Part shown: piece by piece, positions 1 through 64,000 of the stretch
Layout of the letters: each line of letters starts with the position of its first letter
Position numbering within the stretch: position 1 is the first letter of the stretch
IMG/VR virus record: IMGVR_UViG_3300020477_001468
Coordinates: 11,022-75,021 of that record
Strand: one strand, 5' to 3'
Length of the DNA: 64,000 nt
Source of the DNA: a virus
The notes under the pieces: generated by a model
The model's database searches: none
Told to the model about the DNA's origin: nothing
The model's input: the letters and a program-made list of their open reading frames with translations, nothing else
Translations under genes and position numbers: made by a program

Positions 1-623
1 ATTCAAAGATGTGGAGTCGGTATCTTCAAAAAATAAAAGATTTGTTTCCAAACATTGCAATGTACAATTATATTAATTATTATAAATTTTATATTGCAGA
101 ATACATGACAAGATTTTATGATGAAGTATTATATGTTGATTTTGATGCATTTTTTAATACAACAGATAATTTTTTTGAAGAAAATGACCTATCAAAGTTT
201 TGTGTACAAACCTGGGATATGCCGTACTTCTCTGAATCACCAAGAGATATTGATGTAAATATACCAAAATTAAGATTAATGAAGGCTTGGTATTCGCAAC
301 AACTATTGGAAAGAGTCTATAATATGAATATTAGTGAATATAATTTGTTTACAGCAAATACAGGTGTGCATGCATATAACAAAGATGTTATTAATCAACT
401 AGATTTTTTTAATTGTTTTCAAGAAACTGTAGATACGATTTATGATTATAAAGATGATTGTGCAGAAGATAATGAAGTCTTTTTTGTAGCAGCAGCTATA
501 AAAAATAATGTACCAATACATTCGTATAACCATAAATGGAATTTTAGCCCTAAACGAAAACCTTATGAAGGTAAAATTTGTCATTTCACTGTTAAAGAAC
601 ATATGAAAGGATTCTTTGAGTAA
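1..623 (+). CDS. GT-A fold glycosyltransferase (nucleotide-diphospho-sugar transferase-like), probably 5'-truncated
   Basis: YVDFD (DxD), NTGV, DNE, WN and CHF motifs; frame is open to the window edge upstream of the ATG at 9; paralogous to 6915, 17495 and 18553. Confidence 0.7.
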   Translation, partial: SKMWSRYLQKIKDLFPNIAMYNYINYYKFYIAEYMTRFYDEVLYVDFDAFFNTTDNFFEENDLSKFCVQTWDMPYFSESPRDIDVNIPKLRLMKAWYSQQLLERVYNMNISEYNLFTANTGVHAYNKDVINQLDFFNCFQETVDTIYDYKDDCAEDNEVFFVAAAIKNNVPIHSYNHKWNFSPKRKPYEGKICHFTVKEHMKGFFE

Positions 624-1335
624 CGCAATAGGCATTATAGGTTTTGGTAGTATAGGTAAAAAATATTACAATCTAATTGAGGATGGTAAAATTAAAGGTG
701 CTGAAATAGGTGCAGTATGCCGTGATGATTTTATGCACTATAGTGATCTACTTGAATCCAACTATTGTGATATGATTATTGTATCTACACCTCATGCATC
801 ACATTATGAAATAGGACTAGCGTCATTAGAACTTGGTTACCCAACTCTAATAGAAAAACCAATGTCTATGAATAAACAAGAATACCAAGAACTAATTGAT
901 GCTGGTGCTGTCACATCATTTAGTACAAGATATGCAGGTAAACTTAAAGCTAAAAACCACATATACTGGTCAGTAAATTGGTATAGAGATGAAGGTTATT
1001 ATAAAGGTTGGAGAGGAGAATATGATCATATTATATGGAATCAAGCTATTCACAATTTAGATATATTACAATGGTCTTTTGGAAATCCAATAGTAACGTT
1101 TTCTGAGCAAGACAAATATAACATTTTGTGTAAGTTAACTTTTCCAAATGGAATTACATGTGAATATCATGCTAGCACAAATAAAAAGCAACTCCAATCT
1201 ACTTTAATCATAGATGGTATAAAACAACCATCACCCACACGTACACCTGACCATAAACAACTTCTGCAAGATTTTGTAGATAAGAAATTAAATTCTCCAA
1301 CTATAGATATAGTTAATTTAATAGAGCAATTATGA
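616..1335 (+). CDS. Gfo/Idh/MocA family NAD(P)-dependent oxidoreductase
   Basis: GIIGFGSIG Rossmann motif, STPHASH, EKP, NQAIHNLD. Confidence 0.85.
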   Translation: MSNAIGIIGFGSIGKKYYNLIEDGKIKGAEIGAVCRDDFMHYSDLLESNYCDMIIVSTPHASHYEIGLASLELGYPTLIEKPMSMNKQEYQELIDAGAVTSFSTRYAGKLKAKNHIYWSVNWYRDEGYYKGWRGEYDHIIWNQAIHNLDILQWSFGNPIVTFSEQDKYNILCKLTFPNGITCEYHASTNKKQLQSTLIIDGIKQPSPTRTPDHKQLLQDFVDKKLNSPTIDIVNLIEQL

Positions 1336-2048
1336 GTAGCTTGTTTGTATTTGGTGATAGTTTTACTTATGGAATGAAAGAAAGTGAAACACATTATGAA
1401 GAAAAACATGAAGGGCAATTAAAAAATTGTTTTGTAAATTTGATAGGTAAACACTACAATTTAAATGTTGAAAATTATTCACAACCTGGAACTAGCAATC
1501 ATATACAAACTGCAGAATTATTTAAAAATCTAATAACAAAGAAAATTAAATCTAATGATGTTGTGATATTTGGAATAACATCTCCTTCAAGAAATCCTGA
1601 GGTTCTTGATTATAGAGGAAAATATTATATTGATAGATACTTGTTTAGTTATTTTAACACACTAATGCAAATAAACAACTATAGTCAATATTTTCATAAA
1701 AATGTTCTTGTACTTAAATTATTTGAAGATCCAGTTGTTCGTCATCATATTGCAGCTACACCTAAACAATATTCTCAACAAGATATATTTGATTATATTA
1801 AAAATTTAAAACCAACATACTTCATACCTTTTACAACAGTTGATATCTTATTAGATAATTTAAAAGCACTTCCAAACCACTTACACCATGAACGCTTAAA
1901 GATAGATTCCTCTCATGAAAAATATTTTCAACCTAAAGGACATCCATCAGAAGAAGGTCATATTAAAATTGCTGATTATCTTATTAAATACATAGATAAG
2001 AATTTTAAAAATTTTATTCCATTAGTAGATCCATTTATATATGATTAA
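1332..2048 (+). CDS. SGNH/GDSL-like hydrolase or acyltransferase
   Basis: FGDSFT at N-terminus, PGTSN, HPSEEGH near C-terminus. Confidence 0.7.
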   Translation: MSSLFVFGDSFTYGMKESETHYEEKHEGQLKNCFVNLIGKHYNLNVENYSQPGTSNHIQTAELFKNLITKKIKSNDVVIFGITSPSRNPEVLDYRGKYYIDRYLFSYFNTLMQINNYSQYFHKNVLVLKLFEDPVVRHHIAATPKQYSQQDIFDYIKNLKPTYFIPFTTVDILLDNLKALPNHLHHERLKIDSSHEKYFQPKGHPSEEGHIKIADYLIKYIDKNFKNFIPLVDPFIYD

Positions 2049-2889
2049 TGTACCGATACATCGTATTGAACTCAATCCAACTGAACTGTGTAATCGTTTA
2101 TGCAGTTTCTGTCCTAGAGCTTATGACTATCCTAATCTCAATTTAAATATGACAGCTGATACAGCTGAAGAAATAGTTTTACAAACCAACCAATACACAA
2201 ACTACATTTGCATTGCAGGACGAGGTGAGCCTTTACTGTGCCCAGAAATAAAAGAAATATGCCAAGTAATGGCATTATATAATCGAAAGTTTTACCTTCA
2301 GACTAATGGAGATTTTTTAGATAAACATATTCAAGAATTAGATGCAATTATGAATTTAAAGAAACTCCCAAAAAATGGACATTGCAAACTATTAGTAAAT
2401 TGTTATGATGGTGTAGAACAAAAATTAGAAAGACAAGCAAAATGGCAACAATATGCTGCATTAAAAATAACTGCTGCAAGAGAAGATGATCCAACTTTAG
2501 AAGAATACAAATCAAGAATTGCTACAGGTAAGTATGTAAATCGTGGTGGATATTTACCTTGGACTTTTTCACCAGCTGTTCAAAGTCCTTGTTATATTTT
2601 ATTTCACAAATGTTATATCAATTGGAATGGAGACATACAGATTTGTTGTCATGATTGGAAGGTAATGAAAAGTTTTGGTAATATTTTTGATAAACCATTT
2701 CAAGAAATATGGGAAGGTGAAGAGTTAATGAAATACAGACTAACTCTTCAACATGCAGGTGGAAGACAAAAATTTGAAGAATGTAAAAACTGTGATGCTA
2801 TCCAACAATGGGAAGATACAAAACGATATTATGAATCTTGGGTAAAAAAGAATGTAACTCGAACTCAAGAATGTCCCTCTTTTGAATAA
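2041..2889 (+). CDS. Radical SAM enzyme with C-terminal SPASM/twitch domain
   Basis: CNRLCSFC, GRGEP, TNG; C-terminal C..INWNGDIQICC...CKNC. Confidence 0.9.
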   Translation: MINVPIHRIELNPTELCNRLCSFCPRAYDYPNLNLNMTADTAEEIVLQTNQYTNYICIAGRGEPLLCPEIKEICQVMALYNRKFYLQTNGDFLDKHIQELDAIMNLKKLPKNGHCKLLVNCYDGVEQKLERQAKWQQYAALKITAAREDDPTLEEYKSRIATGKYVNRGGYLPWTFSPAVQSPCYILFHKCYINWNGDIQICCHDWKVMKSFGNIFDKPFQEIWEGEELMKYRLTLQHAGGRQKFEECKNCDAIQQWEDTKRYYESWVKKNVTRTQECPSFE

Positions 2890-3569
2890 CTTCTTATAAC
2901 TGTTCTTACATAATCTGGTACTTGTTCACATGTTTCAGCAAATGTAAAAGGTTGATTCTTTTTAGACCACTCACTTGTTCTATTACATCTAATATCAAAA
3001 CCATGATATATCATATGTACTCTACGCTCATTAGACTTATTTTCAATACGATGATAATTAGACAAGTTAAGTAAACGAGCCTCTCCAGGTTTCCATGGAA
3101 CAACTTTGTTTCCTAATATAAAATCACACTCTTCTGGATGATTTAAACTAAAATTAACTGCATCCCCTAACATACAATCAGTAGAATCTTGGTGTGAGTA
3201 AATAATTCCTCCTGGCTCCAACAACATCCATCTTATGCGTTTGTGTCTTTTTACTGGCCAAATATTTTTAAAAAAATTATATGTAACATTACATGCATTA
3301 GCCATTTTTGTCCAACCAAGTTCTCCATTATGTTCATGGTATTCTTTTGATTCTGTTGAAGTTGTAGCATAAGTACCTTGTCCATGCAATACTAAACTCT
3401 TCCATCCACCATTACTATAGTCTGATCTATGTACAACAAAATCATCAAGAAATGGTTCTATTTCCTCATACATTTCTTGATATGGAAATTCAATATCTAA
3501 TTTTAAATTTGTAAGACCACTTTTAAGTATAGATTCATATTTTTCTAATTCTTCTTTTGTAATCTTCAT
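2865..3569 (-). CDS. Aspartyl/asparaginyl beta-hydroxylase-like Fe(II)/2OG oxygenase
   Basis: LEPGGIIYSHQD (HxD) and HRIENKSNERRVHM. Confidence 0.8.
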   Translation of the reverse strand: MKITKEELEKYESILKSGLTNLKLDIEFPYQEMYEEIEPFLDDFVVHRSDYSNGGWKSLVLHGQGTYATTSTESKEYHEHNGELGWTKMANACNVTYNFFKNIWPVKRHKRIRWMLLEPGGIIYSHQDSTDCMLGDAVNFSLNHPEECDFILGNKVVPWKPGEARLLNLSNYHRIENKSNERRVHMIYHGFDIRCNRTSEWSKKNQPFTFAETCEQVPDYVRTVIRSYSKEGHS

Positions 3570-4935
3570 ACTCTTTGCGTCTCCAAGGAAAATTTAAATT
3601 CTCAACAGGCTGTATTGAATAGTCATCTAAAAAAGAAAACTTAATATCAGATTTTATAGGAGCAAATTCGTGCTCAGGACAATTGCCTATAAAAACTGAA
3701 CACTTGTTAGCAGCTATTTTTATTTTCTTTAAAATTATATCTGTTTCTAAAACTGAATAATTATGAGCAGTAATTGAATAATTGCTTACATTTGAAAAAT
3801 ATAAAATACACTTCTTATCTTCAACCAAAGCAATCATTGCTGATGGGTCTAACATATTAACTAATTTATAATTGCATTCTATTTTTTTATTATTAATTAA
3901 TTCAATTACATCAAGCAATTCAGGATTTTGATCGATAATACGAATAAAATAGTTATTCAAATATTCATGCGTCATTCTTACTAGAGGAATTTTTATATCA
4001 CCAACAACAGAATATTTTTGAAAATTTGCATAGTGTTCTTGTTCATCACAAAATTCTCCATATGAGGTTTCTTGTGGTGACCAATTAGAAATGAGTTCTT
4101 TTGTAAAGCGTAAGGAGTTTTCATTGATATCACAGAATGTAATACTTTTTAATTTGGTATGTGTATATAACAGTGCTTGTAAACCATTAGCACAACCTAC
4201 AAAATGTTCATAAGGCTCAATCTTAATTTCATCACGATCATATTGTGTTTCAGTAGACCATGCAAATACCCGTTGATTCTTTTTTTGAAAAATGTCTAAT
4301 TTCTGAGGATGTACTCTATAATATCCTTTATGTTTTTTCCAGTCTATATACAAAAATCTTTTATCATCACGTACCGTTCGATTAAATGGTTCAATTTTTT
4401 TACCTGCTCTAAGTAGGTTAGATATTAAGTATGCTCCAGATGGTAATTCTTCACCATGTAAATCACAACCATATATGTAAATTTCTTTGCCACCATCCTT
4501 TATCCAAATAGGAGTATAATCATCATGAAAATTTTCTTCAGATCGTTCAACAGATCTCAACGTCTTAGTTCTAGTAACATCATAATCTGCAACCTTCACA
4601 ATAAAACATTGATCATGAACAGCCCAATATCTTGAACCTTTATCTAAAATATGTCCTACTAATGAAACTGTCTCATAATCAAAATTATCTAATAAAACTC
4701 TAAAATTAAATCTTGTACCTATTTTAACGACAAGTGCAAATTCTGTAGTACAAGATGTTATATCTTCATCTCTTAAATATTCAACGTACTTATAACTGCC
4801 GCCAAATGTATTAATTACATGATCCATAACATTTATGGCTAAATTGTACTCTTTTGAATAATTTTGTAGATTATAATTTTCTACTACTATAATTGTAAAG
4901 CGTTCGGCAGGTTGCTTTTTATATGGTGTGATCAT
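3535..4935 (-). CDS. Hypothetical protein, possible modification enzyme
   Basis: 466-aa ORF overlapping the oxygenase gene; no motif confidently recognised. Confidence 0.5.
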   Translation of the reverse strand: MITPYKKQPAERFTIIVVENYNLQNYSKEYNLAINVMDHVINTFGGSYKYVEYLRDEDITSCTTEFALVVKIGTRFNFRVLLDNFDYETVSLVGHILDKGSRYWAVHDQCFIVKVADYDVTRTKTLRSVERSEENFHDDYTPIWIKDGGKEIYIYGCDLHGEELPSGAYLISNLLRAGKKIEPFNRTVRDDKRFLYIDWKKHKGYYRVHPQKLDIFQKKNQRVFAWSTETQYDRDEIKIEPYEHFVGCANGLQALLYTHTKLKSITFCDINENSLRFTKELISNWSPQETSYGEFCDEQEHYANFQKYSVVGDIKIPLVRMTHEYLNNYFIRIIDQNPELLDVIELINNKKIECNYKLVNMLDPSAMIALVEDKKCILYFSNVSNYSITAHNYSVLETDIILKKIKIAANKCSVFIGNCPEHEFAPIKSDIKFSFLDDYSIQPVENLNFPWRRKEYEDYKRRIRKI

Positions 4936-4938
4936 AAT

Positions 4939-5385
4939 TTAATTTAATAAGATATCTTCACTTTCTTCTTCTAATTCGTCCATTTGTTTTTTTACTTTCT
5001 TATCTATTAACTCTCGGGCCAATTTATCAGAATAGGCCTTCATATTATTAAGATGTATATGAGTTAATTGCTCGGTATAAGAATGGCTTTCGTTTTCAAG
5101 TTCCATTGCTCTTTCTACAGCATCTATTGCATTATCTATCCACTCACTTTTCCATATCCCACTCACAAATCTTTTATCCTTAGTATGATAAGAAGGTTCA
5201 CCAGAATCATTTACATACCATAAATGTAAAGTACCAATATAACCATCTTCCTGAGCATCAAAACCTTGAAAAATATGTTTGATTCCCATTGCTGGTAAAA
5301 AAGGATATTTTGAGTCTTGATAGAACTTATATCTAAATTGTAATTCTACCCCTTTACGAATTTCTTGTAGTGTTAAATCATCCAT
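4939..5385 (-). CDS. Hypothetical protein
   Basis: 148-aa ORF abutting its neighbours. Confidence 0.6.
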   Translation of the reverse strand: MDDLTLQEIRKGVELQFRYKFYQDSKYPFLPAMGIKHIFQGFDAQEDGYIGTLHLWYVNDSGEPSYHTKDKRFVSGIWKSEWIDNAIDAVERAMELENESHSYTEQLTHIHLNNMKAYSDKLARELIDKKVKKQMDELEEESEDILLN

Positions 5386-5630
5386 TAGTTTATTTTATAC
5401 TTTCTATCAACGTGTCTTACTTTGGCTTCCTCATGATCATAGATGTATGCTTCTTTGATTGGGCCGTCAATGTGTTTATCCCAATAATCTAAAAATTCAT
5501 GAATACGTGGATATTCAGGAAGACGATCTTCAGTTTGCCAAGCAAATTCATTAAGAATATGTACATAGTCTGGAATGTGGTATATGACTTGTACAGTTGC
5601 AAGAGTCCATTTGGGTATATATACAACCAT
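5385..5630 (-). CDS. Usg-like family protein
   Basis: T..V.YHIPD...L..F.WQ..D..P.YP....FLDYW...IDGP resembles the Usg family pattern (recalled, not searched). Confidence 0.7.
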   Translation of the reverse strand: MVVYIPKWTLATVQVIYHIPDYVHILNEFAWQTEDRLPEYPRIHEFLDYWDKHIDGPIKEAYIYDHEEAKVRHVDRKYKIN

Positions 5631-6850
5631 TACTCGTAACTTTCGTATAATTCTTCTATTTCATCAGCGGTCAATGATCTGTTATATACTCTGAAATCAT
5701 CAATATAACCGATCCATCCACCACCACCATTTCTATTCATTCCTATTTTAAGTTTATCCCATAAAGTACTTATAGGATAGGAATAAGTTTTAAGGACACC
5801 ATCTTTATATACTCTAATTTTTTGATTATCGCCAGTAGAAGTATCCGTAGTTTTTGTATAAGTAAAAAACATCCATTCTTCTTCCATATCTACTTTCATA
5901 ATACCACCACCAACAGTTTCATTGAATCTTAACTTTTCATATCCATCATGATCTATTTGAAATCTACCTCCACTCGTAGAATTTGTTCCTGTTGACATTA
6001 CTGAATGCCATTGATCAAAACTTTGATTGCTCAATTTTGGTAATATCCAAAATGAAATAGTCCAATCATCGGATAAACCTATTGGGCTAGTACTATTATC
6101 TCTAAATTCAGTCTCTATGCAACTACTGCCTAAAAAGTTTCCAGTTTGACCAGAAGGTGCATCTGTCAGGGTTGAAACACTTGCATCATACATTGCATTA
6201 CCCGAACCATATGCATTTGTACATTTTTTAAATACTCTTTCATAAGAGCTATGATCTTTAACTATTGATTGTCCCGATACAGTAGCATGTGTTTCTTCAA
6301 ACTTGAGATGTACTAATAATGATGTATCTATAACTTCAGTTTCGTTGTCTGTAACTGTTTCATTATCAGTAGTTTCTTCTTCCTCTTCTGTTTCAATATC
6401 AACTATTTCTTCGTCTTCTTCTGGAAAAGGATAATCTGGATTAATATCAACATCAACCCAAACTTTAACTATGTAATCATCTTCCCATGTAACAATAAAT
6501 TCTTCTGATTCACCGTATTGAAAAGGTATTTCAGGTTCTTCATATGTCCAATTAGTATATTCAACATACATTGGTTTATCAATAGGAACTTCTACTTCAG
6601 CTCTTAAATCTTCATCTAAATCAACATCTGCAATATTTGGTTCTACTTTAATATTATGTCTATACGGTATTGTATTTTCAATCATTGCTCTTTGAGAGGC
6701 ACTATATTTTGAAAATTCAAAATCACGAAATGCTTCATTATGATTATAATTAATCGTAACTGACGTTCCTTGTCTTCTTAATGTTCCTTCATCAGGCAAA
6801 TCTCCACATCCTACTAATAAAAATATTAAACTGAAAAAGAGTATATGCAT
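5630..6850 (-). CDS. Lipoprotein with C-terminal LamG/concanavalin A-like domain
   Basis: Signal peptide with LVGC lipobox, acidic linker, WTISFW...GYIDDFRVYNRSLTADEIEELY. Confidence 0.8.
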   Translation of the reverse strand: MHILFFSLIFLLVGCGDLPDEGTLRRQGTSVTINYNHNEAFRDFEFSKYSASQRAMIENTIPYRHNIKVEPNIADVDLDEDLRAEVEVPIDKPMYVEYTNWTYEEPEIPFQYGESEEFIVTWEDDYIVKVWVDVDINPDYPFPEEDEEIVDIETEEEEETTDNETVTDNETEVIDTSLLVHLKFEETHATVSGQSIVKDHSSYERVFKKCTNAYGSGNAMYDASVSTLTDAPSGQTGNFLGSSCIETEFRDNSTSPIGLSDDWTISFWILPKLSNQSFDQWHSVMSTGTNSTSGGRFQIDHDGYEKLRFNETVGGGIMKVDMEEEWMFFTYTKTTDTSTGDNQKIRVYKDGVLKTYSYPISTLWDKLKIGMNRNGGGGWIGYIDDFRVYNRSLTADEIEELYESYE

Positions 6851-6865
6851 TGTGATTGAAGGGTG

Positions 6866-6898
6866 CTAAATAAGTATAAGACCTGCTAGAATATTTAT
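6866..6898. promoter_or_regulatory. Crossed pair of T4-type late promoter motifs
   Basis: CTAAATA on + (6866-6872) and ATAAATA on - (6892-6898) in the 64-bp divergent gap. Confidence 0.5.
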
Positions 6899-6914
6899 CA
6901 TTAGTGATTTTGAT

Positions 6915-7751
6915 ATGAAACAAAGATGTATCTTTACGTTATTAATAAACTCAGCTACCCCATACAACAATAATCATCTAAACATAAAATCAACTAACAA
7001 TCAGCAACAAAATACCTTACCTTTATATTATGATCTATTTAAAGTATTGAATGAGGATAGGCAGGATTATGCAACTTTTTGTGATAGTGATTATATGTGT
7101 TATGAACTCAATGATGAATTTATTGAATTTGAACGTGCGATAAAAAATAAATGCATTTCATTTACTCCTTATGATGTTATTCAGTATTATAAAATACACT
7201 TATGTGAACAATTAAGCAAACAATATAAAGAAGTATTATATTTAGACTTTGATGTTATAATAGGTGATGTAAAGAAGAATTTTTTTACTGAGTGGGATTT
7301 ATCAAAAGGGTTAGTAATAAAAAATGAATTTTTTGACTGTACCAAATTCCAATATACACCAGGCATGTCATCCAGATACATAAAAGCATTCTTAGCTCAT
7401 CTTGTATTAAAGTATATGAACATTGACCATGATGCGACTTCATTACCTCATATTAATACTGGAATATTAGGATGCAATAATCAATCAATTTCATCAATAA
7501 ATTTTTTTGATATTCTATATGAGAGTTTAAAAATCTTGGATGATATCTATTTAAATGAAAAAGAACACTGGAAATATGTACGTTTTTCTAATGAAATTGT
7601 CTTTACAGTATCATGGTATTTAAATAAATTTAAAATGCAATCTATAGTGGACGATCAAAATATTTGGCATAAAAAAGCAAATGGTGTAAATGATCTGAAC
7701 AGTGTTTTTTTACACTGTACTGGTAAACATTGGTTAGAATTATACACATGA
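6915..7751 (+). CDS. GT-A fold glycosyltransferase
   Basis: YYK, YLDFD, INTGI, SNE, WH and LHC motifs. Confidence 0.75.
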   Translation: MKQRCIFTLLINSATPYNNNHLNIKSTNNQQQNTLPLYYDLFKVLNEDRQDYATFCDSDYMCYELNDEFIEFERAIKNKCISFTPYDVIQYYKIHLCEQLSKQYKEVLYLDFDVIIGDVKKNFFTEWDLSKGLVIKNEFFDCTKFQYTPGMSSRYIKAFLAHLVLKYMNIDHDATSLPHINTGILGCNNQSISSINFFDILYESLKILDDIYLNEKEHWKYVRFSNEIVFTVSWYLNKFKMQSIVDDQNIWHKKANGVNDLNSVFLHCTGKHWLELYT

Positions 7752-8272
7752 AATTAGTTTCAAAATCAATAAAACCATGGTATACTTGTTGGGTATATCA
7801 TGATGCTGTATGTCAAGTATGGTTAAAGCGTGTTACAGGTATAGATTTTGATATAGAGAGTTTTCTAGAATTTAATGATCGTTATAATATTGTTCATAGA
7901 CCAATTAGCATATCTTATGAGTCTAAAATTTTAGAATATGAGATGGAAGATATTTCTAAGTATCAATCCTTTAAGTGCAATAATAACATAGAAATTTTTA
8001 ATTGTTTTCAAGACATTGTACATTTTTTTAGATGCTTTAATGAATACTCTAAAGATCGTACCAACATCTTTTATCATGCTGATATGACAAAAGCAAATAT
8101 GATTTATAAAGATGGAACAGTGAAATTAATTGATATAGATAGTTTTCTTTGGAATACACCAGAAAGATATCGTCATTATATGATGGATAAGATTAAGCTA
8201 TCTTGGCAAACGATTGCCCTAGAGCAATATTTAGATTGGGACAAACTAACAAATCAATTTAGTTTTAAATAA
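7748..8272 (+). CDS. Protein kinase-like fold phosphotransferase
   Basis: YEME...HADMTKANM...KLIDID (HxD..N and IDxD); ATG at 7748 forms an ATGA overlap with the upstream stop. Confidence 0.7.
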   Translation: MKLVSKSIKPWYTCWVYHDAVCQVWLKRVTGIDFDIESFLEFNDRYNIVHRPISISYESKILEYEMEDISKYQSFKCNNNIEIFNCFQDIVHFFRCFNEYSKDRTNIFYHADMTKANMIYKDGTVKLIDIDSFLWNTPERYRHYMMDKIKLSWQTIALEQYLDWDKLTNQFSFK

Positions 8273-9121
8273 ATGAATTTTTTCAACAGACAAAAAATAA
8301 ATCTTGATTTATCAAACACATGCACACTACAATGTGGTGGTTGTGAAAGAAATAATTATGAAAAAGTACCAGGATCAAATCTTACAATACAGCAGTTTAA
8401 AAAAATTGAACCCTTTGTAAACGATTTTTCATTTTGTGGTCAAGTATCTGATCCAATATTTAACCCACATCTACCAAAATTTTTGGAAATAATTTTCAAA
8501 AACAATAAACATGTTTCAGTAAGTGTAGCAGCTTCTCATAAATCAGAAAAATGGTTTGAAAAGTGTTTTAATGCTAATCCAAAAGCATTATGGATATTTG
8601 GAATTGATGGATTACCATCTATGAGTCACAAATATAGAATAAATCAAGATGGTGTAAAATTATTTAATATAATGAAAAAGGCAGCAACAATTCTTGAGGA
8701 AGTACATTGGCAGTATATTGTTTTTGATTATAATAAAGATTATATTAAAGAAGCAGAAAAGATTGCAAATAGTATCAATGTAAAGTTGTTATTGAGAGAG
8801 AATACACGACATATAAATGACAGAAGTTTTGGAAACAGTTTTGAATTGAAAAAAAATACAAGTATCAAACCAAAATGTTTTGAGAACAAAAGATTAGGTT
8901 ATTCATCTCAAGGATTTATACTTCCATGTTGTTGGTGTGATATATCAAATCCAGAAGAAGATGTACAAAAATTATTCGACAAAAAATTAAATATTAATAA
9001 TAGTTCTTTTGAAGATATAATTTTATCTGATGAGTGGATTAATTTTAAAGAAAAAATTATAAATGATCCACCTCAACTGTGTCAATTTTATTGTAGTGTA
9101 AGTTTAAAATCACCTCTGTGA
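8273..9121 (+). CDS. Radical SAM enzyme with fused C-terminal twitch/SPASM domain
   Basis: CTLQCGGC, FCGQVSDP, FGIDG; C...GFILPCCW...CQFYC. Confidence 0.88.
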   Translation: MNFFNRQKINLDLSNTCTLQCGGCERNNYEKVPGSNLTIQQFKKIEPFVNDFSFCGQVSDPIFNPHLPKFLEIIFKNNKHVSVSVAASHKSEKWFEKCFNANPKALWIFGIDGLPSMSHKYRINQDGVKLFNIMKKAATILEEVHWQYIVFDYNKDYIKEAEKIANSINVKLLLRENTRHINDRSFGNSFELKKNTSIKPKCFENKRLGYSSQGFILPCCWCDISNPEEDVQKLFDKKLNINNSSFEDIILSDEWINFKEKIINDPPQLCQFYCSVSLKSPL

Positions 9122-9765
9122 AATAACTCTACAAAATATTGATTATCATGACTAAATGGTCCAAGTGAATGAGAAAAAGCAATCTCATTTTCAAATGTTG
9201 AATAAGTTAAATGTTCCCATTCAATAAATCTATCAATATGACCCCAATATTTTTCACTGTACATTTCAGGATTTTCCATAAAATGATCATAAATTTCATG
9301 TACTAAAGGATCATCTCCATTCCAACAAGTAAGTGATCCATTTATAGTTGTTTTGTAAGTGTAATCATAATATTCATCAATTCTTAAATCCATGTCTTTT
9401 CTATATTCTTTACCATATACACCTTGATAATTTTTTAAATCTTTCCAATGAGCTTGTATACATTTGATACCATTTTTTACGTTGATTAACTTACTGAAAT
9501 CTTTTATAATTTTTACGTCTAAGTCACAGACGAGGTTTAAACCTTTACTAAAACCTTTTCTAAATAAATTTATACGACGATTAAAATTATATGGAAAATC
9601 ACCAATATCAATTATATCAACGTATCTTTCCAATCCTTCAGAATTATCAGTATATAAAAATATTTTGTTAGGTATGGTAAGTTTAAATTTTATATCATGA
9701 ATAAGTTTAGTTACATAACCAGCATGATACTTATCACCCCACTTCATTAAGTAGATATTCAACAT
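9088..9765 (-). CDS. Glycosyltransferase (KWGxKY-type GT-A)
   Basis: MKWGDKY, YTD, CDLD (DxD), NGS. Confidence 0.75.
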   Translation of the reverse strand: MLNIYLMKWGDKYHAGYVTKLIHDIKFKLTIPNKIFLYTDNSEGLERYVDIIDIGDFPYNFNRRINLFRKGFSKGLNLVCDLDVKIIKDFSKLINVKNGIKCIQAHWKDLKNYQGVYGKEYRKDMDLRIDEYYDYTYKTTINGSLTCWNGDDPLVHEIYDHFMENPEMYSEKYWGHIDRFIEWEHLTYSTFENEIAFSHSLGPFSHDNQYFVELFHRGDFKLTLQ

Positions 9766-10447
9766 GATCTTTTTCTGTGTTAAAGTTGGAACAAAATATT
9801 CTTCCCAAGTTGTAAATAATCTTTATAATCAACTAGATAGGTATTATTCTGGTAGAGTTTATTTACACTGTTTAACAGATGATGATATAGGTATATATAA
9901 TGATATTCAAACAATAAAAATAAATAAAGCAGACACATGGAAAAAATTACAATGGCATAAGACTTCTTTTTTTCGGAAAAATTTTAATGGTTTTAATAAT
10001 AATGAAGAAGTCATAGTATGTGATATTGATATAGAAATACTCAAAAATATAGATAAATTAGTTGATTTTCCTATTAATAGATTTGCGGCTGCTCGAAGAT
10101 GGTGGATGTTAGAACATGGTCAAATGAGTGGTACATGGTATAAATTTAAAATAGGTGATTTAGCACATGTTGATACACAATTTGATAAAACTTGGCAAGA
10201 GTACTGGGTGCAAAATAAATTAGTTGCCCCACCCGTTAATGGCGAACAAAATTATGTAGAAGGTATGGTTGAATCAGTATGTGAAATAGATTATTTTCCT
10301 GATACATGGTTTACAAAATGGACCGATAATGATGAAAGAAATCGCTTAATACAACAAGACTTTTATAAACTAACAAATGATATGCTCTATTTTGGTACTT
10401 TTCATGAGGATATTAAAATAGTACACTACGCAGGTTATAATAGATAA
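9764..10447 (+). CDS. Glycosyltransferase (KWGxKY-type GT-A)
   Basis: KVGTKY, CLTD, WHK, CDID, GEQ, VHYAG. Confidence 0.75.
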   Translation: MIFFCVKVGTKYSSQVVNNLYNQLDRYYSGRVYLHCLTDDDIGIYNDIQTIKINKADTWKKLQWHKTSFFRKNFNGFNNNEEVIVCDIDIEILKNIDKLVDFPINRFAAARRWWMLEHGQMSGTWYKFKIGDLAHVDTQFDKTWQEYWVQNKLVAPPVNGEQNYVEGMVESVCEIDYFPDTWFTKWTDNDERNRLIQQDFYKLTNDMLYFGTFHEDIKIVHYAGYNR

Positions 10448-10464
10448 ATAGAGAATATAGGAGA
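10444..10464 (+). promoter_or_regulatory. Late promoter motif plus Shine-Dalgarno
   Basis: ATAAATA (10444-10450), then AGGAGA a few nt before the ATG at 10470. Confidence 0.5.
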
Positions 10465-10469
10465 AAATT

Positions 10470-11276
10470 ATGCCACTCGATTATGATACCTTAATTAAAC
10501 CAATATGTGATGATATAGATACAAATTATACTGGTTATAAAAATTATTATATTAACCAAATGTATCTACCCATATATTGGGATAAAAATGCAATTGTTAC
10601 TGTCTATGCTCATATTGCTGAATCAGTTATTGTATATTTAAATGCTAATCATGCCGGTAAAAGATTCCTTGAATGTAATATGAAAGATGGTTTAATAAAA
10701 TATTACAATGAAGATGCAACAAACGGGCTTGCTAATCCTTTAAACATCAAAAGTGCATGTCATCTAGCAGACTGGCATACAGCAGTCACATGTAGCAGAA
10801 CAGGAGATACAACATCAGATATATCTGATGCTGCATCCATAAATGAAAATCCAGATGACCATAATGGATTCTTTTTTATTAGAATGAAAGCGGCTTTAGG
10901 TGTCCAAGCTGATTATTGTCGTATAGCACGGCCATTGGATGGTAATTATCCAACAGATTGGATCCAAACAACTCCTAATGATGCAACAGCTATTGATCTT
11001 AATAATTTTGATATGTTACTTATAGGTGTACCTGATGCACAAATTTTTAACGATGTTAACAATTTTAAATCTACAACTGGATATAATGGATCAATTCTTT
11101 TTTATGATGTTGGCTTTGAAGGTGAAGATGAGGAATCACGAAGATCGTTAATTCTTTCAGATATGGGATTAACATGGGATGATATGAAATATAAGAATGA
11201 TAACTGTGTCTTAGCAAATCTACCAGCACATGACGTTGTTGATCTGAGTGGCCATACTGGATATTTAATATCATGA
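10470..11276 (+). CDS. Hypothetical protein
   Basis: 268-aa ORF with strong RBS; no recognisable motif. Confidence 0.7.
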   Translation: MPLDYDTLIKPICDDIDTNYTGYKNYYINQMYLPIYWDKNAIVTVYAHIAESVIVYLNANHAGKRFLECNMKDGLIKYYNEDATNGLANPLNIKSACHLADWHTAVTCSRTGDTTSDISDAASINENPDDHNGFFFIRMKAALGVQADYCRIARPLDGNYPTDWIQTTPNDATAIDLNNFDMLLIGVPDAQIFNDVNNFKSTTGYNGSILFYDVGFEGEDEESRRSLILSDMGLTWDDMKYKNDNCVLANLPAHDVVDLSGHTGYLIS

Positions 11277-11280
11277 AGGA

Positions 11281-12189
11281 ATGAAAAACCTGTTTATTAC
11301 GCATTTGTATAGACAAGGTAATGGTGATATAATTCAACTACTATCTAATATACATAATGCTGTTTCTAATAATGCTTATATACTATTTGATAACTCATTT
11401 ACCCGTGATGGTATAAAAAGACCTTTTAGTTATGAAGAACAATTTGCTGTTTTAGAAAATCAAATAAAAAAAATAATATTCTGGAACGAGGTGTTCCTTG
11501 ATAATGCTCCAGCTGTTAATATTATATACAAAGGTCGTATTATTAATAGTAAAAAACATTTTGAATTTTTAACTGATAATAATAAACTTTTTGATGTAGC
11601 AACATTAACAAAAATAGATTTAAATACTGAACAGTGTAAAGTAACATATCAAGAAGATTGGATTGATTTTGTTAAAAAACATAATATGGTGTTTTTTCCT
11701 TCTACTTTTAAGCATCAACCAAAAGATCATATTGGATTGAGTTTACGCACAGATTATTCAGCATATGGATTTGATACACTTGATTGGCTTGAATGTGAAT
11801 ATATTGAACAAATGTTTCAGGATCAAAAAATTAAATATATTGATTATTTTATTGATCAATCTTTGTTACAATTTCCATCCCATAAAAAAAGATTTGGTTC
11901 TTGGAAAGGTCAAGGTATAGCTTTTCATGTTAATGATACGATTACAAATCAAGATATTCAAAATTTTAAAAATTTTTGTGAAGATTTAAAAACATGTAAA
12001 TTTTTAGTATGTACAGAAGGTGGGATGAGTCATATGGCTGCATGTATGAGAATACCATTTTACATCTTTGGAAATTTTAATAGAGACAATGAGGAAGCAT
12101 TTCTTGAACTGTGGCAAAACTATTACGCTCCCCATGGTATTGTAACTGAAGATTTAATAACTTTAAAAGAAAGGGTATATGAAACTTAA
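11281..12189 (+). CDS. Putative GT-B (GT9-like) glycosyltransferase
   Basis: N-terminal GNGD and C-terminal TEGGMSHMAACMRIP, like the GT9 D[ST]G..HLAAA...P motif. Confidence 0.55.
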   Translation: MKNLFITHLYRQGNGDIIQLLSNIHNAVSNNAYILFDNSFTRDGIKRPFSYEEQFAVLENQIKKIIFWNEVFLDNAPAVNIIYKGRIINSKKHFEFLTDNNKLFDVATLTKIDLNTEQCKVTYQEDWIDFVKKHNMVFFPSTFKHQPKDHIGLSLRTDYSAYGFDTLDWLECEYIEQMFQDQKIKYIDYFIDQSLLQFPSHKKRFGSWKGQGIAFHVNDTITNQDIQNFKNFCEDLKTCKFLVCTEGGMSHMAACMRIPFYIFGNFNRDNEEAFLELWQNYYAPHGIVTEDLITLKERVYET

Positions 12190-12277
12190 ATATAGGTTAA
12201 GATACTACTGGTACAAATTTAAACATCTTTTTATAAAAAGAAAAAAGAAAGATCCACCAATTTATATCTATGACTGA
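12179..12277 (+). CDS. Small basic/aromatic peptide, 32 aa: MKLKYRLRYYWYKFKHLFIKRKKKDPPIYIYD
   Basis: Translated by hand; fills the gap, overlaps both neighbours, preceded by purine-rich AGAAAGGG; absent from the ORF track. Confidence 0.65.
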   Translation: MKLKYRLRYYWYKFKHLFIKRKKKDPPIYIYD

Positions 12278-13454
12278 TATGGTAAAGTGTCCAGTACCTA
12301 ATTCTTGTTTAACAATAAATCCTGATGGAACATTAGCACCATGTTGTCAGGCATCATTACCTTTTGAGCGTGACGATAAATTTATTTCTCTTCAAACAAC
12401 AGATTCATTACTTAATTTTTTTAATAGTCCTTTTTTAAATAATATTAGAGAAAATATTAAAACTAAAGGTATCCATCCAAGATTATGTAATGAATGTATT
12501 GATCAGCACAATAATAATGAACGTACATTCATGGATATGTACGATGATACACTTGTACGATTATGGAAGATTAATAGAAAAGACTTATCATACCTTGAAT
12601 TAACTACAAGTAATTTATGTAATCAAACTTGTACCACTTGTAATGGCTTTCTTTCTTCAGCTTGGAATATACTTGATAAGAAAATTTTAAAAGCATATCC
12701 AGGTTTAGACGAAGATTTAAGTGAGAAGAGAGTTAGCAGGCATTGGATAAAAAATGATATAAGATTAACACAAAAAGATATTGATAAGATAAAACCAATT
12801 TTACCTAAATTAAGAGTGTTTTGTATAAAGGGAGGTGAACCTTTTGCTGATAAGAAAAATATGGATCTGCTTGAATATCTTGCAAAAGTTAATCCAGATT
12901 GTTATGTTCAAATAATAACCAATTTTACGTTAGTAGATAAGTATATTCATATACTGAAAAAATTTAGACGTCTTGATGTAGATGCTAGTGTTGATGGTCT
13001 ATATGATCAATATGAATGGATGCGAAGCTCAAAGTGGAAGAAATTGCTTGAACAAATGGATCTTTATATTCATAAAACACGTAAGCAAACAATGATTAAT
13101 ATTACTGTTTCAATTTACAACTATTTTAATTTACATGAAATAATTAAATATTGGGATAAGAGTCCTTATTCAAGAACACTTGCAGCAACAAATATTGTAC
13201 ATCATCCAAAAATATCAAGTTTTAAATTTTTAAAGCAAGACTACTTAAATATGTTTTATGATAAAATTGATCCAAATTTTACTGGTATTGTACTTGATCG
13301 TCCAACGTCTTTTAAAGACCAAGATTTAAAATTTAGTAGAAAATTTTATTATCAAAAAATGCAAAAATGGATTGATGTAATGGATAGTATGAGAGGATTT
13401 AAATTAGTTGATTCAGTACCTGAATTAAACCTATTAGAAGAGATGATATTATGA
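12270..13454 (+). CDS. Radical SAM enzyme with N-terminal SPASM/twitch-like domain
   Basis: CPVP...PDG..APCC...CNEC, then CNQTCTTC, GGEP, TN, SVDG. Confidence 0.9.
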   Translation: MTDMVKCPVPNSCLTINPDGTLAPCCQASLPFERDDKFISLQTTDSLLNFFNSPFLNNIRENIKTKGIHPRLCNECIDQHNNNERTFMDMYDDTLVRLWKINRKDLSYLELTTSNLCNQTCTTCNGFLSSAWNILDKKILKAYPGLDEDLSEKRVSRHWIKNDIRLTQKDIDKIKPILPKLRVFCIKGGEPFADKKNMDLLEYLAKVNPDCYVQIITNFTLVDKYIHILKKFRRLDVDASVDGLYDQYEWMRSSKWKKLLEQMDLYIHKTRKQTMINITVSIYNYFNLHEIIKYWDKSPYSRTLAATNIVHHPKISSFKFLKQDYLNMFYDKIDPNFTGIVLDRPTSFKDQDLKFSRKFYYQKMQKWIDVMDSMRGFKLVDSVPELNLLEEMIL

Positions 13455-14293
13455 TTTTATGTTTTGGTTGTAGCTTCACAGATCATACTAAAGTTTCTTT
13501 TTGTGAACCCACTCGTGATACAGACTTTATAAGATGGCCAAAAATTATAGGCAAAATGCTTAATAAAAAATCTTATAATTTAGCTTTAAGTGGTTTATCT
13601 AATGATGCTATTCAACAAAGAATTAAAACAGAACTTGTAAAACATCATAAAGAAATTGATTTTGTTTTTGTACAATGGACAGAGTGGTATAGATTTTCAT
13701 TAATGCATAATACGATGTATAGTTTCATGTTTACGCATCTTGTTGATGAGTGGTTAGAAACATTTCATAATGCTGAAAGCGAAGGCTATTTAAAAGATAT
13801 CTCTCCAAATTTTAAAAATAATATTGATATGGAATCACATCATTTAATGAATATGATGCATTTTTTAAATTATAGATATGAAAAAGATACAACTGAAGCT
13901 GAAAAACGCAGAGGAATAGCTTCTAAAGATTTTATAAATTATTTTGTGATTGGAGTTTACCATACAATACAAAAATTTTGTGAGGCATATAATATACCAA
14001 TTATTCACATTCAAGGTGTAGGAATTACTCCCACTGAAGGTTATTGTAATGTTTTAAATGTACAATATGGTCAGTACCAAAAAGAAATGTTGGAGAATTA
14101 TATGGAGCTGTTTGTTGATAATTTTATAGGATGGCCTATAATGCCTGCTCTAGGTGGACATACAATTGCTGATAAACTTGATGAACATGGAGAAGATTTA
14201 TATATTTCTATAATGGATAGACACCCAAATGCAGAAGGTCATGAAATGATAGCTGAACTTTTTCTTGACAGATATAAGATGTTATATGTATAG
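13451..14293 (+). CDS. SGNH-like hydrolase or acyltransferase
   Basis: FGCSFT, GLSN, QWT, HPNAEGH. Confidence 0.7.
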   Translation: MILCFGCSFTDHTKVSFCEPTRDTDFIRWPKIIGKMLNKKSYNLALSGLSNDAIQQRIKTELVKHHKEIDFVFVQWTEWYRFSLMHNTMYSFMFTHLVDEWLETFHNAESEGYLKDISPNFKNNIDMESHHLMNMMHFLNYRYEKDTTEAEKRRGIASKDFINYFVIGVYHTIQKFCEAYNIPIIHIQGVGITPTEGYCNVLNVQYGQYQKEMLENYMELFVDNFIGWPIMPALGGHTIADKLDEHGEDLYISIMDRHPNAEGHEMIAELFLDRYKMLYV

Positions 14294-15038
14294 AAATGCT
14301 TTTAGACAACAAAAAATAAATGCATGGGTTGATTTATCTACCTTGTGTAATGCAAAATGTCCTCAATGCCATAGAACCAATCCTAATGGATTAGATAAAC
14401 AAGAATGGCTACCTCTTGTTCAATGGACATTATTAGATTTTAAAAAAGCATTTCCAATACAAACACTAAAGCACATTCAAAGATTTGAAATTTGTGGTAC
14501 ATGGGGTGATCCAATAGCAAATAAAGATATTGATAAAATTGTTGAATATATTATTAATCATTCTAATAGTGAAATTATTATCAATACAAATGGTAGTCTT
14601 AGATCAAGAAATTGGTGGTATAAATTGGGTATGATTGGTAAAAAAAGATTATCAATTTTCTTTGCCATAGAAGGTATTGATCAAGAAATGCATAGTGCAT
14701 ATAGAGTAAATACTGATCTACGAAAAATTCTTGACAATATGTTAGAATTTGGTAAACATAGTATTGTAAAAGTATTTGTAGTTGTTTTTGATCATAATGA
14801 AGATTACTTGGAAGAAATATATCAAATGTGTGAACTTTATAATTCTAAAGAAACATTATTTTTTCCTTCAAACAGATTTGGTCCACATCCAGATTTTGAT
14901 TATGTGTACAAAAACAAGCAACTGAAACTAAAACCAGTACGCAGTATGGATAGTCCTTTTTATCGCCCAGAGGATGCATATAAATGGAAAATTAATTTAA
15001 CTGGTAAACATAAAAAAGATATGCATTTAAAGTTATGA
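14286..15038 (+). CDS. Radical SAM enzyme (core domain only)
   Basis: CNAKCPQC, CGTWGDP, TNGS, FAIEG; ATG at 14286 preferred over the track start. Confidence 0.9.
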   Translation: MYRNAFRQQKINAWVDLSTLCNAKCPQCHRTNPNGLDKQEWLPLVQWTLLDFKKAFPIQTLKHIQRFEICGTWGDPIANKDIDKIVEYIINHSNSEIIINTNGSLRSRNWWYKLGMIGKKRLSIFFAIEGIDQEMHSAYRVNTDLRKILDNMLEFGKHSIVKVFVVVFDHNEDYLEEIYQMCELYNSKETLFFPSNRFGPHPDFDYVYKNKQLKLKPVRSMDSPFYRPEDAYKWKINLTGKHKKDMHLKL

Positions 15039-15385
15039 AAAAAATAATATGTCAATGGGAAAAGGTTGATAAAGTTTTAATCAATCCTGATGGACAAGTA
15101 TTTCCATGTTGTTATCTATCAAATCCAGCTTACACTGCTAAAATTCAAGAAGCAAAAGACGGCAAGGTTTCATATGGATGGGATGTTGTGAATGATCCAA
15201 CACCAACTGCAGAAACTAATGTAATTAGAAAATATTATGAACATGAAAAAGATTTAAATGTTTTTAACAAATCTTTAAGTGATGTCCTTGCTCATAAATG
15301 GTTTCAAGAAATATTACCAAAATCATGGGAAGATGAAAAAACTTGCCATAAAATTTGTAAAATGATGTGTGAACGTGAAGTCTAA
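15035..15385 (+). CDS. Stand-alone SPASM/twitch Fe-S domain protein
   Basis: C...INPDGQVFPCCY...ICKMMC; ATGA overlap with the upstream rSAM. Confidence 0.85.
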   Translation: MKKIICQWEKVDKVLINPDGQVFPCCYLSNPAYTAKIQEAKDGKVSYGWDVVNDPTPTAETNVIRKYYEHEKDLNVFNKSLSDVLAHKWFQEILPKSWEDEKTCHKICKMMCEREV

Positions 15386-16541
15386 ATTTTGTCCTGCACC
15401 ATGGTATCATTTATCAACTGATACTAATGGATCATTAAGACCCTGCTGTAAATTCTCTCAACCACAACTTCAGCAAAAGCATAAAATGCCTTTTATGTAT
15501 GAAGGTAGATTAGATGAATTGTGGAACAGCAAAAATTTTAAATCATTACGTCAAGATTTTATAGATGGAAAGCAACCAAAAGAATGTGAAATATGCTGGA
15601 ATGAAGAAAACAACAATGTAAGAAGTTATCGTGAAAATTTAATTGATTGGTTTAAGAGTAGTTGGGAGCATTGTGATTTTACAAAGGTAGAAGCACCTCC
15701 TCCTACGTCTTTTGATTTCAAGGTCACAAACTTGTGTAATATGAAATGCAGAATTTGTGGACCAACAGCATCAAGTTTATTTTTTGAAGAAGCCAAATCT
15801 TATATGAGATTAACCTATAATGAGGCCTATTTAAAAGACAACAAAATAACACAAACTAATAATAGAGAAATATTTTTAAAATGGTTACCACATATAAAAC
15901 GTATTGAAATTACAGGTGGTGAACCTCTAGTTAGTCCTGAAAATAAAGAAATGATAAAGTTAATATGTGATCAAGGTCACGCAGATCATATTGACTTACA
16001 AGTTACTACAAATGGTAAACTTTTTATTCCAAAATTTAATGAATATTTAAAACAGTTTGAAAGAGTAATCATATCGTTAAGTATTGATGATATCACTGAT
16101 AGATTTGAATACCATAGATATCCATCTAATTGGAAAAAAGTTAAATCAAATATAGACGATTATATAAAATTAGATAAAGACAATCATAATATACAAACAT
16201 ATCTTTATTGTACAGTAAGTAATTATAATATCTTTTACTTAGATGAATATTGTGATTATTTTAGCTATCTACCAAAAAATCAATATAATTTTGGTTTATT
16301 ATTTTATAATGATTACTGGTGCATTCAAAATCTACATCCATATATTAAAGAAATTATATTAGACAAATTAAACGACTATGAAAAATTACATCCTGTAATT
16401 AATTACTTATCAGGTAAAGGCAAAGACCTTACTAAAAAATTTTTGATAGAAACTTCAAAGTTTGATAGACTTAGACAGCAACAATTTTCAACAACATTTC
16501 CAGAATGGTATGATATTCTCAGCATGCATCGCACCCTTTAA
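15369..16541 (+). CDS. Radical SAM enzyme with N-terminal SPASM/twitch-like domain
   Basis: CPAPW...RPCC...CEIC, CNMKCRIC, GGEP, TNG. Confidence 0.9.
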   Translation: MNVKSKFCPAPWYHLSTDTNGSLRPCCKFSQPQLQQKHKMPFMYEGRLDELWNSKNFKSLRQDFIDGKQPKECEICWNEENNNVRSYRENLIDWFKSSWEHCDFTKVEAPPPTSFDFKVTNLCNMKCRICGPTASSLFFEEAKSYMRLTYNEAYLKDNKITQTNNREIFLKWLPHIKRIEITGGEPLVSPENKEMIKLICDQGHADHIDLQVTTNGKLFIPKFNEYLKQFERVIISLSIDDITDRFEYHRYPSNWKKVKSNIDDYIKLDKDNHNIQTYLYCTVSNYNIFYLDEYCDYFSYLPKNQYNFGLLFYNDYWCIQNLHPYIKEIILDKLNDYEKLHPVINYLSGKGKDLTKKFLIETSKFDRLRQQQFSTTFPEWYDILSMHRTL

Positions 16542-17514
16542 TAATATGTATTTTGCAGTACAAGGTCAAGCATCACCTTGTTGGCTGTCTAGTGGATATT
16601 TGGATAAGTGGTCTAAAACCAAATCAATCAAAGAAATCTGGCGAGGTCAAAAATATCAACAATATAGAAACAATTTAAGATGGGATATATTTGAAGATCA
16701 ATGTACAATATGTAAGGATGATATTGATAATGGAAGATGGCCTTTAGCTAAAGCATATGAAGATTTTAGTGTTGATTTTGAATATCCTACATTGATGGAA
16801 TTGGAATTAAGCAACCAATGTAATCTTGAATGTTTAATGTGTTCTGGAATATTAAGTAGTGGTATTAGAAAAAATAGAGATAAATTACCACCACTAGAAA
16901 TACCTTATGATGATAGTTTTGTAGAACAGCTTAATGAATTTATCCCTTATCTTGAAGAATTAAGATTTAATGGTGGTGAACCAATGCTACAAAACATTGT
17001 TCATAAAATTTGTAACAATGTCGCAAAAATAAAACCAGAACTTAAAATTAATATTGCAACAAATGGTACCGTTTACAATAAGAGAGTTCAAACCTTATTA
17101 AATAAATGCAATATACATCTTAATATTTCTATAGATGGGTTCTCTAAAGACGTATATGAAAAAATAAGAATAAATGCAAATCATGACACCTTAATGAAAC
17201 ATTTTGATATTTTTTTGCGATACTGTAAAGATGGTAAGAGAGAATTATCTGTTATGGTAAACCCAATGAGAAACAATTGGTGGGAAATGCATAAGTTTGT
17301 TGAATGGACACATAAACACAATGTCAATTTATGGTATAACACAATTAGGTATCCTGAACATTTAGCATTATGGAATTGGGAGGATAAGTTACATAGTGTG
17401 TATGATAGTATGAGTTTATGTTTAAGGCAAATGCCAAATTTTCAAAATAAAGATAAGTATGAACATTTAGTGGAAAGGCAAATAAAGACTTGGTATGAAA
17501 AGATGTCTCTATAG
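16510..17514 (+). CDS. Radical SAM enzyme with N-terminal SPASM/twitch-like domain
   Basis: CIAPF...PCW...CTIC, CNLECLMC, GGEP, TNG, SIDG; ATG at 16510 preferred. Confidence 0.9.
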   Translation: MIFSACIAPFNNMYFAVQGQASPCWLSSGYLDKWSKTKSIKEIWRGQKYQQYRNNLRWDIFEDQCTICKDDIDNGRWPLAKAYEDFSVDFEYPTLMELELSNQCNLECLMCSGILSSGIRKNRDKLPPLEIPYDDSFVEQLNEFIPYLEELRFNGGEPMLQNIVHKICNNVAKIKPELKINIATNGTVYNKRVQTLLNKCNIHLNISIDGFSKDVYEKIRINANHDTLMKHFDIFLRYCKDGKRELSVMVNPMRNNWWEMHKFVEWTHKHNVNLWYNTIRYPEHLALWNWEDKLHSVYDSMSLCLRQMPNFQNKDKYEHLVERQIKTWYEKMSL

Positions 17515-18565
17515 TAATTTTATAGCGATTACTAATTATAGAAATAAAAATGCATTTATAATTTATTATGATGATATAAAAGAAGCACATCAAAAATATG
17601 CTGACGCTATAAACGTTGATTATGTTTTATTTGAAGGAACAACAAACAACTATAATCTACCTCTTTACGAACAAATAAACCTCGCAAAATATATTAATGG
17701 CGAAGCCCTATTACAAGAATATGATGAAATCTTTTATATTGATTTTGATATAATACCAAACACTTCAATAAACTGTTTTAGAAGATGGGATTTACAAAGC
17801 CATATTCCAATTAAAGCTACTATAGACTTTGATTGTTATTCTAGTGCTCAGCAATATATTGATCACATTAATCAAGTTAAATTTAATACTGAATTAGAAG
17901 AATACAATACTATTTCAAGACAATTTAATGAAGAACAAGATAAAATCTTAAAAAGGTACGATAAGTTAACACAACAATATTGGAGAGGTATTACTGATGA
18001 TAGTTATCATGGTAGACCATGGAGTGAAGAAACAAGACCTAAACAATTTGAAGAAGAATTAGGTTTAGATTGGTGGTACAAAAAACATGATTTTGATATC
18101 AATCTAGTTAACAGACCAATGAAAACATTCAAAGAAAATTTTATTGAAATAGATACACCCTCTCCTGATACAATTCAACCTTGGGATGATATTGTTAAGT
18201 ATGCTGCCGCAGATATTTTAACTAATACACCAATCCTATATAATACCGGCGTTATGGGATTTAGTAGAAATACCTTTAAAGATTTGAATATAATTAACCG
18301 TATAGAAGAATTCAAAAATAAAATAAAAAGATTTATTAAATCAGAAAAATGGCCAGAATTTATTACTAAGCATATTGACTTTAATAATGAAGTGTTATTT
18401 TCGTACTGTGCAGATAAGGTTAATATTAAACATATTCCTGATTCATGGAACTACTTCGTTGATTGGGATTCTGGTGTTATTGAAGTAGAACAATCCTCTT
18501 CATTCGAAGACTGTAAATTCAGACATTATTTAAATAAGAATTTTGAAAAACAATGGCCAACGTAA
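17495..18565 (+). CDS. GT-A fold glycosyltransferase with a long internal insertion
   Basis: YIDFD, YNTGV, NNE, WNY, RHY; extra segment between DxD and NTG relative to its paralogs. Confidence 0.72.
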   Translation: MKRCLYSNFIAITNYRNKNAFIIYYDDIKEAHQKYADAINVDYVLFEGTTNNYNLPLYEQINLAKYINGEALLQEYDEIFYIDFDIIPNTSINCFRRWDLQSHIPIKATIDFDCYSSAQQYIDHINQVKFNTELEEYNTISRQFNEEQDKILKRYDKLTQQYWRGITDDSYHGRPWSEETRPKQFEEELGLDWWYKKHDFDINLVNRPMKTFKENFIEIDTPSPDTIQPWDDIVKYAAADILTNTPILYNTGVMGFSRNTFKDLNIINRIEEFKNKIKRFIKSEKWPEFITKHIDFNNEVLFSYCADKVNIKHIPDSWNYFVDWDSGVIEVEQSSSFEDCKFRHYLNKNFEKQWPT

Positions 18566-19419
18566 TCTATAGTATATACATTGAAATTGAAAAAGAAAAT
18601 TATGATCAAAATATTGGATCATATTATTATGATGAAAAAACAGGTATATCAAAAAGTCGTCGTTCTCATTATGAATATGAAAAATATAAAAAAGAATTAG
18701 CTTTATGTAAAGAGATTTATAGTGATGTTATAGGGTGCGACTTTATTCTTTTTGGTAATGATAAGGATTATAAAAACTTTTCAAAGAAAATGTTATCTGA
18801 CTGTCCTCATCTATCAAAGTATGAGATAATTAATTTCTATAAATTTGATAGAGCTGTTCATTGTGCGAAAACATATGATAATGTATTGTTTTTAGATTTT
18901 GATGTAATACCAAATAACTTTCATAATTGGTTTGACTATTTTGATCCTTCAAAATTTCATGTACAAGATTCTCCTATTAGAGTTAGTTTACCAAAAGATG
19001 TATTATCAGGTCGTTGGCAATTAGATGCTAGAGCACCAGAAGCAAAAATGTATAATGCTGGTAAATTGTTAGAAATGTATAACCTTGATACAGATGATAA
19101 TAAACCTTGGAATACTGCTATTATGGGGTTTACTTCTGAAATGATGGATAAGTTAGATTACTTTAAAGATTTTACTCTAACTATGGAAGCAATGCACTTA
19201 TTAAAACAACAAAACCTTCCAAAACCATATAAAAGATTATTAGGATATGATAATGAAACTCTTTTTGGATTTAGAATAATTCAACACAAAATACCATATC
19301 AAATATTACCTGTTAAATGGCATTATCTGGTTGATGATTTATCAATTAAAAAGGTACATGATAATATTTGTTTTTGCCATTGTATAGATAAACAATTTGG
19401 GAGATTTTTTGGATATTGA
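18553..19419 (+). CDS. GT-A fold glycosyltransferase
   Basis: INFYK, FLDFD, WNTA, DNE, WHY, CHC. Confidence 0.75.
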   Translation: MANVIYSIYIEIEKENYDQNIGSYYYDEKTGISKSRRSHYEYEKYKKELALCKEIYSDVIGCDFILFGNDKDYKNFSKKMLSDCPHLSKYEIINFYKFDRAVHCAKTYDNVLFLDFDVIPNNFHNWFDYFDPSKFHVQDSPIRVSLPKDVLSGRWQLDARAPEAKMYNAGKLLEMYNLDTDDNKPWNTAIMGFTSEMMDKLDYFKDFTLTMEAMHLLKQQNLPKPYKRLLGYDNETLFGFRIIQHKIPYQILPVKWHYLVDDLSIKKVHDNICFCHCIDKQFGRFFGY

Positions 19420-20059
19420 TAATTGTTGGTTAAATTCTGGATACAAGGATATAATATGGTCAATCACTTATAGAGTAGTAAATAATTTTGCAAGTCATTT
19501 AAAAGTACATCCTGTTACCTTTGGTTTGGTTAGATCAAAAGATAAAGAAACATTAATTGAAAGATTTGAAACTATAATAAAACAATATGATATACAATTT
19601 ACTTATGAATTTTGTAAAGATACTAATCCTCAAGAATATAGAAAACAAGAAATAGAATATTTCAATACTGAACCATACATACCTTTTAAAGAACCATATA
19701 TTGGAGGAGAATATTTTACATTAAACTTACCTGACAATTTCCAAACTAAGATATTATCTCAACAAAAGCTAAAAGATAAACGTATAATCTTAAATACAAA
19801 TAATGTTTATAAAAAGATTATTGAGTTGACTAACAACAATATTAAGATATTATCATATACTGATAAAGCTATAGATGTAATACACACCCTCAAACATACA
19901 AAACACCATTTTACCTATTGTGGAGCAACTGCTTGGATTGCTGAACATATGAAAGTACCACAAACAATTATTAGTCAAGATCCTGAATATCTAAAAGACA
20001 ATGAATTAAAATTTGGAAATAACATTCATATTAGTGAAGAAAATTTTTTATATGGTTAA
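19397..20059 (+). CDS. Hypothetical protein, possibly GT-B-like
   Basis: GYKD near N-terminus and TYCGATAWIA..MKVP echo the 11281 protein. Confidence 0.4.
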   Translation: MGDFLDIDNCWLNSGYKDIIWSITYRVVNNFASHLKVHPVTFGLVRSKDKETLIERFETIIKQYDIQFTYEFCKDTNPQEYRKQEIEYFNTEPYIPFKEPYIGGEYFTLNLPDNFQTKILSQQKLKDKRIILNTNNVYKKIIELTNNNIKILSYTDKAIDVIHTLKHTKHHFTYCGATAWIAEHMKVPQTIISQDPEYLKDNELKFGNNIHISEENFLYG

Positions 20060-20726
20060 CATATGTTGTTTGTTATTTAAAAATGATTGGACAAATCCAA
20101 AATACCAAAATTTAGATTCTGTTTATGATTTTTCTTGGGTGGAAAAACTGTATGCGATGTGTGAAAGAAATATCACATATGAATTTACATTTTATTGCTT
20201 AACAAATATACATTTTAAACATGATAGTATTATCAATATACCAATTTTAAACAATAAACCATCAACGTATGATAAACTTCAGCTATTTCAAAAAAATGCC
20301 ATAAAAGATCATCCAACTGTTTATTTTGATTTAGATGTAGTTATTACAAATAATATTGATCAACTTTTTGATATACAAGAATTAACTATGGTAAGTAAAT
20401 TTTGTAGGAATCCATTTGCTAAAGAGACTGCACCTAATAATGGATCAATAATTGGTTGGATACCAAACAAATATTATTGGATATATGATATATGGAAAAA
20501 TGCTACCAACTTACCTATAACTGAGGATCAATTATTGACTCCTCTTTCTACAACCTATTCACAAGAAATAATCTCAAGCTATACAGGAAATGAAGTTGAT
20601 CTGTTGTGGTGGGATAAACCATATACTTTTAACAAAAAGCATATTGTTATATGTTTTAACAAACATAGTAAAAAACAAGATTATTATCAGAATGAAAGTT
20701 TATGGATTAAAGATTATTGGTATTGA
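20052..20726 (+). CDS. Glycosyltransferase (GT-A, related to 9088 and 9764)
   Basis: VEKLYAMCERN, FYCLT, YFDLDVV, NGS, DQ; ATG at 20052 preferred. Confidence 0.75.
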   Translation: MVNICCLLFKNDWTNPKYQNLDSVYDFSWVEKLYAMCERNITYEFTFYCLTNIHFKHDSIINIPILNNKPSTYDKLQLFQKNAIKDHPTVYFDLDVVITNNIDQLFDIQELTMVSKFCRNPFAKETAPNNGSIIGWIPNKYYWIYDIWKNATNLPITEDQLLTPLSTTYSQEIISSYTGNEVDLLWWDKPYTFNKKHIVICFNKHSKKQDYYQNESLWIKDYWY

Positions 20727-21325
20727 AATTCTTCTAAAGTAGTTTTAGACATCTCATTATCTAAAATTCTAAAAGCAAGAGAATATCTTTTACAATTAGT
20801 AGCCATTGCATGCCAACAATAAGGATATTTTTCAATAGATGCATGAGAATGAAAAACTGTTGATTTAACAGACCAACCTGGTACATCATTTAATTCAGTT
20901 GTTTTATCTTCAAGTTCATTATGAAGTTTAAAAACACCATCTCCTGTTTCTGACCAACAAAATAACATATTTCTTCCCGGAACATCAGCATTATGATGCC
21001 AGCTTACATACCCTCCCTCATCATACCATGTATTAAGAGCAATTGAAACTGCTCCAAGATAACTTGCAAGTTCATATACGTATGGTGAAATAATTAAATA
21101 ATCTCCATGATTGTATGGAGGAGACAAGTTATGAGAATATTGAAAATATGGCCAACAGCTGTGTTCGATTACTTTGTACTGTTTAGCATGTTCAAGTAAA
21201 TTACTCGAAACAGCTTGTTGATTATACAACTGTTCATGAATATACCTACTCTTCCCTACAAAATGAGGAAAGTTAACTTCAATCTTATTTAATATTGTTT
21301 GTACTGTAGCAGGAATCTTCATCAT
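20714..21325 (-). CDS. Putative Fe(II)/2OG oxygenase (double-stranded beta-helix)
   Basis: YDEGGYVSWHHN...WHAM....RYSLAF. Confidence 0.6.
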   Translation of the reverse strand: MMKIPATVQTILNKIEVNFPHFVGKSRYIHEQLYNQQAVSSNLLEHAKQYKVIEHSCWPYFQYSHNLSPPYNHGDYLIISPYVYELASYLGAVSIALNTWYDEGGYVSWHHNADVPGRNMLFCWSETGDGVFKLHNELEDKTTELNDVPGWSVKSTVFHSHASIEKYPYCWHAMATNCKRYSLAFRILDNEMSKTTLEEFQYQ

Positions 21326-22067
21326 GATAAAATTCTCTATGAAATTGATGTATTCTATTGAATAAAGGAGTTTTCACCTCCCGCAAAATAATATCCTCTT
21401 CTTTTACTCTCTCAACAATTCTATCATACACGTGTATAAAGTTATAGATGCAATCTTTGCCTTTAATATAATCCCATTTAATATCTGGTCTATACCATGG
21501 GTCATCTTTATCATTGACACCTAACATTAAACCTAAAGGAAATTGATCCCATTCTTGTATGTCCAGTGGATGGTATAAAGGCTTCCATCTTTCGGTCATC
21601 TTATTCTGTCGGAACCACAACCAATTATCCCACCATTCCCGCATAAAAGACAACGTTTTTTTATTGTTCCTATAAAGAAAAAATCCTCCATGAGGATGAG
21701 ATTGAGTTACACCCTTCCACCAAATTTTAGCTGCTGCATATGGTCTAATTTTTGTGAAAACAATATCATTATCTTCAATAAGAGAAAAGATAGTTTTTAT
21801 TGCAGCTGATTGACAAAGCATATCAGCATCAATATAACAAGTTATCTCATAAGGTGTTTGAGGTAAAGCCCATAATTTAGCACGTTTGGAAGGAGGAGCA
21901 CCACTTACTACATTATCAAAAACATGATTACCAGCATCATTTTTCCATTCATCAATAGTAAAAAGAGTTATCGGTATATTAGAATATTCTTTTATACTAT
22001 CTGCTAACATTTGGGCAGATGTTAGATAAGGCTTATAAACGCTGGCAACTAATAAGATGCCGTTCAT
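21285..22067 (-). CDS. GT-A fold glycosyltransferase
   Basis: RAKLWAL..TPY..T.YIDAD, HGG, WDQ; ATG at 22067 forms an ATGA overlap with the upstream stop. Confidence 0.8.
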   Translation of the reverse strand: MNGILLVASVYKPYLTSAQMLADSIKEYSNIPITLFTIDEWKNDAGNHVFDNVVSGAPPSKRAKLWALPQTPYEITCYIDADMLCQSAAIKTIFSLIEDNDIVFTKIRPYAAAKIWWKGVTQSHPHGGFFLYRNNKKTLSFMREWWDNWLWFRQNKMTERWKPLYHPLDIQEWDQFPLGLMLGVNDKDDPWYRPDIKWDYIKGKDCIYNFIHVYDRIVERVKEEDIILREVKTPLFNRIHQFHREFYHDEDSCYSTNNIK

Positions 22068-22642
22068 TTTCCTTTTGTTGTTTTCGCCTTTTTTGTAGTC
22101 GCTTTTGCTGGAGCAGACTTTGCTGGAGCAGATTTTGCTTCCATCATAATCATTGCTACACATGCTGAAATTTCAACAGCACTAGTAGATTTTCTTATTC
22201 GAGATCTCAAATCTTTATTATCTGAATTCTTTACTTCTTCTATTTCAAATGCTTCAAGTTTAATAGTAAATAATTCTTTTAACTTAGCAGCTTTTCTATC
22301 TTCATCAGTCAGTTGTGCAGGAGTAGCATTTTCTAAATTCTCTACTCTACTATCCACAGCTTTTACATTGTCTAAATTACTATCAACACTATCCAATCTT
22401 TTATGTAATTCTTCTATATGTGGATGCATGTTTTTAGCTTTTTCAAGATCCATTGCTTGTTTACGTTCTGTAAATTGGTCTATAGCTTCTGGTCCACCTA
22501 ATTTATCAATAGTATCTTGCCACTCCTCATGTCCTTCGGTAATAACATTGTTAAGTGTTTGATTAAATTCATTTTTGGCGCAATAAGTCATGCTAGTTTT
22601 GGTATCATCATTCCATATTGCTTCAATCAATTGTATTGGCAT
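22064..22642 (-). CDS. Hypothetical coiled-coil protein in the fibre operon
   Basis: AGGAGA RBS; helical; LFTIKLEAFEIEEVKNS; Lys/Ala-rich tail. Confidence 0.7.
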   Translation of the reverse strand: MPIQLIEAIWNDDTKTSMTYCAKNEFNQTLNNVITEGHEEWQDTIDKLGGPEAIDQFTERKQAMDLEKAKNMHPHIEELHKRLDSVDSNLDNVKAVDSRVENLENATPAQLTDEDRKAAKLKELFTIKLEAFEIEEVKNSDNKDLRSRIRKSTSAVEISACVAMIMMEAKSAPAKSAPAKATTKKAKTTKGK

Positions 22643-22656
22643 AATTTCTCCTAGGA

Positions 22657-23862
22657 TTATCCTGTTCTTTTATAGAGGTTGTAAGTTGTTGCTGTTAGAC
22701 TACTTTGTACAGTTGCTCCTGTATAAGCTCCTGAGTAGTTGCCTGTGTAATTACCTGTGTAGTTACCTGAATAGTTACCTTGATGTGATCCTCCATAATA
22801 CCTCGCATATGTTCCTGTATACGTTCCTGTATAAGTCCCTGTATATGTTCCTGTGTAATCTACATTAGAAACATCAGCAAGATTATTAACAAAGGCCCCA
22901 GCTGTAACCCATGTACCAGAACCTGGAGCAGAGGTACCTATTTGATAATCACCAATAGTTTTATTACTATTAGTTGACTGAGAAGTTAATAAAAAGTTTC
23001 GCCATTCATCTACCAGTGTCATAATTTCAGCCACTGTCATTTGTTGAACACCATCACCACCTGATCGTACTTTAAGTGGTTCTATGGCTTTACAGAATTG
23101 TAAATTACCAGATCCGCCTGAAGCATTAACAGCAATAGTGAAGTTATTATCATCGACTTTTGTTACTACATAGTATGCATTAGCTGAAACAGTAGCAGAG
23201 GCTTGTACTACAGCTATATAATCACCTGTTTCCAACCCATGAGAATTATGAGCTATATTTGTTGGATTAGCAGCAGAAAATGTACCATACATTAAACCAT
23301 TTAATGCTTGATTGGCTCCTGTTACACCTGTTTTTCTTCTTAAATTATATTGAACTGCTCCATCTGTACCTGATGCTCTATAATTATCCGTTGCTGTTGA
23401 ACCAATAGTTGACCAAGTATGACTATCAGGTGCCGCAGTACCTAAATGATAACCACCAATAGGATATAAAGTACCAGCCCATGCATTTGCTAGTCTTAAA
23501 AGAATATGATCTTTCATTTCAGCAGATGTTAATGTTTGTAATTTATTTCCTGAAGCAATATATCGAAATGGGTAGACCGTACTACCTAAACCTTCTGTTG
23601 ATGTATCTTGACTAAATTTATAATAAGTAGTCGTTATTGCAGAATCAGTTGGATGAGCACCAACATCATCATCTCTTACTGTATCAGTGAATGTATAATC
23701 ACCTGAATCGCCACCAGCTAAATTAAGATTAGCTCTTAAAGAAGTTGTTTGAACAGTAGCAAATTTATATAAAACAAGTGGTACAATACATGCATCAATT
23801 TCAGCATCTGACATTTCTCGTAAGTCAGATGTATTATATAATTTTAATGGGGTACCTGCCAT
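22657..23862 (-). CDS. Virion structural or fibre-associated protein with C-terminal Y-x-G repeats
   Basis: G/T/S/A-rich; directly follows the fibre gene; tetrapeptide repeats. Confidence 0.7.
   Translation of the reverse strand: MAGTPLKLYNTSDLREMSDAEIDACIVPLVLYKFATVQTTSLRANLNLAGGDSGDYTFTDTVRDDDVGAHPTDSAITTTYYKFSQDTSTEGLGSTVYPFRYIASGNKLQTLTSAEMKDHILLRLANAWAGTLYPIGGYHLGTAAPDSHTWSTIGSTATDNYRASGTDGAVQYNLRRKTGVTGANQALNGLMYGTFSAANPTNIAHNSHGLETGDYIAVVQASATVSANAYYVVTKVDDNNFTIAVNASGGSGNLQFCKAIEPLKVRSGGDGVQQMTVAEIMTLVDEWRNFLLTSQSTNSNKTIGDYQIGTSAPGSGTWVTAGAFVNNLADVSNVDYTGTYTGTYTGTYTGTYARYYGGSHQGNYSGNYTGNYTGNYSGAYTGATVQSSLTATTYNLYKRTG
22717..22857 (-). repeat. 12-nt coding tandem repeat encoding (Y-[TS]-G-[TNA])n
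   Basis: YTGTYTGTYTGTYTGTYARYYGGSHQGNYSGNYTGNYTGNYSGAYTG. Confidence 0.95.
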
Positions 23863-23863
23863 A

Positions 23864-25822
23864 TTATGGTCCTAAGCGTGTTCCAGATGAATTATAGACA
23901 CCAAAATCGACATAAGATAAATCGCCATCAGCATCAGATTTTAAGAGCTTATCTGCTCCTGCACCAGTAGTTACTTTTAATGTTGGTGTTGTAAGAAGAC
24001 CTACTAATGTTACATTATCAGATGTATCCATTGTAATTGTTGAACCACCATCACTAGCTCTAATAACATTACCACCTACTGTAATATCATTACCTATTGT
24101 AACATTATCAGATGTGTCTAATGTAATAGTAGAACCGCCATCAGATGCCTTAATAATATTACCATCTATTTCTAATGTACCACCAATTGTTACATTATCT
24201 GATGTGTCCATAGTAATCGTAGAACCACCATCACTGGCTTTAATAATATTACCACCAACTGTTACATTACCAGCAATTGTTACATTATCACTTGTATCCA
24301 TAGTGATTGTTGAACCACCGTCACTAGCTTTAATAATATTACCATCTACTTCTAATGTACCACCAACAGTTAAATCATTACCTACTGTTACATTATCACT
24401 TGTATCCATTACAATTGTTGCGCCACCATCAGAAGCAAGAATTCTATTGTTACCAACTTTTACATCACCACTTAAATAAACATTACCTGCTACATCTAAT
24501 GGATCTGTAAAATTCCAACTATCATCAGCATCATCCCAAGTTAACTTGTGAACAGTTGTACCAGGAACAATTATACCAGCATCATCAACACCAGCATCTG
24601 TTTGTGGTCCTGCAAAATCTAATGTTCCTGCAGATTCACCTGACATATCTACTGGAATACTAAATGTTGTTGATGATATTACAGTTGCTGTATAAATTGC
24701 TTCTGCTGGAATATTTGTAGCATCATCGGTTCTAAGAACGACAATCTTATTAGTAGAACTTAAACCATGAGCTGTTGTTGAGCCATTTTTCTTTGAAGTA
24801 ATTACAGTTGGATTAGCAGCTGTAAAAGAACTATTTGAAAATACATCACTACCAGCACCTAAAACTAATGTTTTATCTTTTGAAACTTGTGTTGAAGTAT
24901 CAATAAATGTTCTTGTACCTTGAACAACTAAATTACCAGTAATAATTGTATTATTAGAATCAATTGTAGTTGTTGGTGTCTTTAAAGTAATAAAAGAAGT
25001 AGTCTGTGCATTTACATATGCACCAGTTGCTTTTACATTACCTGTTGCTAATAACTGATTACCTAAAGTTACTGTGCCTGAAACATTAGCAGTACCTGAT
25101 ACTTGTAATTTTGCATCTCCTGCTGTTGCTCCTGTACCTATAGCAACGTTACCACCAATAGAAATATTTAATCGTTCTGTTGAAGCAGTAGAAGAATTAC
25201 CAGTGAACATCCTAATTACATCTTCATCTGCAGAATTTTCTAAGGTGATCTTTGTATCACCATCCTGGTCCTGAGACCCTACTGCCAAAGATTCAAAATT
25301 TGTTCCGGTATTACCTTCAAATCGGCTTAACGTTGAATTATAACGAATTGATCCTGTTTCACCAGCTCTTTGAGCTGTTGTACCCGCAGGGATTTGAAGT
25401 GAACCTGTTGTTGTATCACCTACAACACCATTTACATATAAGGCACCAAATCTCTTTGTTGCTGAACCTAAAGTTGCTGAGGTAACATCAGCTGTTGGTA
25501 CAATACTTGAAGATAAGGTACCATTGATTGTTACTATATCAGCAGATGCACTACCTATGGTAGTATTACCATTGACGGTTGCATCTTTTGAAATTACCGT
25601 GTTCCCTTGAACATTGAGATTGTCACCAACGTAAACTGTCTTCTTAATAGCAGCACCACCGGATGTAATAATCGACCCAGTTGTATTCGACGTAGAATCA
25701 ACAGTGGTATTAGCGACCTTTAGTGATTCTTTACCGCCAATGGCTTGTGTATACGTCAACAGTGTATTGGTACGGGTTCTCCAAGTATCAAAGGTATCAC
25801 TTAGTGCTACGTTCGCTGACAT
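23864..25822 (-). CDS. Tail fibre-like protein
   Basis: N-terminal VALSDTFDTWRTRTN, IPAGTTAQR..GSIRYN module, beta-repeat region. Confidence 0.75.
   Translation of the reverse strand: MSANVALSDTFDTWRTRTNTLLTYTQAIGGKESLKVANTTVDSTSNTTGSIITSGGAAIKKTVYVGDNLNVQGNTVISKDATVNGNTTIGSASADIVTINGTLSSSIVPTADVTSATLGSATKRFGALYVNGVVGDTTTGSLQIPAGTTAQRAGETGSIRYNSTLSRFEGNTGTNFESLAVGSQDQDGDTKITLENSADEDVIRMFTGNSSTASTERLNISIGGNVAIGTGATAGDAKLQVSGTANVSGTVTLGNQLLATGNVKATGAYVNAQTTSFITLKTPTTTIDSNNTIITGNLVVQGTRTFIDTSTQVSKDKTLVLGAGSDVFSNSSFTAANPTVITSKKNGSTTAHGLSSTNKIVVLRTDDATNIPAEAIYTATVISSTTFSIPVDMSGESAGTLDFAGPQTDAGVDDAGIIVPGTTVHKLTWDDADDSWNFTDPLDVAGNVYLSGDVKVGNNRILASDGGATIVMDTSDNVTVGNDLTVGGTLEVDGNIIKASDGGSTITMDTSDNVTIAGNVTVGGNIIKASDGGSTITMDTSDNVTIGGTLEIDGNIIKASDGGSTITLDTSDNVTIGNDITVGGNVIRASDGGSTITMDTSDNVTLVGLLTTPTLKVTTGAGADKLLKSDADGDLSYVDFGVYNSSGTRLGP
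24005..24453 (-). repeat. Five coding repeats of GNIIKASDGGSTITMDTSDNVT with short variable linkers
   Basis: Visible in protein and DNA, with synonymous divergence between copies. Confidence 0.95.
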
Positions 25823-26033
25823 CTAATTGCTCCAATAATAATTGTTTTATAAAAGTTATGTCGTTTTGCAAAGAATTTACTTTAGCTTTTAGCTGTAAGT
25901 AATCTTTATCTTTCTCTTGAAGTTGTTTCTTTTGTTCTCTATATTTATGCAGAGCACTTAAATCCGTCGCTAAAAGCGCTTTTGAATTTATGTCTCTTAC
26001 AAATCTCGTATCTTCTGTTTGTACTTTACTCAT
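25797..26033 (-). CDS. Small coiled-coil protein downstream of the VrlC-like gene
   Basis: FVRD..SKALL.TD...Y, coiled-coil C-terminus; overlaps both neighbours. Confidence 0.7.
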   Translation of the reverse strand: MSKVQTEDTRFVRDINSKALLATDLSALHKYREQKKQLQEKDKDYLQLKAKVNSLQNDITFIKQLLLEQLDVSERSTK

Positions 26034-29000
26034 CTAAAGCTATAGCTCTAAGGTCACGAATACGAGGCGGATCACAATTATCCGTAGATAACATTCCAAC
26101 CTTTATTATAAACGACTTGAATCTATCGTATGTTATACCATCAGTAGTATAATTAACAACATCATTTAATGTTTTAAATATATATTCTTTTACATCGTTT
26201 GTATTTAAAGAATATAATGATGAGGATGTTTCTTGAGTCAATAAAAAGAAGTTTTTATCATCTAAGGTTTCTGCATCATCACCACTAATTACTTTTGCAT
26301 AAACATATATTTCTGATGTTCTAGGTTTATAAGCATTTAAAATGACTTTTATGTCAGATGCATCAAATCCATCTTCTAATGTTACTTTTCTTGTAAGATA
26401 CTTTGCATTTAAATTTCCACCTTCATTACCTGTTTCACCAATACATACTATAGCTCCACTCGTACCATTGGCTACAGAAGAATTGGCTACGCTAACAGTT
26501 GGTGTTGAAATATAACCTGATCCTGCTGATGTAACTGTAACGCCTGTTATGACACCAGAACTATTATTTTGTACAGTAATTGTTGCAACATTAGATGTAC
26601 CACCACCTGACACAATAGCAGTTGTTAAAGTGTTATAATTTTGTCCGCCATCTGTAATATAAAAATCAGAATTACTTAATCCACCATTATCAATATCATT
26701 TTCTACTGTAATAACATTCATTCTATCAATATCAATATATGGTGACACTTTTGAATCAGTCGATGCGATACTTGCTTTTACATACATTTCACTTGCAGTC
26801 GCAGCTTGAAACATCAAACGCGAACTTAAATATGTTGTTTGATCTAAATCTATATTAGAATATGTTGCCGTTGTTGCACCAGCAGTATTAGTACCTCTAT
26901 AACTAAATGTTTGTGTTGTATTTGAAAATTCTAAATGCGAAGAATTTATTTTTATTACATCTGCATGTACATTAGCTGTATTTCCAGATAATGGTGTTGC
27001 ATTAGAACTTAATACAGCCGTTCCAGTTGAACCTGTTGTAAAATCACATCTATTAACTCTAAATGTTATACTTCGTTCAGGATCAGGTATTGGAACAGTT
27101 TGATTCTGAGCTTCATACAATACACCAACATTTGGTTGTGTTGCAATACGTCTTGATGTACCTGTTGAAAGTTCACCATTTTTAGCAGTGTAAATTTGAT
27201 ATTCACTACTATTAGTTACAAATGTTAAGGCATATTCATCTGGTGGTAGATAAACTGGTGAATCAAAAGTAAAAGTTGTTATATGTGACGTATTAGATGT
27301 ACTTGGCACATTAGCAGACTGTGCATTAACTTCTTCTGGTCGTAATGTTTTTTCTCCAAACGGCACAATTAAATTTGTACTTGGTAAATTATTTCTAATT
27401 GGTCTTACCTGAAGTGTAATTGGTGCCTGTACCGTTGATGTATTAGCAGTTGCTTTTTGCCTGAAAAACACATCAACAGAATTTACAAAAACACCTTGAG
27501 GATTCTGAGCTTTATCCACAAAAAATGTTTGAGAGAAAGGATTCATATAATTAGAAGTTTTTGAATCTCTTCTTGATTGGTCAAAATTAACTTTTTCAGA
27601 CTTTAATTCATCTCTTCTTGATATTGGTAATCTTGTTCCTATAATATTAGCCTCGCCTGTAGCTAATGTTCCTTGAACTGGATATCTAACTTCTGCAACA
27701 GTTGTTGCTGATGATAATGTATGTGTTGATACATCCATAAGTCTAACTAATCTTTCTCCAGATCTAAATGTACCAGCAGGTATTGTAATACTACCTGCAG
27801 TTTCTCCAGCAAGATTAGTATTTGCTCGGGTTGTATTGGTTGGAGTTGTTCTACTTGAAATGGTAGCTGTAATACCACTTGTTGCACCTATAAGAGTACC
27901 CGTACTAAAAGATGATGCTTCTGCTCCAGAAGTCGATAATGTTCTAATATGCATCGTAGCTGTATTACTCGAAGTAGTTTTACTTACTAATAAGACAACT
28001 CCAGTATTTGCTCCTTGAGTAACAGTTTCACCTTTTACAAAATGTGTCTCTGTATTAGCAATAGCTGTAACAGTTAGTACAGAAGCAGGTGTTGTATTAG
28101 CTGCTGTACCATCAAAATACAAATATACATTTTGACTTGGCTTCATTCCTGTTGCAACATAATTTATTGTTTGAGCTCGAGTAAATGGAATAATCGATAC
28201 ATCAACAATCTTATTACCTACAGTTCTTTTAATAGCTTCTGGCATGTTGCTTGTTTTAATACCAGTTCTAGTAAAAACCTGAGAAGATAGTTTAGCTCGT
28301 TTTCTGTTTTCAGATGTGTTTCCTAAATCTTTTATACTTAAAGATGGGTCTGTATTAATCTGTTCACCAGACCAAATTTTTGACCAGTCAGCCCATTGAC
28401 TACCATGACCATTCTCAGCATCACCAAATTGCCATGCATCATTTATACCTTCTAAGTTAACTAGCACATCAGCTCTAGTAACTGTATCAAACCATGTATC
28501 TGAACTTGGATCAAGTACAACATTTCCAATATGACTCACGAAATTAAATGGATTAACTTCAATATATGAATTACTAGATAATGGTTGCTTTATCATAACA
28601 TTACTTGTATATGGTAATGTCACAACATTGCCTGTTAAAGTCACACTAGAACTATTACTTGAATTGTAATAAAATCTGTAATTATCAGAATTAAAACTAG
28701 GTCTCAATTCTTGAGCATCAAAATCAATGGATGCTTTATAGTCAGGTGATGATACATCACCAACAGAATGTCCTTTAAATCCATCTACTAAAATACCATT
28801 CTTAAATCTTGAACCTGTAGGATTAAATAAAGAATCTGTAATACCACTTCCTGTAACGTCTCTAGCAGCCGTTTCCTTCTCTAACAATGTTAATGATGTG
28901 TAATATTCAAGATTTTCTATTCTACGTTCCAATTTACCGATATCACGCATTGTAAAGCGTCTATTATCAATATATTTTGTTTGCACATCTGAAACATTAA

Positions 29001-32000
29001 AAGTATAAGCAGGAACTTGAAGAGTATACAATGTCATTGAATCTTCATCATCTGCTGGTGTAATAGGATCTAATGCTGGAGTACCTTTCTTAACAATAAA
29101 TTCTCTATCTCTTGTTAAAGTAATTTTATCTGTTCTGCCAAGATAGTATCTAATATTTTGAGTAAAAGAACCATCTATATCTGGAACACCACCATCAGCA
29201 CTCACAGAAATTTCAAGTGCTAGGGTATTAGAACTAATATCATTCGTCGTATTAGCTCCAGATGCATTATTAGCATTTGCTCTCACTGGTCTAAAATCTA
29301 ATACATCTCTTAATGGAAATTGTTCACCAGTGACAGGTGATGTATAAGAAGGAATTGTAGAGTAAGAAAACGTATTCTGTACTGTACCAGATGCATTTCT
29401 ATTATATCCTGTTGAAGATGTTATATCCGAAGAATAAGAATCAACACTAAAAAATCCTGGATTAGTATCTGGATCAAAATGATCCACAATAACTAAAATA
29501 CGTCCTGTTGGAGCAGCAGCTCCTGGTTTTAAGATTATGGCACCATGATCATAAAGATTATCTCTTTGACCTGTATCTAAAGTATAATTTGCTGTTATAT
29601 CTTTTGAAGTATTACTAATATCTGCTAATGATGGCCATTGTGCTGTATCTTGAGAATCAACAACTTTTACTAAATGAAAGATATCTGCAATCATTAAATT
29701 ATCTTTAAGGCCAGAAGTTCTATTAGGTGTTTGTATAAAAACTTGACCTTTTGTTGTGACAGTTGTACCTGCTGTAATAGCTGTTGTATTACCTACAATT
29801 AAAGACTTTGATCTTGCACTTGAATTAGCAACTTGAACTGTTGATAAAATTTCAGTTGTAATTGCTCCTGATGTATTACAGTGTATATCTACTGTATCAC
29901 TACCTGCACCTTTAACTTCAATGTTTCTGTTTGTTCCTGTAGCAAAAGATAGTACCTGACCATTTGATATACTTTCACTAGTACCACCTCCATCAGTAAC
30001 TCCAGAAGCACTTTTAACTGTTACAATAAAATTCTCTAATGATTCAGTAGCTGATAAGACTTTTGTTCCAGGCATAAATGATCCACCAGTAGTAGTAGTT
30101 GTAAAACTGATACCACCAATACTATTTGAGGTTTTTTGATCAAATCGTTTATACTGATACGTTACACCATTGGGTAATGTACTAATAGGAGAATAGGGAT
30201 ATGGAAATAATAATAAATTTCTGTTCGTATCAGATACTATAGTATTACCATTTGGATCATTGTTGTATTTTGATAATTCATCTACATCTGCAGACGTTGA
30301 GATATAAACATTTGTTGTTGTACTGCTGATATTGGCTGATTGATCCTCTTTACTGTGAGGAATAATCATTGAATCCATATCAGATAATGTAAATGACAAA
30401 GTAAATGTTGAATTGGATCTAACATTTTGTGTTAAATCTGTATTTGCAGTTGCTGTATGTTCACCACCTATTACTTTATAGTCAGCAATTGTAACAGTAT
30501 CGCTTGAAGTGTTTGAGCCATAAGTTGTATTAACTACAAGTTTTGCTCCAACATATGCATTATTAGCTTGAGACGTTGTTGCAGGAGGTAGTTTTATATC
30601 AGTTTTTGATGTACCTTCTGCACCTGCTACTTCTCCAGTAAGTTTTTTGTCTACGCGAATATCGTATAAACTTGTTGCATAAGTAGAATGAAAATGAGTT
30701 GTATTTGCTGTATCTGAATCTGTCTGCTCCCAATCTATTTGTCGTATTCTAGCAGTACCAATTTTTGTAGCATGATATAAGGTAGTTGCATTCGCAGAAT
30801 TGATTTGAGCATTAACACTAGCAGTGGTAGTACAATGTAAGTCAACTAACTCATGTTTATGTGTTTCAAACAAGCCAGAAAGATTTTTAACATGTACTTT
30901 ATTACCAAAACTAGATGCTAAACTGTAAGCAGAAATAGTCTCTGTTGTTCTTGCTTTATCTATATCTTTATAGGTTGTCGCAATAGTTTCAAATTCAAAA
31001 CCTTTAACATAAGCCTTTCCTGGTTCCAGACCAGCAGATAACTTTGTAGCAGTTCCACCCACATGTTCGACTAATTGCAGACCAAATGGCCTCACAGTAT
31101 AATCACCACTTTCATCAAATGTTCTTCTTGCTAAAGTTTTTTCTATCTCCCCATATAAGGGATATTTGACTTCTTTAGTTTTTTGACCATTCTCAACTCT
31201 TAATAGTTCTATAAAATTTTCATCTGCTACTTGTTCAACATCATCTGTTGCCGTCAGATCTTTAGCTGTTAGCGATAATGTTACTTTTAATCTGTTTGCA
31301 CCAGGTGCTGCATAGTTTGTTGTACCTGCAGCATTATCTAAAATATTAGCATCTCCTGTTGAATCTATAGTAGCTTCTGTAATAGTTAAACCAACTTTCT
31401 TTGTTGGTGTGGCACTATACTTTTCTAAACTAACTGATTCTTTAGGTGATCTGACGAAAAAACCATCAACAAAAAAAGCACCTTCTGATATACTAGCTAT
31501 ACTTCCACCAGCCTGTGCTCCACTTACACCCGATGCTCCAGTTGAACTAACAGAATTTGCACTAACAGAAGAAGATTCTATAGTTGTAACTGTTTCACCA
31601 TCAGAGAAATTATTGGCACCTAACAAATTAAACATCAACGTTGGTTGTTCTGTTGCTGTTGCTTCTTCAACTTTAATAACTTTACCTTGAGCTTTTGAAG
31701 TGCTACCTATAATCAGCTTATCAGCAAAATTCGCAAGGTTAATTGCTGCTCCGGAGAAATTAACTTCTAATTTCAATGATTTGACTTGTGTATCTAAAGT
31801 TAGATCACCACCATAAACTTTACTACCATTTTGAAACATATGCAAACCAGATCTTTCAAGCTGGTATTGTAGTAAAGTTTGTAGCTGTGTTAATTCTCTA
31901 GCTTGTACACCATATCCTGGTCTAAACAAGATACGATAGTAATCATTCGACGGTGCAGCATCATCATAATATGGTGATACATTAAAATTTGTTGTTAGTG

Positions 32001-32004
32001 CCAT
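26026..32004 (-). CDS. Large virion structural protein (VrlC/DUF4815-like)
   Basis: NFNVSPYYDD..YYRILFRPGYGVQARELTQLQ, LARRTFDESGDY, FTMRDIGKLERRI, C-terminal PRIRDLRAIAL. Confidence 0.88.
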   Translation of the reverse strand: MALTTNFNVSPYYDDAAPSNDYYRILFRPGYGVQARELTQLQTLLQYQLERSGLHMFQNGSKVYGGDLTLDTQVKSLKLEVNFSGAAINLANFADKLIIGSTSKAQGKVIKVEEATATEQPTLMFNLLGANNFSDGETVTTIESSSVSANSVSSTGASGVSGAQAGGSIASISEGAFFVDGFFVRSPKESVSLEKYSATPTKKVGLTITEATIDSTGDANILDNAAGTTNYAAPGANRLKVTLSLTAKDLTATDDVEQVADENFIELLRVENGQKTKEVKYPLYGEIEKTLARRTFDESGDYTVRPFGLQLVEHVGGTATKLSAGLEPGKAYVKGFEFETIATTYKDIDKARTTETISAYSLASSFGNKVHVKNLSGLFETHKHELVDLHCTTTASVNAQINSANATTLYHATKIGTARIRQIDWEQTDSDTANTTHFHSTYATSLYDIRVDKKLTGEVAGAEGTSKTDIKLPPATTSQANNAYVGAKLVVNTTYGSNTSSDTVTIADYKVIGGEHTATANTDLTQNVRSNSTFTLSFTLSDMDSMIIPHSKEDQSANISSTTTNVYISTSADVDELSKYNNDPNGNTIVSDTNRNLLLFPYPYSPISTLPNGVTYQYKRFDQKTSNSIGGISFTTTTTGGSFMPGTKVLSATESLENFIVTVKSASGVTDGGGTSESISNGQVLSFATGTNRNIEVKGAGSDTVDIHCNTSGAITTEILSTVQVANSSARSKSLIVGNTTAITAGTTVTTKGQVFIQTPNRTSGLKDNLMIADIFHLVKVVDSQDTAQWPSLADISNTSKDITANYTLDTGQRDNLYDHGAIILKPGAAAPTGRILVIVDHFDPDTNPGFFSVDSYSSDITSSTGYNRNASGTVQNTFSYSTIPSYTSPVTGEQFPLRDVLDFRPVRANANNASGANTTNDISSNTLALEISVSADGGVPDIDGSFTQNIRYYLGRTDKITLTRDREFIVKKGTPALDPITPADDEDSMTLYTLQVPAYTFNVSDVQTKYIDNRRFTMRDIGKLERRIENLEYYTSLTLLEKETAARDVTGSGITDSLFNPTGSRFKNGILVDGFKGHSVGDVSSPDYKASIDFDAQELRPSFNSDNYRFYYNSSNSSSVTLTGNVVTLPYTSNVMIKQPLSSNSYIEVNPFNFVSHIGNVVLDPSSDTWFDTVTRADVLVNLEGINDAWQFGDAENGHGSQWADWSKIWSGEQINTDPSLSIKDLGNTSENRKRAKLSSQVFTRTGIKTSNMPEAIKRTVGNKIVDVSIIPFTRAQTINYVATGMKPSQNVYLYFDGTAANTTPASVLTVTAIANTETHFVKGETVTQGANTGVVLLVSKTTSSNTATMHIRTLSTSGAEASSFSTGTLIGATSGITATISSRTTPTNTTRANTNLAGETAGSITIPAGTFRSGERLVRLMDVSTHTLSSATTVAEVRYPVQGTLATGEANIIGTRLPISRRDELKSEKVNFDQSRRDSKTSNYMNPFSQTFFVDKAQNPQGVFVNSVDVFFRQKATANTSTVQAPITLQVRPIRNNLPSTNLIVPFGEKTLRPEEVNAQSANVPSTSNTSHITTFTFDSPVYLPPDEYALTFVTNSSEYQIYTAKNGELSTGTSRRIATQPNVGVLYEAQNQTVPIPDPERSITFRVNRCDFTTGSTGTAVLSSNATPLSGNTANVHADVIKINSSHLEFSNTTQTFSYRGTNTAGATTATYSNIDLDQTTYLSSRLMFQAATASEMYVKASIASTDSKVSPYIDIDRMNVITVENDIDNGGLSNSDFYITDGGQNYNTLTTAIVSGGGTSNVATITVQNNSSGVITGVTVTSAGSGYISTPTVSVANSSVANGTSGAIVCIGETGNEGGNLNAKYLTRKVTLEDGFDASDIKVILNAYKPRTSEIYVYAKVISGDDAETLDDKNFFLLTQETSSSLYSLNTNDVKEYIFKTLNDVVNYTTDGITYDRFKSFIIKVGMLSTDNCDPPRIRDLRAIALDE

Positions 32005-32015
32005 TTTGTCTCAGA

Positions 32016-33683
32016 CTAAAAATTAATAATTAGTTTAACATCTTCTATTTGATCACTTGCTCTTGCAATCGGTGATCTGTTTTCTACATAAAGTATTTCA
32101 CCTGAAAAAGGTTTAAATGCACCAGCAGAAATCGATGTTGAATTAGCTGTTGGATCAGAACCTGAAACTGTTAATGCTTCATTTGTTTGAAATGATCCAG
32201 GTAATCCATCATACCCATTAGTCGTATTTCCACCATGTGTCACCGAAACAAGTCTTAACTTTTTGGTTGCATGAGTCCAGTCTACAACTCTTCCTGTTGC
32301 ACCTGATTTCGCACCAGTTACCAATTCATCTGCAACATATGTTCCAGCTGTATTTGAATAAGACTGACATGTAATTGTAACAGCCTGATCTGCTGTAGTA
32401 GCTGTTGCAACAGCACCTGCAGAAGTAAGTGGCTGAGCTACTAAACCAATTTTACGGAAGTCATTAGATACTGAAAAAGCACCTGACTCTGTATTTTCTA
32501 ATCTAGTATTAATCATTACATTAAATCCACCTAATTCTTCAACAGCATCATATCCATGGCCCATATATGGCTCAATAATAGCTGTACCTGTGGCACCTGA
32601 ACCATGTGAACTATTTGCAGTAACTGTAACAACTGCGTTAGAATAACTGTTTCCAGCATTGATTACAGTATAACCAGTAACTTGAGCACTATTAGAACCA
32701 GTGGCTCTTACATTAGCTGCTTGACCGTCACCTGTAATAGCAACTTTTGGAGCAATAACAAATGCATCTCCATTAGCAGGAGCAGAGCCAATTGCAGCAC
32801 CAATTGTAACAGTTTTAGTTGATCCAACATAGTTTGTGATCGTACCACCCATGCCAGAAGCATTTCCTGCTGTAAAATAAATATCAGATCCAACATAGAT
32901 ATCATCCGTACCACTTGCACCAGAATGTAAAATGAAAGTAGTAGTATTATGAGAACCTGTACCTAAACTGTTAGACTCAAAAATATAACTTGAGCCAGTT
33001 GCCAGTTTATTAACAATATTCACTTGACCAGAAATTGCAGCCACTTCAACTGCTCTTTGATTCTCATTCTCTTGAGTCGCTGTTGGCATTCCTGTTGTAC
33101 TTGTCTTACCAAAAGCATTCGCATGTCTTATCTGTTGGGCAGGTATGTATGACGTTGTAGCAAATTTTAATGCTTTTGCTGCAGAAACTGTATACATAAA
33201 CTTCCACTTATATCCATCAGATCCTGGTGTAATAATTGCAGTACCAGTACCAGATGGTTTATCAGTACTTGCACCAGAACCATTTGCAAGACATTTGTAT
33301 ACATTATATTCATCTGTCATTACATGAAATGCTTGTGAATACAAATCGTTGTTTGCATGTGTGTATGCAAAATATTTTGTTCCGGATGTCCAATCATTTC
33401 TTGTAACACAATGTGTTACATCCGCCGCAGTAATTTTCTTAGCAGCAATCATATCACGCCAATTTTCGTAATATGAATTAGCTATTGAATCTGTTGGCGT
33501 AGGTGGATTATTATCATCCGCAAAAGCACTAATACCTCCGATAAAGACATACATGTTAGTTTCTAACGATGTATCTCCAGCTGAAGTATTAGCAAAAGTA
33601 GTAAATCCTGCGTCTTCATCAAATGCTTCAACAAATTGTTTTGCATTATGAAGCCGGAATTTTTTTGAAACTAAGGCAGGCAT
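32016..33683 (-). CDS. gp8: Baseplate wedge subunit gp8
   Basis: FRLHNAKQF, VYKCL.N, DGYKWKFMY, SGEILYVENR.PI.R..DQIEDVKLIINF. Confidence 0.9.
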   Translation of the reverse strand: MPALVSKKFRLHNAKQFVEAFDEDAGFTTFANTSAGDTSLETNMYVFIGGISAFADDNNPPTPTDSIANSYYENWRDMIAAKKITAADVTHCVTRNDWTSGTKYFAYTHANNDLYSQAFHVMTDEYNVYKCLANGSGASTDKPSGTGTAIITPGSDGYKWKFMYTVSAAKALKFATTSYIPAQQIRHANAFGKTSTTGMPTATQENENQRAVEVAAISGQVNIVNKLATGSSYIFESNSLGTGSHNTTTFILHSGASGTDDIYVGSDIYFTAGNASGMGGTITNYVGSTKTVTIGAAIGSAPANGDAFVIAPKVAITGDGQAANVRATGSNSAQVTGYTVINAGNSYSNAVVTVTANSSHGSGATGTAIIEPYMGHGYDAVEELGGFNVMINTRLENTESGAFSVSNDFRKIGLVAQPLTSAGAVATATTADQAVTITCQSYSNTAGTYVADELVTGAKSGATGRVVDWTHATKKLRLVSVTHGGNTTNGYDGLPGSFQTNEALTVSGSDPTANSTSISAGAFKPFSGEILYVENRSPIARASDQIEDVKLIINF

Positions 33684-33690
33684 ATTAAAT

Positions 33691-33715
33691 TCTCCTATTA
33701 TTTTTTATTATTTAT
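33691..33715 (-). promoter_or_regulatory. Late promoter motif plus RBS for gp8
   Basis: ATAAATA at 33709-33715 on -, AGGAGA at 33691-33696. Confidence 0.6.
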
Positions 33716-36700
33716 GGTTTATCCCTTAACGCAAATGCTTCCGTGTTGAAGTCATTCAATCCGACTGGTAAGTATACTGAATGATTACATCCAGATACGG
33801 TAAACGTTGTTGTATTAGTACTCTGTACTCTATATTTAGCTTCTTCTTTCCAGTGGAATTTAATTGGCAGACCGTCAAAATCATGAGTTGCTGTTTCAAA
33901 CAATATCATGTCATTTTCAGTAAGTAAATTACCTAAGGTAGATTCGTTACCATTATATGATCCATCACCATACGGTACACCATCTTCCAATAAAAAGTTG
34001 TCTCCTGCATCCGCAGAACCATTAGTACTATCTATTACCATATTATCATCTTCAGCTACTAAGCGTATATCAGATAAGAAAATCTCATCCCCTACAACTG
34101 ATTGCGGAATAAATGTTGGTCCTGTTACATGAGATAACAAAAGAGCAGCATAATGTGATAAAGTTAGGTCTGTCATAGTTGCTGTAGGACTAAAAGTATC
34201 TAAAAAATCTTGAATCGTTGGCACAGTTCGTATTACAGTTGCATTTGCTTCTGTAAAAGATGCTACACCATACGGACGCCATACACTTGTAACAAAGTTG
34301 TCCGTAACAGCGTGTGTAACATTAAATGTGGTTTCTATTTCTTCTTCAAGTGTTTCTGTAGAACCACCTACTAAAGCAGCACTTAGTACTGGTTCGTGCT
34401 CAATTTCAGATTGATTAGTTAATGTATTTTGTACATCTATAGGATTATCATCCCATTCTATTATCCTGTTTATATATTCTAATTTTTGTATTAAGGTACT
34501 TGCAGGATTAACTACAGGAAAGAAAGGTATTACATGTTCGCTACTGGTTGCTATTGTTGTATCTAATGCTGTTGGTATTATTTCAAGTTCAGGTTCATAA
34601 TCTACTGCAGTATCTGGTAAATCTATAGTATTAAATTCTGTAAATTTTATTACATATTCTGGTGTTTGTATTAAATCACTCGCAGGATTAATTGCTGCTT
34701 GCGTTTCAGTAAAATTAATATGTAATTCAGTTAAATTAGCATTAGCATCTAAGTAATTCATATTTAATGGAGTAGGTTCTAATACTAAACCACTTACGCT
34801 CGGAGCTTTGTCTAATTCCAAAGCCATTGTTGAACGTATTGCTATTTCTCCAAAAAGGGCCCAACCTGCTGGATGTAAAAATGCTTTAACATTATCTCTA
34901 AAATCTGTAATTGGTACATTTGTTTTTAAGACATAAGAATAATCTTGATAATAATATGAATCCTGTATTTTATCTTTACCAGATATCAAACTATCCTCAT
35001 TTGCATATTCACCAGGATTAGTAGCAAGTGCACCAATTGTTGCTCTTAAATCAGCATTGTTATCTCCTGATGGAGCAGAAACAGTTGGAACAGACGTAAA
35101 ACCTATACCAAAGTCAGCTATCGTAATAGATGTTATTGAACCTATAGCTAAGTTACCTGATGTTACTACAGCATTATTTCCTCTCATTGAATTGTCTACT
35201 GAAACAACATTTGTAGAAGCAGCAGTTGAATTTGCTGTTGTTGTTAACTGTAGAACAGGTTCATCAGGAAGAAAAGGAACAGACTCCATTCTAAACTGTC
35301 CCATCGTTGAACTTGTTCCACTATAAGAACCATGAGTTGGATCATACCCATCTTCTAAGAGAATATTATCACCAGCATCTGCAGTTCCATTTGTACTATC
35401 TAAAACAAGTAACGTAGCAACCGATCTTATTCTAATAGTAGAAAATGTTGAGTTGCTTTTATTTGTAATAAAAGGATCTAAAATTTCACCTGCAGCCCCA
35501 CTTGTTTGTCCTTGAATTGTTTTACCATGAGAAAATAAAAATTGTACATTAGCAGCAAGATTTAAGAATTTGGATCTTGGTCCTAATGTACCATCGTCAT
35601 TATTAAATGCTGTTATAGTGTTTTGTGAAGCAGTAATATCAGGTGCAGTTTTATAACCAGTTCCCACTGCTGTAACAATAGATGTCTTTAAAGAACCAAA
35701 AGCAGTTTCAGTTAATTCAAGACTTCCAAAATACTGAGTAGCACTAACAGGAATTACACCAGCAACAGTTGTGCTTGTACTTGAAACAGCATCACCATTT
35801 GCATAATAAGCTGAAATAGGAGTACCATTATCTCCATTAAAAAAATTAGGTTGAAATTCATCTTTTAGTGCATAAATGATGGATGTACCATCTGGAGCAG
35901 AAATTACTGTTCCAACAATATTATTTGCAGTATCACACACAAACATTCCTGGTCCATAATTTGCAGAACTACCAACCGTCATGTCAAATGTAGTAGTTGT
36001 ATTAGAATAAAGATGTGTATTTACATTATGTCCACCTAATAATCCAGTATAATCAGCTGCATTAAGTGCTATAGAAGCAAATGGAGTTATAGCTATACCA
36101 GCACCAAATCTTCGAGCAGTACCCGACTGATGCATAGATGTTGCTTTTCCAGCAGCACCAGTACCTGATTCACTAAAATATGTAAATACTTCTGTACCAA
36201 GATAACCATCTCCACCATCGGCTATATCAATTTCATTTACAGCACCTTGTGCTATTGAATTGATTGAAGCAGTTGCATCAATTCCACCTCCACCAGCAAT
36301 TGTTAAGGAATCACCAACTTCATAACTTGTTCCACCAGAAACTATTGAAATGTTGTCGATCTGTGACATTAATCGACCTGAAGCAACTATGTCTGTATCA
36401 TTCGATGTCTCAATATATTCACCAGGTGAAAAAGTACCCTTAATGTCTGATAATACCAATCTTGTTAAATGATATGGAGCTTTTATAAGTGAACTTTGTG
36501 ACTGCACAACAGCAGAAGCTTCTGATGTTGTACCAGTTATAGTTTTTCCACCAAAATATAATTCATTTTCAGCTGTAGTATTATCAACAAAAATAACTTT
36601 ATCAACAGCCCAATTGGCATCAGATACTTTAAAAAGATATTCTTTAGGATATGTAAATTCTAATTGATTATCATCATAAAGTGCTCTCCACAACCACCTA

Positions 36701-37359
36701 TAGGAATCCTCACTACCTCTCGACCTATAAATTTTATCAGCAATTGAGATTAATTTACGTAAATCAGTTTTTGCAGTTCGAGGAAGGTGAGGGGCATATT
36801 CTTTTCTAAACAACTCTAAAAATTCATCTGTGGTAGACATGATATCAGTGATATCTTCTAAGCTCCTACCTAGCTGTAAAACACCTTTATCCTGTACTTC
36901 AACTAATGTGGCTTGTGTTCTATTTGCTGATCCAGTAAATGTTTCACCTTTAACAAATTGACCAAAAATAGGTTTTACATATAAATGATGAGGAGTGATA
37001 GCAGCATGACCACCAGCTAATTGTCCATATGGTTGTGTTCCTACAAGCAGTCCTATTGCAGCAGATGTGCCACCTGTTATCGTTTCACCTACTATAAAAG
37101 CATCTCTGTCAACATCTCTAATTGAATCAAAAATTATTGAGCCGGTTCCTGTTGCTTCTTCTAATTCAATACCTTCAAACCCAGCTTCATTTTCTAGGAG
37201 TGGTTGATATTCATTTAAAACTAAATCTGAAAAATGGAAGTGTTGGGCTTCTAGGTATTCATAATATTTTTCTAAAAAAACGTATAACCTAGAATTGTCA
37301 TCAACAAAAAACTCAGGTAATTGAGTTCTAATTAAGGAACTTGTTAACTCTTTTGCCAC
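33712..37359 (-). CDS. gp7: Baseplate wedge initiator, gp7-like
   Basis: QLPEF..FLEKYYEYLE, YRSRGSEDS, IQDSYYYQDYSYVLK...HPAG; lies between gp6 and gp8. Confidence 0.8.
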   Translation of the reverse strand: MAKELTSSLIRTQLPEFFVDDNSRLYVFLEKYYEYLEAQHFHFSDLVLNEYQPLLENEAGFEGIELEEATGTGSIIFDSIRDVDRDAFIVGETITGGTSAAIGLLVGTQPYGQLAGGHAAITPHHLYVKPIFGQFVKGETFTGSANRTQATLVEVQDKGVLQLGRSLEDITDIMSTTDEFLELFRKEYAPHLPRTAKTDLRKLISIADKIYRSRGSEDSYRWLWRALYDDNQLEFTYPKEYLFKVSDANWAVDKVIFVDNTTAENELYFGGKTITGTTSEASAVVQSQSSLIKAPYHLTRLVLSDIKGTFSPGEYIETSNDTDIVASGRLMSQIDNISIVSGGTSYEVGDSLTIAGGGGIDATASINSIAQGAVNEIDIADGGDGYLGTEVFTYFSESGTGAAGKATSMHQSGTARRFGAGIAITPFASIALNAADYTGLLGGHNVNTHLYSNTTTTFDMTVGSSANYGPGMFVCDTANNIVGTVISAPDGTSIIYALKDEFQPNFFNGDNGTPISAYYANGDAVSSTSTTVAGVIPVSATQYFGSLELTETAFGSLKTSIVTAVGTGYKTAPDITASQNTITAFNNDDGTLGPRSKFLNLAANVQFLFSHGKTIQGQTSGAAGEILDPFITNKSNSTFSTIRIRSVATLLVLDSTNGTADAGDNILLEDGYDPTHGSYSGTSSTMGQFRMESVPFLPDEPVLQLTTTANSTAASTNVVSVDNSMRGNNAVVTSGNLAIGSITSITIADFGIGFTSVPTVSAPSGDNNADLRATIGALATNPGEYANEDSLISGKDKIQDSYYYQDYSYVLKTNVPITDFRDNVKAFLHPAGWALFGEIAIRSTMALELDKAPSVSGLVLEPTPLNMNYLDANANLTELHINFTETQAAINPASDLIQTPEYVIKFTEFNTIDLPDTAVDYEPELEIIPTALDTTIATSSEHVIPFFPVVNPASTLIQKLEYINRIIEWDDNPIDVQNTLTNQSEIEHEPVLSAALVGGSTETLEEEIETTFNVTHAVTDNFVTSVWRPYGVASFTEANATVIRTVPTIQDFLDTFSPTATMTDLTLSHYAALLLSHVTGPTFIPQSVVGDEIFLSDIRLVAEDDNMVIDSTNGSADAGDNFLLEDGVPYGDGSYNGNESTLGNLLTENDMILFETATHDFDGLPIKFHWKEEAKYRVQSTNTTTFTVSGCNHSVYLPVGLNDFNTEAFALRDKP

Positions 37360-37360
37360 A

Positions 37361-39193
37361 CTAATAACCTATTGAACTTGATGTTGTCACAGATCCAGTT
37401 GCATCTGTATTATCAGCTATGGCTGAAGTAGTAACATCTTCTGTGTTTATAACTAAAATTTGTTCGCGCACTGGTGTAATATCATTGGATGCAGAAGTTA
37501 TTGTAATGTTTAATGTATTCCCTGAAATAGCAGGAGGTGCAAATGAAACAAGATTAACTAAACCAGATGAATAACTAACTGTACCAATATTATTAGCAAC
37601 AACAACTTTTGATCCACTCACAGTTTTTACTACACGCAAAACACTGTTCTCATCATCTAAAGAACAATCGCTTTGAATGGTACCAAGACCATCATCATAA
37701 GTAAAGGTTGTTGAAACAATAGAACCTACATAAGTATCATTTGGATGATATATTTCATTAGAAAATTTAATTCCATAATTTGTAGCAACACCAGCTTCAA
37801 TCTCTATTTTCTTTGTAAGAGTTATTGTTGTTAAGTTTCCTAAAATAGAAGGATCGACATTATCAATAGCTGTTGTTAATTTTGAATATCTAAATCTTAA
37901 ATCAAAATTATTAAGTTCAGTTGCACCATAATTAACAATCGCTGATTTAACATTGTCAGCGATAACAGCAGCAGAGTTCTGTGATACTAAACTATCATAT
38001 TTGATTGAACTATTAATATTTAAGTAGATGTAATCTGGAGCTATTACTTCTGGAGTAACAGTTACAATTTTTCTGCTTGCTAATACAGTCCTTACTGCAT
38101 CTTTTGCAGCTGCAGTTAAAATTAATCCTGATTTTGGTTTAACAGCTATAAAAACTTTACCATAAACTGGTGGATCATTATCTTCTCCACCCCATGTTGT
38201 AATTGATTGAGCATCACTATACTCAGATGTAACAATTCGCTTATAATCATTTACAGTAACAGCTCTATTTTGAGTTTCATAATTTTTAGGTGCATTAAAT
38301 TTAACTGAATCTATAGATTCTCTATCCGCACCACCAAAACCAGTCGTTACAGTTGCAACTGTCACATTACTATAACCACCAACAGTACCTGCTAAACTAA
38401 ATTCAGAAGCACCATTTGTTACAGTTCCTTCACAAACTAAAGCATCCAGAATAACAATGTTTCCAGATGCGATTTTTCGACCTAAAACACCATCTCCAAA
38501 AGACACTTCATATTTACCATCTGTGCCCTCATTTAGATAGTATACATTTGATGTAGAATTTACTGTTGTAACATCTGAGATTTTATTATATACATAGGTA
38601 TTGGATTCGTCGACAGAATTTTTTAATTTTACTGTTAAAGTACTTGTATCAGTATTAGAATTAGGTAATATAAATTTTTGATCTGGATTTAATGTATTTG
38701 CTGTATACGTATGTGTTAAAGCAACACCTTGTTTTAAAGTTATACCATTAGCAAAAAATTGATTATTACTATTTTTTGCAACAGTTGTGGATTCTGTTGT
38801 ATTAAAAGTATATGATATATTATTCACTACAGATGTAAAATCTGTATTTTTATCAACAGTTATTGTAGCCGGTTCACCTGTAGGAAAAATTTGTAAGTCA
38901 ACTACAGCACTAGTGCCTGTTACAGAACGTGGTGTATATCCAAGAGCTTTCGCTCGAGATACTACACTTGATCTTAATAAAGCACTATCTAAAAACATTT
39001 CATTTGCTAACATATTCAAATAAAATGCATTATAGTGTGTATTATATGCTAATATGTCCAACAATACACTTATTGATGAACCATCGAAATCATAATCAGC
39101 AAATTCAGTTTGACTTCGCATGTAGGTTTTTAGATTTTGTTTTATACTATTAAAATCTAATTCTGAAATTTTTAAAGTGCTACTTGAGGCCAT
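37361..39193 (-). CDS. gp6: Baseplate wedge subunit gp6
   Basis: LDFNSIK.NLK, DYDFDGS, LAYNTHYNA, FGDGVLG, QNRAVT..DY. Confidence 0.95.
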   Translation of the reverse strand: MASSSTLKISELDFNSIKQNLKTYMRSQTEFADYDFDGSSISVLLDILAYNTHYNAFYLNMLANEMFLDSALLRSSVVSRAKALGYTPRSVTGTSAVVDLQIFPTGEPATITVDKNTDFTSVVNNISYTFNTTESTTVAKNSNNQFFANGITLKQGVALTHTYTANTLNPDQKFILPNSNTDTSTLTVKLKNSVDESNTYVYNKISDVTTVNSTSNVYYLNEGTDGKYEVSFGDGVLGRKIASGNIVILDALVCEGTVTNGASEFSLAGTVGGYSNVTVATVTTGFGGADRESIDSVKFNAPKNYETQNRAVTVNDYKRIVTSEYSDAQSITTWGGEDNDPPVYGKVFIAVKPKSGLILTAAAKDAVRTVLASRKIVTVTPEVIAPDYIYLNINSSIKYDSLVSQNSAAVIADNVKSAIVNYGATELNNFDLRFRYSKLTTAIDNVDPSILGNLTTITLTKKIEIEAGVATNYGIKFSNEIYHPNDTYVGSIVSTTFTYDDGLGTIQSDCSLDDENSVLRVVKTVSGSKVVVANNIGTVSYSSGLVNLVSFAPPAISGNTLNITITSASNDITPVREQILVINTEDVTTSAIADNTDATGSVTTSSSIGY

Positions 39194-39195
39194 TA

Positions 39196-39579
39196 CTATC
39201 TAATCCTTGTCAAAAATGTTTCGAAAAAAGATGGTTCAATTTGGTCTATAACAAAAAATTTAATCTGAACTCTATATTCATTATTGTCTGGAATGGGTTC
39301 CACAGCAACTTCATACGACTGTGCTCTAGGTTCCATTGAAGCTAAAGTTATTTGAATACTTTTTGTCATTCTATGAGCAGTTATTTGTGATATTGGTTCA
39401 AAAAGAAATTGTCTTAAATTTGATCCGAGATGTGGTTGCATCACTCTATCATATGTATTCGTTTTTAAAATATTACTAATTGACGATTTTACAGCCTCCG
39501 CACCTGTCACTGTACTTATATCTTTAGTGATCGGATTTGCTGAAAAATCGTTACTTATATCTGCATACTGCTCTGCCAT
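39196..39579 (-). CDS. gp25: Baseplate wedge subunit gp25
   Basis: AVKSSI.NIL.T...R...P.LGS.L..FLFEP, EPR. Confidence 0.9.
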   Translation of the reverse strand: MAEQYADISNDFSANPITKDISTVTGAEAVKSSISNILKTNTYDRVMQPHLGSNLRQFLFEPISQITAHRMTKSIQITLASMEPRAQSYEVAVEPIPDNNEYRVQIKFFVIDQIEPSFFETFLTRIR

Positions 39580-39594
39580 ATTATTCTCCTACCT

Positions 39595-39602
39595 TATTTA
39601 TA
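39595..39602 (-). promoter_or_regulatory. T4 late promoter TATAAATA
   Basis: Exact consensus upstream of the AGGAGA RBS and gp25. Confidence 0.8.
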
Positions 39603-39618
39603 CTAATTACTACTTGTC

Positions 39619-41973
39619 TCATCTATTTCTTCCCTCTCCCCCTTCTTCATCTTTAATACCAAGTAGAAGTTGTAACGTCTCCAAAGAAGCTGCAACAGCT
39701 TGAGTACTTTTACTATCTGGAGAACCTCCCATAATTAAACTTCCAGCACTAAATCTTAATGATGCTGGAGGTTGATTATCAGCTCCTTGTAAGGTTGATA
39801 AAAATGCAGCAGTTCCACCAGTTTCAGGTGGAATAACGAGAACATATAGCCCTATTTTTTGTAAATTAATAAATTGTTCTTGTATTGAAATAATAAGTTC
39901 ATTTAATTTAACAATTTGTTCAACTCTTTCATCTATTGTTTTAATTGTTCGATTTATACCTGCTTGAGCTGTTGAAATTAATCCTCTAAAACTATTAAGT
40001 TCACCTCTAGTCCATCTAATAAAAGTTCCTAGAATTGGAATTAGATCCGTTAGTGTGTAAGTCATAAAATCAGGTGGAACACTATCAGGTTTATCTACTT
40101 GTGTTTTTATCAAACACACAGTAGTTGGAACATCGTGTGTTATTCTTTGTGCTTCATATTCTATTTCTGCATCTATTTGTTCACCATCTTCACTTACTAA
40201 TTTTGCACCACTTGATTGAGTTTTTAAGTCTTCATCACTACCAGTGTCAGTCTCAACTGCTTCAGCTTCGACATCTGACTTAACCGTGGCAATGGTTAAA
40301 ATATTACCAGGTTGAGGTTTCTTATTAAGTTGAAAAGGTTGTAAAGTAAGAGTTTCTTCCCAATAAGGTAAAGTGTTTATATTTTTCTTAGTCTCACCTT
40401 TATCTGTTGCAGCATATATTTCTGATTTTTTTGAATCTGAAGAAGAAATGACTTGTGCTTTAAATCCAGTTTCTTCTCCATCAACATCTGTCAATTCAAC
40501 TACAATAATTTTCTCACCCTCTTTTAAACCATCTAACTTTTTACCAAAACTTTGCTCTGATCTTTTTAAATCAACACCCATCAGCTGATCGCCGGCCATA
40601 CTTCCATATGTATCATCACCAAATGCTAAATCATGAACCATATTAACTTGTACTTTTATAGCAGGTGGTTTTAATAGTGCTGCTAAATCATTAAACAAAT
40701 CTTCAAGATCTGGAATCTTAAAAAAGTCTTTAAGCAAATATATGAGTTCAAGGAATCCTGTAATAGTAGTAGCTCCATAAATTATACAAATTCCTCCTAC
40801 AGCAGAGTCCGAACCAAAATTGGGTTTATGATCTCTCCACACATATCTCTTATCATGTGAAATTGCTTCTCCATTTTTATCATATAAAATAATATCTTGA
40901 GCTTCATTAGCTGAACTTACTGGAAAACCCTCTGCATCTTGATATTCTTTTTGTTGATCACCTTCATCATTAAAAGCTTCAACCATTTTTGATATAACTG
41001 CTGAAGGATTTAATTCTAACATACCAGTTAATTCATTTGTAACAGTGCCGCTATCGTCCGGACCAGAATAAGGTACTAACTTTGTTAATTTCAATCCAAA
41101 AGGATCTGTTGCTTGTGGTGCTTCTACACTTCCTACAAGCCACGTCTTATCAGTAGCAGTCTGTCCAAGGGGAGGATTGTCTTTTACAGTTCTTCCATTT
41201 ATTGCTCCTACCAATTCTCTATTTGTATCATAATAAGCAGGTACTTCTTTTACACCTTGATGTACAAAACTTCCATATGTTGCAGCTTTTGTTGTAGATG
41301 GAGGTACTGTATATGAATTAACATTTAACATAAAAAATCCAAGTTTTTCTAAATCTGCTAAAATAGTATCTACTTGAGATATGATAGTTTCTAAAAGAGC
41401 AAAAACAGGATTAACTGCAGCAATTTTTAATGCTTTTGAAGTTTCATATGTTGTTTTAAATGCTGTTAAAGCTGCTTTATTAACTGCGACTGCATCTGCT
41501 GTTTTTTCAAATAAAACAGCAAGACCACCATGATCCCCTAGTGTTAAGGACTGCCATGCTGGCTTTGTCTCCTCCTCTTCCTCTTCTTCTGCTGTTGTAT
41601 CTGGTGGTGTAAATGTTAATATACCAGTATTTGCTTTATGAATAAAAAAACCTGAAGAATCAATATCTATAGTTTGTGCTTCGTCTTTAAATAATCTTAC
41701 AGTTGTTCCAAAAGCCTCTGGCCTAACATAAAAACTTCCATCATTTAATGATGAAAATCCTGTTGCATCTTCAGAAAGAGAAGCATCATCTTCTATACTT
41801 GAAAGAGTAATATTATAACCATTAGCAAGTGAAGTATTTGCTGTAGTCTCTTCACCATTCTCAGTTGTTGTATATGTTGGATTATAAGTTAACGTAGTTA
41901 TCTGAACAGTATTACCGTTGTCGTTCGCCGTTGCAGTTGCTAATCCTATTATATTTAATTTTATTTCAGCCAT
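39619..41973 (-). CDS. Hypothetical baseplate-associated protein (784 aa)
   Basis: In the gp5-gp25 interval; N-terminal beta module, Glu linker, internally duplicated helical segment. Confidence 0.65.
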   Translation of the reverse strand: MAEIKLNIIGLATATANDNGNTVQITTLTYNPTYTTTENGEETTANTSLANGYNITLSSIEDDASLSEDATGFSSLNDGSFYVRPEAFGTTVRLFKDEAQTIDIDSSGFFIHKANTGILTFTPPDTTAEEEEEEETKPAWQSLTLGDHGGLAVLFEKTADAVAVNKAALTAFKTTYETSKALKIAAVNPVFALLETIISQVDTILADLEKLGFFMLNVNSYTVPPSTTKAATYGSFVHQGVKEVPAYYDTNRELVGAINGRTVKDNPPLGQTATDKTWLVGSVEAPQATDPFGLKLTKLVPYSGPDDSGTVTNELTGMLELNPSAVISKMVEAFNDEGDQQKEYQDAEGFPVSSANEAQDIILYDKNGEAISHDKRYVWRDHKPNFGSDSAVGGICIIYGATTITGFLELIYLLKDFFKIPDLEDLFNDLAALLKPPAIKVQVNMVHDLAFGDDTYGSMAGDQLMGVDLKRSEQSFGKKLDGLKEGEKIIVVELTDVDGEETGFKAQVISSSDSKKSEIYAATDKGETKKNINTLPYWEETLTLQPFQLNKKPQPGNILTIATVKSDVEAEAVETDTGSDEDLKTQSSGAKLVSEDGEQIDAEIEYEAQRITHDVPTTVCLIKTQVDKPDSVPPDFMTYTLTDLIPILGTFIRWTRGELNSFRGLISTAQAGINRTIKTIDERVEQIVKLNELIISIQEQFINLQKIGLYVLVIPPETGGTAAFLSTLQGADNQPPASLRFSAGSLIMGGSPDSKSTQAVAASLETLQLLLGIKDEEGGEGRNR

Positions 41974-41976
41974 ATC

Positions 41977-44535
41977 TTAAAACTGTTTCGATCTGTTATT
42001 TAAAACTTCGTAAATGTTTCTATCTTGATTAATCTTATCAAAAGCAAATTGAATATTATTAATCTTTTCCATAATATCTCGTAAATATCCTGTGTCACTA
42101 TCCAAAAATGTATTAATAACATCATATAACTTTCTTCCATATGGTGTAATACCAACCACATCTGTATCAGCATCACCAACAGCTGTATCTACAGTTGGAA
42201 TAGCAGACACTTTATATGCTGCTTTTGTATCTGAATCATCTTGTGCAGCAGGACTTTGATTAGCATATGTTGGTGCACCTATTCTTGCTCCTATTGTTGC
42301 GATGCGTTCTGTTCGACTTGCTTCAAATGTATTTAAAGATGTTTTAAAAGCAGTAAACTCAGTATCAAAAATATCAGCTTTATATTCTAAACCACTCCCA
42401 GTAATTAAAGAAGAAGATGAACCACCAACTGCAGCAGCACGATAAGTATCATGAGTTCCACTACTACCATTTCTCCATGCATTTCGTTTTGCAACCAAAT
42501 CAATTAATCTATCATAATAAGTTTCATACTTAGTTTGAGCACTTGCGTTAATAGCAGTACCATCATTAACTACTTCAAAATAAGGATCGTGATTAGTTTT
42601 TCGTGAATCCAACCCATTAATCACAGCATCTAGTTGAGGATACTTATTCCAATGAGCTTGTAATTGATTAAAAATATGTGGTGCTACAAAAGCAGTACCT
42701 TGACTTACTGCACAAGTCATTGTATATGCATTTCCTCCACTTCCATCATCTGCTCTTGTTATTGTATACAAAGCACTGTGAGGTTGATAATTAATTAATT
42801 GATCAGAACCAGCTACAGGTAGATAATAATAATGCGTTACTGTATTTGTACCTACACCATGATCTGACCCTGCCCAAGTTAATGATATAGCAGTAGCACT
42901 AGCTGATGTTGTATTAGCTTGGCCATCTGCATCTATGTACAATTTCTGTGTTGCAGTTGCTGAACCAGCATGTGATGTATTTGATCTCGCTAAAGCTGAA
43001 ACACTATGAGCCCCATATGTTGTGTTTGCATCTCCACTTGATCCAAATGATTTTGAAACTGAACTATATGCAGTTGTTCCACTAAAAATACATTTTAAAT
43101 TAACATAAGGATAATTCGTAGTATCATGTGCAAGACCAGTAGTAGTAGACACTATCGTAGCCATACCTGTAACAAATTGCCTTTGAGGATCATTAGCATT
43201 AGGTACTGTATTAGTTGTATAGACACCATCTGTTCCTAATGTTAACATTGGATTAACTTGCAAAAAGTATTTGGAAGCTGTATCAATAACAAATCTATAT
43301 TCTTTATCAATGCCTCCAGAAAACGTTAAAGTACCAGTATCAGAATCAAAGTCTGTATCACCTGGTAATTGTCTACCTGCTTCAATATGGACATATCTTC
43401 CACAAAATAAATCTCCTTCACCTAATCCAGTTGGTTGTAATTCCTTCTTTTTATAAACAAAGGGTGCCAAAGGATTAATTTCTTTATTAGGATATGTTCC
43501 ACTAAAAAGTGGTAATTCCTGAGATGTTGATACTAAAGTATTGGCTAATGATTTAAAGACAGGTAATGTATTAGTAGAATAATCTGCATTATAAAAAAGA
43601 TCTGCGCGTGTTTTAAAATTAGCATCACTTAACTTAACAGCATTGGTTGTTAAAGCAGCTGAGGCAGCATAACTTCCTGTATTATCTCCTACAGGTAACC
43701 AATTCGTATTAATCTGTAATCCTTCACATACAACAACAGCAACAAATGCTTGCGTATGTGCTTCTTCATCACCATGATTAATTTTTCGTTTTAAAACTAA
43801 AGCATCATATAAGCCAGGAGGAGAAAAAGAATTAGCTGATCCATCTGCTAAAGGTCTTGCAAGAGTTACAAATTTTACACCATCTGTTTCTGTTAATGTA
43901 TTAATATCCATACGAGCATAATCTTCATTCCATGACCCTATTTCATTAGTTGTATCATCTCCAAAAGCTACATCTTGTCCTAATGGATTAATTGCATTAG
44001 GCCTTAACACTGCATTTAAATTAGTTGCATCAGTAGCTTTAACTAAACTGCCTGTTTTTCTACTTTGAACAAGATAATAATCACCAATGTAAGTACTAAA
44101 TGTATTTGTTGTACTATTGCTATAAGTAATTGTTTGTGTTGCACCAAGAGTACCTGAAAAATCAATTTCTGTTTCACCATCAATAGATAATACTTGTACA
44201 CCAAAAGAAGTCACTGTGCTATTAGATACTGGAAAAGTAAAATCAACATCTCCTGTATCATAGATCGTAGTATTAGCTAAATTACCAAAATCTTGTATAT
44301 CAGTTGTTCTAGCTCCTTGACATAATGCTAAAATCTCAGACTGTTCTTTTGCAATATCATAAAGAGTTTTACCAGACGATGCTTGATTTGTTGTTAATAC
44401 ACCAGCGTTTTGAACAAGGACTTCCATCGCTAACATTATTGCATTTAACGCATCTAATCTTGCAAAGATTATATTATCAGGTCCTGCATTAATGCTATCA
44501 CGTGTTTCTGTAATTTTTTGTGCTATTGTTGTCAT
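41977..44535 (-). CDS. Hypothetical virion protein (852 aa)
   Basis: T/A/S/G-rich with helical termini; in the baseplate operon. Confidence 0.65.
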   Translation of the reverse strand: MTTIAQKITETRDSINAGPDNIIFARLDALNAIMLAMEVLVQNAGVLTTNQASSGKTLYDIAKEQSEILALCQGARTTDIQDFGNLANTTIYDTGDVDFTFPVSNSTVTSFGVQVLSIDGETEIDFSGTLGATQTITYSNSTTNTFSTYIGDYYLVQSRKTGSLVKATDATNLNAVLRPNAINPLGQDVAFGDDTTNEIGSWNEDYARMDINTLTETDGVKFVTLARPLADGSANSFSPPGLYDALVLKRKINHGDEEAHTQAFVAVVVCEGLQINTNWLPVGDNTGSYAASAALTTNAVKLSDANFKTRADLFYNADYSTNTLPVFKSLANTLVSTSQELPLFSGTYPNKEINPLAPFVYKKKELQPTGLGEGDLFCGRYVHIEAGRQLPGDTDFDSDTGTLTFSGGIDKEYRFVIDTASKYFLQVNPMLTLGTDGVYTTNTVPNANDPQRQFVTGMATIVSTTTGLAHDTTNYPYVNLKCIFSGTTAYSSVSKSFGSSGDANTTYGAHSVSALARSNTSHAGSATATQKLYIDADGQANTTSASATAISLTWAGSDHGVGTNTVTHYYYLPVAGSDQLINYQPHSALYTITRADDGSGGNAYTMTCAVSQGTAFVAPHIFNQLQAHWNKYPQLDAVINGLDSRKTNHDPYFEVVNDGTAINASAQTKYETYYDRLIDLVAKRNAWRNGSSGTHDTYRAAAVGGSSSSLITGSGLEYKADIFDTEFTAFKTSLNTFEASRTERIATIGARIGAPTYANQSPAAQDDSDTKAAYKVSAIPTVDTAVGDADTDVVGITPYGRKLYDVINTFLDSDTGYLRDIMEKINNIQFAFDKINQDRNIYEVLNNRSKQF

Positions 44536-45011
44536 TTAGGAGGTCCATCAAAAACTATAGGTGGTGTGCCAGGAATGACACCTTTTATCATACACTTTCT
44601 AACATAACCATCAATATTACCAGCAAACTTCTGTGCGAATACCTGCCCTGATGGTTGGCTTTCCCCAAATGTTCTTGCCAATGATGTTTGTAGATAATCA
44701 AATCCTACTGGTTGAGGAGGCGCGGTTTGATACGTAGTCATTAAAGTTAAAAAACAAGTATTAATAGCGGCAGCAATATTATTAGAAATAGCTAATTTTG
44801 ATGCCATTTGTTGGTTGAAAATATTAGTAAGAGTACTTCGTAAAGTGCTTACACCTGGCATATTAGCATATGTCCCATTACCTTGATTTGCTATTGTTTT
44901 TATATAAGCATCAAAAGCTGAAGCAATTTTACCAGCAGCTTCATTTGCTGAATTGTTATGTGTTGCAAAACCAGATTGCATTTGTGTCTTTAGTATAGAA
45001 AAATTTAACAT
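44532..45011 (-). CDS. Hypothetical protein directly downstream of gp5
   Basis: 159 aa with three imperfect helical repeats (AGKIASAFDAYI, SNNIAAAINTCF, AQKFAGNIDGYV). Confidence 0.65.
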   Translation of the reverse strand: MLNFSILKTQMQSGFATHNNSANEAAGKIASAFDAYIKTIANQGNGTYANMPGVSTLRSTLTNIFNQQMASKLAISNNIAAAINTCFLTLMTTYQTAPPQPVGFDYLQTSLARTFGESQPSGQVFAQKFAGNIDGYVRKCMIKGVIPGTPPIVFDGPPK

Positions 45012-46924
45012 TATGAACCAAAAACTTTTCGTGAGAGTGTTGTTGTAAATTGCCCTGCATTGTTTACTGGACCTGAAGGACCTGTACCTGTTGCATGATA
45101 ATGTATTCCAAATTTTTCCATATACTTATTTCCTAAAATAAGTGATTCACTTGCTTGCTCTTTTCCTAAACTAACATTAGTGCTAGCTTTTAAACTAATC
45201 GAAGCAGCATCAGTTAAAACTTCTGTTGCACTTTTTACGGTAACTTTACCACCACCATCAAGATCAATTGTACTTGCTCTAGCTTTAATTTCTATTGCAC
45301 CTGTCATAGCATCATTAAGAATATTACCCTTCGCAGTTGTTACAGAATGATCTCCAGCTGTTACAGTTGTCTTAACATCTCCTTTGATTGCAGTTGTTTC
45401 TATATCACCTACTAAAGATATTAAATCAATTTTACCCTGAAGTCCAAATTTCATGGTACTTGCAGCTCCTGCAAGACCTGTATTAAATTCAATACCACCT
45501 GATGTAGCAGTATCAACACTTTCTATTTTAATCTTACCAAATACTGCATTTATTTCTTTTGCATATAGACTAGTAGCTAATAAAGATTTGACTGGTTGAA
45601 TAGTTTCTATAGATGACTCTGAAATAGCCGTATCCATATTTTGAGCTATCACAGATACCATATTACCTGAAGATGATAATGTTACTGGTGATCCACTTAA
45701 AGATATTTCACCTGATGAAGAGAATGATGTATTACCTATTGTAGATTGCGAAAAATTTCTAGCACTAACAGACATATCTTGTTCTGTATTAGTAGCTAAA
45801 TCTTTTGTAAATGTTGTTGCAATTGAACCAGCTCGAAATTCTATTTGTCTATTTCCAGCATCTAATTGAATATTACCATCTCGTGTTTTTACAATAGCAT
45901 TACCCTGACTTCCTACTTTAATATATAGATCATTATTTGGTGCGTTGTTTTCATTAACAAGCAATTCATATCCTGCACCAATGGTTGCTACTTTATCATT
46001 TTGAACAGTTTGAAATTCGTTATGAGAAGTAAGATTATATAAATCACCAACAGACTTATTAATAACATCACCATCAGATTGCATTTCTGTATATGAACCA
46101 GAGCGATGAAACCAATGTAATCTTTCATGCTTAGGGGTATCATCAATTTCAATTACATGACCACTTTCAGACTGTTGTACATGATTATAAGGATAACGAG
46201 CTGAAAAATTTAAAGCTGGTTCATCAAACCTACTATCTTTAGCCCTTCTAATATTCTGAATTCTTGAAACTGCTTTACTATATAATGGCCCATCAATAGG
46301 TCTAAATTGGCCTGATTTAGTTTGATAATTTTGAGCAGTTTTTTCTCTACCTCTTGCAAGTCTTGGTGTAGTTGGCTCTTTTAAATATCTTTCATCAGGA
46401 TATGTGGAAATTATAGTATTGGAACCTTGAGCTCCTCTATTCTGAAGAATAACTTTTTGTCCTCTACCATATATTGTATTATCATAGTCTGGATCTCTTG
46501 GCGCATCTAGTAACTTTTTAATAAGTTTAACTGGCTTTTGCATCGGCCCAACTGCTATAGGAGCTGGATCAACATCCAAACGAGGATCATTAAAGCCTAC
46601 ATTTAGTTCAGCAAGTTCATGAGGAATTCCACCCATTGTTCCTAACATCATAGGCTCTTGTGCTTCATTACCATCTCTAAAAAAACCAAATATCCAAGAA
46701 CCTTCTACGGGACCTGTTGGACTTATACCAACTCCTGTTTGAGCTGCAGATGCTAAAGGTTGAATTGGCATTGACCATGGTAAACCAGTAGTAGGTAATA
46801 TACTTTTATCTTTAGTATGCCAACCTAATATTCTTACTCTACATCGGCCAAGAAATAAAGGATCAAGTCGATCTTCAACTACACCAACCCACCATACAAA
46901 ACCATCACGTCCTAAAAAACTCAT
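45011..46924 (-). CDS. gp5: Baseplate central spike gp5 (no lysozyme domain evident)
   Basis: WWVGVVEDR.DP..LGRCRVRI.G.H OB fold, YPYNHV..SESGH..EIDDTP, beta-helix repeats, C-terminal HYH. Confidence 0.92.
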   Translation of the reverse strand: MSFLGRDGFVWWVGVVEDRLDPLFLGRCRVRILGWHTKDKSILPTTGLPWSMPIQPLASAAQTGVGISPTGPVEGSWIFGFFRDGNEAQEPMMLGTMGGIPHELAELNVGFNDPRLDVDPAPIAVGPMQKPVKLIKKLLDAPRDPDYDNTIYGRGQKVILQNRGAQGSNTIISTYPDERYLKEPTTPRLARGREKTAQNYQTKSGQFRPIDGPLYSKAVSRIQNIRRAKDSRFDEPALNFSARYPYNHVQQSESGHVIEIDDTPKHERLHWFHRSGSYTEMQSDGDVINKSVGDLYNLTSHNEFQTVQNDKVATIGAGYELLVNENNAPNNDLYIKVGSQGNAIVKTRDGNIQLDAGNRQIEFRAGSIATTFTKDLATNTEQDMSVSARNFSQSTIGNTSFSSSGEISLSGSPVTLSSSGNMVSVIAQNMDTAISESSIETIQPVKSLLATSLYAKEINAVFGKIKIESVDTATSGGIEFNTGLAGAASTMKFGLQGKIDLISLVGDIETTAIKGDVKTTVTAGDHSVTTAKGNILNDAMTGAIEIKARASTIDLDGGGKVTVKSATEVLTDAASISLKASTNVSLGKEQASESLILGNKYMEKFGIHYHATGTGPSGPVNNAGQFTTTLSRKVFGS

Positions 46925-46939
46925 AATTCTCCCACTTAC

Positions 46940-48505
46940 CTAAATTGTTTCTGTATTATTAGCAACATCATTTTCATCAACATCACCTATTATTTGGTTT
47001 TTCGCTAAAACAGCAGGATCAAAATCTGGCATAGGATTATCAAGAGAATTTTTAGATAATTCTAACATAGTTTGCATACCACCAGGACCACTAATATTAC
47101 GAACTGTTTTCGTAACTATATATTTTCCTCCATAATAAAAATGAACCTCCGGAGGTGTACTACCTATCACTTCACTAGCAATTTCAGATGGCATTTGAAA
47201 CTCAACAACATCTCCTACTTTAATAGCCATATTACTTTTCGCCAAATTTACTCTTACTTTTATATTTGATAATTGTTGAAATTGAGAAAAGCGCTGAAGC
47301 AATAATTCTTCAACACTGGATGGTATGATACCCTTCTCTTTAAACCCTCCTGCCTGAGTTTGATTTGTATCAAAAATGAAATCATGATTTAATGTTGTAG
47401 AATGTAAGTGAATTTTTTGTAAAGGATGATTTAAATTATCGTTATTGTGAGTACACAATTTTCCAGACATATTAACTGCTTTACTTCTATCATATAAAAC
47501 TTCTACATCACCTTCTTTTCCAGCTTTAACCGTAGTTGCTACTTGTTGACCATCCTTTTGAATTAATACGTCTTTATCAGCTTTTTGAGGTACATACTCA
47601 TAATCATACTCTCTATATTTCATTCTTTCAAAATCATATGTAACTAATCGTGAAGAATACATGCCCTTTTGTATATTATCTAAGACATCGAAATTCGATA
47701 CGACTTCAAAAGATTCTACTTTTTGAGTTTGGAGATCATCATCTTGTAATTGTAATTGTGAGTCTCCTAACGTTTCCTTACTATCAGCATCTGCGTTCAA
47801 ATTTGGAGAATAAATTAATATTAATTTCGGAACTTTGTCTACTAATCCTTCAATTGACTCAAAATGAAAAGCATCAAGTTCCTCATAAAATACAAATGTA
47901 GCACCTTTATAAATTCTTGATTTTGACAAAGCCCTTTTAGCACACATGTTAATAGCTTGAAAGGGAGTACGGTTAGGAAACATTATCTGATATTGTCTCA
48001 AGGTGTCTTCAACTATAATATCTTTTTTATAATCCTCATGACCTTCTCCTCTCACTGTATTTTTAATATAATTATCATATACTTGTTTTACAATATAACT
48101 TAATGATGCTTTATGAGCTCCCAAATAAGAATCATAAATTTTAGTTCTTTTACTAATAAAATATTCTACAGAAGCGAAGTACAATGTGAAAGTCGCACCT
48201 GGATTTCCCTCACCTCGTACTAGTGGTGAAGCTTCATATACTCGAAAAAAACCGCTTAAAGGTCTTTCATCGTTTGGTGATGTAATAAAAATTTCAAGAT
48301 ACTCTTCTCCTAAGATTGGAAATATTTCAAAATAACCACCTTTATCCATAATAGTAATACTACCATTAATGAAAGGCCGATATAAATTTTCTTCGACAAC
48401 TACATCTACCATCAATTTCATTAAATTCATGGGTTGCCCCATTAAATTTGGAGTATGTAAATGTAATTTGTCTATATCATATTTTTTATCGCGGAATTCA
48501 GGCAT
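46940..48505 (-). CDS. Putative baseplate hub protein (gp27-like)
   Basis: Between gp53 and gp5; ILGEE, FVFYE, GDVV, GKYIVT. Confidence 0.55.
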   Translation of the reverse strand: MPEFRDKKYDIDKLHLHTPNLMGQPMNLMKLMVDVVVEENLYRPFINGSITIMDKGGYFEIFPILGEEYLEIFITSPNDERPLSGFFRVYEASPLVRGEGNPGATFTLYFASVEYFISKRTKIYDSYLGAHKASLSYIVKQVYDNYIKNTVRGEGHEDYKKDIIVEDTLRQYQIMFPNRTPFQAINMCAKRALSKSRIYKGATFVFYEELDAFHFESIEGLVDKVPKLILIYSPNLNADADSKETLGDSQLQLQDDDLQTQKVESFEVVSNFDVLDNIQKGMYSSRLVTYDFERMKYREYDYEYVPQKADKDVLIQKDGQQVATTVKAGKEGDVEVLYDRSKAVNMSGKLCTHNNDNLNHPLQKIHLHSTTLNHDFIFDTNQTQAGGFKEKGIIPSSVEELLLQRFSQFQQLSNIKVRVNLAKSNMAIKVGDVVEFQMPSEIASEVIGSTPPEVHFYYGGKYIVTKTVRNISGPGGMQTMLELSKNSLDNPMPDFDPAVLAKNQIIGDVDENDVANNTETI

Positions 48506-49061
48506 TTTTCAAACTTTTTCTAACTTCATTAAATACAGAAGCTACTAAGCTATCATCTATCAAATCAATTGATCGCTTTGCCTCATTTTTTTCAATTTCA
48601 TACTCATATTTGGAAACTGTTTTTCTAAGTGTTGGATCTAAAGAATCATAGGTTGTTTCATCAATCTCTAAAAGAACTTCTTTTTTATCTGAAGTAGTTT
48701 CTCTTAAAATTCTATTATAAGAATGTATAGTAGACATAGCTTCTGCAATACTATCATATTTTTTTGTTATAAAATTATTCATTTCCTTTGTACTTAAAGG
48801 CCATTCAAAATAAGGATCTACAATATCATTTGCAAAAAATATTACCCACGTATACTTGACATCTCCATAATATTCATGAGCTAATGTATCAGGTCGTTCA
48901 CCATCTTCAATAACATATGGATAGTAAATAAAAGCCTTTTCTCTTGCCAATTGTGTTAATTTTTGGCGAACAAAAATATTAGCTACTGTTGTATATTCAT
49001 TAGAAGTTGTACCATTAATGTTATAATTAATGGTTGGCATTAAATCAAAATACTTTGACAT
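48498..49061 (-). CDS. gp53: Baseplate wedge subunit gp53
   Basis: YF..MP.I.Y, GERPDTLA.EYYGD...WV, DP..EWPL, YEYE...NE.KR.I. Confidence 0.92.
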   Translation of the reverse strand: MSKYFDLMPTINYNINGTTSNEYTTVANIFVRQKLTQLAREKAFIYYPYVIEDGERPDTLAHEYYGDVKYTWVIFFANDIVDPYFEWPLSTKEMNNFITKKYDSIAEAMSTIHSYNRILRETTSDKKEVLLEIDETTYDSLDPTLRKTVSKYEYEIEKNEAKRSIDLIDDSLVASVFNEVRKSLKNA

Positions 49062-49075
49062 TTAGTCCCTTGTCT

Positions 49076-50146
49076 TTATCCTACGTTACGGAAATTACCA
49101 GATCTTTCTTGTGCTATCGTTGTTGGTGTTCTAGAAGCTGCTCCACGTACGTTACGAACAGTACTATGTCCAAAATCTGTATCACTTTGATGATACCTAG
49201 ATTGTTGATGAGGATGCAAGTGCTGCTGTTCCATATCTGTTGCTCTAAAAGTAGAATCAAATGTTTGTCGTGTAAGAATTTCCAGTTCCTGAAATGTTAA
49301 ATCCATTTTAACATTAAAAGGTGCACCTGTATCGTTAAAAAATACAGGAACTCCTTGACCAGCAAAGTCAACATTCATTTGAGTAATAACTGATCTCTTA
49401 ATTGTAAATACCCACGAACTTTTACTGTCTGTTTGTTGTTTACCATTAATGAAAAAATCAATATCAAATTGATGAGGATGTTGAAGAAAATATGAATGTA
49501 ACTGAGAAGTAAATCTACCAGGTAACATTCTACTTCTAAATCCTCTAACAATATTATTAATCGATTCAGATTCTTTTTGGTTTCTTGCAAGAAAATCAAA
49601 AGAGAATGTATGTGTTCTAAAATCTCCAGGTCCAGAATAATAAACGGTTAAAAAAGGATTGATAGCTAATCCAGCAGCAATCATAGAACCTTTAGCTATA
49701 TCAGACTTATCTGCTGTAAATTGTGCAACAGATCTTGCCATTTCTGTTCCTGCTGCTTCTTGCCACTCTTCTGATTTTACACTCCCAATAGCAGACATAA
49801 GAGTATCCTGCATATTAAAAGATGGAGCACTTGTAGCTTTATTATCCATAGCATCTGCAATCATCTTAGAACCACCTGTCATCAATGCTTCATAACCTTC
49901 AAAAGTTTCATATTTTTGCGTATATGAGGTTCTTAACGCATCAGCAGGTATATACAAAGCAACAGACATATCCTGTAATGGCTTCATACCATCACCCCCC
50001 TGTCCTGGTACAACAGTTTGATCATATGAATTAATTATCATATAATGTTGTTGTGCTGCATTTTCACTACCTATATCTGCTGGAAAATTATAAGTAGTTG
50101 TTATTCCTTTTCTATTTCTTTCTTTTTTCTGACGGGGACTTGGCAT
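49076..50146 (-). CDS. gp48: Baseplate tail-tube cap gp48
   Basis: ALYIP, INP....YSGP..R.H.FSF.F..RN..ES, LTFQELEILT. Confidence 0.85.
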   Translation of the reverse strand: MPSPRQKKERNRKGITTTYNFPADIGSENAAQQHYMIINSYDQTVVPGQGGDGMKPLQDMSVALYIPADALRTSYTQKYETFEGYEALMTGGSKMIADAMDNKATSAPSFNMQDTLMSAIGSVKSEEWQEAAGTEMARSVAQFTADKSDIAKGSMIAAGLAINPFLTVYYSGPGDFRTHTFSFDFLARNQKESESINNIVRGFRSRMLPGRFTSQLHSYFLQHPHQFDIDFFINGKQQTDSKSSWVFTIKRSVITQMNVDFAGQGVPVFFNDTGAPFNVKMDLTFQELEILTRQTFDSTFRATDMEQQHLHPHQQSRYHQSDTDFGHSTVRNVRGAASRTPTTIAQERSGNFRNVG

Positions 50147-50152
50147 ATCAAC

Positions 50153-50191
50153 CTAAATAAGAGTAAAGTGTTATAGTTCTATCATATTTAT
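50153..50191. promoter_or_regulatory. Crossed pair of late promoter motifs between gp48 and gp4
   Basis: CTAAATA on + (50153-50159) and ATAAATA on - (50185-50191). Confidence 0.65.
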
Positions 50192-50627
50192 GGCTTATAA
50201 AGGAAAGTATAAATTAATAAACAGACCTAAATATAAAGGTAATCCTATAAACATTATTTATAGAAGTTCGTGGGAACGAAATTTTATGGTTTATTGTGAT
50301 ACAAATCCTAATGTTATACAATGGTCTAGTGAGGAAATACGTATACCTTATCGTTCACCTATTGATCGAAAGGTACATACTTATTACCCTGACTTTTGGA
50401 TGAAAGTAAAGAAACATGATGATAGTATACAACAGCTGGTAATAGAAATAAAACCCAAAATACAAACAAAACCTCCAAGATTAACAAAGGGTAAAGACAA
50501 ACGATACCTAATTGAAGTAAAAAGATGGGGTGTTAATCAAGCCAAATGGGAAGCTGCTGAAAAGTATTGTAAACAAAAAAAATGGATGTTCAAACTAATA
50601 ACCGAGAATGAATTAAAGACTAAATAA
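50190..50627 (+). CDS. gp4: Head completion nuclease gp4
   Basis: YKG...I.YRSSWE, WSSEE..IPY, YYPDF, EIKP, N.AKW.AA. Confidence 0.95.
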   Translation: MAYKGKYKLINRPKYKGNPINIIYRSSWERNFMVYCDTNPNVIQWSSEEIRIPYRSPIDRKVHTYYPDFWMKVKKHDDSIQQLVIEIKPKIQTKPPRLTKGKDKRYLIEVKRWGVNQAKWEAAEKYCKQKKWMFKLITENELKTK

Positions 50628-50630
50628 TAC

Positions 50631-51233
50631 ATGGCAAGTAGTTTAAGAAATCTTAGCGTTTCAGTAGGCTCATCAGAATTTAGACAAAATACTGCTAATG
50701 CTTTAAATTGGTTACATGAAAAATACCAACTATTAATTGGTACTAAACTTAATAGAAAAAGAATACTAGAGGAATCTCCTAATGTACCTAGACCTTTTGT
50801 AGGTCGAATGTACATGTTTAGGTATTTACCAAAAACACGTCAAAAATTACCATATTATGATATGTGTCCTTTAGTAATTCCAATTGAGGCTTATGGTGCA
50901 AATGAAATGCTTGGAATAAATTTTCATTATCTACCTTATCGTATGAGAACAAAATTAATGAGTCATATGTTAGAAAAAGTTGATTTTGTAAGAGAAGGTA
51001 ATGAGCATTTTAACTTTCAATATAAACACATTAAAGGTGTTGCGCGATATAGAAATGCAATACCTTGTATACATCGTTATGATTTAACAAAGGTAACATC
51101 CAAATTGATTAAAATAGCAGCTGATGATTGGATGACAGCACTTTATCTTCCTGTTGAACAATTCGTGAAACAAGATAAGCGATATGTGTGGGGACAAAGT
51201 CGTAAAATGGTTCAAGGAATGCAAGGAGGATAA
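50631..51233 (+). CDS. gp2: DNA end protector gp2
   Basis: GRMYMF.Y.PK...LPYYD..PL, GINFHYLP, W..AL.LPVEQF. Confidence 0.92.
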   Translation: MASSLRNLSVSVGSSEFRQNTANALNWLHEKYQLLIGTKLNRKRILEESPNVPRPFVGRMYMFRYLPKTRQKLPYYDMCPLVIPIEAYGANEMLGINFHYLPYRMRTKLMSHMLEKVDFVREGNEHFNFQYKHIKGVARYRNAIPCIHRYDLTKVTSKLIKIAADDWMTALYLPVEQFVKQDKRYVWGQSRKMVQGMQGG

Positions 51234-51823
51234 TGTCAAATTTTTCTTTTAATATAGAATCTTTCCAAAAAGTATTAACAATGAGAGGAGGGCTTCAACA
51301 GCCCAATAGATACTCTGTTTATATTTCACAACCACAAGCTGGTGAAATGGATTCTGAGACAGCTAAAGATATACCCTATTTGGCAGAAGCATTAACTTTT
51401 CCAGGTAGATCTATCGCTACTGCAGATTATAAAACCTATGGTCCAGTAACAAAAATTGGTAGAGAAAGCATATATGCTGATATGTCCATAACTTTTATGC
51501 TTACTGCAGATATGGCTATTAGAGAGTATTTTGATCGATGGTTAAATCTAGTACAAAATGATAGAACATATGATCCAAACTATATTGATGATTATGCTGG
51601 AGATATATACATTGGCCAGTTAAATGCTGAAGATGAAGAAAGAATATTATCTGGATCAGCTGATGCACAGTATTTTTCATATGCACAAAAGATTGAAGAT
51701 GCTTTTCCTACCTCTGTTGGAGATATCACATTAGGGCATGCAGAAAATAATACTTATGGGAAATTATTAGTTAATTTTACATATCGAAGATCAATAAATT
51801 TGAATCTTACACCACCATATTAG
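51233..51823 (+). CDS. gp54: Baseplate tail-tube initiator gp54-like
   Basis: GG...PNRY.V, FPGR, R.YFD.W, AFP..V....L, V.FTYR. Confidence 0.8.
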   Translation: MSNFSFNIESFQKVLTMRGGLQQPNRYSVYISQPQAGEMDSETAKDIPYLAEALTFPGRSIATADYKTYGPVTKIGRESIYADMSITFMLTADMAIREYFDRWLNLVQNDRTYDPNYIDDYAGDIYIGQLNAEDEERILSGSADAQYFSYAQKIEDAFPTSVGDITLGHAENNTYGKLLVNFTYRRSINLNLTPPY

Positions 51824-51847
51824 AATATGAATGAGGATGATTAAATT

Positions 51848-52576
51848 ATGGCTTTACCAAAACTGAATACCCCCACATATAAAATTAAATTACATTCTAT
51901 AGATCATGAAATTTCATATAGACCTTTTCTTGTAAAAGAAGAAAAGATATTGTTAATGGCTATAGAATCTAAAAATGACGAAACAATGTTACAGGCAATT
52001 CGTCAAATAATAAACAATTGCTGTACTGATGTGAAGAAAATAAAAATTGAATCATTACCGTTATTTGATTTAGAATATTGGTTTTTACATCTACGTGCTA
52101 AATCTGTAGGAGAAAGTGTTAAATTAATGCTACCGTGTGCAAAATGTGAAAGCAATGTACCAGTAGATTTTAACATAAATGATGTAGCACTACAACTTGA
52201 TGATGATCATTCACCTCTTGTTAAATTAACGGATACTGTTTCCATAAAAATGGCATATCCAAATATTAAACAATTTTCTTCATTTACTACGCAGGATACA
52301 ACAAAAGTGACAGATAAAATGTTTAGTTTAATAAGAGATTGTACTGAGAGTATTATAGAAGGTGATAAGATTTTTGAAGCTAAATTACAAACTAAAACTG
52401 AACTTGATGAGTTTGTACAATCACTCAATCAAGAACAATTTCGTAAAGTAATAGGTTTTTTTGATACAATGCCTAAATTACGGCATACATTAAATTATCA
52501 GTGTACAAAAGAAGGCTGTGATGAACGTACTACATATACTATTCAAGGATTAGAGAATTTTTTTTTATCGCCATGA
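51848..52576 (+). CDS. gp26: Baseplate hub assembly protein gp26
   Basis: MALPKL..P.Y, YRPFLVKEEKILL, FDLEY.FL.LRAKSVGE, FF.TMPKL. Confidence 0.92.
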   Translation: MALPKLNTPTYKIKLHSIDHEISYRPFLVKEEKILLMAIESKNDETMLQAIRQIINNCCTDVKKIKIESLPLFDLEYWFLHLRAKSVGESVKLMLPCAKCESNVPVDFNINDVALQLDDDHSPLVKLTDTVSIKMAYPNIKQFSSFTTQDTTKVTDKMFSLIRDCTESIIEGDKIFEAKLQTKTELDEFVQSLNQEQFRKVIGFFDTMPKLRHTLNYQCTKEGCDERTTYTIQGLENFFLSP

Positions 52577-52761
52577 TTCATAATTCATTAGCAAACTATT
52601 ATAAAACAATGTTTGCTTTGAAGATACATCATAGTTTTGATATGGCTTATGTAGAAAATTTAATACCATTTGAACTTGAAGTGTACACAACATTATTAAT
52701 GCAATATATTGAAGAAGAGAATGATAGAATTAAACGACAACAACAACAAATGAACCATTAA
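52573..52761 (+). CDS. gp51: Baseplate hub assembly catalyst gp51
   Basis: L.NYYKT.FAL..HH, ENLIPFE.EVY..LL. Confidence 0.88.
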   Translation: MIHNSLANYYKTMFALKIHHSFDMAYVENLIPFELEVYTTLLMQYIEEENDRIKRQQQQMNH

Positions 52762-52769
52762 GGATAATA

Positions 52770-55220
52770 ATGGCAGAAGACTTATCGGGTCTAATCAAAT
52801 CATTTCAACAGGCTTCTGAAGAGCAGACCACAGAAACAAAAAAACAAACTGAGCATCTCGATGTAAGTAATATATCGCTAGACAAACTTTCTCATGGACT
52901 TGAAAACATAAGTGAGCGATCTCATCGACAAGCCTTATATTTGGAACAAGCCAATTTATTACAAAATAAACTGGCTGGTACAATGGAAAAATTATTAATG
53001 GCTACTCAGACCCAAGAACTAGGTACTGGTAAACATGATGAAAATATACTTACTAGGTTGTCGGAGATTGAACGTCAAACAGTAGAAAGTGCAACTTTAG
53101 ATCCTAAAGAACATGCAGAATTATTAGGGGATATAAGAGAATCATTAAAAGCAGGTCAACTCTCATTAAGCGAAAAATTAGAACGATTTTGGGTTAATAA
53201 TGTTAAGGTGTGGGGTAATCTTGGTGACAGTGTTAAAAGAATATTTGGGGCTAATATATTTGAACAAAAAAGAAAGAAGATAATAGAAGAACAGGAAGCA
53301 CGCACTAGAGAATTACAAGAAGAAAGTTTTACAGTATCTGCCCTAACTCATAAGCTGTTAGCAACTGATATGATTACTGAATTGCAAACTCAAACAGATC
53401 TTATGATGGAAATGTTAGATAGAACTCCTACTGATGCCGAGCGAGAAGAAGCTGAAATGGAAGCTAGAAGAAGAAGGCGAATGGAGCAAAATCAGGCTAA
53501 TCTTGTAGCAACCCGTGGCGGCAGACCGGGTGGTCCAGGACTTCCTGGTGGTGATGATGGTGGTGGTCTTTTTGGTTGGGTAGGCAGTGCAATAATGGGC
53601 TGGCTTGGAGGAAAAGAATTGCTTAGAAGCGTCAAAAATATGGGTGGTTTTAAAAACTTTGTGAAAACTAAATTTCTAGGAATGTCAAATACTGCAGCAA
53701 GAGGTGCGATGTTAACAGCTGGAGAAGCATTAACGACACAGCCAGGTATGACTGGTAAACCACCACGATGGAGTGTAAAAGATCCAATTACTAAAAAGTT
53801 TGTTTCAAGAGCTAGAGCAATTCAATTAGGATTAGTAGATGATACTGGACGAGTTATATTAAACAGTACTGATGATGCACTTAAAGCTACAAGAGGAGCA
53901 AAAGGATTGCTTGATGTTGGAAAAGCATCTAAAACTGTTATGGATGGTATGAAAACAATAACTGGTACAGCACTTGGAAGAGTAATGCCAGTTTTTGCTG
54001 GAATCTCAGCAACAATTGCAACTGGTAAAGATATTTTTGATATTCACAGTGCTATGACAGATGATGATATTAGAACAGCTGTTCAATGGGAAGATATAGG
54101 AGGAGTAGCAGGTAGTATTGTTGGTGGAGCAGTTGGTTTTATTTTTGGTGGTCCAGCTGGTGCTGCATTAGCTGCTGATTTAGGTAATACAATTGGTGGA
54201 AGTGTAGGTGATCTTTTTGATGATCCAAATATCAAGAAAAATTTGGATGAGACTTTAGAGCAGATGAGAGAAAAAGTTGAAAAAGCAACTGGTGCTCGAA
54301 AAGAAATAGAACAGAAAAAATTAGATGATTTTGAAAAAGCTATAGACGCCGAACGTGAAGCATTGCTAACGACCGATGCAAAAATGGATGCAAAGGTAGA
54401 AGAGATACGATTATTAAAAGAACAAAGAGACGAAGCAATAGAACAAGGTGATCTTTATAATCAAGCATTATTAGAAGCAAAACTAATAAAAGCAGAATCA
54501 GAGCAACAACGACTTAATAGGATAAGACAAGAAAATGTAGAAGAACTTAAAGCGGCAATGCGAGACACTTTAACAGCTGAAGGAATAAGAGCTTCTGAAG
54601 AAACTGGTTTCTTTGAAGAACTCGCACAAGGTAAAGGACCTCTTGCTCGTATGGCCAGTCTATTTGCAGATGATGATGCTAGGAGTCAACTAGAAGGAAA
54701 AATACTCGCCCTTGATGCTGTAGAAGAAGAAGTATTTGAACAAGCAAATACAAGAAAAAAGAAAGAAATGGAGGCGATCAAGAAGCAGTCAAAGGAACTT
54801 GAAAACGCATGGTACAACCAAGAAGAGCAAACAGAAGAAGGTTTACAGGAATACCTAAAAAAGCAAGCTAACTTAATTAAAGAGATGGAACAGGTTGCTG
54901 TAATGGGTACTGCTCTTGAAGAAGCAAGACTGAATGCATCAGATCCTATGGGTGTATTGTCGAAGAATCAAGGAATGATTAGAGCAAAGTCAATTGAAAT
55001 GGCTATGCAAAAGAGATTAGAAACCTTATTAACATTGACAGCAGAACGAGATGAAATGAAAACTAAAATGGGTCTCAACGCTACACAACCTGCCGGTCCA
55101 ACCATTATCGATAATGCCAAAACCATTATAACTCAAACCACTAAAAAAGTCACTAATAGCATAGCAACAGGTGCAAAAGAAATAAAATTAGCAGCGGCAG
55201 TAGCACTAGAGAGTGATTAA
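52770..55220 (+). CDS. Tail length/baseplate hub protein (gp29-like tape measure)
   Basis: Long helical protein with Gly-rich GGPAGAA segment; follows gp26-gp51. Confidence 0.65.
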   Translation: MAEDLSGLIKSFQQASEEQTTETKKQTEHLDVSNISLDKLSHGLENISERSHRQALYLEQANLLQNKLAGTMEKLLMATQTQELGTGKHDENILTRLSEIERQTVESATLDPKEHAELLGDIRESLKAGQLSLSEKLERFWVNNVKVWGNLGDSVKRIFGANIFEQKRKKIIEEQEARTRELQEESFTVSALTHKLLATDMITELQTQTDLMMEMLDRTPTDAEREEAEMEARRRRRMEQNQANLVATRGGRPGGPGLPGGDDGGGLFGWVGSAIMGWLGGKELLRSVKNMGGFKNFVKTKFLGMSNTAARGAMLTAGEALTTQPGMTGKPPRWSVKDPITKKFVSRARAIQLGLVDDTGRVILNSTDDALKATRGAKGLLDVGKASKTVMDGMKTITGTALGRVMPVFAGISATIATGKDIFDIHSAMTDDDIRTAVQWEDIGGVAGSIVGGAVGFIFGGPAGAALAADLGNTIGGSVGDLFDDPNIKKNLDETLEQMREKVEKATGARKEIEQKKLDDFEKAIDAEREALLTTDAKMDAKVEEIRLLKEQRDEAIEQGDLYNQALLEAKLIKAESEQQRLNRIRQENVEELKAAMRDTLTAEGIRASEETGFFEELAQGKGPLARMASLFADDDARSQLEGKILALDAVEEEVFEQANTRKKKEMEAIKKQSKELENAWYNQEEQTEEGLQEYLKKQANLIKEMEQVAVMGTALEEARLNASDPMGVLSKNQGMIRAKSIEMAMQKRLETLLTLTAERDEMKTKMGLNATQPAGPTIIDNAKTIITQTTKKVTNSIATGAKEIKLAAAVALESD

Positions 55221-55231
55221 TGGAATAGTAA

Positions 55232-55252
55232 TGGGCTGCATATAGCAGCCCA
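55232..55252. terminator. Hairpin between convergent genes (probable terminator)
   Basis: TGGGCTGC-ATATA-GCAGCCCA. Confidence 0.7.
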
Positions 55253-55260
55253 AATAAATC

Positions 55261-56160
55261 TTACTCTTCGTCAGCTAATTTTGCAAAGTATGACATTGAA
55301 TCTTGATCACCAGATCCTTCATCAAAATCCTCACTAACTGCTGGCGTTATAGGAGCCTGTATAGGCTTAGTTGGAAGAACTTCTTCTTCAGCAGTCATTG
55401 CAGCTGTTAAAGTATTAACAGCACCCAAATTTAAAACTTTATCAAGTCTTGCAGAGAGATCTTCATAAGATTTAAAATTGTCTGGAAGCAAGAAATCTTG
55501 AAGTTTATACTGTGTTTTCCACAGTTCCTCAAGTTTTGCATCATCTCCATCCATGAATGCTGAAGGTGTATTAAATTCAGATTTATCATAATTTGTAAAT
55601 CCTTCAACTTTCCTGATTTTTAATTTAAAATCAGCACCTTCCCAAAAATCAAATGGATTGACTGGAGATTCATCTTCAAACTCCGGATTCATAAGATCAT
55701 TAATCTTATCAAAAATTTTCTTACCATATTTAAATAAGAAAACTTTACCTTCATTTTCTGGATGTTTAGAATCTTCTAATACCATAACATTAGAAATGTA
55801 TGACAAACGTCTTTTTTGTTTACGAGCTAAATCTTTATTAGCTTCAATCCCGGAATTCCAAAGACTGGAATTGTATTCTGAAACAGGATCTTTCTTACCA
55901 AGAGTAGTAAGACTGTTTTCAATATACCAACCACCTGGACCTTGAAACCCATGATTAAACAAGCGAACCCATGGTAAATCTTCTCCTTCAACAGGAGGTA
56001 GAAATCTAATAACAGCATAACCATTACCCGATTTATCAAGTTCAGGTCTCCAAAACCTATCATCTTGACCTCTGGCTTCACCATTACCTATTTTTGTGAG
56101 TTCTTCGTTAAGGCGGGAAAAATTATTTTTACGTTGTTTCTTCATATTTGCGAACGACAT
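55261..56160 (-). CDS. gp32: Single-stranded DNA-binding protein gp32
   Basis: DDRFW....DK.GNGYAVIRFLP, WYIENSLTT, GKVFLFKYGKKIFDK, acidic tail SYFAKLA. Confidence 0.97.
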   Translation of the reverse strand: MSFANMKKQRKNNFSRLNEELTKIGNGEARGQDDRFWRPELDKSGNGYAVIRFLPPVEGEDLPWVRLFNHGFQGPGGWYIENSLTTLGKKDPVSEYNSSLWNSGIEANKDLARKQKRRLSYISNVMVLEDSKHPENEGKVFLFKYGKKIFDKINDLMNPEFEDESPVNPFDFWEGADFKLKIRKVEGFTNYDKSEFNTPSAFMDGDDAKLEELWKTQYKLQDFLLPDNFKSYEDLSARLDKVLNLGAVNTLTAAMTAEEEVLPTKPIQAPITPAVSEDFDEGSGDQDSMSYFAKLADEE

Positions 56161-56218
56161 ATTACTCCTTATTATTCGTTGTATTAATTAGTATCCACAT
56201 TATTCATTCTATAACTAT

Positions 56219-56247
56219 AGTATACGATATATTTAAATAAAAGTCAA
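56219..56247 (-). promoter_or_regulatory. Sigma70-type promoter for gp32
   Basis: TTGACT-17 bp-TATACT. Confidence 0.75.
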
Positions 56248-56858
56248 GCACAATTATATAACATTGTTGACATGACCTTATTATATTTATGTACATCATA
56301 TTCCAAAAAAGGCCTATAATTTTTACACTTCGTAAATAAATCAGGCCAAATAACAGTCTCAGAAAGCTGACTGTTAAACTTTATAGCAAATTTTAAAATG
56401 CTATTTAAAATAATAAATGTTTCTAAATTGATTTTTTTAGCTAATAACAATTTTAATATTGGTGGATGTTGACCATTCTTCACTATAAAAATATTATCAA
56501 AAGATTCACTTAAATTATCACTTCCTACAAAATTAAATAAAACATTACAATCTGTTTTAAAAGTATATTGTAAACTTTCAATCTTTTTTAACCAACTTTT
56601 ATAAGTGGTAGTACATTCTGGTGTTAATGCATCACCTATCCACATTTTATCGTTTTCAACAAAATTAGAAACAAAAAAATGTTCAACTTGCTCTTTATTA
56701 TAAATTCGTGATATTTTTTTGAAAAAGAATTGATCTCTACGTTTTTGATAACTGGTAAGAGTTGCATTTACTTTACCGTTATATTTCACATAATCATAAT
56801 CACTAGTAAAATGTAATTTCAGAGCAAGGTATATTTTATAAACCTCGAAATCTGTCAA
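56244..56858 (-). CDS. gp59: Helicase loader gp59
   Basis: YK.YLALKLHF...YDY.KY.GK, RRD..FF.K, GQHP.IL, I.LET. Confidence 0.92.
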   Translation of the reverse strand: MTDFEVYKIYLALKLHFTSDYDYVKYNGKVNATLTSYQKRRDQFFFKKISRIYNKEQVEHFFVSNFVENDKMWIGDALTPECTTTYKSWLKKIESLQYTFKTDCNVLFNFVGSDNLSESFDNIFIVKNGQHPPILKLLLAKKINLETFIILNSILKFAIKFNSQLSETVIWPDLFTKCKNYRPFLEYDVHKYNKVMSTMLYNCA

Positions 56859-57079
56859 ATGGGTAACCTTGCTGATTTAGCAATAAAGTGCAAATCTTCT
56901 GCTTCTTTACGCAATTGTCGTTTTAAGTCTGTACCTATTAATCTTTTTACTGTATCAAACTCTAAATTATTCATCTCACAATAAGCTAAAATAGCATCTA
57001 AACACGACATGTAAGGTAATAAATCCTTTACACCTGCATTAAAATGTTCAGGTGTATGTACTTTTAACTCAACCTCCAT
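56855..57079 (-). CDS. gp33: Late transcription coactivator gp33
   Basis: LDAIL.YCE.N.LE...V..LI...LK..L..EA..L.F; ATG at 57079 has a GGAG RBS. Confidence 0.85.
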   Translation of the reverse strand: MEVELKVHTPEHFNAGVKDLLPYMSCLDAILAYCEMNNLEFDTVKRLIGTDLKRQLRKEAEDLHFIAKSARLPI

Positions 57080-57539
57080 AGTCTCCAGTATACATGGAAA
57101 GTGTTTCCGCCTTTGCAAGTATGAGGTGTGCAAATCTTGTGCCATATCGAATCCTTGTTAAACCGCCAATATTATATAAAGTAGCACCAATATAATCCCG
57201 AAAACCACTATCATACACAGAACTAACAATAAACACGCCATTCCTGTTAAAAGTAGATCGGCCTAATACAATGCCAATTTCACCTTCTCCCATTTCAATG
57301 TATTGATTAGAGTCAATAGCATAACACCCTCCTTTTTCAAGTTCCCAATAACCATCTTTATCTTTTGGAACTTCTACTTGCTTTCGATGTGCTTTACTTT
57401 CTTCATCAATACTGAATTCTCCTGAACCAATACGCATAACAGATTGTACTCTCAAATCTATTGTATTTGGTTGTATCATATCATTGTCAATATTATTGAC
57501 AAGAGTTTTATTTTCTTTACCTGCTGGATGGATAAACAT
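57069..57539 (-). CDS. dCTP deaminase/dUTPase superfamily protein
   Basis: QPNTIDLR, RSTFNRNG, YDSGF. Confidence 0.85.
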   Translation of the reverse strand: MFIHPAGKENKTLVNNIDNDMIQPNTIDLRVQSVMRIGSGEFSIDEESKAHRKQVEVPKDKDGYWELEKGGCYAIDSNQYIEMGEGEIGIVLGRSTFNRNGVFIVSSVYDSGFRDYIGATLYNIGGLTRIRYGTRFAHLILAKAETLSMYTGDYGG

Positions 57540-58080
57540 TAAATCTCCCTTGGATCATAGTATCAATATTTTTTCTAAATTGATCCAGATCACGTGTAGA
57601 ATTATCTATAATATAATCACATTGGCTATCATCAAAGCCAACTTCTGTTACATGCTTGTCTGTATTAGGTTTACCTGTTTTAATCTTAACGATAAATGCA
57701 TCTAATCTTTTTAAACAAACATATTCATGGTCCATTCTTAAATCAGTAACAACATAATTATACTTTTCAATATTTTTTGTTATTTCTGTTGTTACATAAT
57801 TTGTGAATTGGTCTTTATCATACGACAACATTAACATCCCAATCTCTCTCACAAGATGCCTACCATCTATAAGATGCTCACGACCAGGATGATTAAGCAT
57901 TAGCAAATTAGACCTTTTAACAATATCATATTCATAATCAGACTTTAACTGTAAAAGAAATTTAACTTGCTCTCTAATTGGATCTGCAAAAGCTATTCTT
58001 TTAAAGCTATAATCTTCAACCAAATAATCTGCTAAAGTATCTTTACCACCACCTCGTGGCCCAGCTAACCCTAAAATCAT
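57517..58080 (-). CDS. Deoxynucleoside monophosphate kinase (gp1-like)
   Basis: GLAGPRGGGKDT P-loop, AFADP, VTDLR..E, H.TE. Confidence 0.88.
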   Translation of the reverse strand: MILGLAGPRGGGKDTLADYLVEDYSFKRIAFADPIREQVKFLLQLKSDYEYDIVKRSNLLMLNHPGREHLIDGRHLVREIGMLMLSYDKDQFTNYVTTEITKNIEKYNYVVTDLRMDHEYVCLKRLDAFIVKIKTGKPNTDKHVTEVGFDDSQCDYIIDNSTRDLDQFRKNIDTMIQGRFNVYPSSR

Positions 58081-58901
58081 TTTACCAATTTGTTAATGTA
58101 ATCAATATTGTTTATTATAAGAGTTTCTTGTTTGTAAGTCAACGATTGTTTATGACCAAAATCTACTTCTTTTTCAAACTTACCATCAACTAACCCTGTA
58201 GGACTTTTATCAAAAGAAATATCATTTATACCAGCCCAAATGGCTGCACTAGAATCCCAACTAAAAATATAATGGTTGAATTCTTTAAGTAAAATTATTT
58301 CATTCGGTCCATCGACCATGCCCAAGCAATGAAATCTTTGGTAGGTTGAATCACCAGGCCGTCTACGCTCTTTAAGAAGCCTAAAGATTTCCCATCTCGA
58401 AAGATATCTTTGTAATCTGTTATTGCGTTCAACACCAAAAGCATTGGGAGTAGACAAAATACTAATACCGATAAGATCAATGTCTTTATTATCAATACCC
58501 CATTCAATTGACTGAAGTAATGACTCAACGTCACCAATTGGTCCTTGAGGAACATAAAATGTTTTGAACCCTGCATCTTTAAATTTTGGAATGAGTTCAA
58601 TAGCTGCATCACGTGTTTTCTCCCATGGTTCACCTGGATAATCTGACATAACAATATACTGAGCATTACATGCTCTTCCCATTTCCAACAACTTATCTGT
58701 TGGATACATAGGTTTGTTCTGCTTCCACATTTCGAAAGCAGAATTATCCATTATCTTTGGATTACCATCATTTAAGTTTTTGTAGAAATTTCGATACTGC
58801 CCATCTTCTTCAACTAGATGAGCAAGTATCAAATGTGCGGTATTATATTTGGCATAGTCATAAAGATATGCCGTAGGACATATATGTGCGAAATGTATCA
58901 T
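58077..58901 (-). CDS. TGT/DpdA-like transglycosylase
   Basis: IMDNSAFE, VPQG, HCLG, SWDSS match the TGT-fold D[SN]..F, H.[LF]G and S.DSS pattern; folE2 and queD-like genes nearby. Confidence 0.65.
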   Translation of the reverse strand: MIHFAHICPTAYLYDYAKYNTAHLILAHLVEEDGQYRNFYKNLNDGNPKIMDNSAFEMWKQNKPMYPTDKLLEMGRACNAQYIVMSDYPGEPWEKTRDAAIELIPKFKDAGFKTFYVPQGPIGDVESLLQSIEWGIDNKDIDLIGISILSTPNAFGVERNNRLQRYLSRWEIFRLLKERRRPGDSTYQRFHCLGMVDGPNEIILLKEFNHYIFSWDSSAAIWAGINDISFDKSPTGLVDGKFEKEVDFGHKQSLTYKQETLIINNIDYINKLVK

Positions 58902-59182
58902 TTTATCTTATTCCATTTTTTATTTTGATCATCTAGTTCACAATAATTAACACATGGTTCAAAAGATTTATTTTCCCAAGTATCACTTATTTTTTTAAAA
59001 TTGTCAACTGCATTTTTAAATTTTGATATATGCAAATTTTCAAATTCATCCCCATATAGTCTTTGTACTTCATATATATCTGGTCTATTACCTAACCAAC
59101 AACATGGTAATACATAACCTTCAGCACTAATGTATAAACTTGAATCTGGACCACTAAAGCAACATTTGCGATATCTCAACAT
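58898..59182 (-). CDS. Stand-alone SPASM/twitch domain protein
   Basis: C...YISAEGYVLPCCW...CVNYC. Confidence 0.85.
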   Translation of the reverse strand: MLRYRKCCFSGPDSSLYISAEGYVLPCCWLGNRPDIYEVQRLYGDEFENLHISKFKNAVDNFKKISDTWENKSFEPCVNYCELDDQNKKWNKIK

Positions 59183-59798
59183 CTTGTACCTTTATATCTG
59201 GAAAAAAAGATTCCGGAATAAAAGAAGATTTATAACTATCACTTAATTGTAATGTAATGTTATATTTTTTAATAATATCATATACCTCGAACAAATCATT
59301 TAAATTGTGATTAAATAAAATATATTTCCACTCAACGGATACAATGTTTTGTTTGAACATAACGTCCATAGCTTCTTGTATCTTTTTCCATTTTGCATTT
59401 ACTCTATAGATATGATTGGAATTTTCCATGCCATCAACACTGAATCTGTAAATATGTTTCCAATGTTGATTTTGTTTACATACATCTAAGTATTTTTTAT
59501 AAAAATTTGCATTTCTTATTGAGCTATTAGATTCAATTGTAATTGTAGATTTATTATCAATTGGTATTAAATTTTTACATATTATATTATATGCTTCAAT
59601 AAATTTTGAATGCATAAGAGGATCACCGAGATCTCCTCCAATCAATAAGTCTTGAGTAGGTCCAAAAACTTTACAAGATAATTTAATATCTTCCAAAGAT
59701 AGATCTGTTGTTTTTTCTGGAGGGAAATTTGTACGTGAACAACCATAACATGCAAGATTACATTTTGTTGTAATCTCTAATATATCATTTGTAGCCAT
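59154..59798 (-). CDS. Radical SAM enzyme (core domain only)
   Basis: CNLACYGC, GGDLGDP, FSVDG, YRVN..W, WKYILF.HN; paralogous to 14286 and 8273. Confidence 0.88.
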   Translation of the reverse strand: MATNDILEITTKCNLACYGCSRTNFPPEKTTDLSLEDIKLSCKVFGPTQDLLIGGDLGDPLMHSKFIEAYNIICKNLIPIDNKSTITIESNSSIRNANFYKKYLDVCKQNQHWKHIYRFSVDGMENSNHIYRVNAKWKKIQEAMDVMFKQNIVSVEWKYILFNHNLNDLFEVYDIIKKYNITLQLSDSYKSSFIPESFFPDIKVQDVEISQMLL

Positions 59799-59803
59799 AA
59801 TAT

Positions 59804-59823
59804 AGGGCTGCTTTCGCAGCCCT
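59804..59823. terminator. Hairpin (probable terminator)
   Basis: AGGGCTGC-TTTC-GCAGCCCT, i.e. a GAAA loop on -; T-rich flank on +. Confidence 0.7.
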
Positions 59824-59832
59824 TTATTTTAA

Positions 59833-60318
59833 TTAACTGAATAAACCTTTTATCCAAGATTTAGCTTTTTTACCTAAATTTTTTGCATCGTCAACAAATT
59901 TAGCAAACTTTGCATCACTAACAATTTCATCTATCATATCTTTTGCTATATCTGGTCCAATTGCTTTAACAATTTTTCCCATATCAATAACATCTAATTG
60001 AAGATGCTTCTTAATAACCTTTTCAACATGTTCTGGATTATTAGCTATAAATTGTAGAACTATTCGTATATCAGATTTATCATTAATATGATCTTCCAAA
60101 TAGTCTGCTATGTTAATTGACAATGCCTTTTGCATAGCAGCTTTAGTCTCTTCCATTAAATCATCAAAATAACGATTCAATTTATCATGACTACTAATAG
60201 CAGCGCTAATAATATCTTCTGCAGAACCAGATATTCCCTCATCTAATTGACTATCGAGATTGGTCCTACGAACATCTTTAATTGTTTTAATTAATGATTG
60301 TAGCTGGCGACTTTGCAT
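59833..60318 (-). CDS. Hypothetical protein, putative internal head protein
   Basis: N-terminus resembles that of 60894; LDE-G is a candidate prohead-protease site. Confidence 0.55.
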   Translation of the reverse strand: MQSRQLQSLIKTIKDVRRTNLDSQLDEGISGSAEDIISAAISSHDKLNRYFDDLMEETKAAMQKALSINIADYLEDHINDKSDIRIVLQFIANNPEHVEKVIKKHLQLDVIDMGKIVKAIGPDIAKDMIDEIVSDAKFAKFVDDAKNLGKKAKSWIKGLFS

Positions 60319-60320
60319 AA

Positions 60321-60881
60321 TTAGCTTCTAACGAATTTGCCTACTTTACCTTTGGCAGAAGTATAAATTTCTGTGAGTTCTATCTCGTCAATTACTTTAC
60401 CATCCTCATCTTTTAATTCATATGATCCTAGTGCCATATCATCTCGGATTTCATCATAGAACTCTTCTTTAGTCACTTTTTTTGCCTCTGTCTTTTTCTT
60501 GCTTTCTTTAGGCTCTTCTTTATCTTCATCATCATCATCACCTTCTTCTTCGTCATCGTCACCATTACCATTTTTCTTCTTAGCTACTGCTTTAGCTAAT
60601 GCAGGAGGAAGTTCGCCTTCTTTAACGTCTTTCTTTTTACTTTCCTCTTGTTCTTCATCATCTCCATTTTCATCATCATCTTCACCTTCTTCGTCTTCAT
60701 CATCATCGTCTTCATCATCTTCTTTAACTTTACCTTTAGCAGCTTCCATAACTTGATCTTTACCCTTCTCAAGAATATCCATCAAAAACTGCTTTGTTTC
60801 TTCACTCATAAAACGTGAACGCGAAACTAATGATTTAATACCATCAATCTCTTTTTGTTTATAAAATTCCGAAAAATCCAT
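60321..60881 (-). CDS. Highly acidic low-complexity protein, putative head core/internal protein
   Basis: D/E tracts, MDFSEF start, ELPPALAKAVAKKK; AGGAG RBS. Confidence 0.6.
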   Translation of the reverse strand: MDFSEFYKQKEIDGIKSLVSRSRFMSEETKQFLMDILEKGKDQVMEAAKGKVKEDDEDDDDEDEEGEDDDENGDDEEQEESKKKDVKEGELPPALAKAVAKKKNGNGDDDEEEGDDDDEDKEEPKESKKKTEAKKVTKEEFYDEIRDDMALGSYELKDEDGKVIDEIELTEIYTSAKGKVGKFVRS

Positions 60882-60893
60882 TGTGACTCCTTA

Positions 60894-61142
60894 TTATTTT
60901 AGTCGATAAATGCGTTTGATGTTTTTTAACTTAGGAGAATCCTTCATGATAGTTATAGTACCTTTTTTCAGATCCAATCTATAATCCCTCATTGGTTTTA
61001 AACCAGCTGCTTGTAAATCATTTTCAAGATCATCAATCATTGATTCATCGCTTTTAAAAGCATTCAATCCTTTTAAAACAACTTTTCCTTCATGAACTTG
61101 ATTTACAGCTTGATTTAATGACTGTAACGTTGATGTTTTCAT
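60894..61142 (-). CDS. Hypothetical protein, putative internal head protein
   Basis: AGGAG RBS; MKTSTLQSLNQAVNQVHE-G leader. Confidence 0.55.
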   Translation of the reverse strand: MKTSTLQSLNQAVNQVHEGKVVLKGLNAFKSDESMIDDLENDLQAAGLKPMRDYRLDLKKGTITIMKDSPKLKNIKRIYRLK

Positions 61143-61595
61143 TTAGCTCCTAAAGTCTATTTGACAACCATTTTCACCATCTTCGGAAACGTCAATAAGA
61201 CAACCTCTGTCTGGATAATGGTCTTTTATGTATTCATACAAATCTTCGGCCATCATTTCACATGATTTAAAGTCAGCTTGCATCGTCCCTTTATCGTATA
61301 AGGCTTCAAGCTCTCTTTTAAGTAAGATGAATTCAACATCTCGATCATCATGAAAAACCTCTAACTGAACCTTAAAATGAAAGATGTGTCTATGTTCATT
61401 CCCTAAGAATGACACCTCAGCCAATTTAGGATCTGTTGCGGCCTGAGGATATTTATGTATTCCCTCTTTTTGGAATGTTACCCAAATATATCGCTTCATT
61501 TTTAAAACCTTTGTGTTTATTTCATTATTATAAGACTGCCGTTGACGCATCCAGTCTTGATGTTCTGGACTATGTGCTTTGTATAACATATACAT
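61143..61595 (-). CDS. QueD-like (6-pyruvoyl/6-carboxy-tetrahydropterin synthase-type T-fold) protein
   Basis: EGIH, HRHIFH, SCEMMA, VSEDGENG; adjacent to folE2; true start may be downstream. Confidence 0.7.
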   Translation of the reverse strand: MYMLYKAHSPEHQDWMRQRQSYNNEINTKVLKMKRYIWVTFQKEGIHKYPQAATDPKLAEVSFLGNEHRHIFHFKVQLEVFHDDRDVEFILLKRELEALYDKGTMQADFKSCEMMAEDLYEYIKDHYPDRGCLIDVSEDGENGCQIDFRS

Positions 61596-61598
61596 TAT

Positions 61599-62645
61599 TC
61601 ATCTTAATCCTCCTGGAATACCTTTATAAATTACACCAACAGCATTCCAAGGATGTAAACTTTCAAAATGTTCTACTACAACACAAAAATCCTTTATTCG
61701 TTCAAAATTATTTAATGCTTCATACATTATTCTACAAACATCTTCACTAAACAATAGATTTGAACCATTTAATTCAGCAAATGCTTGCTCATCTCGTCTT
61801 TTCACAATAACTTGAACTTCAGTAGGAATATGTTTTCGACACAATTCAACAATATCTTCAATCCACACTATTTTCTCAGGATCAAATTCAATTTTTACTC
61901 TCGCTCGACTTCTTTGACTATGTGCATTTGCTGCAGCTTTACGTTTACTTTTAGCATCATGTGCTAATTCAAAACTACAAGGACAAGTTGAACTGTAAAT
62001 ATAATCTACAGTTAAATAATATTTCCATTCTGGTCCATAAGCCTCATCCCATCCTTCCATTTTATGATGCCATTGACTTTCAAACTCAATATCATAAGCA
62101 ATATGTCCTCTCATTTTTTTGTCTGAAATCCAAGTACCATCAGATAATGTTATACCCTTATCACTTTTATGTAAATAAGCATTTGTTCCACTTTTATCTT
62201 CAGGTTTAATCATAGCATCTCTCGTTCTAAGAGCATTTTGATACCATGGATATTTAAATCTCAACTTAACATAAGCATTATCTGAACCTTGCTTCTTTGC
62301 CATTTCTTGAAGAATGTCTTGCATAGAACCTAAAGCATCTTTTTCAGCCATACGTTCTTGCATTAACAAATAAAACCGTGATAAATTCAAACCCTTAGCA
62401 TAAGGATCATCTAATGAACAATATAAAGATGCCGCAGCTAAAAGTTTTTCATTTTCTTCGCTATCTCTACGTTTTACATATATTGGCATGTCAACAGGAG
62501 CGATTCCAACTTTTTGTATTGGTACTCTTGCTCCTGGTAAAATTGGATCTATTTGTGGATCAGGTAAGTCTTTGTCTAGGGGATAAAAATCTTCATCATA
62601 TGAGAAGATTAAGTCATTCATTTTTTTACTATAATCAATCGCCAT
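61599..62645 (-). CDS. folE2: GTP cyclohydrolase I type B
   Basis: KVGI, SSTCPCS, AHSQRS, VKR.DE, F.ED, H.ESLH..NA. Confidence 0.92.
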   Translation of the reverse strand: MAIDYSKKMNDLIFSYDEDFYPLDKDLPDPQIDPILPGARVPIQKVGIAPVDMPIYVKRRDSEENEKLLAAASLYCSLDDPYAKGLNLSRFYLLMQERMAEKDALGSMQDILQEMAKKQGSDNAYVKLRFKYPWYQNALRTRDAMIKPEDKSGTNAYLHKSDKGITLSDGTWISDKKMRGHIAYDIEFESQWHHKMEGWDEAYGPEWKYYLTVDYIYSSTCPCSFELAHDAKSKRKAAANAHSQRSRARVKIEFDPEKIVWIEDIVELCRKHIPTEVQVIVKRRDEQAFAELNGSNLLFSEDVCRIMYEALNNFERIKDFCVVVEHFESLHPWNAVGVIYKGIPGGLR

Positions 62646-62943
62646 TATCTATTTTATATAATGTGTATGTCACTGTTAATTCTTCACCCATTTTAATATC
62701 ACGAGTTGCTATAAGGTGGTAAAAATTAGTAAGTAAATCTTTCATTTTAGCACAATTAGCATTATCTGAATGGTTAATAAATCCACCTAAAGGTGTTCGA
62801 ATCCACTTATCTTCCATTCGTTCATCATGGATATGAGAAATGCCTAGTACTGTTCCTTTTTCAATATCATCCAATGCCAGAAGGCCTAAACCATCTATTT
62901 TAGACGGTCCTATTGTTAACACGTCTGGTAGTGGTCGATACAT
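62635..62943 (-). CDS. SET domain protein
   Basis: S.I.GLGL.A..DI..G, FINHS..ANC, RDIK.GEELT..Y. Confidence 0.9.
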   Translation of the reverse strand: MYRPLPDVLTIGPSKIDGLGLLALDDIEKGTVLGISHIHDERMEDKWIRTPLGGFINHSDNANCAKMKDLLTNFYHLIATRDIKMGEELTVTYTLYKIDNGD

Positions 62944-63194
62944 TAATTTAAATAAGGAGACATGGTGTCAAAAACTTCAGGGGAACGCAGACCCATTCGA
63001 TGAGTAAAGTACTGAAAGGCTTTTTCATTTTCTTCACTAGATGGATGAAAATTTGCTTCCTCATATTGATGCATTACTTCTCGAGCCTCTCTTAATTGTG
63101 TATCATTAAATTTACTAATCACACCATTAGGTTCTTCTAAGATCAACACATCTTGTTCTTCGTCGTAAAACATCTCTACATATCTCATTTTCAT
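62943..63194 (-). CDS. Hypothetical protein
   Basis: 83-aa ORF directly downstream of a sigma70-type promoter. Confidence 0.6.
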   Translation of the reverse strand: MKMRYVEMFYDEEQDVLILEEPNGVISKFNDTQLREAREVMHQYEEANFHPSSEENEKAFQYFTHRMGLRSPEVFDTMSPYLN

Positions 63195-63200
63195 TGTACT

Positions 63201-63229
63201 ATTATCTCAAATATTAGAATAAAAGTCAA
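63201..63229 (-). promoter_or_regulatory. Sigma70-type promoter
   Basis: TTGACT-17 bp-GATAAT; shares TTGACTTTTATT with the gp32 promoter. Confidence 0.7.
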
Positions 63230-63237
63230 CTACTAAT

Positions 63238-63711
63238 TTATTTAACAATTGGTGGATCTCCACATTCTGAATTTTCAGGTGTATGTGGATACCAATCAGG
63301 AACGCCATATTTACCTTCCCAATCATAATCGTAGATCATCCACATTTGTTTTTTCCCTTGACAATATTCACAGTACATGAATTCTTCTTTCATTTCAAAA
63401 CCACCAGGTACTTGTTTAGAATGTACACATCCTGTTTGTTTCCATCCTCTTATAGGCTTTAAATCCTTAAAGATTGTTCCTTCCAATCCGCCCATTCTTT
63501 TTGTCAAATCCATACATTGTTCACCTTCTTTGAGATTCTTACATTGCTGTCTTTGCCTGAGAGGATCATCCCAAAAATCCCAATCTGGATCTGAATTTCC
63601 AAAGAAATACCCCCATGCTCCTTCGGGATGTTGTTCGATACCATCCATCATACCAAATCTTCCGCATCCAATAACAAATAATAAACAAAAAATTAAAACA
63701 TATTTCATCAA
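63238..63711 (-). CDS. Putative Cys-rich lipoprotein
   Basis: MMKYVLIFCLLFVIGC signal peptide and lipobox. Confidence 0.6.
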   Translation of the reverse strand: MMKYVLIFCLLFVIGCGRFGMMDGIEQHPEGAWGYFFGNSDPDWDFWDDPLRQRQQCKNLKEGEQCMDLTKRMGGLEGTIFKDLKPIRGWKQTGCVHSKQVPGGFEMKEEFMYCEYCQGKKQMWMIYDYDWEGKYGVPDWYPHTPENSECGDPPIVK

Positions 63712-64000
63712 TCTGTTGGCTCTCTTATTTCTTGTGATCCTCTACACTTTGCATCGCACTCAGAATGATTATATAATATGTCAAGATAATCTTTAATAGA
63801 ATGGTCTAAGCCATCTGTTTGTAAAATACCTCTCTCTTCATGAGTTTCACTCCATGATAATTTTTCAATATCTATTACTACCCCGGAGTGAACATAAGGT
63901 AAAGGAGGAAGAAAAGGCACAGGATCATTCCTATCAACCACACGCCAATGATTGGGTTCGTTAAAATAAAATGTAGTACTGACTTTTGGGCTTCCGAAAG
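63708..64000 (-). CDS. Class 3 lipase-like alpha/beta hydrolase (C-terminal part; 5' end outside the window)
   Basis: Frame open to the edge: FGSPKV...WRVVDRNDPVPFLP..YVHSG...DHSIKDY. Confidence 0.8.
   Translation of the reverse strand, partial: FGSPKVSTTFYFNEPNHWRVVDRNDPVPFLPPLPYVHSGVVIDIEKLSWSETHEERGILQTDGLDHSIKDYLDILYNHSECDAKCRGSQEIREPTD

Follow-up and report, generated by a model that had tools for sequence, protein, structure and literature searches.

Seven radical SAM enzymes in an uncultured ocean T4-like phage: a cassette of families shared with bacteria that may tailor sugars or glycans

Why would a phage carry a whole set of radical SAM (rSAM) enzymes, and on what would they act? 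The question is raised by a 64-kb stretch of DNA (the window) from an uncultured ocean T4-like phage, in which nine ORFs encode seven rSAM enzymes and three architectures occur side by side. Seven such genes within 64 kb is far from chance. All of the rSAM genes listed in a preliminary description of this DNA are present as intact ORFs, and the translations of all nine rSAM and auxiliary ORFs retain every cluster Cys and GGE-type motif. Six of the seven enzymes pass the Pfam Radical_SAM gathering score (the exception is B, below). Near-identical DNA was found in marine metagenomes of at least four further studies. Among 50,697 deposited phage records, distant relatives are scarce (F in only 18, A in only 9 and D in only 4). 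None of the seven reached the equivalog cut-off of an NCBIfam-type family profile, so no reaction can be assigned to them. They do not all cluster with a characterised family, and the earlier view that their chemistry is uncharacterised stands.

Enzyme A (2041..2889, plus strand) has a classical core followed by a C-terminal twitch-like domain, with the motif CNRLCSFC, auxiliary Cys at C184, C202/203, C248 and C251, and Pfam scores of 53.7 bits (SPASM) and 34.9 bits (Radical_SAM). B (8273..9121, plus) is a divergent core fused to a C-terminal twitch-like domain (CTLQCGGC, with SDP replacing GGE; auxiliary Cys C202, C219/220 and C270x3C274); Pfam Radical_SAM was undetected in it and SPASM reached only E = 0.031. 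In C (12270..13454, plus; CNQTCTTC), F (15369..16541, plus; CNMKCRIC) and G (16510..17514, plus; CNLECLMC) the auxiliary domain is N-terminal, with Pfam SPASM matching residues 7-84. F and C score 298.1 and 188.2 bits against the N_Twi family profile NF033640 and pass its cut-off of 170; G, at 146.4 bits, falls just under it, with an alignment spanning profile positions 4-344. D and H are core-only subunits, each adjoining a stand-alone twitch-like ORF. D (14286..15038, plus; CNAKCPQC, CNAKCPQCHRTN and CGTWGDP; Radical_SAM 34 bits) is overlapped by the predicted Fe-S protein E (15035..15385, plus; SPASM 25.6 bits) at an ATGA, and H (59154..59798, minus strand; CNLACYGC and GDLGDP; Radical_SAM 35.4 bits) is overlapped by I (58898..59182, minus; SPASM E = 3e-4, 21.4 bits for a cut-off of 21.5) over 29 nt. 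The ORFs of D and G open at TTG (14265 and 16462); the starts taken are ATG at 14286 and 16510.

The auxiliary domains had been called SPASM. A full SPASM domain has 7-8 Cys and binds two auxiliary clusters. The phage domains follow the pattern Cx11-13Gx4C(C) plus CxxC or Cx3C. Conserved positions are C6, G20, C25, C26, C108 and C112 in E (all invariant), and C7/8, G22, C27/28 and C77x3C81 in I. These 4-5 conserved Cys imply that the domains of all seven enzymes are twitch-like, each probably with one extra cluster. The high Fe-S cost expected earlier would thus shrink from three to about two clusters per enzyme, a SAM-cleaving [4Fe-4S] and one auxiliary [4Fe-4S]. The NF033640 profile aligns to the twitch of BtrN (chain residues 186-258 of 4m7t and 166-241 of 4m7s, E = 1e-5), and by this alignment the N-terminal domain of these enzymes is best read as a twitch. 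An AlphaFold model of F (pLDDT 93.6, pTM 0.90) has generic rSAM cores as its nearest solved folds (viperin, CteB, MoaA, anSME and BlsE; Z 11.6-13.5), with BlsE the top Foldseek match.

All seven CxxxCxxC motifs read as first quoted, and an aromatic immediately precedes the last Cys in A alone. The absence of the aromatic from the other six had been taken as a phage peculiarity or a sign of odd SAM binding, a part of the claim that does not hold: the missing aromatic is a family trait. Homologues of A have F in 43 of the 45 that possess the motif. NF033640 has I or M at this position and the family of D has Q or M, each family-wide with bacteria included; the family of B is variable here. SpeY (7wzv), a solved twitch dehydrogenase, has Ser in place of the aromatic (CNMRCQSC).

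Three architectures are indeed present; as separate types they dissolve, since fused, permuted and split forms all occur within one family. Sequence comparison indicates that B, D+E and H+I belong to a single family found C-fused, N-fused and split. B and D share 32% identity (E = 9e-19), and the C-terminus of B aligns to I at 34%. Two fused homologues, P0227 and P0232, match E at their C-terminus; a third, P0384, is 35% identical to H, and I aligns to its C-terminus. The top 150 among 1585 representative relatives of B include 34 C-fused, 10 N-fused and 79 core-only proteins. D has 221 homologues, mostly of 215-290 aa, and 206 confirmed IMG/VR stretches. The 80 D-type viral loci contain 110 ORFs of the family, of which 72 encode a core with the twitch in an ORF of its own downstream; 77 of the 80 loci have an E-like match. 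The D/E split is kept across some 70 loci with differing frame offsets, and the invariant Cys columns hold at 25-46% identity. The reading frame of E closes 7 codons before its ATG and that of I 3 codons before, so neither is a recent frameshift.

The twitch thus seems to be an exchangeable part, joined to either end of the core or made as a separate protein of about 100 aa, so that D+E and H+I are predicted to be two-subunit enzymes. A model of the D-E complex supports docking: its ipSAE is 0.88, whereas the best control gives 0.02. Of 80 solved complexes 58 attain this mark, as do 2 of 110 mismatched pairs; the result may reflect the predictor's prior exposure to solved single-chain SPASM/twitch enzymes. 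The runs, which used custom alignments as input, agree in at least 85% of contacts, with partner pLDDT of at least 76. In the model, the first strand of D, which immediately precedes the CxxxCxxC loop, is paired with a β-hairpin of E. This site would be reachable from either end of the core, so both fusion orders could work.

The enzymes had also been assigned to a phage-specific clade. However, NF033640 is a curated bacterial family, without an assigned reaction, and 199 matches to it were confirmed in species genomes, some on contigs of up to 3 Mb. Its members occur across many bacterial phyla, usually arranged in tandem (77 of 78 loci, with 256 family ORFs), as are the paralogues of this phage. 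C, F and G share with them the N-terminal Cx12Gx4CC...CxxC module, the motif CN(L/M)KC(R)(I/M)C and GGEP. On the family tree, phage and bacterial members interleave. The tree requires about 30 switches between phage and bacterium, and well-supported branches force at least 18 of these; mis-binned 'bacterial' MAG or 'viral' contigs may blur the counts, a problem that does not extend to the Mb-size contigs. C, F and G lie in three separate subclades, and only shallow subclades are phage-only. C is in a starred phage subclade of seven rows, and G in a starred clade of four phage and four bacterial rows. G has orthologues of 59% identity in phage loci and of 45% identity in a MAG of the Chitinophagaceae; F has 344 homologues at about 40% identity, one named for a Ca. 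Fonsibacter MAG. The rSAM families are common to phage and bacteria.

The cassette lies in an island with a GC content below that of the remaining window, abutting a tail-fibre and baseplate operon. Pfam identifies a GFO/IDH/MocA oxidoreductase (616-1335, plus), an SGNH/GDSL-like protein directly upstream of A and overlapping its start by 8 nt (1332-2048, plus), and an Asp/Arg beta-hydroxylase-family oxygenase (2865-3569, minus; PF05118, 53.6 bits) adjoining a 466-aa partner (3535-4935, minus). An SGNH-like gene between C and D (13451..14293, plus) has a weak full-profile match to Pfam GDSL (E = 0.018), and the ORF cluster of its relatives occurs in 28 of the 80 D-type loci. Candidate GT8-like glycosyltransferases with DxD motifs form a run on the plus strand (17495-18565, 18553-19419 and 20013-20726), and further candidates occur at 3-623, 6915-7751, 9088-9765 (minus) and 9764-10447. 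None of these has a Pfam match, and the reading rests on the DxD motifs in their translations plus a lead for 18553-19419, whose nearest Atlas clusters have Glyco_transf_8 on 11-25% of members. Glycosyltransferase-like genes have relatives in 14-32 of the 80 D-type loci, and form with D, E, two or three N_Twi genes, an SGNH-like gene and a carbamoyltransferase a conserved phage module. Bacterial N_Twi loci have GT1/GT4, carbamoyltransferase, PhyH-family dioxygenase, B12-rSAM and GDSL genes as neighbours. Most island neighbours have no Pfam match.

We consider it somewhat better than even (roughly 55%) that this is a mobile multi-enzyme rSAM cassette, drawn from three old SPASM/twitch-branch lineages that are shared with bacteria (A; the B/D/H family; NF033640), which tailors sugars or a glycan. 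That substrate class is suggested by the glycosyltransferase-like and SGNH-like genes, sugar-type oxidoreductase and cupin hydroxylase of the island, and by the carbamoyltransferases of related loci. The chemistry would be radical C-H dehydrogenation, epimerisation, decarboxylation or deoxygenation, of the kind that BtrN, SpeY and BlsE carry out, and the glycan would decorate the virion or the infected cell surface. BtrN (4m7t), SpeY (7wzv) and BlsE (7vob) are twitch rSAM enzymes that act on sugars or aminocyclitols. As predicted for the phage enzymes, they have a partial TIM-barrel core and one auxiliary cluster in a twitch, SpeY lacks the aromatic as do six phage motifs, and the carbohydrate-like gene context of the phage adds to the BtrN and BlsE matches above. 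However, identity to the phage enzymes is only 14-19%, with no equivalog-level score; C, F and G carry the two domains in the opposite order, and the twitch of D/E and H/I is a polypeptide on its own. A-type relatives in cultured phages adjoin an aminotransferase or amidinotransferase, and Campylobacter phages and cyanophage S-SCSM2R have distant ones, under the labels 'BtrN protein' or 'SPASM domain protein'.

The Campylobacter T4-like myophages CP220 and CPt10 encode 11-12 rSAM proteins (Timms et al., 2010; PMC2853527); as here, many rSAM genes lie in an exchangeable module. Among them are distant relatives of A (the 'BtrN protein', 26% identical) and D (about 30% identical). Besides this low identity, host and habitat set these phages apart from the present one. 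Neither N-terminal twitch members nor split twitch subunits are mentioned for them (PMC2853527).

An unlikely alternative is that the enzymes modify proteins or peptides, introducing cross-links, epimerisation or thioethers into tail-fibre or virion proteins or a small precursor. Most characterised SPASM/twitch enzymes do modify peptides, and the Asp/Arg hydroxylase family represented in the island includes protein hydroxylases; both count against a sugar substrate, as does the fact that peptide maturases match the fold of F at the same Z as the sugar enzymes (CteB, SkfB, SuiB, EpeE and ChlB; Z 10.5-12.0). The island also abuts the tail-fibre operon. The SPASM maturases anSME, CteB, SkfB, SuiB and PqqE belong to the same superfamily branch, have similar core folds (Z 8.9-12.0), and the Pfam SPASM model matches the phage auxiliary domains; they differ in their two auxiliary clusters and 7-8 Cys. 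However, a profile search found an RRE/PqqD-type domain in none of the seven enzymes, and neither a precursor peptide nor serine-tag or shared-leader proteins were found in the window. No conserved small ORF is prominent among the gene clusters recurring in the 80 D-type loci, and the companion genes are of carbohydrate type (glycosyltransferase-like, carbamoyltransferase, SGNH, GFO/IDH/MocA).

H and I lie outside the island in a nucleotide-metabolism region, which also speaks against sugars as the substrate of the whole set. Because they sit between FolE2 (61599-62645; 194 bits, NF010200 218 bits) and a DpdA-like gene (58077-58901; a lead from one Atlas cluster at rank 20, with DpdA on 17% of members), they could be a non-orthologous stand-in for QueE, acting on nucleotides in a 7-deazaguanine DNA-modification pathway. 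Adjacent genes encode a dNMP kinase and a dCTP-deaminase-like protein, and the window has no recognisable QueE or QueC. We regard this as improbable. H matches no QueE family and resembles B and D most. The DpdA-like gene keeps its neighbours in 74-78 of 80 viral loci sharing the module, yet an H- or I-like gene occurs in none of the 80, including the closest relative (L241, whose DpdA-like gene is 84% identical). Conversely, none of 80 H-like loci has these nucleotide genes, and 31-47 have N_Twi-type matches. Because the module occurs without H/I and H-like genes without the module, H/I looks like cargo inserted into it.

That the set is decaying passenger DNA, its split genes being broken ones, is scarcely credible: B is under the Pfam rSAM threshold, splits of the H/I type are rare within their subfamily (a core plus adjacent twitch ORF in 5 of 116 family ORFs of H-like loci) and island GC is low, but the nine ORFs are intact with their motifs, the D/E split and Cys columns are conserved as described above, and near-identical DNA recurs in other marine studies.

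The Asp/Arg beta-hydroxylase-family oxygenase and its 466-aa partner also have relatives in bacterial N_Twi loci: of 78 such loci, 6 match the oxygenase and 4 the partner. Where a locus has both, they are neighbours, and in L041 a single long ORF of 808 aa spans both matches.

Conserved two-gene enzymes, a continuum of fused, permuted and split forms, and a cassette shared by phages and bacteria are the features of this DNA that we consider worth keeping. All genes named in the preliminary description are intact ORFs, and every motif quoted there is correct on translation. We identified a single CxxxCxxC near the core N-terminus in each of seven radical SAM (rSAM) enzymes. In A (2041-2889) and B (8273-9121) the core precedes a C-terminal twitch-like domain, and in C (12270-13454), F (15369-16541) and G (16510-17514) the auxiliary domain is N-terminal. 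D (14286-15038) and H (59154-59798, minus strand) are cores paired with separate auxiliary genes, E (15035-15385) and I (58898-59182, minus strand), respectively. The likeliest start codons are ATG 14286 for D and ATG 16510 for G, as first proposed. Six of the seven (A, C, D, F, G and H) pass the Pfam Radical_SAM (PF04055) gathering threshold of 29.5 bits, scoring 31-43 bits. B falls below it and is tied to rSAM solely via homology to D (32% identity, E 9e-19) and H (24%); its C-terminus matches I. Pairwise comparison gave three groups: A alone; B, D+E and H+I (24-32% identity); and C, F and G (21-27%). Judged from sequence, these are three families rather than one expansion, and their members are old paralogues. 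Recent duplication within the phage as the origin of C, F and G is ruled out by their 21-27% identity and their separate clades. The initial observations were confirmed, whereas their interpretation, as a phage-specific rSAM/SPASM clade mostly lacking a canonical aromatic residue, was only partly borne out.

SPASM domains have 7-8 Cys and twitch domains 3-4 (PMC9477430, the RadicalSAM.org paper). For SPASM we required 7 or 8 conserved Cys, including CX2CX5CX3C (two auxiliary [4Fe-4S] clusters). Pfam SPASM was found in A, C, E, F and G, and more weakly in B and I. However, only Cx11-13Gx4C(C) plus CxxC or Cx3C is conserved in the auxiliary domains, the second Cys pair being CxxC in A, C, F and G and Cx3C in B, E and I. 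This is a one-cluster twitch signature without the 7-8 Cys of SPASM, and the earlier label "SPASM" is replaced here. The characteristics of twitch domains (3-4 conserved Cys, and a beta-hairpin and helix packed on the core) were found, the Cys by sequence and the hairpin docking in a model of the D-E complex. The auxiliary domains are predicted one-cluster twitch modules.

The N-terminal twitch enzymes C, F and G (N_Twi) are members of NF033640, a curated NCBIfam family named "twitch domain-containing radical SAM protein". F (298.1 bits) and C (188.2 bits) pass the cut-off of 170 bits; G (146.4 bits) is below it and falls inside the family by tree placement. Pfam SPASM covers residues 7-84 and Radical_SAM begins at about residue 113, and the twitch Cys columns are invariant in 78 sequences. 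Because the family profile aligns the first 80 residues with the twitch at the C-terminus of BtrN (E 1e-5), the N-terminal domain is a relocated twitch. N-terminal Cys sets in the SPASM/twitch megacluster were previously noted in passing, without structures (PMC9477430).

The missing aromatic, at first regarded as an oddity, is a lineage trait, since the residue before the last Cys varies from family to family, in bacteria as in phages. For N_Twi proteins it is I (117) or M (3) in 120 homologues of F, and M or I in 168 of 208 bacterial ORFs (aromatic in 21). In the D family, Q occurs in 115 of 120 homologues and M in 10 of 16 bacterial ORFs. The position is highly variable in the B family (aromatic in 16 of 123 representatives) and is F in 43 of 45 homologues of A. 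The motif of SpeY, which has a solved structure (7wzv, PDB name "twitch radical SAM dehydrogenase SpeY"), is CNMRCQSC; thus, the aromatic is dispensable for a working enzyme of this branch.

The families are not specific to phages, as had been suggested, but are common to bacteria. We identified 344 full-length homologues of F at about 40% identity, including one whose name refers to a Ca. Fonsibacter MAG. When one genome per prokaryotic species was scanned for N_Twi, 199 hits were confirmed; they come from Bdellovibrionota, Bacteroidota, Acidimicrobiales, Planctomycetota, Acidobacteriota and other groups, and some are on contigs as long as 3 Mb. The bacterial loci (77) contain 256 family ORFs, which makes tandem arrays the norm in bacteria as well. 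On a FastTree phylogeny of 182 non-redundant N_Twi proteins, the label has to switch between phage and bacterium 30 times, and well-supported branches force at least 18 of these switches, although branches are long and short MAG or viral contigs may be mis-binned. C, F and G lie in three separate phage subclades, and the supported clades around the F and G subclades also contain bacterial members.

In published descriptions, SPASM/twitch rSAM enzymes are single chains whose auxiliary domain is C-terminal, and the paper collection that we searched had no account of twitch or SPASM domains in split or permuted form, nor of twitch rSAM enzymes in phages. Most of the 221 homologues of D are 215-290 aa long; a few are 351-369 aa, and the C-termini of these align to E. 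The signature CPQCHRT/CGTWGDP occurs in 206 confirmed stretches of IMG/VR. An E-like gene is present in 77 of the 80 best D-type viral loci, which contain 110 ORFs of the B/D/H family. In 72 cases the core is followed by a separate twitch ORF on the same strand, with varying frame offsets; other layouts are an upstream twitch ORF (4), C-terminal fusion (5) and N-terminal fusion (5). In bacterial loci, 12 of 19 such ORFs are fused and none adjoins a separate twitch ORF. The top 150 representative relatives of B include 34 with a C-terminal twitch, 10 with an N-terminal twitch and 79 consisting of the core only. C-fused, N-fused and split forms were all seen at 26-33% identity among the nearest relatives of H by alignment. 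Within the subfamily nearest to H (relatives P0362, P0349 and P0369), the twitch is at the N-terminus in some proteins and at the C-terminus in others, at about 30% identity; from sequence, this mix looks like permutation caught inside one subfamily.

That a frameshift artefact produced the split genes is ruled out by the locus survey and by reading frames that are closed upstream of the ATG (by 7 codons for E and 3 for I). The genes so predicted are genuinely split, and the architecture is fluid. One family thus occurs in all three states, and the split state is kept in dozens of ocean phage contigs.

Prediction of the D-E complex gave an ipSAE of 0.88 versus 0.02 for the best control, with agreement between runs of at least 85% of contacts and a partner pLDDT of at least 76. 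Of solved complexes, 58 of 80 attain this mark, as do 2 of 110 mismatched pairs; these counts are approximate because our own alignments were used. The modelled interface has the beta-hairpin of E (residues 11-20) paired with residues 10-19 of D, which form the strand that leads into the cluster loop. The model supports docking of the two predicted subunits, short of proof; the pass may partly reflect likeness to known folds, because solved single-chain SPASM/twitch enzymes exist. The D/E-type split is a clean system for the role of the auxiliary cluster, since the subunit can be omitted or swapped.

None of the seven enzymes reached an equivalog cut-off. The best score for a sugar enzyme was that of A against rSAM_BlsE (16 bits; cut-off 400), and no BtrN or SpeY equivalog was found among the seven; identity in the structural comparisons is 14-16%. 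A confident AlphaFold model of F (pLDDT 93.6, pTM 0.90) retrieved generic rSAM cores only (viperin, CteB, MoaA, anSME, BlsE and SkfB; Z 11.6-13.5) and no specific functional neighbour. Thus, with only generic fold matches and no equivalog score, we read function from gene context.

Genes for a GFO/IDH/MocA oxidoreductase and an SGNH-like protein lie directly upstream of A, and a second SGNH-like gene lies between C and D. Also encoded are an Asp/Arg beta-hydroxylase-family oxygenase with a 466-aa partner (2865-4935, minus strand) and, inside the island of low-GC enzyme genes, a 406-aa LamG lipoprotein (5630-6850, minus strand) that combines a lipoprotein-type signal (…LLVGC) and an acidic Thr/Glu-rich linker with a LamG/ConA-like lectin domain at its C-terminus. 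About eight ORFs of the window have DxD motifs and no Pfam hit; for one of them, 11-25% of the members of the nearest Atlas clusters have Glyco_transf_8, no more than a lead. The C-terminus of the protein encoded at 11281-12189 (plus strand), for which there was no Pfam hit even at E 1, reads CTEGGMSHMAACMRIPF, which we take to resemble the nucleotide-sugar motif of GT9/heptosyltransferases. Phage relatives have a recurrent gene order (three GT-like genes, D, E, two or three N_Twi genes and an SGNH-like gene), and a carbamoyltransferase is present in 20 of 80 related phage loci. Bacterial N_Twi arrays adjoin fused D-type enzymes and the same hydroxylase pair, and their neighbours also include genes for GT1/GT4, carbamoyltransferase, PhyH-family dioxygenases, B12-rSAM and GDSL proteins. 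Combined, this gene context favours sugar or glycan tailoring at the class level, with a probability of roughly 0.55.

The main rival explanation is that the enzymes modify proteins. No RRE/PqqD-like leader-binding domain, a hallmark looked for in RiPP rSAM maturases, was identified in Pfam and NCBIfam scans, although the substrates may be small or RRE-independent. Within the window there are no shared-leader proteins and no Ser-tagged client ORFs, the only Ser runs being antisense to acidic genes.

Under the sugar-tailoring reading, the cassette would be part of an uncharted pathway that marine T4-like phages have in common with bacteria, among them Bdellovibrionota and Bacteroidota, and it is relevant to the question of how phages whose hosts live in the oligotrophic ocean can pay for and exploit oxygen-sensitive Fe-S chemistry. 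A broader proposal, which we hold only tentatively, is that the twitch is a true trans-acting subunit, repeatedly moved between the C-terminus, the N-terminus and a separate gene inside a single family, and that the cassette, exchanged between phages and bacteria, forms a so far unseen, heavily tailored sugar on virions or cell surfaces. If so, this would be a two-subunit rSAM system found in nature, it would document how gene fission and re-fusion bring about circular permutation, and it would be a source of new glycan chemistry in abundant ocean phages.

Relatives of the hydroxylase occur in 6 of 78 bacterial N_Twi loci and those of its 466-aa partner in 4 of 78, adjoining where both occur. 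In one related locus (L041), a single 808-aa ORF spans both matches, and a viral locus (L243) encodes relatives of the hydroxylase and partner with 45% and 43% identity. Distant relatives of A were found beside an aminotransferase gene, between the baseplate hub and long tail fibre genes of cyanophage S-SCSM2R, and beside a glycine amidinotransferase gene in Campylobacter phage CP20, where the protein is annotated "BtrN protein". A report of 2010 described 11-12 rSAM genes of unknown role in Campylobacter phages CP220 and CPt10 (PMC2853527).

The second split pair, H and I, lies within a set of minus-strand genes that encode FolE2 (61599-62645), a phrog_17812 protein of unknown function (61143-61595), a 274-aa protein that is a weak DpdA lead (58077-58901), a dNMP kinase (57517-58080) and a dCTP-deaminase/dUTPase-like protein (57069-57539). 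Of 80 viral loci with the 274-aa gene, 78 also contain the dCTP-deaminase-like gene and 74 the phrog_17812 gene. The module (57069-62645) is a conserved nucleotide-metabolism set and a candidate for DNA base modification; recognisable QueC or QueE genes were not identified in it. A PDB sequence search with 58077-58901 and 61143-61595 gave chance-level matches only. H- and I-like genes are absent from all 80 viral loci with the 274-aa gene module, among them the closest relative (L241), in which the 274-aa gene product is 84% identical. Conversely, the 80 H-like loci are without those nucleotide genes, and 31-47 of them have N_Twi-type matches. Thus, H and I are inserted cargo. A role for the pair as QueE (7-carboxy-7-deazaguanine synthase) is unlikely, given that H matches no QueE family and that there is no linkage to the DpdA-like module. 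Close relatives of H were not found in viral contigs by exact words, and its relatives came from an alignment-based scan. The slot between the phrog_17812 and DpdA-like genes (58898-61142, minus strand) is variable. Here it contains H, I and genes for a 161-aa protein, a 186-aa poly-Asp/Glu protein and an 82-aa protein, and in L241 (4386-5000) a 138-aa ORF; L241 also has a PRPP synthetase gene between FolE2 and the phrog_17812 gene.

The source IMG/VR record is linear and 75 kb long (the window is bases 11022-75021), with an estimated completeness of 43%. The phage is a marine T4-like myophage with gp5, gp6 and gp8-type baseplate genes, gp32 and gp59, and its gp6 has 40-43% identity to those of Pelagibacter phage HTVC008M and the Methylophilales Melnitz phages. 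The first 20,700 bases make up a plus-strand island of lower GC (27-30%, versus 33-35% in the structural block). GC skew is positive in the enzyme island (1-20000), and the neighbouring structural block (20001-48000; 33-35% GC) is on the minus strand. A nucleotide search of the island against deposited phages returned no match. Besides the possible source sample, marine plankton and seawater metagenomes of at least four studies (2015-2025) contain DNA near-identical to 12270-17514, with 42-87% of sampled words present. Thus, we conclude that the phage population is widespread and persistent.

Follow-up and report, generated by a model that had tools for sequence, protein, structure and literature searches.

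An excess of the motif [AS]-N-[ST] marks the baseplate and fibre proteins encoded in the window, a 64,000-nucleotide stretch of a 75-kb phage contig (IMG/VR record IMGVR_UViG_3300020477_001468, positions 11,022 to 75,021). The excess is real, selected and directional, acts at the protein level, and has as its core a cooperative A-N-T at about 5 times chance. It is independent of the island of sugar enzymes that neighbours the fibre genes. Judged from sequence, A-N-T is tentatively read as a surface tag on outer proteins that would be conserved within a lineage and recognised by a phage factor encoded outside the island. The proteins concerned, with gp5 as an inner-baseplate control, are as follows.

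23864..25822, minus strand: tail fibre, 652 aa, 3 sites (phrog_6002)
26026..32004, minus strand: VrlC-like / DUF4815 outer baseplate protein, 1992 aa, 22 sites (phrog_358, E=0; PF16075, 2e-50)
32016..33683, minus strand: gp8 baseplate wedge protein, 555 aa, 7 sites (phrog_438, PF09215)
33712..37359, minus strand: gp7-like wedge protein, 1215 aa, 3 sites (phrog_17744)
37361..39193, minus strand: gp6 wedge protein, 610 aa, 3 sites (phrog_219 and Gp6 Pfam domains)
39619..41973, minus strand: baseplate-block protein, 784 aa, 2 sites, not enriched (no PHROG or Pfam family match)
41977..44535, minus strand: baseplate-block protein, 852 aa, 8 sites, 6 of them [AS]N[ST][ST] (no PHROG or Pfam match)
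45011..46924, minus strand: gp5 hub/lysozyme, 1 site (PF06714)

A sequence-only reading of the window had counted about 22 sites in the 1992-aa protein, with well under half that number expected. The exact count is 22, 12 of them in the form [AS]N[ST][ST], and all the ORFs and example peptides it named are present. Whole-protein shuffles give 5.9 expected sites and 40- or 20-aa block shuffles 6.4–6.6 (p<0.0005), so the excess persists under the shuffling control that the reading had proposed. A dipeptide (Markov) expectation of 12.8 of the 22 sites accounts for part of it. Further examples had been claimed in gp8, the 852-aa protein, gp7 and the fibre. This holds for gp8 (7 vs 1.9 expected) and the 852-aa protein (8 vs 2.0, p=0.001); gp7 and the fibre are weaker in the window than claimed and, like gp6 and the 784-aa protein, are not significant when taken singly. 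The gp7-like protein has 3 sites vs 2.3 expected here, and its orthologues are enriched 3.3x (431 vs 129). For gp6, 3 sites vs 2.2 is no enrichment, and orthologues reach 1.5x only. All 3 sites of the 652-aa fibre are [AS]N[ST][ST] (tetrapeptide 3 vs 0.6 expected), and its N-terminus is homologous to fibres of relatives (G002). The whole baseplate/fibre block holds 49 sites vs about 20.2–21 expected (sd 4.5), island ORFs 4 vs 5.9 and the remaining contig ORFs 6 vs 5.6, and the separation of structural from non-structural ORFs that the reading had suggested is borne out. The excess is limited to outer proteins: gp5 orthologues (11 sites vs 14.8 expected) and a tail-tube-cap-like protein lie below expectation.

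The signal is specific in order and composition. The extended form [AS]N[ST][ST] occurs 28 times vs 5 expected. The reversed pattern [ST]N[AS] is not enriched (16 vs 20), nor are patterns with D or Q as the central residue, and in these proteins generic N-x-[ST], with x any residue except P, reaches only 128 vs 112–115 (p 0.04–0.08). Threonine follows in 27% of cases after A-N vs 12% otherwise. The residue at -1 is preferred in the order A>S>G with T depleted; ANT occurs 190 times vs 38 and GNT 68 vs 40 among low-redundancy representatives, and TNT, GNS, KNT and RNT are depleted. At -2 of motif sites D drops to 0.41x, with S, T and F in excess; around all Asn, E is at 0.70x and D at chance (0.98x) in that position. 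At +3 Ser alone is raised (1.6x), with no enrichment of Thr. Motif codons follow the usual codon usage of the same genes, and GCN-AAY-ACN is found in frame 0 of the coding strand only; therefore the signal lies at the protein level and is not a DNA word.

All 80 uncultured IMG/VR relatives examined are enriched (1.4–3.8x), as are the cultured phages Cr30 (on Caulobacter), phiM12 (on Sinorhizobium), DLP6 (on Stenotrophomonas) and RHph_I1_18. No excess was found in the single clade of HTVC008M, Mosig, Melnitz, S-SM1, P-SSM2 and ACG-2014f, or in phiM9, T4 and vB_OspM_OC (12 sites vs 12.2 expected in the last). Tripeptides were compared between lineages in orthologous VrlC, gp7, gp8, gp6 and fibres. 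ANT stands at 22 vs 24.9 expected in the HTVC008M-to-ACG-2014f clade, at 209 vs 43.9 in marine enriched representatives and at 56 vs 10.5 in Cr30, phiM12 and DLP6 together, in which ANT and SNT head the tripeptide ranking. SGA, SGT and GSG are enriched in every group and A-N-T is not, so its excess is not part of a general fibre grammar. The uncultured marine T4-like phage studied here falls outside the HTVC008M/Mosig clade in the gp8 phylogeny. The excess is common to a deep T4-like branch that includes cultured members, whose outer baseplate and fibre proteins overall show the motif at three to five times the expected frequency.

Single sites turn over fast. The closest relatives, at about 45% identity, share only 3–6 of the 22 VrlC-like sites, and conservation at motif sites does not exceed that of the residues around them. 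Motif density is nevertheless held at 2–5 times chance while single sites are quickly gained and lost. Sites cluster locally more than in shuffles, and an enrichment of about 2x persists for isolated sites that lie outside arrays.

Structural models place the sites mainly in loops. The AF2 model of the window's gp8 (pLDDT 85.5) matches T4 gp8 1n7z at E 3.6e-10; by DSSP 4 of its 7 motif Asn are in coil, 2 are at the start of a strand or helix and 1 ends a strand, with 2 of the 7 in low-confidence stretches. Across 213 sites placed on a confident gp8 model, the motif Asn is in loops or inserts in 78%, a figure to be read beside control small-residue tripeptides, which are equally loop-biased. 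The commonest context is a strand end, then N, then a loop (54 of 213). The 1992-aa protein has a PDB relative in the phi812 baseplate DUF4815 protein (9euf). A 324-aa fibre of a relative carries 14 motif copies at alternating spacings of 7–8 and 12–13 residues (GANTN[FI]..., ..SNT..).

Such placement also fits a purely structural role, and the strand-end position and periodic fibre rungs are accordingly counted against the tag. A-N-T would then be a strand-end or turn cap and a rung signature of beta-solenoid-like fibres with nothing attached: the small residue would close the strand, the Asn start the turn and the Thr hydrogen-bond. The idiom would be common in one branch and spread by loop and module copying among fibre and baseplate genes. 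We hold this to be nearly as likely as a tag. Local clustering of sites, a preference at -1 that looks steric, and the rise of SGA, SGT and GSG in these proteins in all lineages all agree with it. It is harder to reconcile with the same-fold orthologues of the HTVC008M/cyanophage clade, which are at chance levels, with the poor conservation of sites, and with the enrichment that isolated sites retain. The periodic array is known from one relative's fibre, whose model (pLDDT 45) is too poor to show an Asn ladder; sites in VrlC and gp8 are mostly isolated. The tag reading is preferred because the enriched lineages differ from these same-fold orthologues, because all 80 relatives are enriched, because density is kept despite turnover, and because the motif is cooperative, directional, loop-located and confined to outer proteins.

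The sequence-only reading had taken the motif as acceptor sites for glycosyltransferases (GTs) of the phage's own 25-kb island, which lies between the fibre genes and gp13. A selected, directional motif confined to exposed virion proteins stands; the link to island GTs does not. The variable island (contig 8.5–33.7 kb, between gp13–15 and the fibres) holds GT8-like, sugar-precursor and radical-SAM genes. Its sugar-nucleotide enzymes are a PfkB kinase, a nucleotidyltransferase, an epimerase and a GFO/IDH/MocA oxidoreductase. The GT-like genes, four GT8-like paralogues and two phrog_1962 matches, are weakly detectable and are listed here with one further island gene.

9-623 and 6915-7751: GT8-like paralogues, two of four (all-against-all phmmer)
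17495-18565 and 18553-19419, plus strand: GT8-like paralogues, the other two (all-against-all phmmer)
9764..10447 (plus strand) and 20013-20726: GT-like ORFs (phrog_1962 'glycosyltransferase', E 1.4e-6 and 1.3e-12)
2865-3569: Asp/Asn beta-hydroxylase-family gene (PF05118, 3e-14)

The GT8-like alignment shows a YLDFD (DxD) motif with NTG, DNE and H..K motifs, and matches to PF01501 are weak (E 6e-4 and 6e-3, below cut-off). The phrog_1962-type ORFs have homologues in G019 and Mosig. That the island adjoins the fibre operon, and that GT8-rich 'host recognition clusters' are known in pelagimyophages (PMC7029224), speaks for island enzymes as readers of the motif. Island-free relatives had been expected to differ, but two are equally enriched: G002 at 2.9x, with no detectable enzyme in its whole VrlC-to-gp15 interval (13.4 kb on one contig, fibres and small ORFs), and G004 at 3.1x, with a 7.4-kb interval that lacks enzymes. 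A search of the records of 24 relatives, of which three are 85–100% complete, found the island GT8-like family in none. GT2 and GT8 Pfam matches are patchy among genomes and do not track enrichment. Mosig (22 sites vs 15) and P-SSM2 (28 vs 22.8) have rich sugar, radical-SAM or GT islands and yet little or no enrichment, and the published reading of such islands is host O-chain modification (PMC7029224). Island GTs as the general cause of the motif are largely refuted, and we regard as very improbable that they read it in this phage.

A better candidate is found beside the sliding-clamp gene gp45 of relatives. Family A4, a phage-specific GT-A-like protein of roughly 281 aa, is present in nine enriched records (G004, G005, G010, G011, G012, Cr30, phiM12, DLP6 and RHph_I1_18) and absent by HMM or BLAST from seven non-enriched ones (HTVC008M, Mosig, Melnitz, S-SM1, P-SSM2, phiM9 and T4). 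This co-occurrence (9 with both, 7 with neither) also favours the tag reading. It is confounded by ancestry, and when mapped on the gp8 tree it shrinks to about one or two coincidences. As an exception, vB_OspM_OC has an intact A4 with all invariant residues, yet no motif enrichment. The survey covers relatives; the contig of the phage studied here ends short of the gp45 region. A4 belongs to the replication module, where gp46/PDF and gp45 flank it; in G004 its neighbours include a C5-cytosine methylase and a TET-associated GT. This neighbourhood suits a DNA-modifying enzyme. No gene family was both present in four or more of the 7 strongly enriched contigs and lacking in the genomes without enrichment.

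In the proposed mechanism, A-N-T, or in its wider form [AS]-N-[ST] with S/T frequently before it, would be a selected tag on outward-facing baseplate and fibre proteins, placed for the most part in loops that directly follow beta-strands. It would be recognised by a trans-acting phage factor conserved in the lineage, probably a soluble modifying enzyme that works in the cytoplasm at the stage of late assembly. The GT-A-like nucleotide-sugar transferase beside gp45 would be the best candidate, not a variable enzyme of the fibre-side island; island enzymes could at most elaborate an attached group. We infer that a group is attached, that its carrier is the Asn or the next Thr/Ser, and that the GT-A-like protein acts on protein and not DNA. 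The most specific form of this model seems unlikely: that a deep T4-like branch (marine uncultured phages with Cr30, phiM12, DLP6 and RHph_I1_18) uses the gp45-side GT-A to glycosylate A-N-T sites on its own outer baseplate and fibres, with hypervariable islands adding strain-specific sugars. Less likely still, the tag could serve Asn beta-hydroxylation, deamidation or succinimide cross-links, or multivalent weak binding of host glycans. Its place on exposed loops of host-contacting parts and the PF05118 gene of the island would suit such functions. Against them, the EGF-type hydroxylation consensus is unlike [AS]N[ST]. PF05118 genes are also reported to be core to pelagimyophages (PMC7029224), and Mosig, which has two copies, and HTVC008M are not enriched.

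Should the tag prove to be a site of modification, a phage-made decoration would cover the host-contacting parts of many abundant T4-like phages of water and soil, which would bear on host range, particle stability and the long-puzzling enzyme islands beside fibre genes. As a structural feature it would still be a sharp sequence idiom of outer baseplate proteins, diagnostic of the lineage. The question moves from an uncultured contig to cultured phages with the same signature (Cr30, phiM12 and DLP6), with vB_OspM_OC and phiM9 as natural negative controls.

Several known systems invite comparison. The host recognition cluster (HRC) of pelagimyophages and cyanomyophages (Zaragoza-Solas et al. 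2020; PMC7029224), where GTs are read as host O-chain modifiers and no motif is reported, resembles the window's island in its place between VrlC/fibres and neck genes and in its GT8-like, sugar-precursor, radical-SAM and Asp/Asn hydroxylase genes. The phage differs in lying outside the HTVC008M/Mosig clade. Mycobacteriophage virion glycosylation (Freeman et al. 2023) is described in passages of PMC12619734 and PMC12801897 that cite it, and the former places the glycans on the C-termini of capsid and tail-tube subunits. As in those accounts, phage-encoded glycosyltransferases would modify their own particle; here the candidate sites are instead Asn-centred and dispersed over loops of the outer baseplate and fibres.

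HMW1C N-glucosylates at N-x-S/T, and TibC/AAH heptosylate AIDA-I/TibA, in the cytoplasm and on beta-helical adhesins. These soluble enzymes modify numerous repeated sites along beta-rich surface fibres, as the candidate enzyme would in the phage, and in both this phage and G005 the fibre locus has kinase, nucleotidyltransferase and epimerase genes of the ADP-heptose type. Unlike the HMW1C target, generic N-x-[ST] is hardly enriched in the phage proteins, and unlike a PglB-type sequon the motif does not favour an acidic residue at -2. Pfam scans of the window's ORFs found no oligosaccharyltransferase or GT41 NGT gene. Vp54 of chlorovirus PBCV-1 is N-glycosylated at (A/G)-N-T-x-T by virus-encoded cytoplasmic enzymes. 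The phage motif shares the small residue (A/G) before Asn and the Thr at +1, and the candidate enzymes would again be virus-encoded and soluble with a virion surface protein as acceptor. The likeness ends at A-N-T, as Thr is not enriched at +3; the phage targets are baseplate and fibres, not capsid, the host is bacterial, and the phage sites are candidate acceptors. If the glycosylation reading is true, these phages would provide a bacterial-virus counterpart of chlorovirus capsid glycosylation.

The window lies within a 75-kb viral contig of a T4-like myophage with an estimated completeness of 43% and a G+C content of about 32%. Its outer virion genes are grouped as follows, and a 25-kb enzyme island separates the fibres from the neck genes gp13-15.

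22.6 to 50 kb, minus strand: baseplate/fibre block encoding gp5, an 852-aa and a 784-aa protein (both without known family), gp25, gp6, a gp7-like protein, gp8, a 1992-aa VrlC/DUF4815 protein, a 652-aa fibre and a 401-aa protein

The excess of [AS]-N-[ST] in these proteins is real, and it is broader than the sequence-only reading supposed. The hand count of about 22 motifs in the 1992-aa VrlC protein is exactly 22, and all quoted peptides were located. Whole-protein shuffling gives 5.9 and shuffling in 40- or 20-residue blocks gives 6.4–6.6, ruling out a local-composition artefact. The claimed excess in gp8 (7 vs 1.9 expected) and the 852-aa protein (8 vs 2.0 expected) was confirmed, as was the division between structural and non-structural ORFs (block, 49 vs about 21; island ORFs, 4 vs 5.9; remaining contig ORFs, 6 vs 5.6). 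The tetrapeptide [AS]N[ST][ST] occurs 28 times in the whole block (5 expected). Within the block, the reversed motif and variants with Asp or Gln at the centre are at chance level, and generic N-x-[ST] is hardly above expectation. Codon choice within the motif resembles that elsewhere in these genes, and its nucleotide pattern is exclusively in frame, which excludes a DNA-word origin and indicates selection at the protein level. The 652-aa fibre (23864-25822, minus strand) also contains a tandem array of five to six 24-residue units resembling GGNIIKASDGGSTITMDTSDNVTI, at residues about 455-610; this array does not carry the A-N-T motif.

Counts by protein were taken from 80 IMG/VR relatives, whose gp8 is 33–53% identical to that of the window.

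Motif occurrence in orthologues from the relatives
VrlC: 817 observed, 293 expected
gp7-like: 431 observed, 129 expected
gp8: 325 observed, 134 expected
gp6: ratio 1.5x
gp5 and tail-tube-cap-like protein: ratio below 1

Each of the 80 relatives is enriched (1.4–3.8x). Three near-complete relatives gave little power, since their baseplate proteins show just a weak excess, at about 2x. Positional conservation is low, with 3–6 of the 22 window VrlC sites common to relatives that have 19–28 sites themselves. Pseudo-replication through conserved columns was checked; sites are mostly unshared, and the excess persists in low-redundancy representatives. Sites favour variable regions, yet the excess is present in every conservation tertile, and isolated sites are still enriched 2x, ruling out an array-only artefact. 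Ala is raised twofold at -1 of the Asn, and Thr 1.3–1.4-fold at +1. The class [AS]-N-[ST], as originally proposed, takes in most of the signal, but Ala and Thr cooperate (Thr follows 27% of A-N vs 12% of other Asn) and S/T is preferred at -2, so the actual core is [ST]-A-N-T. In low-redundancy representatives, ANT (190 vs 38 expected) and SNT (124 vs 47 expected) are in excess and ANN, ANG, ANS, and ANV are at 2.5–3.2x. TNT, GNS, KNT, and RNT are depleted.

No enrichment was found in HTVC008M, Melnitz, S-SM1, phiM9, T4, P-SSM2, and ACG-2014f, and Mosig is marginal (22 vs 15 expected). In a tree built from gp8, the marine phages without enrichment group into a single clade; all other lineages, including that of the window, are enriched. 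SGA, SGT, and GSG are over-represented 2–3x in VrlC, gp7, gp8, and fibres of every T4-like group compared, those lacking the A-N-T excess included. ANT and SNT, in contrast, are the top tripeptides in marine enriched lineages (209 vs 43.9) and in Cr30, phiM12, and DLP6 combined (56 vs 10.5), and stay at chance level in the non-enriched clade (22 vs 24.9 expected), so the signal is lineage-specific and superimposed on a general fibre "grammar". S-G-type enrichments in outer baseplate proteins call for lineage control before any sequon reading.

The proposed mechanism, in which the motif is the acceptor for glycosyltransferases (GTs) of the window's own island, is not the right one, and island GTs are very improbable as the cause of the excess. 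The island does encode GT-like genes: four paralogues have GT8-type DxD, NTG, DNE, and H..K motifs with weak PF01501 matches, and two further ORFs match phrog_1962 (GT-like). Enrichment was expected to be lower in island-free relatives, but G002 and G004, both without island enzymes, are enriched 2.9x and 3.1x. G002, from the window's own clade, has the complete VrlC-to-gp15 interval on its contig with no enzyme detectable, and the 7.4-kb interval of G004 contains fibres only. In a third relative, G005, the only enzymes in the interval are those of a mini-island, which recalls the kinase/nucleotidyltransferase/epimerase trio opening the island of the window's contig.

L088:5300-7904, plus strand: G005 mini-island at the fibre/neck junction, with a fused PfkB kinase and cytidylyltransferase (HldE-like), a cupin and an NAD epimerase

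The GT8-like family is absent from the records of 24 relatives and was ruled out as the cause; GT2 and GT8 Pfam matches are patchy among relatives. Two island-rich phages are not clearly enriched: Mosig, with its radical-SAM/amino-sugar island, and P-SSM2, with its well-known GT cluster (PMC12801897). Some other chemistry or binding at the motif is unlikely; the Asp/Asn hydroxylase was ruled out as a reader of the tag by its distribution (our search and PMC7029224).

A structural strand-end or rung idiom is possible, and only slightly less probable than the reading favored below. In a gp8 model (pLDDT 85.5; matches T4 gp8), the commonest place of motif Asn is directly after a strand end. In this model 78% of 213 motif Asn lie in loops or inserts, but control small-residue tripeptides are similarly loop-biased. 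In one G004 fibre the motif forms alternating short regular rungs, GANTN[FI]xG / xxSNTxxxG; the predicted fold of this protein (pLDDT 44.8) is too poor to interpret.

L087:10276-11247, minus strand (= L051:18396-19367): 324-aa periodic fibre of G004, 14 [AS]NT vs 1.7 expected

We tentatively favor a tag that is conserved in the lineage and recognized by a factor from outside the island, for which the candidate is A4, a phage GT-A-like family beside the sliding-clamp gene gp45. The gene-content comparison took in seven contigs with strong enrichment, three near-complete genomes with weak enrichment, and three genomes with none. At a cut-off of at least four of the seven contigs, it yielded no family that the non-enriched genomes lack; A4 surfaced at a lower sharing threshold only. 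It is known here from relatives, as the window's contig stops short of the gp45 region. A4 proteins are roughly 281 aa, with weak Anp1/GT2/GT21 matches, phage-specific ESM Atlas clusters, and no match to PDB sequences. In all enriched records that extend over the gp45 region, gp46/peptide deformylase and gp45 flank the gene.

L155:1991-2827, minus strand: A4 gene in G004, GT-A-like, phage-specific
L155:3441-5509, minus strand: C5-cytosine DNA methylase family protein and TET-associated glycosyltransferase (PF20691), adjoining A4 and peptide deformylase in G004

A4 is also encoded by G005, the three near-complete relatives (G010-G012), Cr30, phiM12, DLP6, RHph_I1_18, and vB_OspM_OC, is highly conserved (45–62% identity), and is annotated as "hypothetical" in most cultured phages. 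It was not detected by HMM or BLAST in HTVC008M, Mosig, Melnitz, S-SM1, P-SSM2, phiM9, and T4. Cultured carriers were scored blind for the motif. Cr30 (45 vs 15.4 expected), phiM12 (40 vs 18 expected), DLP6 (51 vs 16.1 expected; ANT in VrlC 12 vs 1.1), and RHph_I1_18 (VrlC 12 vs 5.0 expected) are enriched; vB_OspM_OC has an intact copy, yet no enrichment. ACG-2014f, which is not enriched, encodes a distant homologue (30% identity) among fibre genes. The association between A4 and the motif is striking by raw counts, with few independent events behind it on the tree. In G004, the neighboring methylase and PF20691 genes suggest a DNA hypermodification module, and the location of A4 in the replication module near such genes would equally suit a DNA glycosyltransferase.

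The island also encodes sugar genes (PfkB kinase, nucleotidyltransferase, epimerase, and GFO/IDH/MocA oxidoreductase), GDSL-like proteins, six radical-SAM/SPASM proteins, an Asp/Asn hydroxylase-family protein, and numerous family-less ORFs. In three radical-SAM paralogues (12270-13454, 15369-16541, and 16462-17514, plus strand), SPASM lies on the N-terminal side of the radical-SAM core, reversing the usual order; adjacent to them are a split core (14265-15038) and an ORF for a free SPASM domain (15035-15385). Ahead of the window, an ORF at contig 1808-2524 (L001:1808-2524, minus strand) matches PF18967, the TM domain of Pycsar effectors (3.6e-21); the neighboring ORFs that were scanned revealed no cyclase. 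The window's island is the "host recognition cluster" already known from pelagimyophages and cyanomyophages (PMC7029224). Such clusters typically contain GT8, rfaE, and radical-SAM cassettes, and their GTs have been interpreted as modifiers of the host O-chain (PMC7029224).
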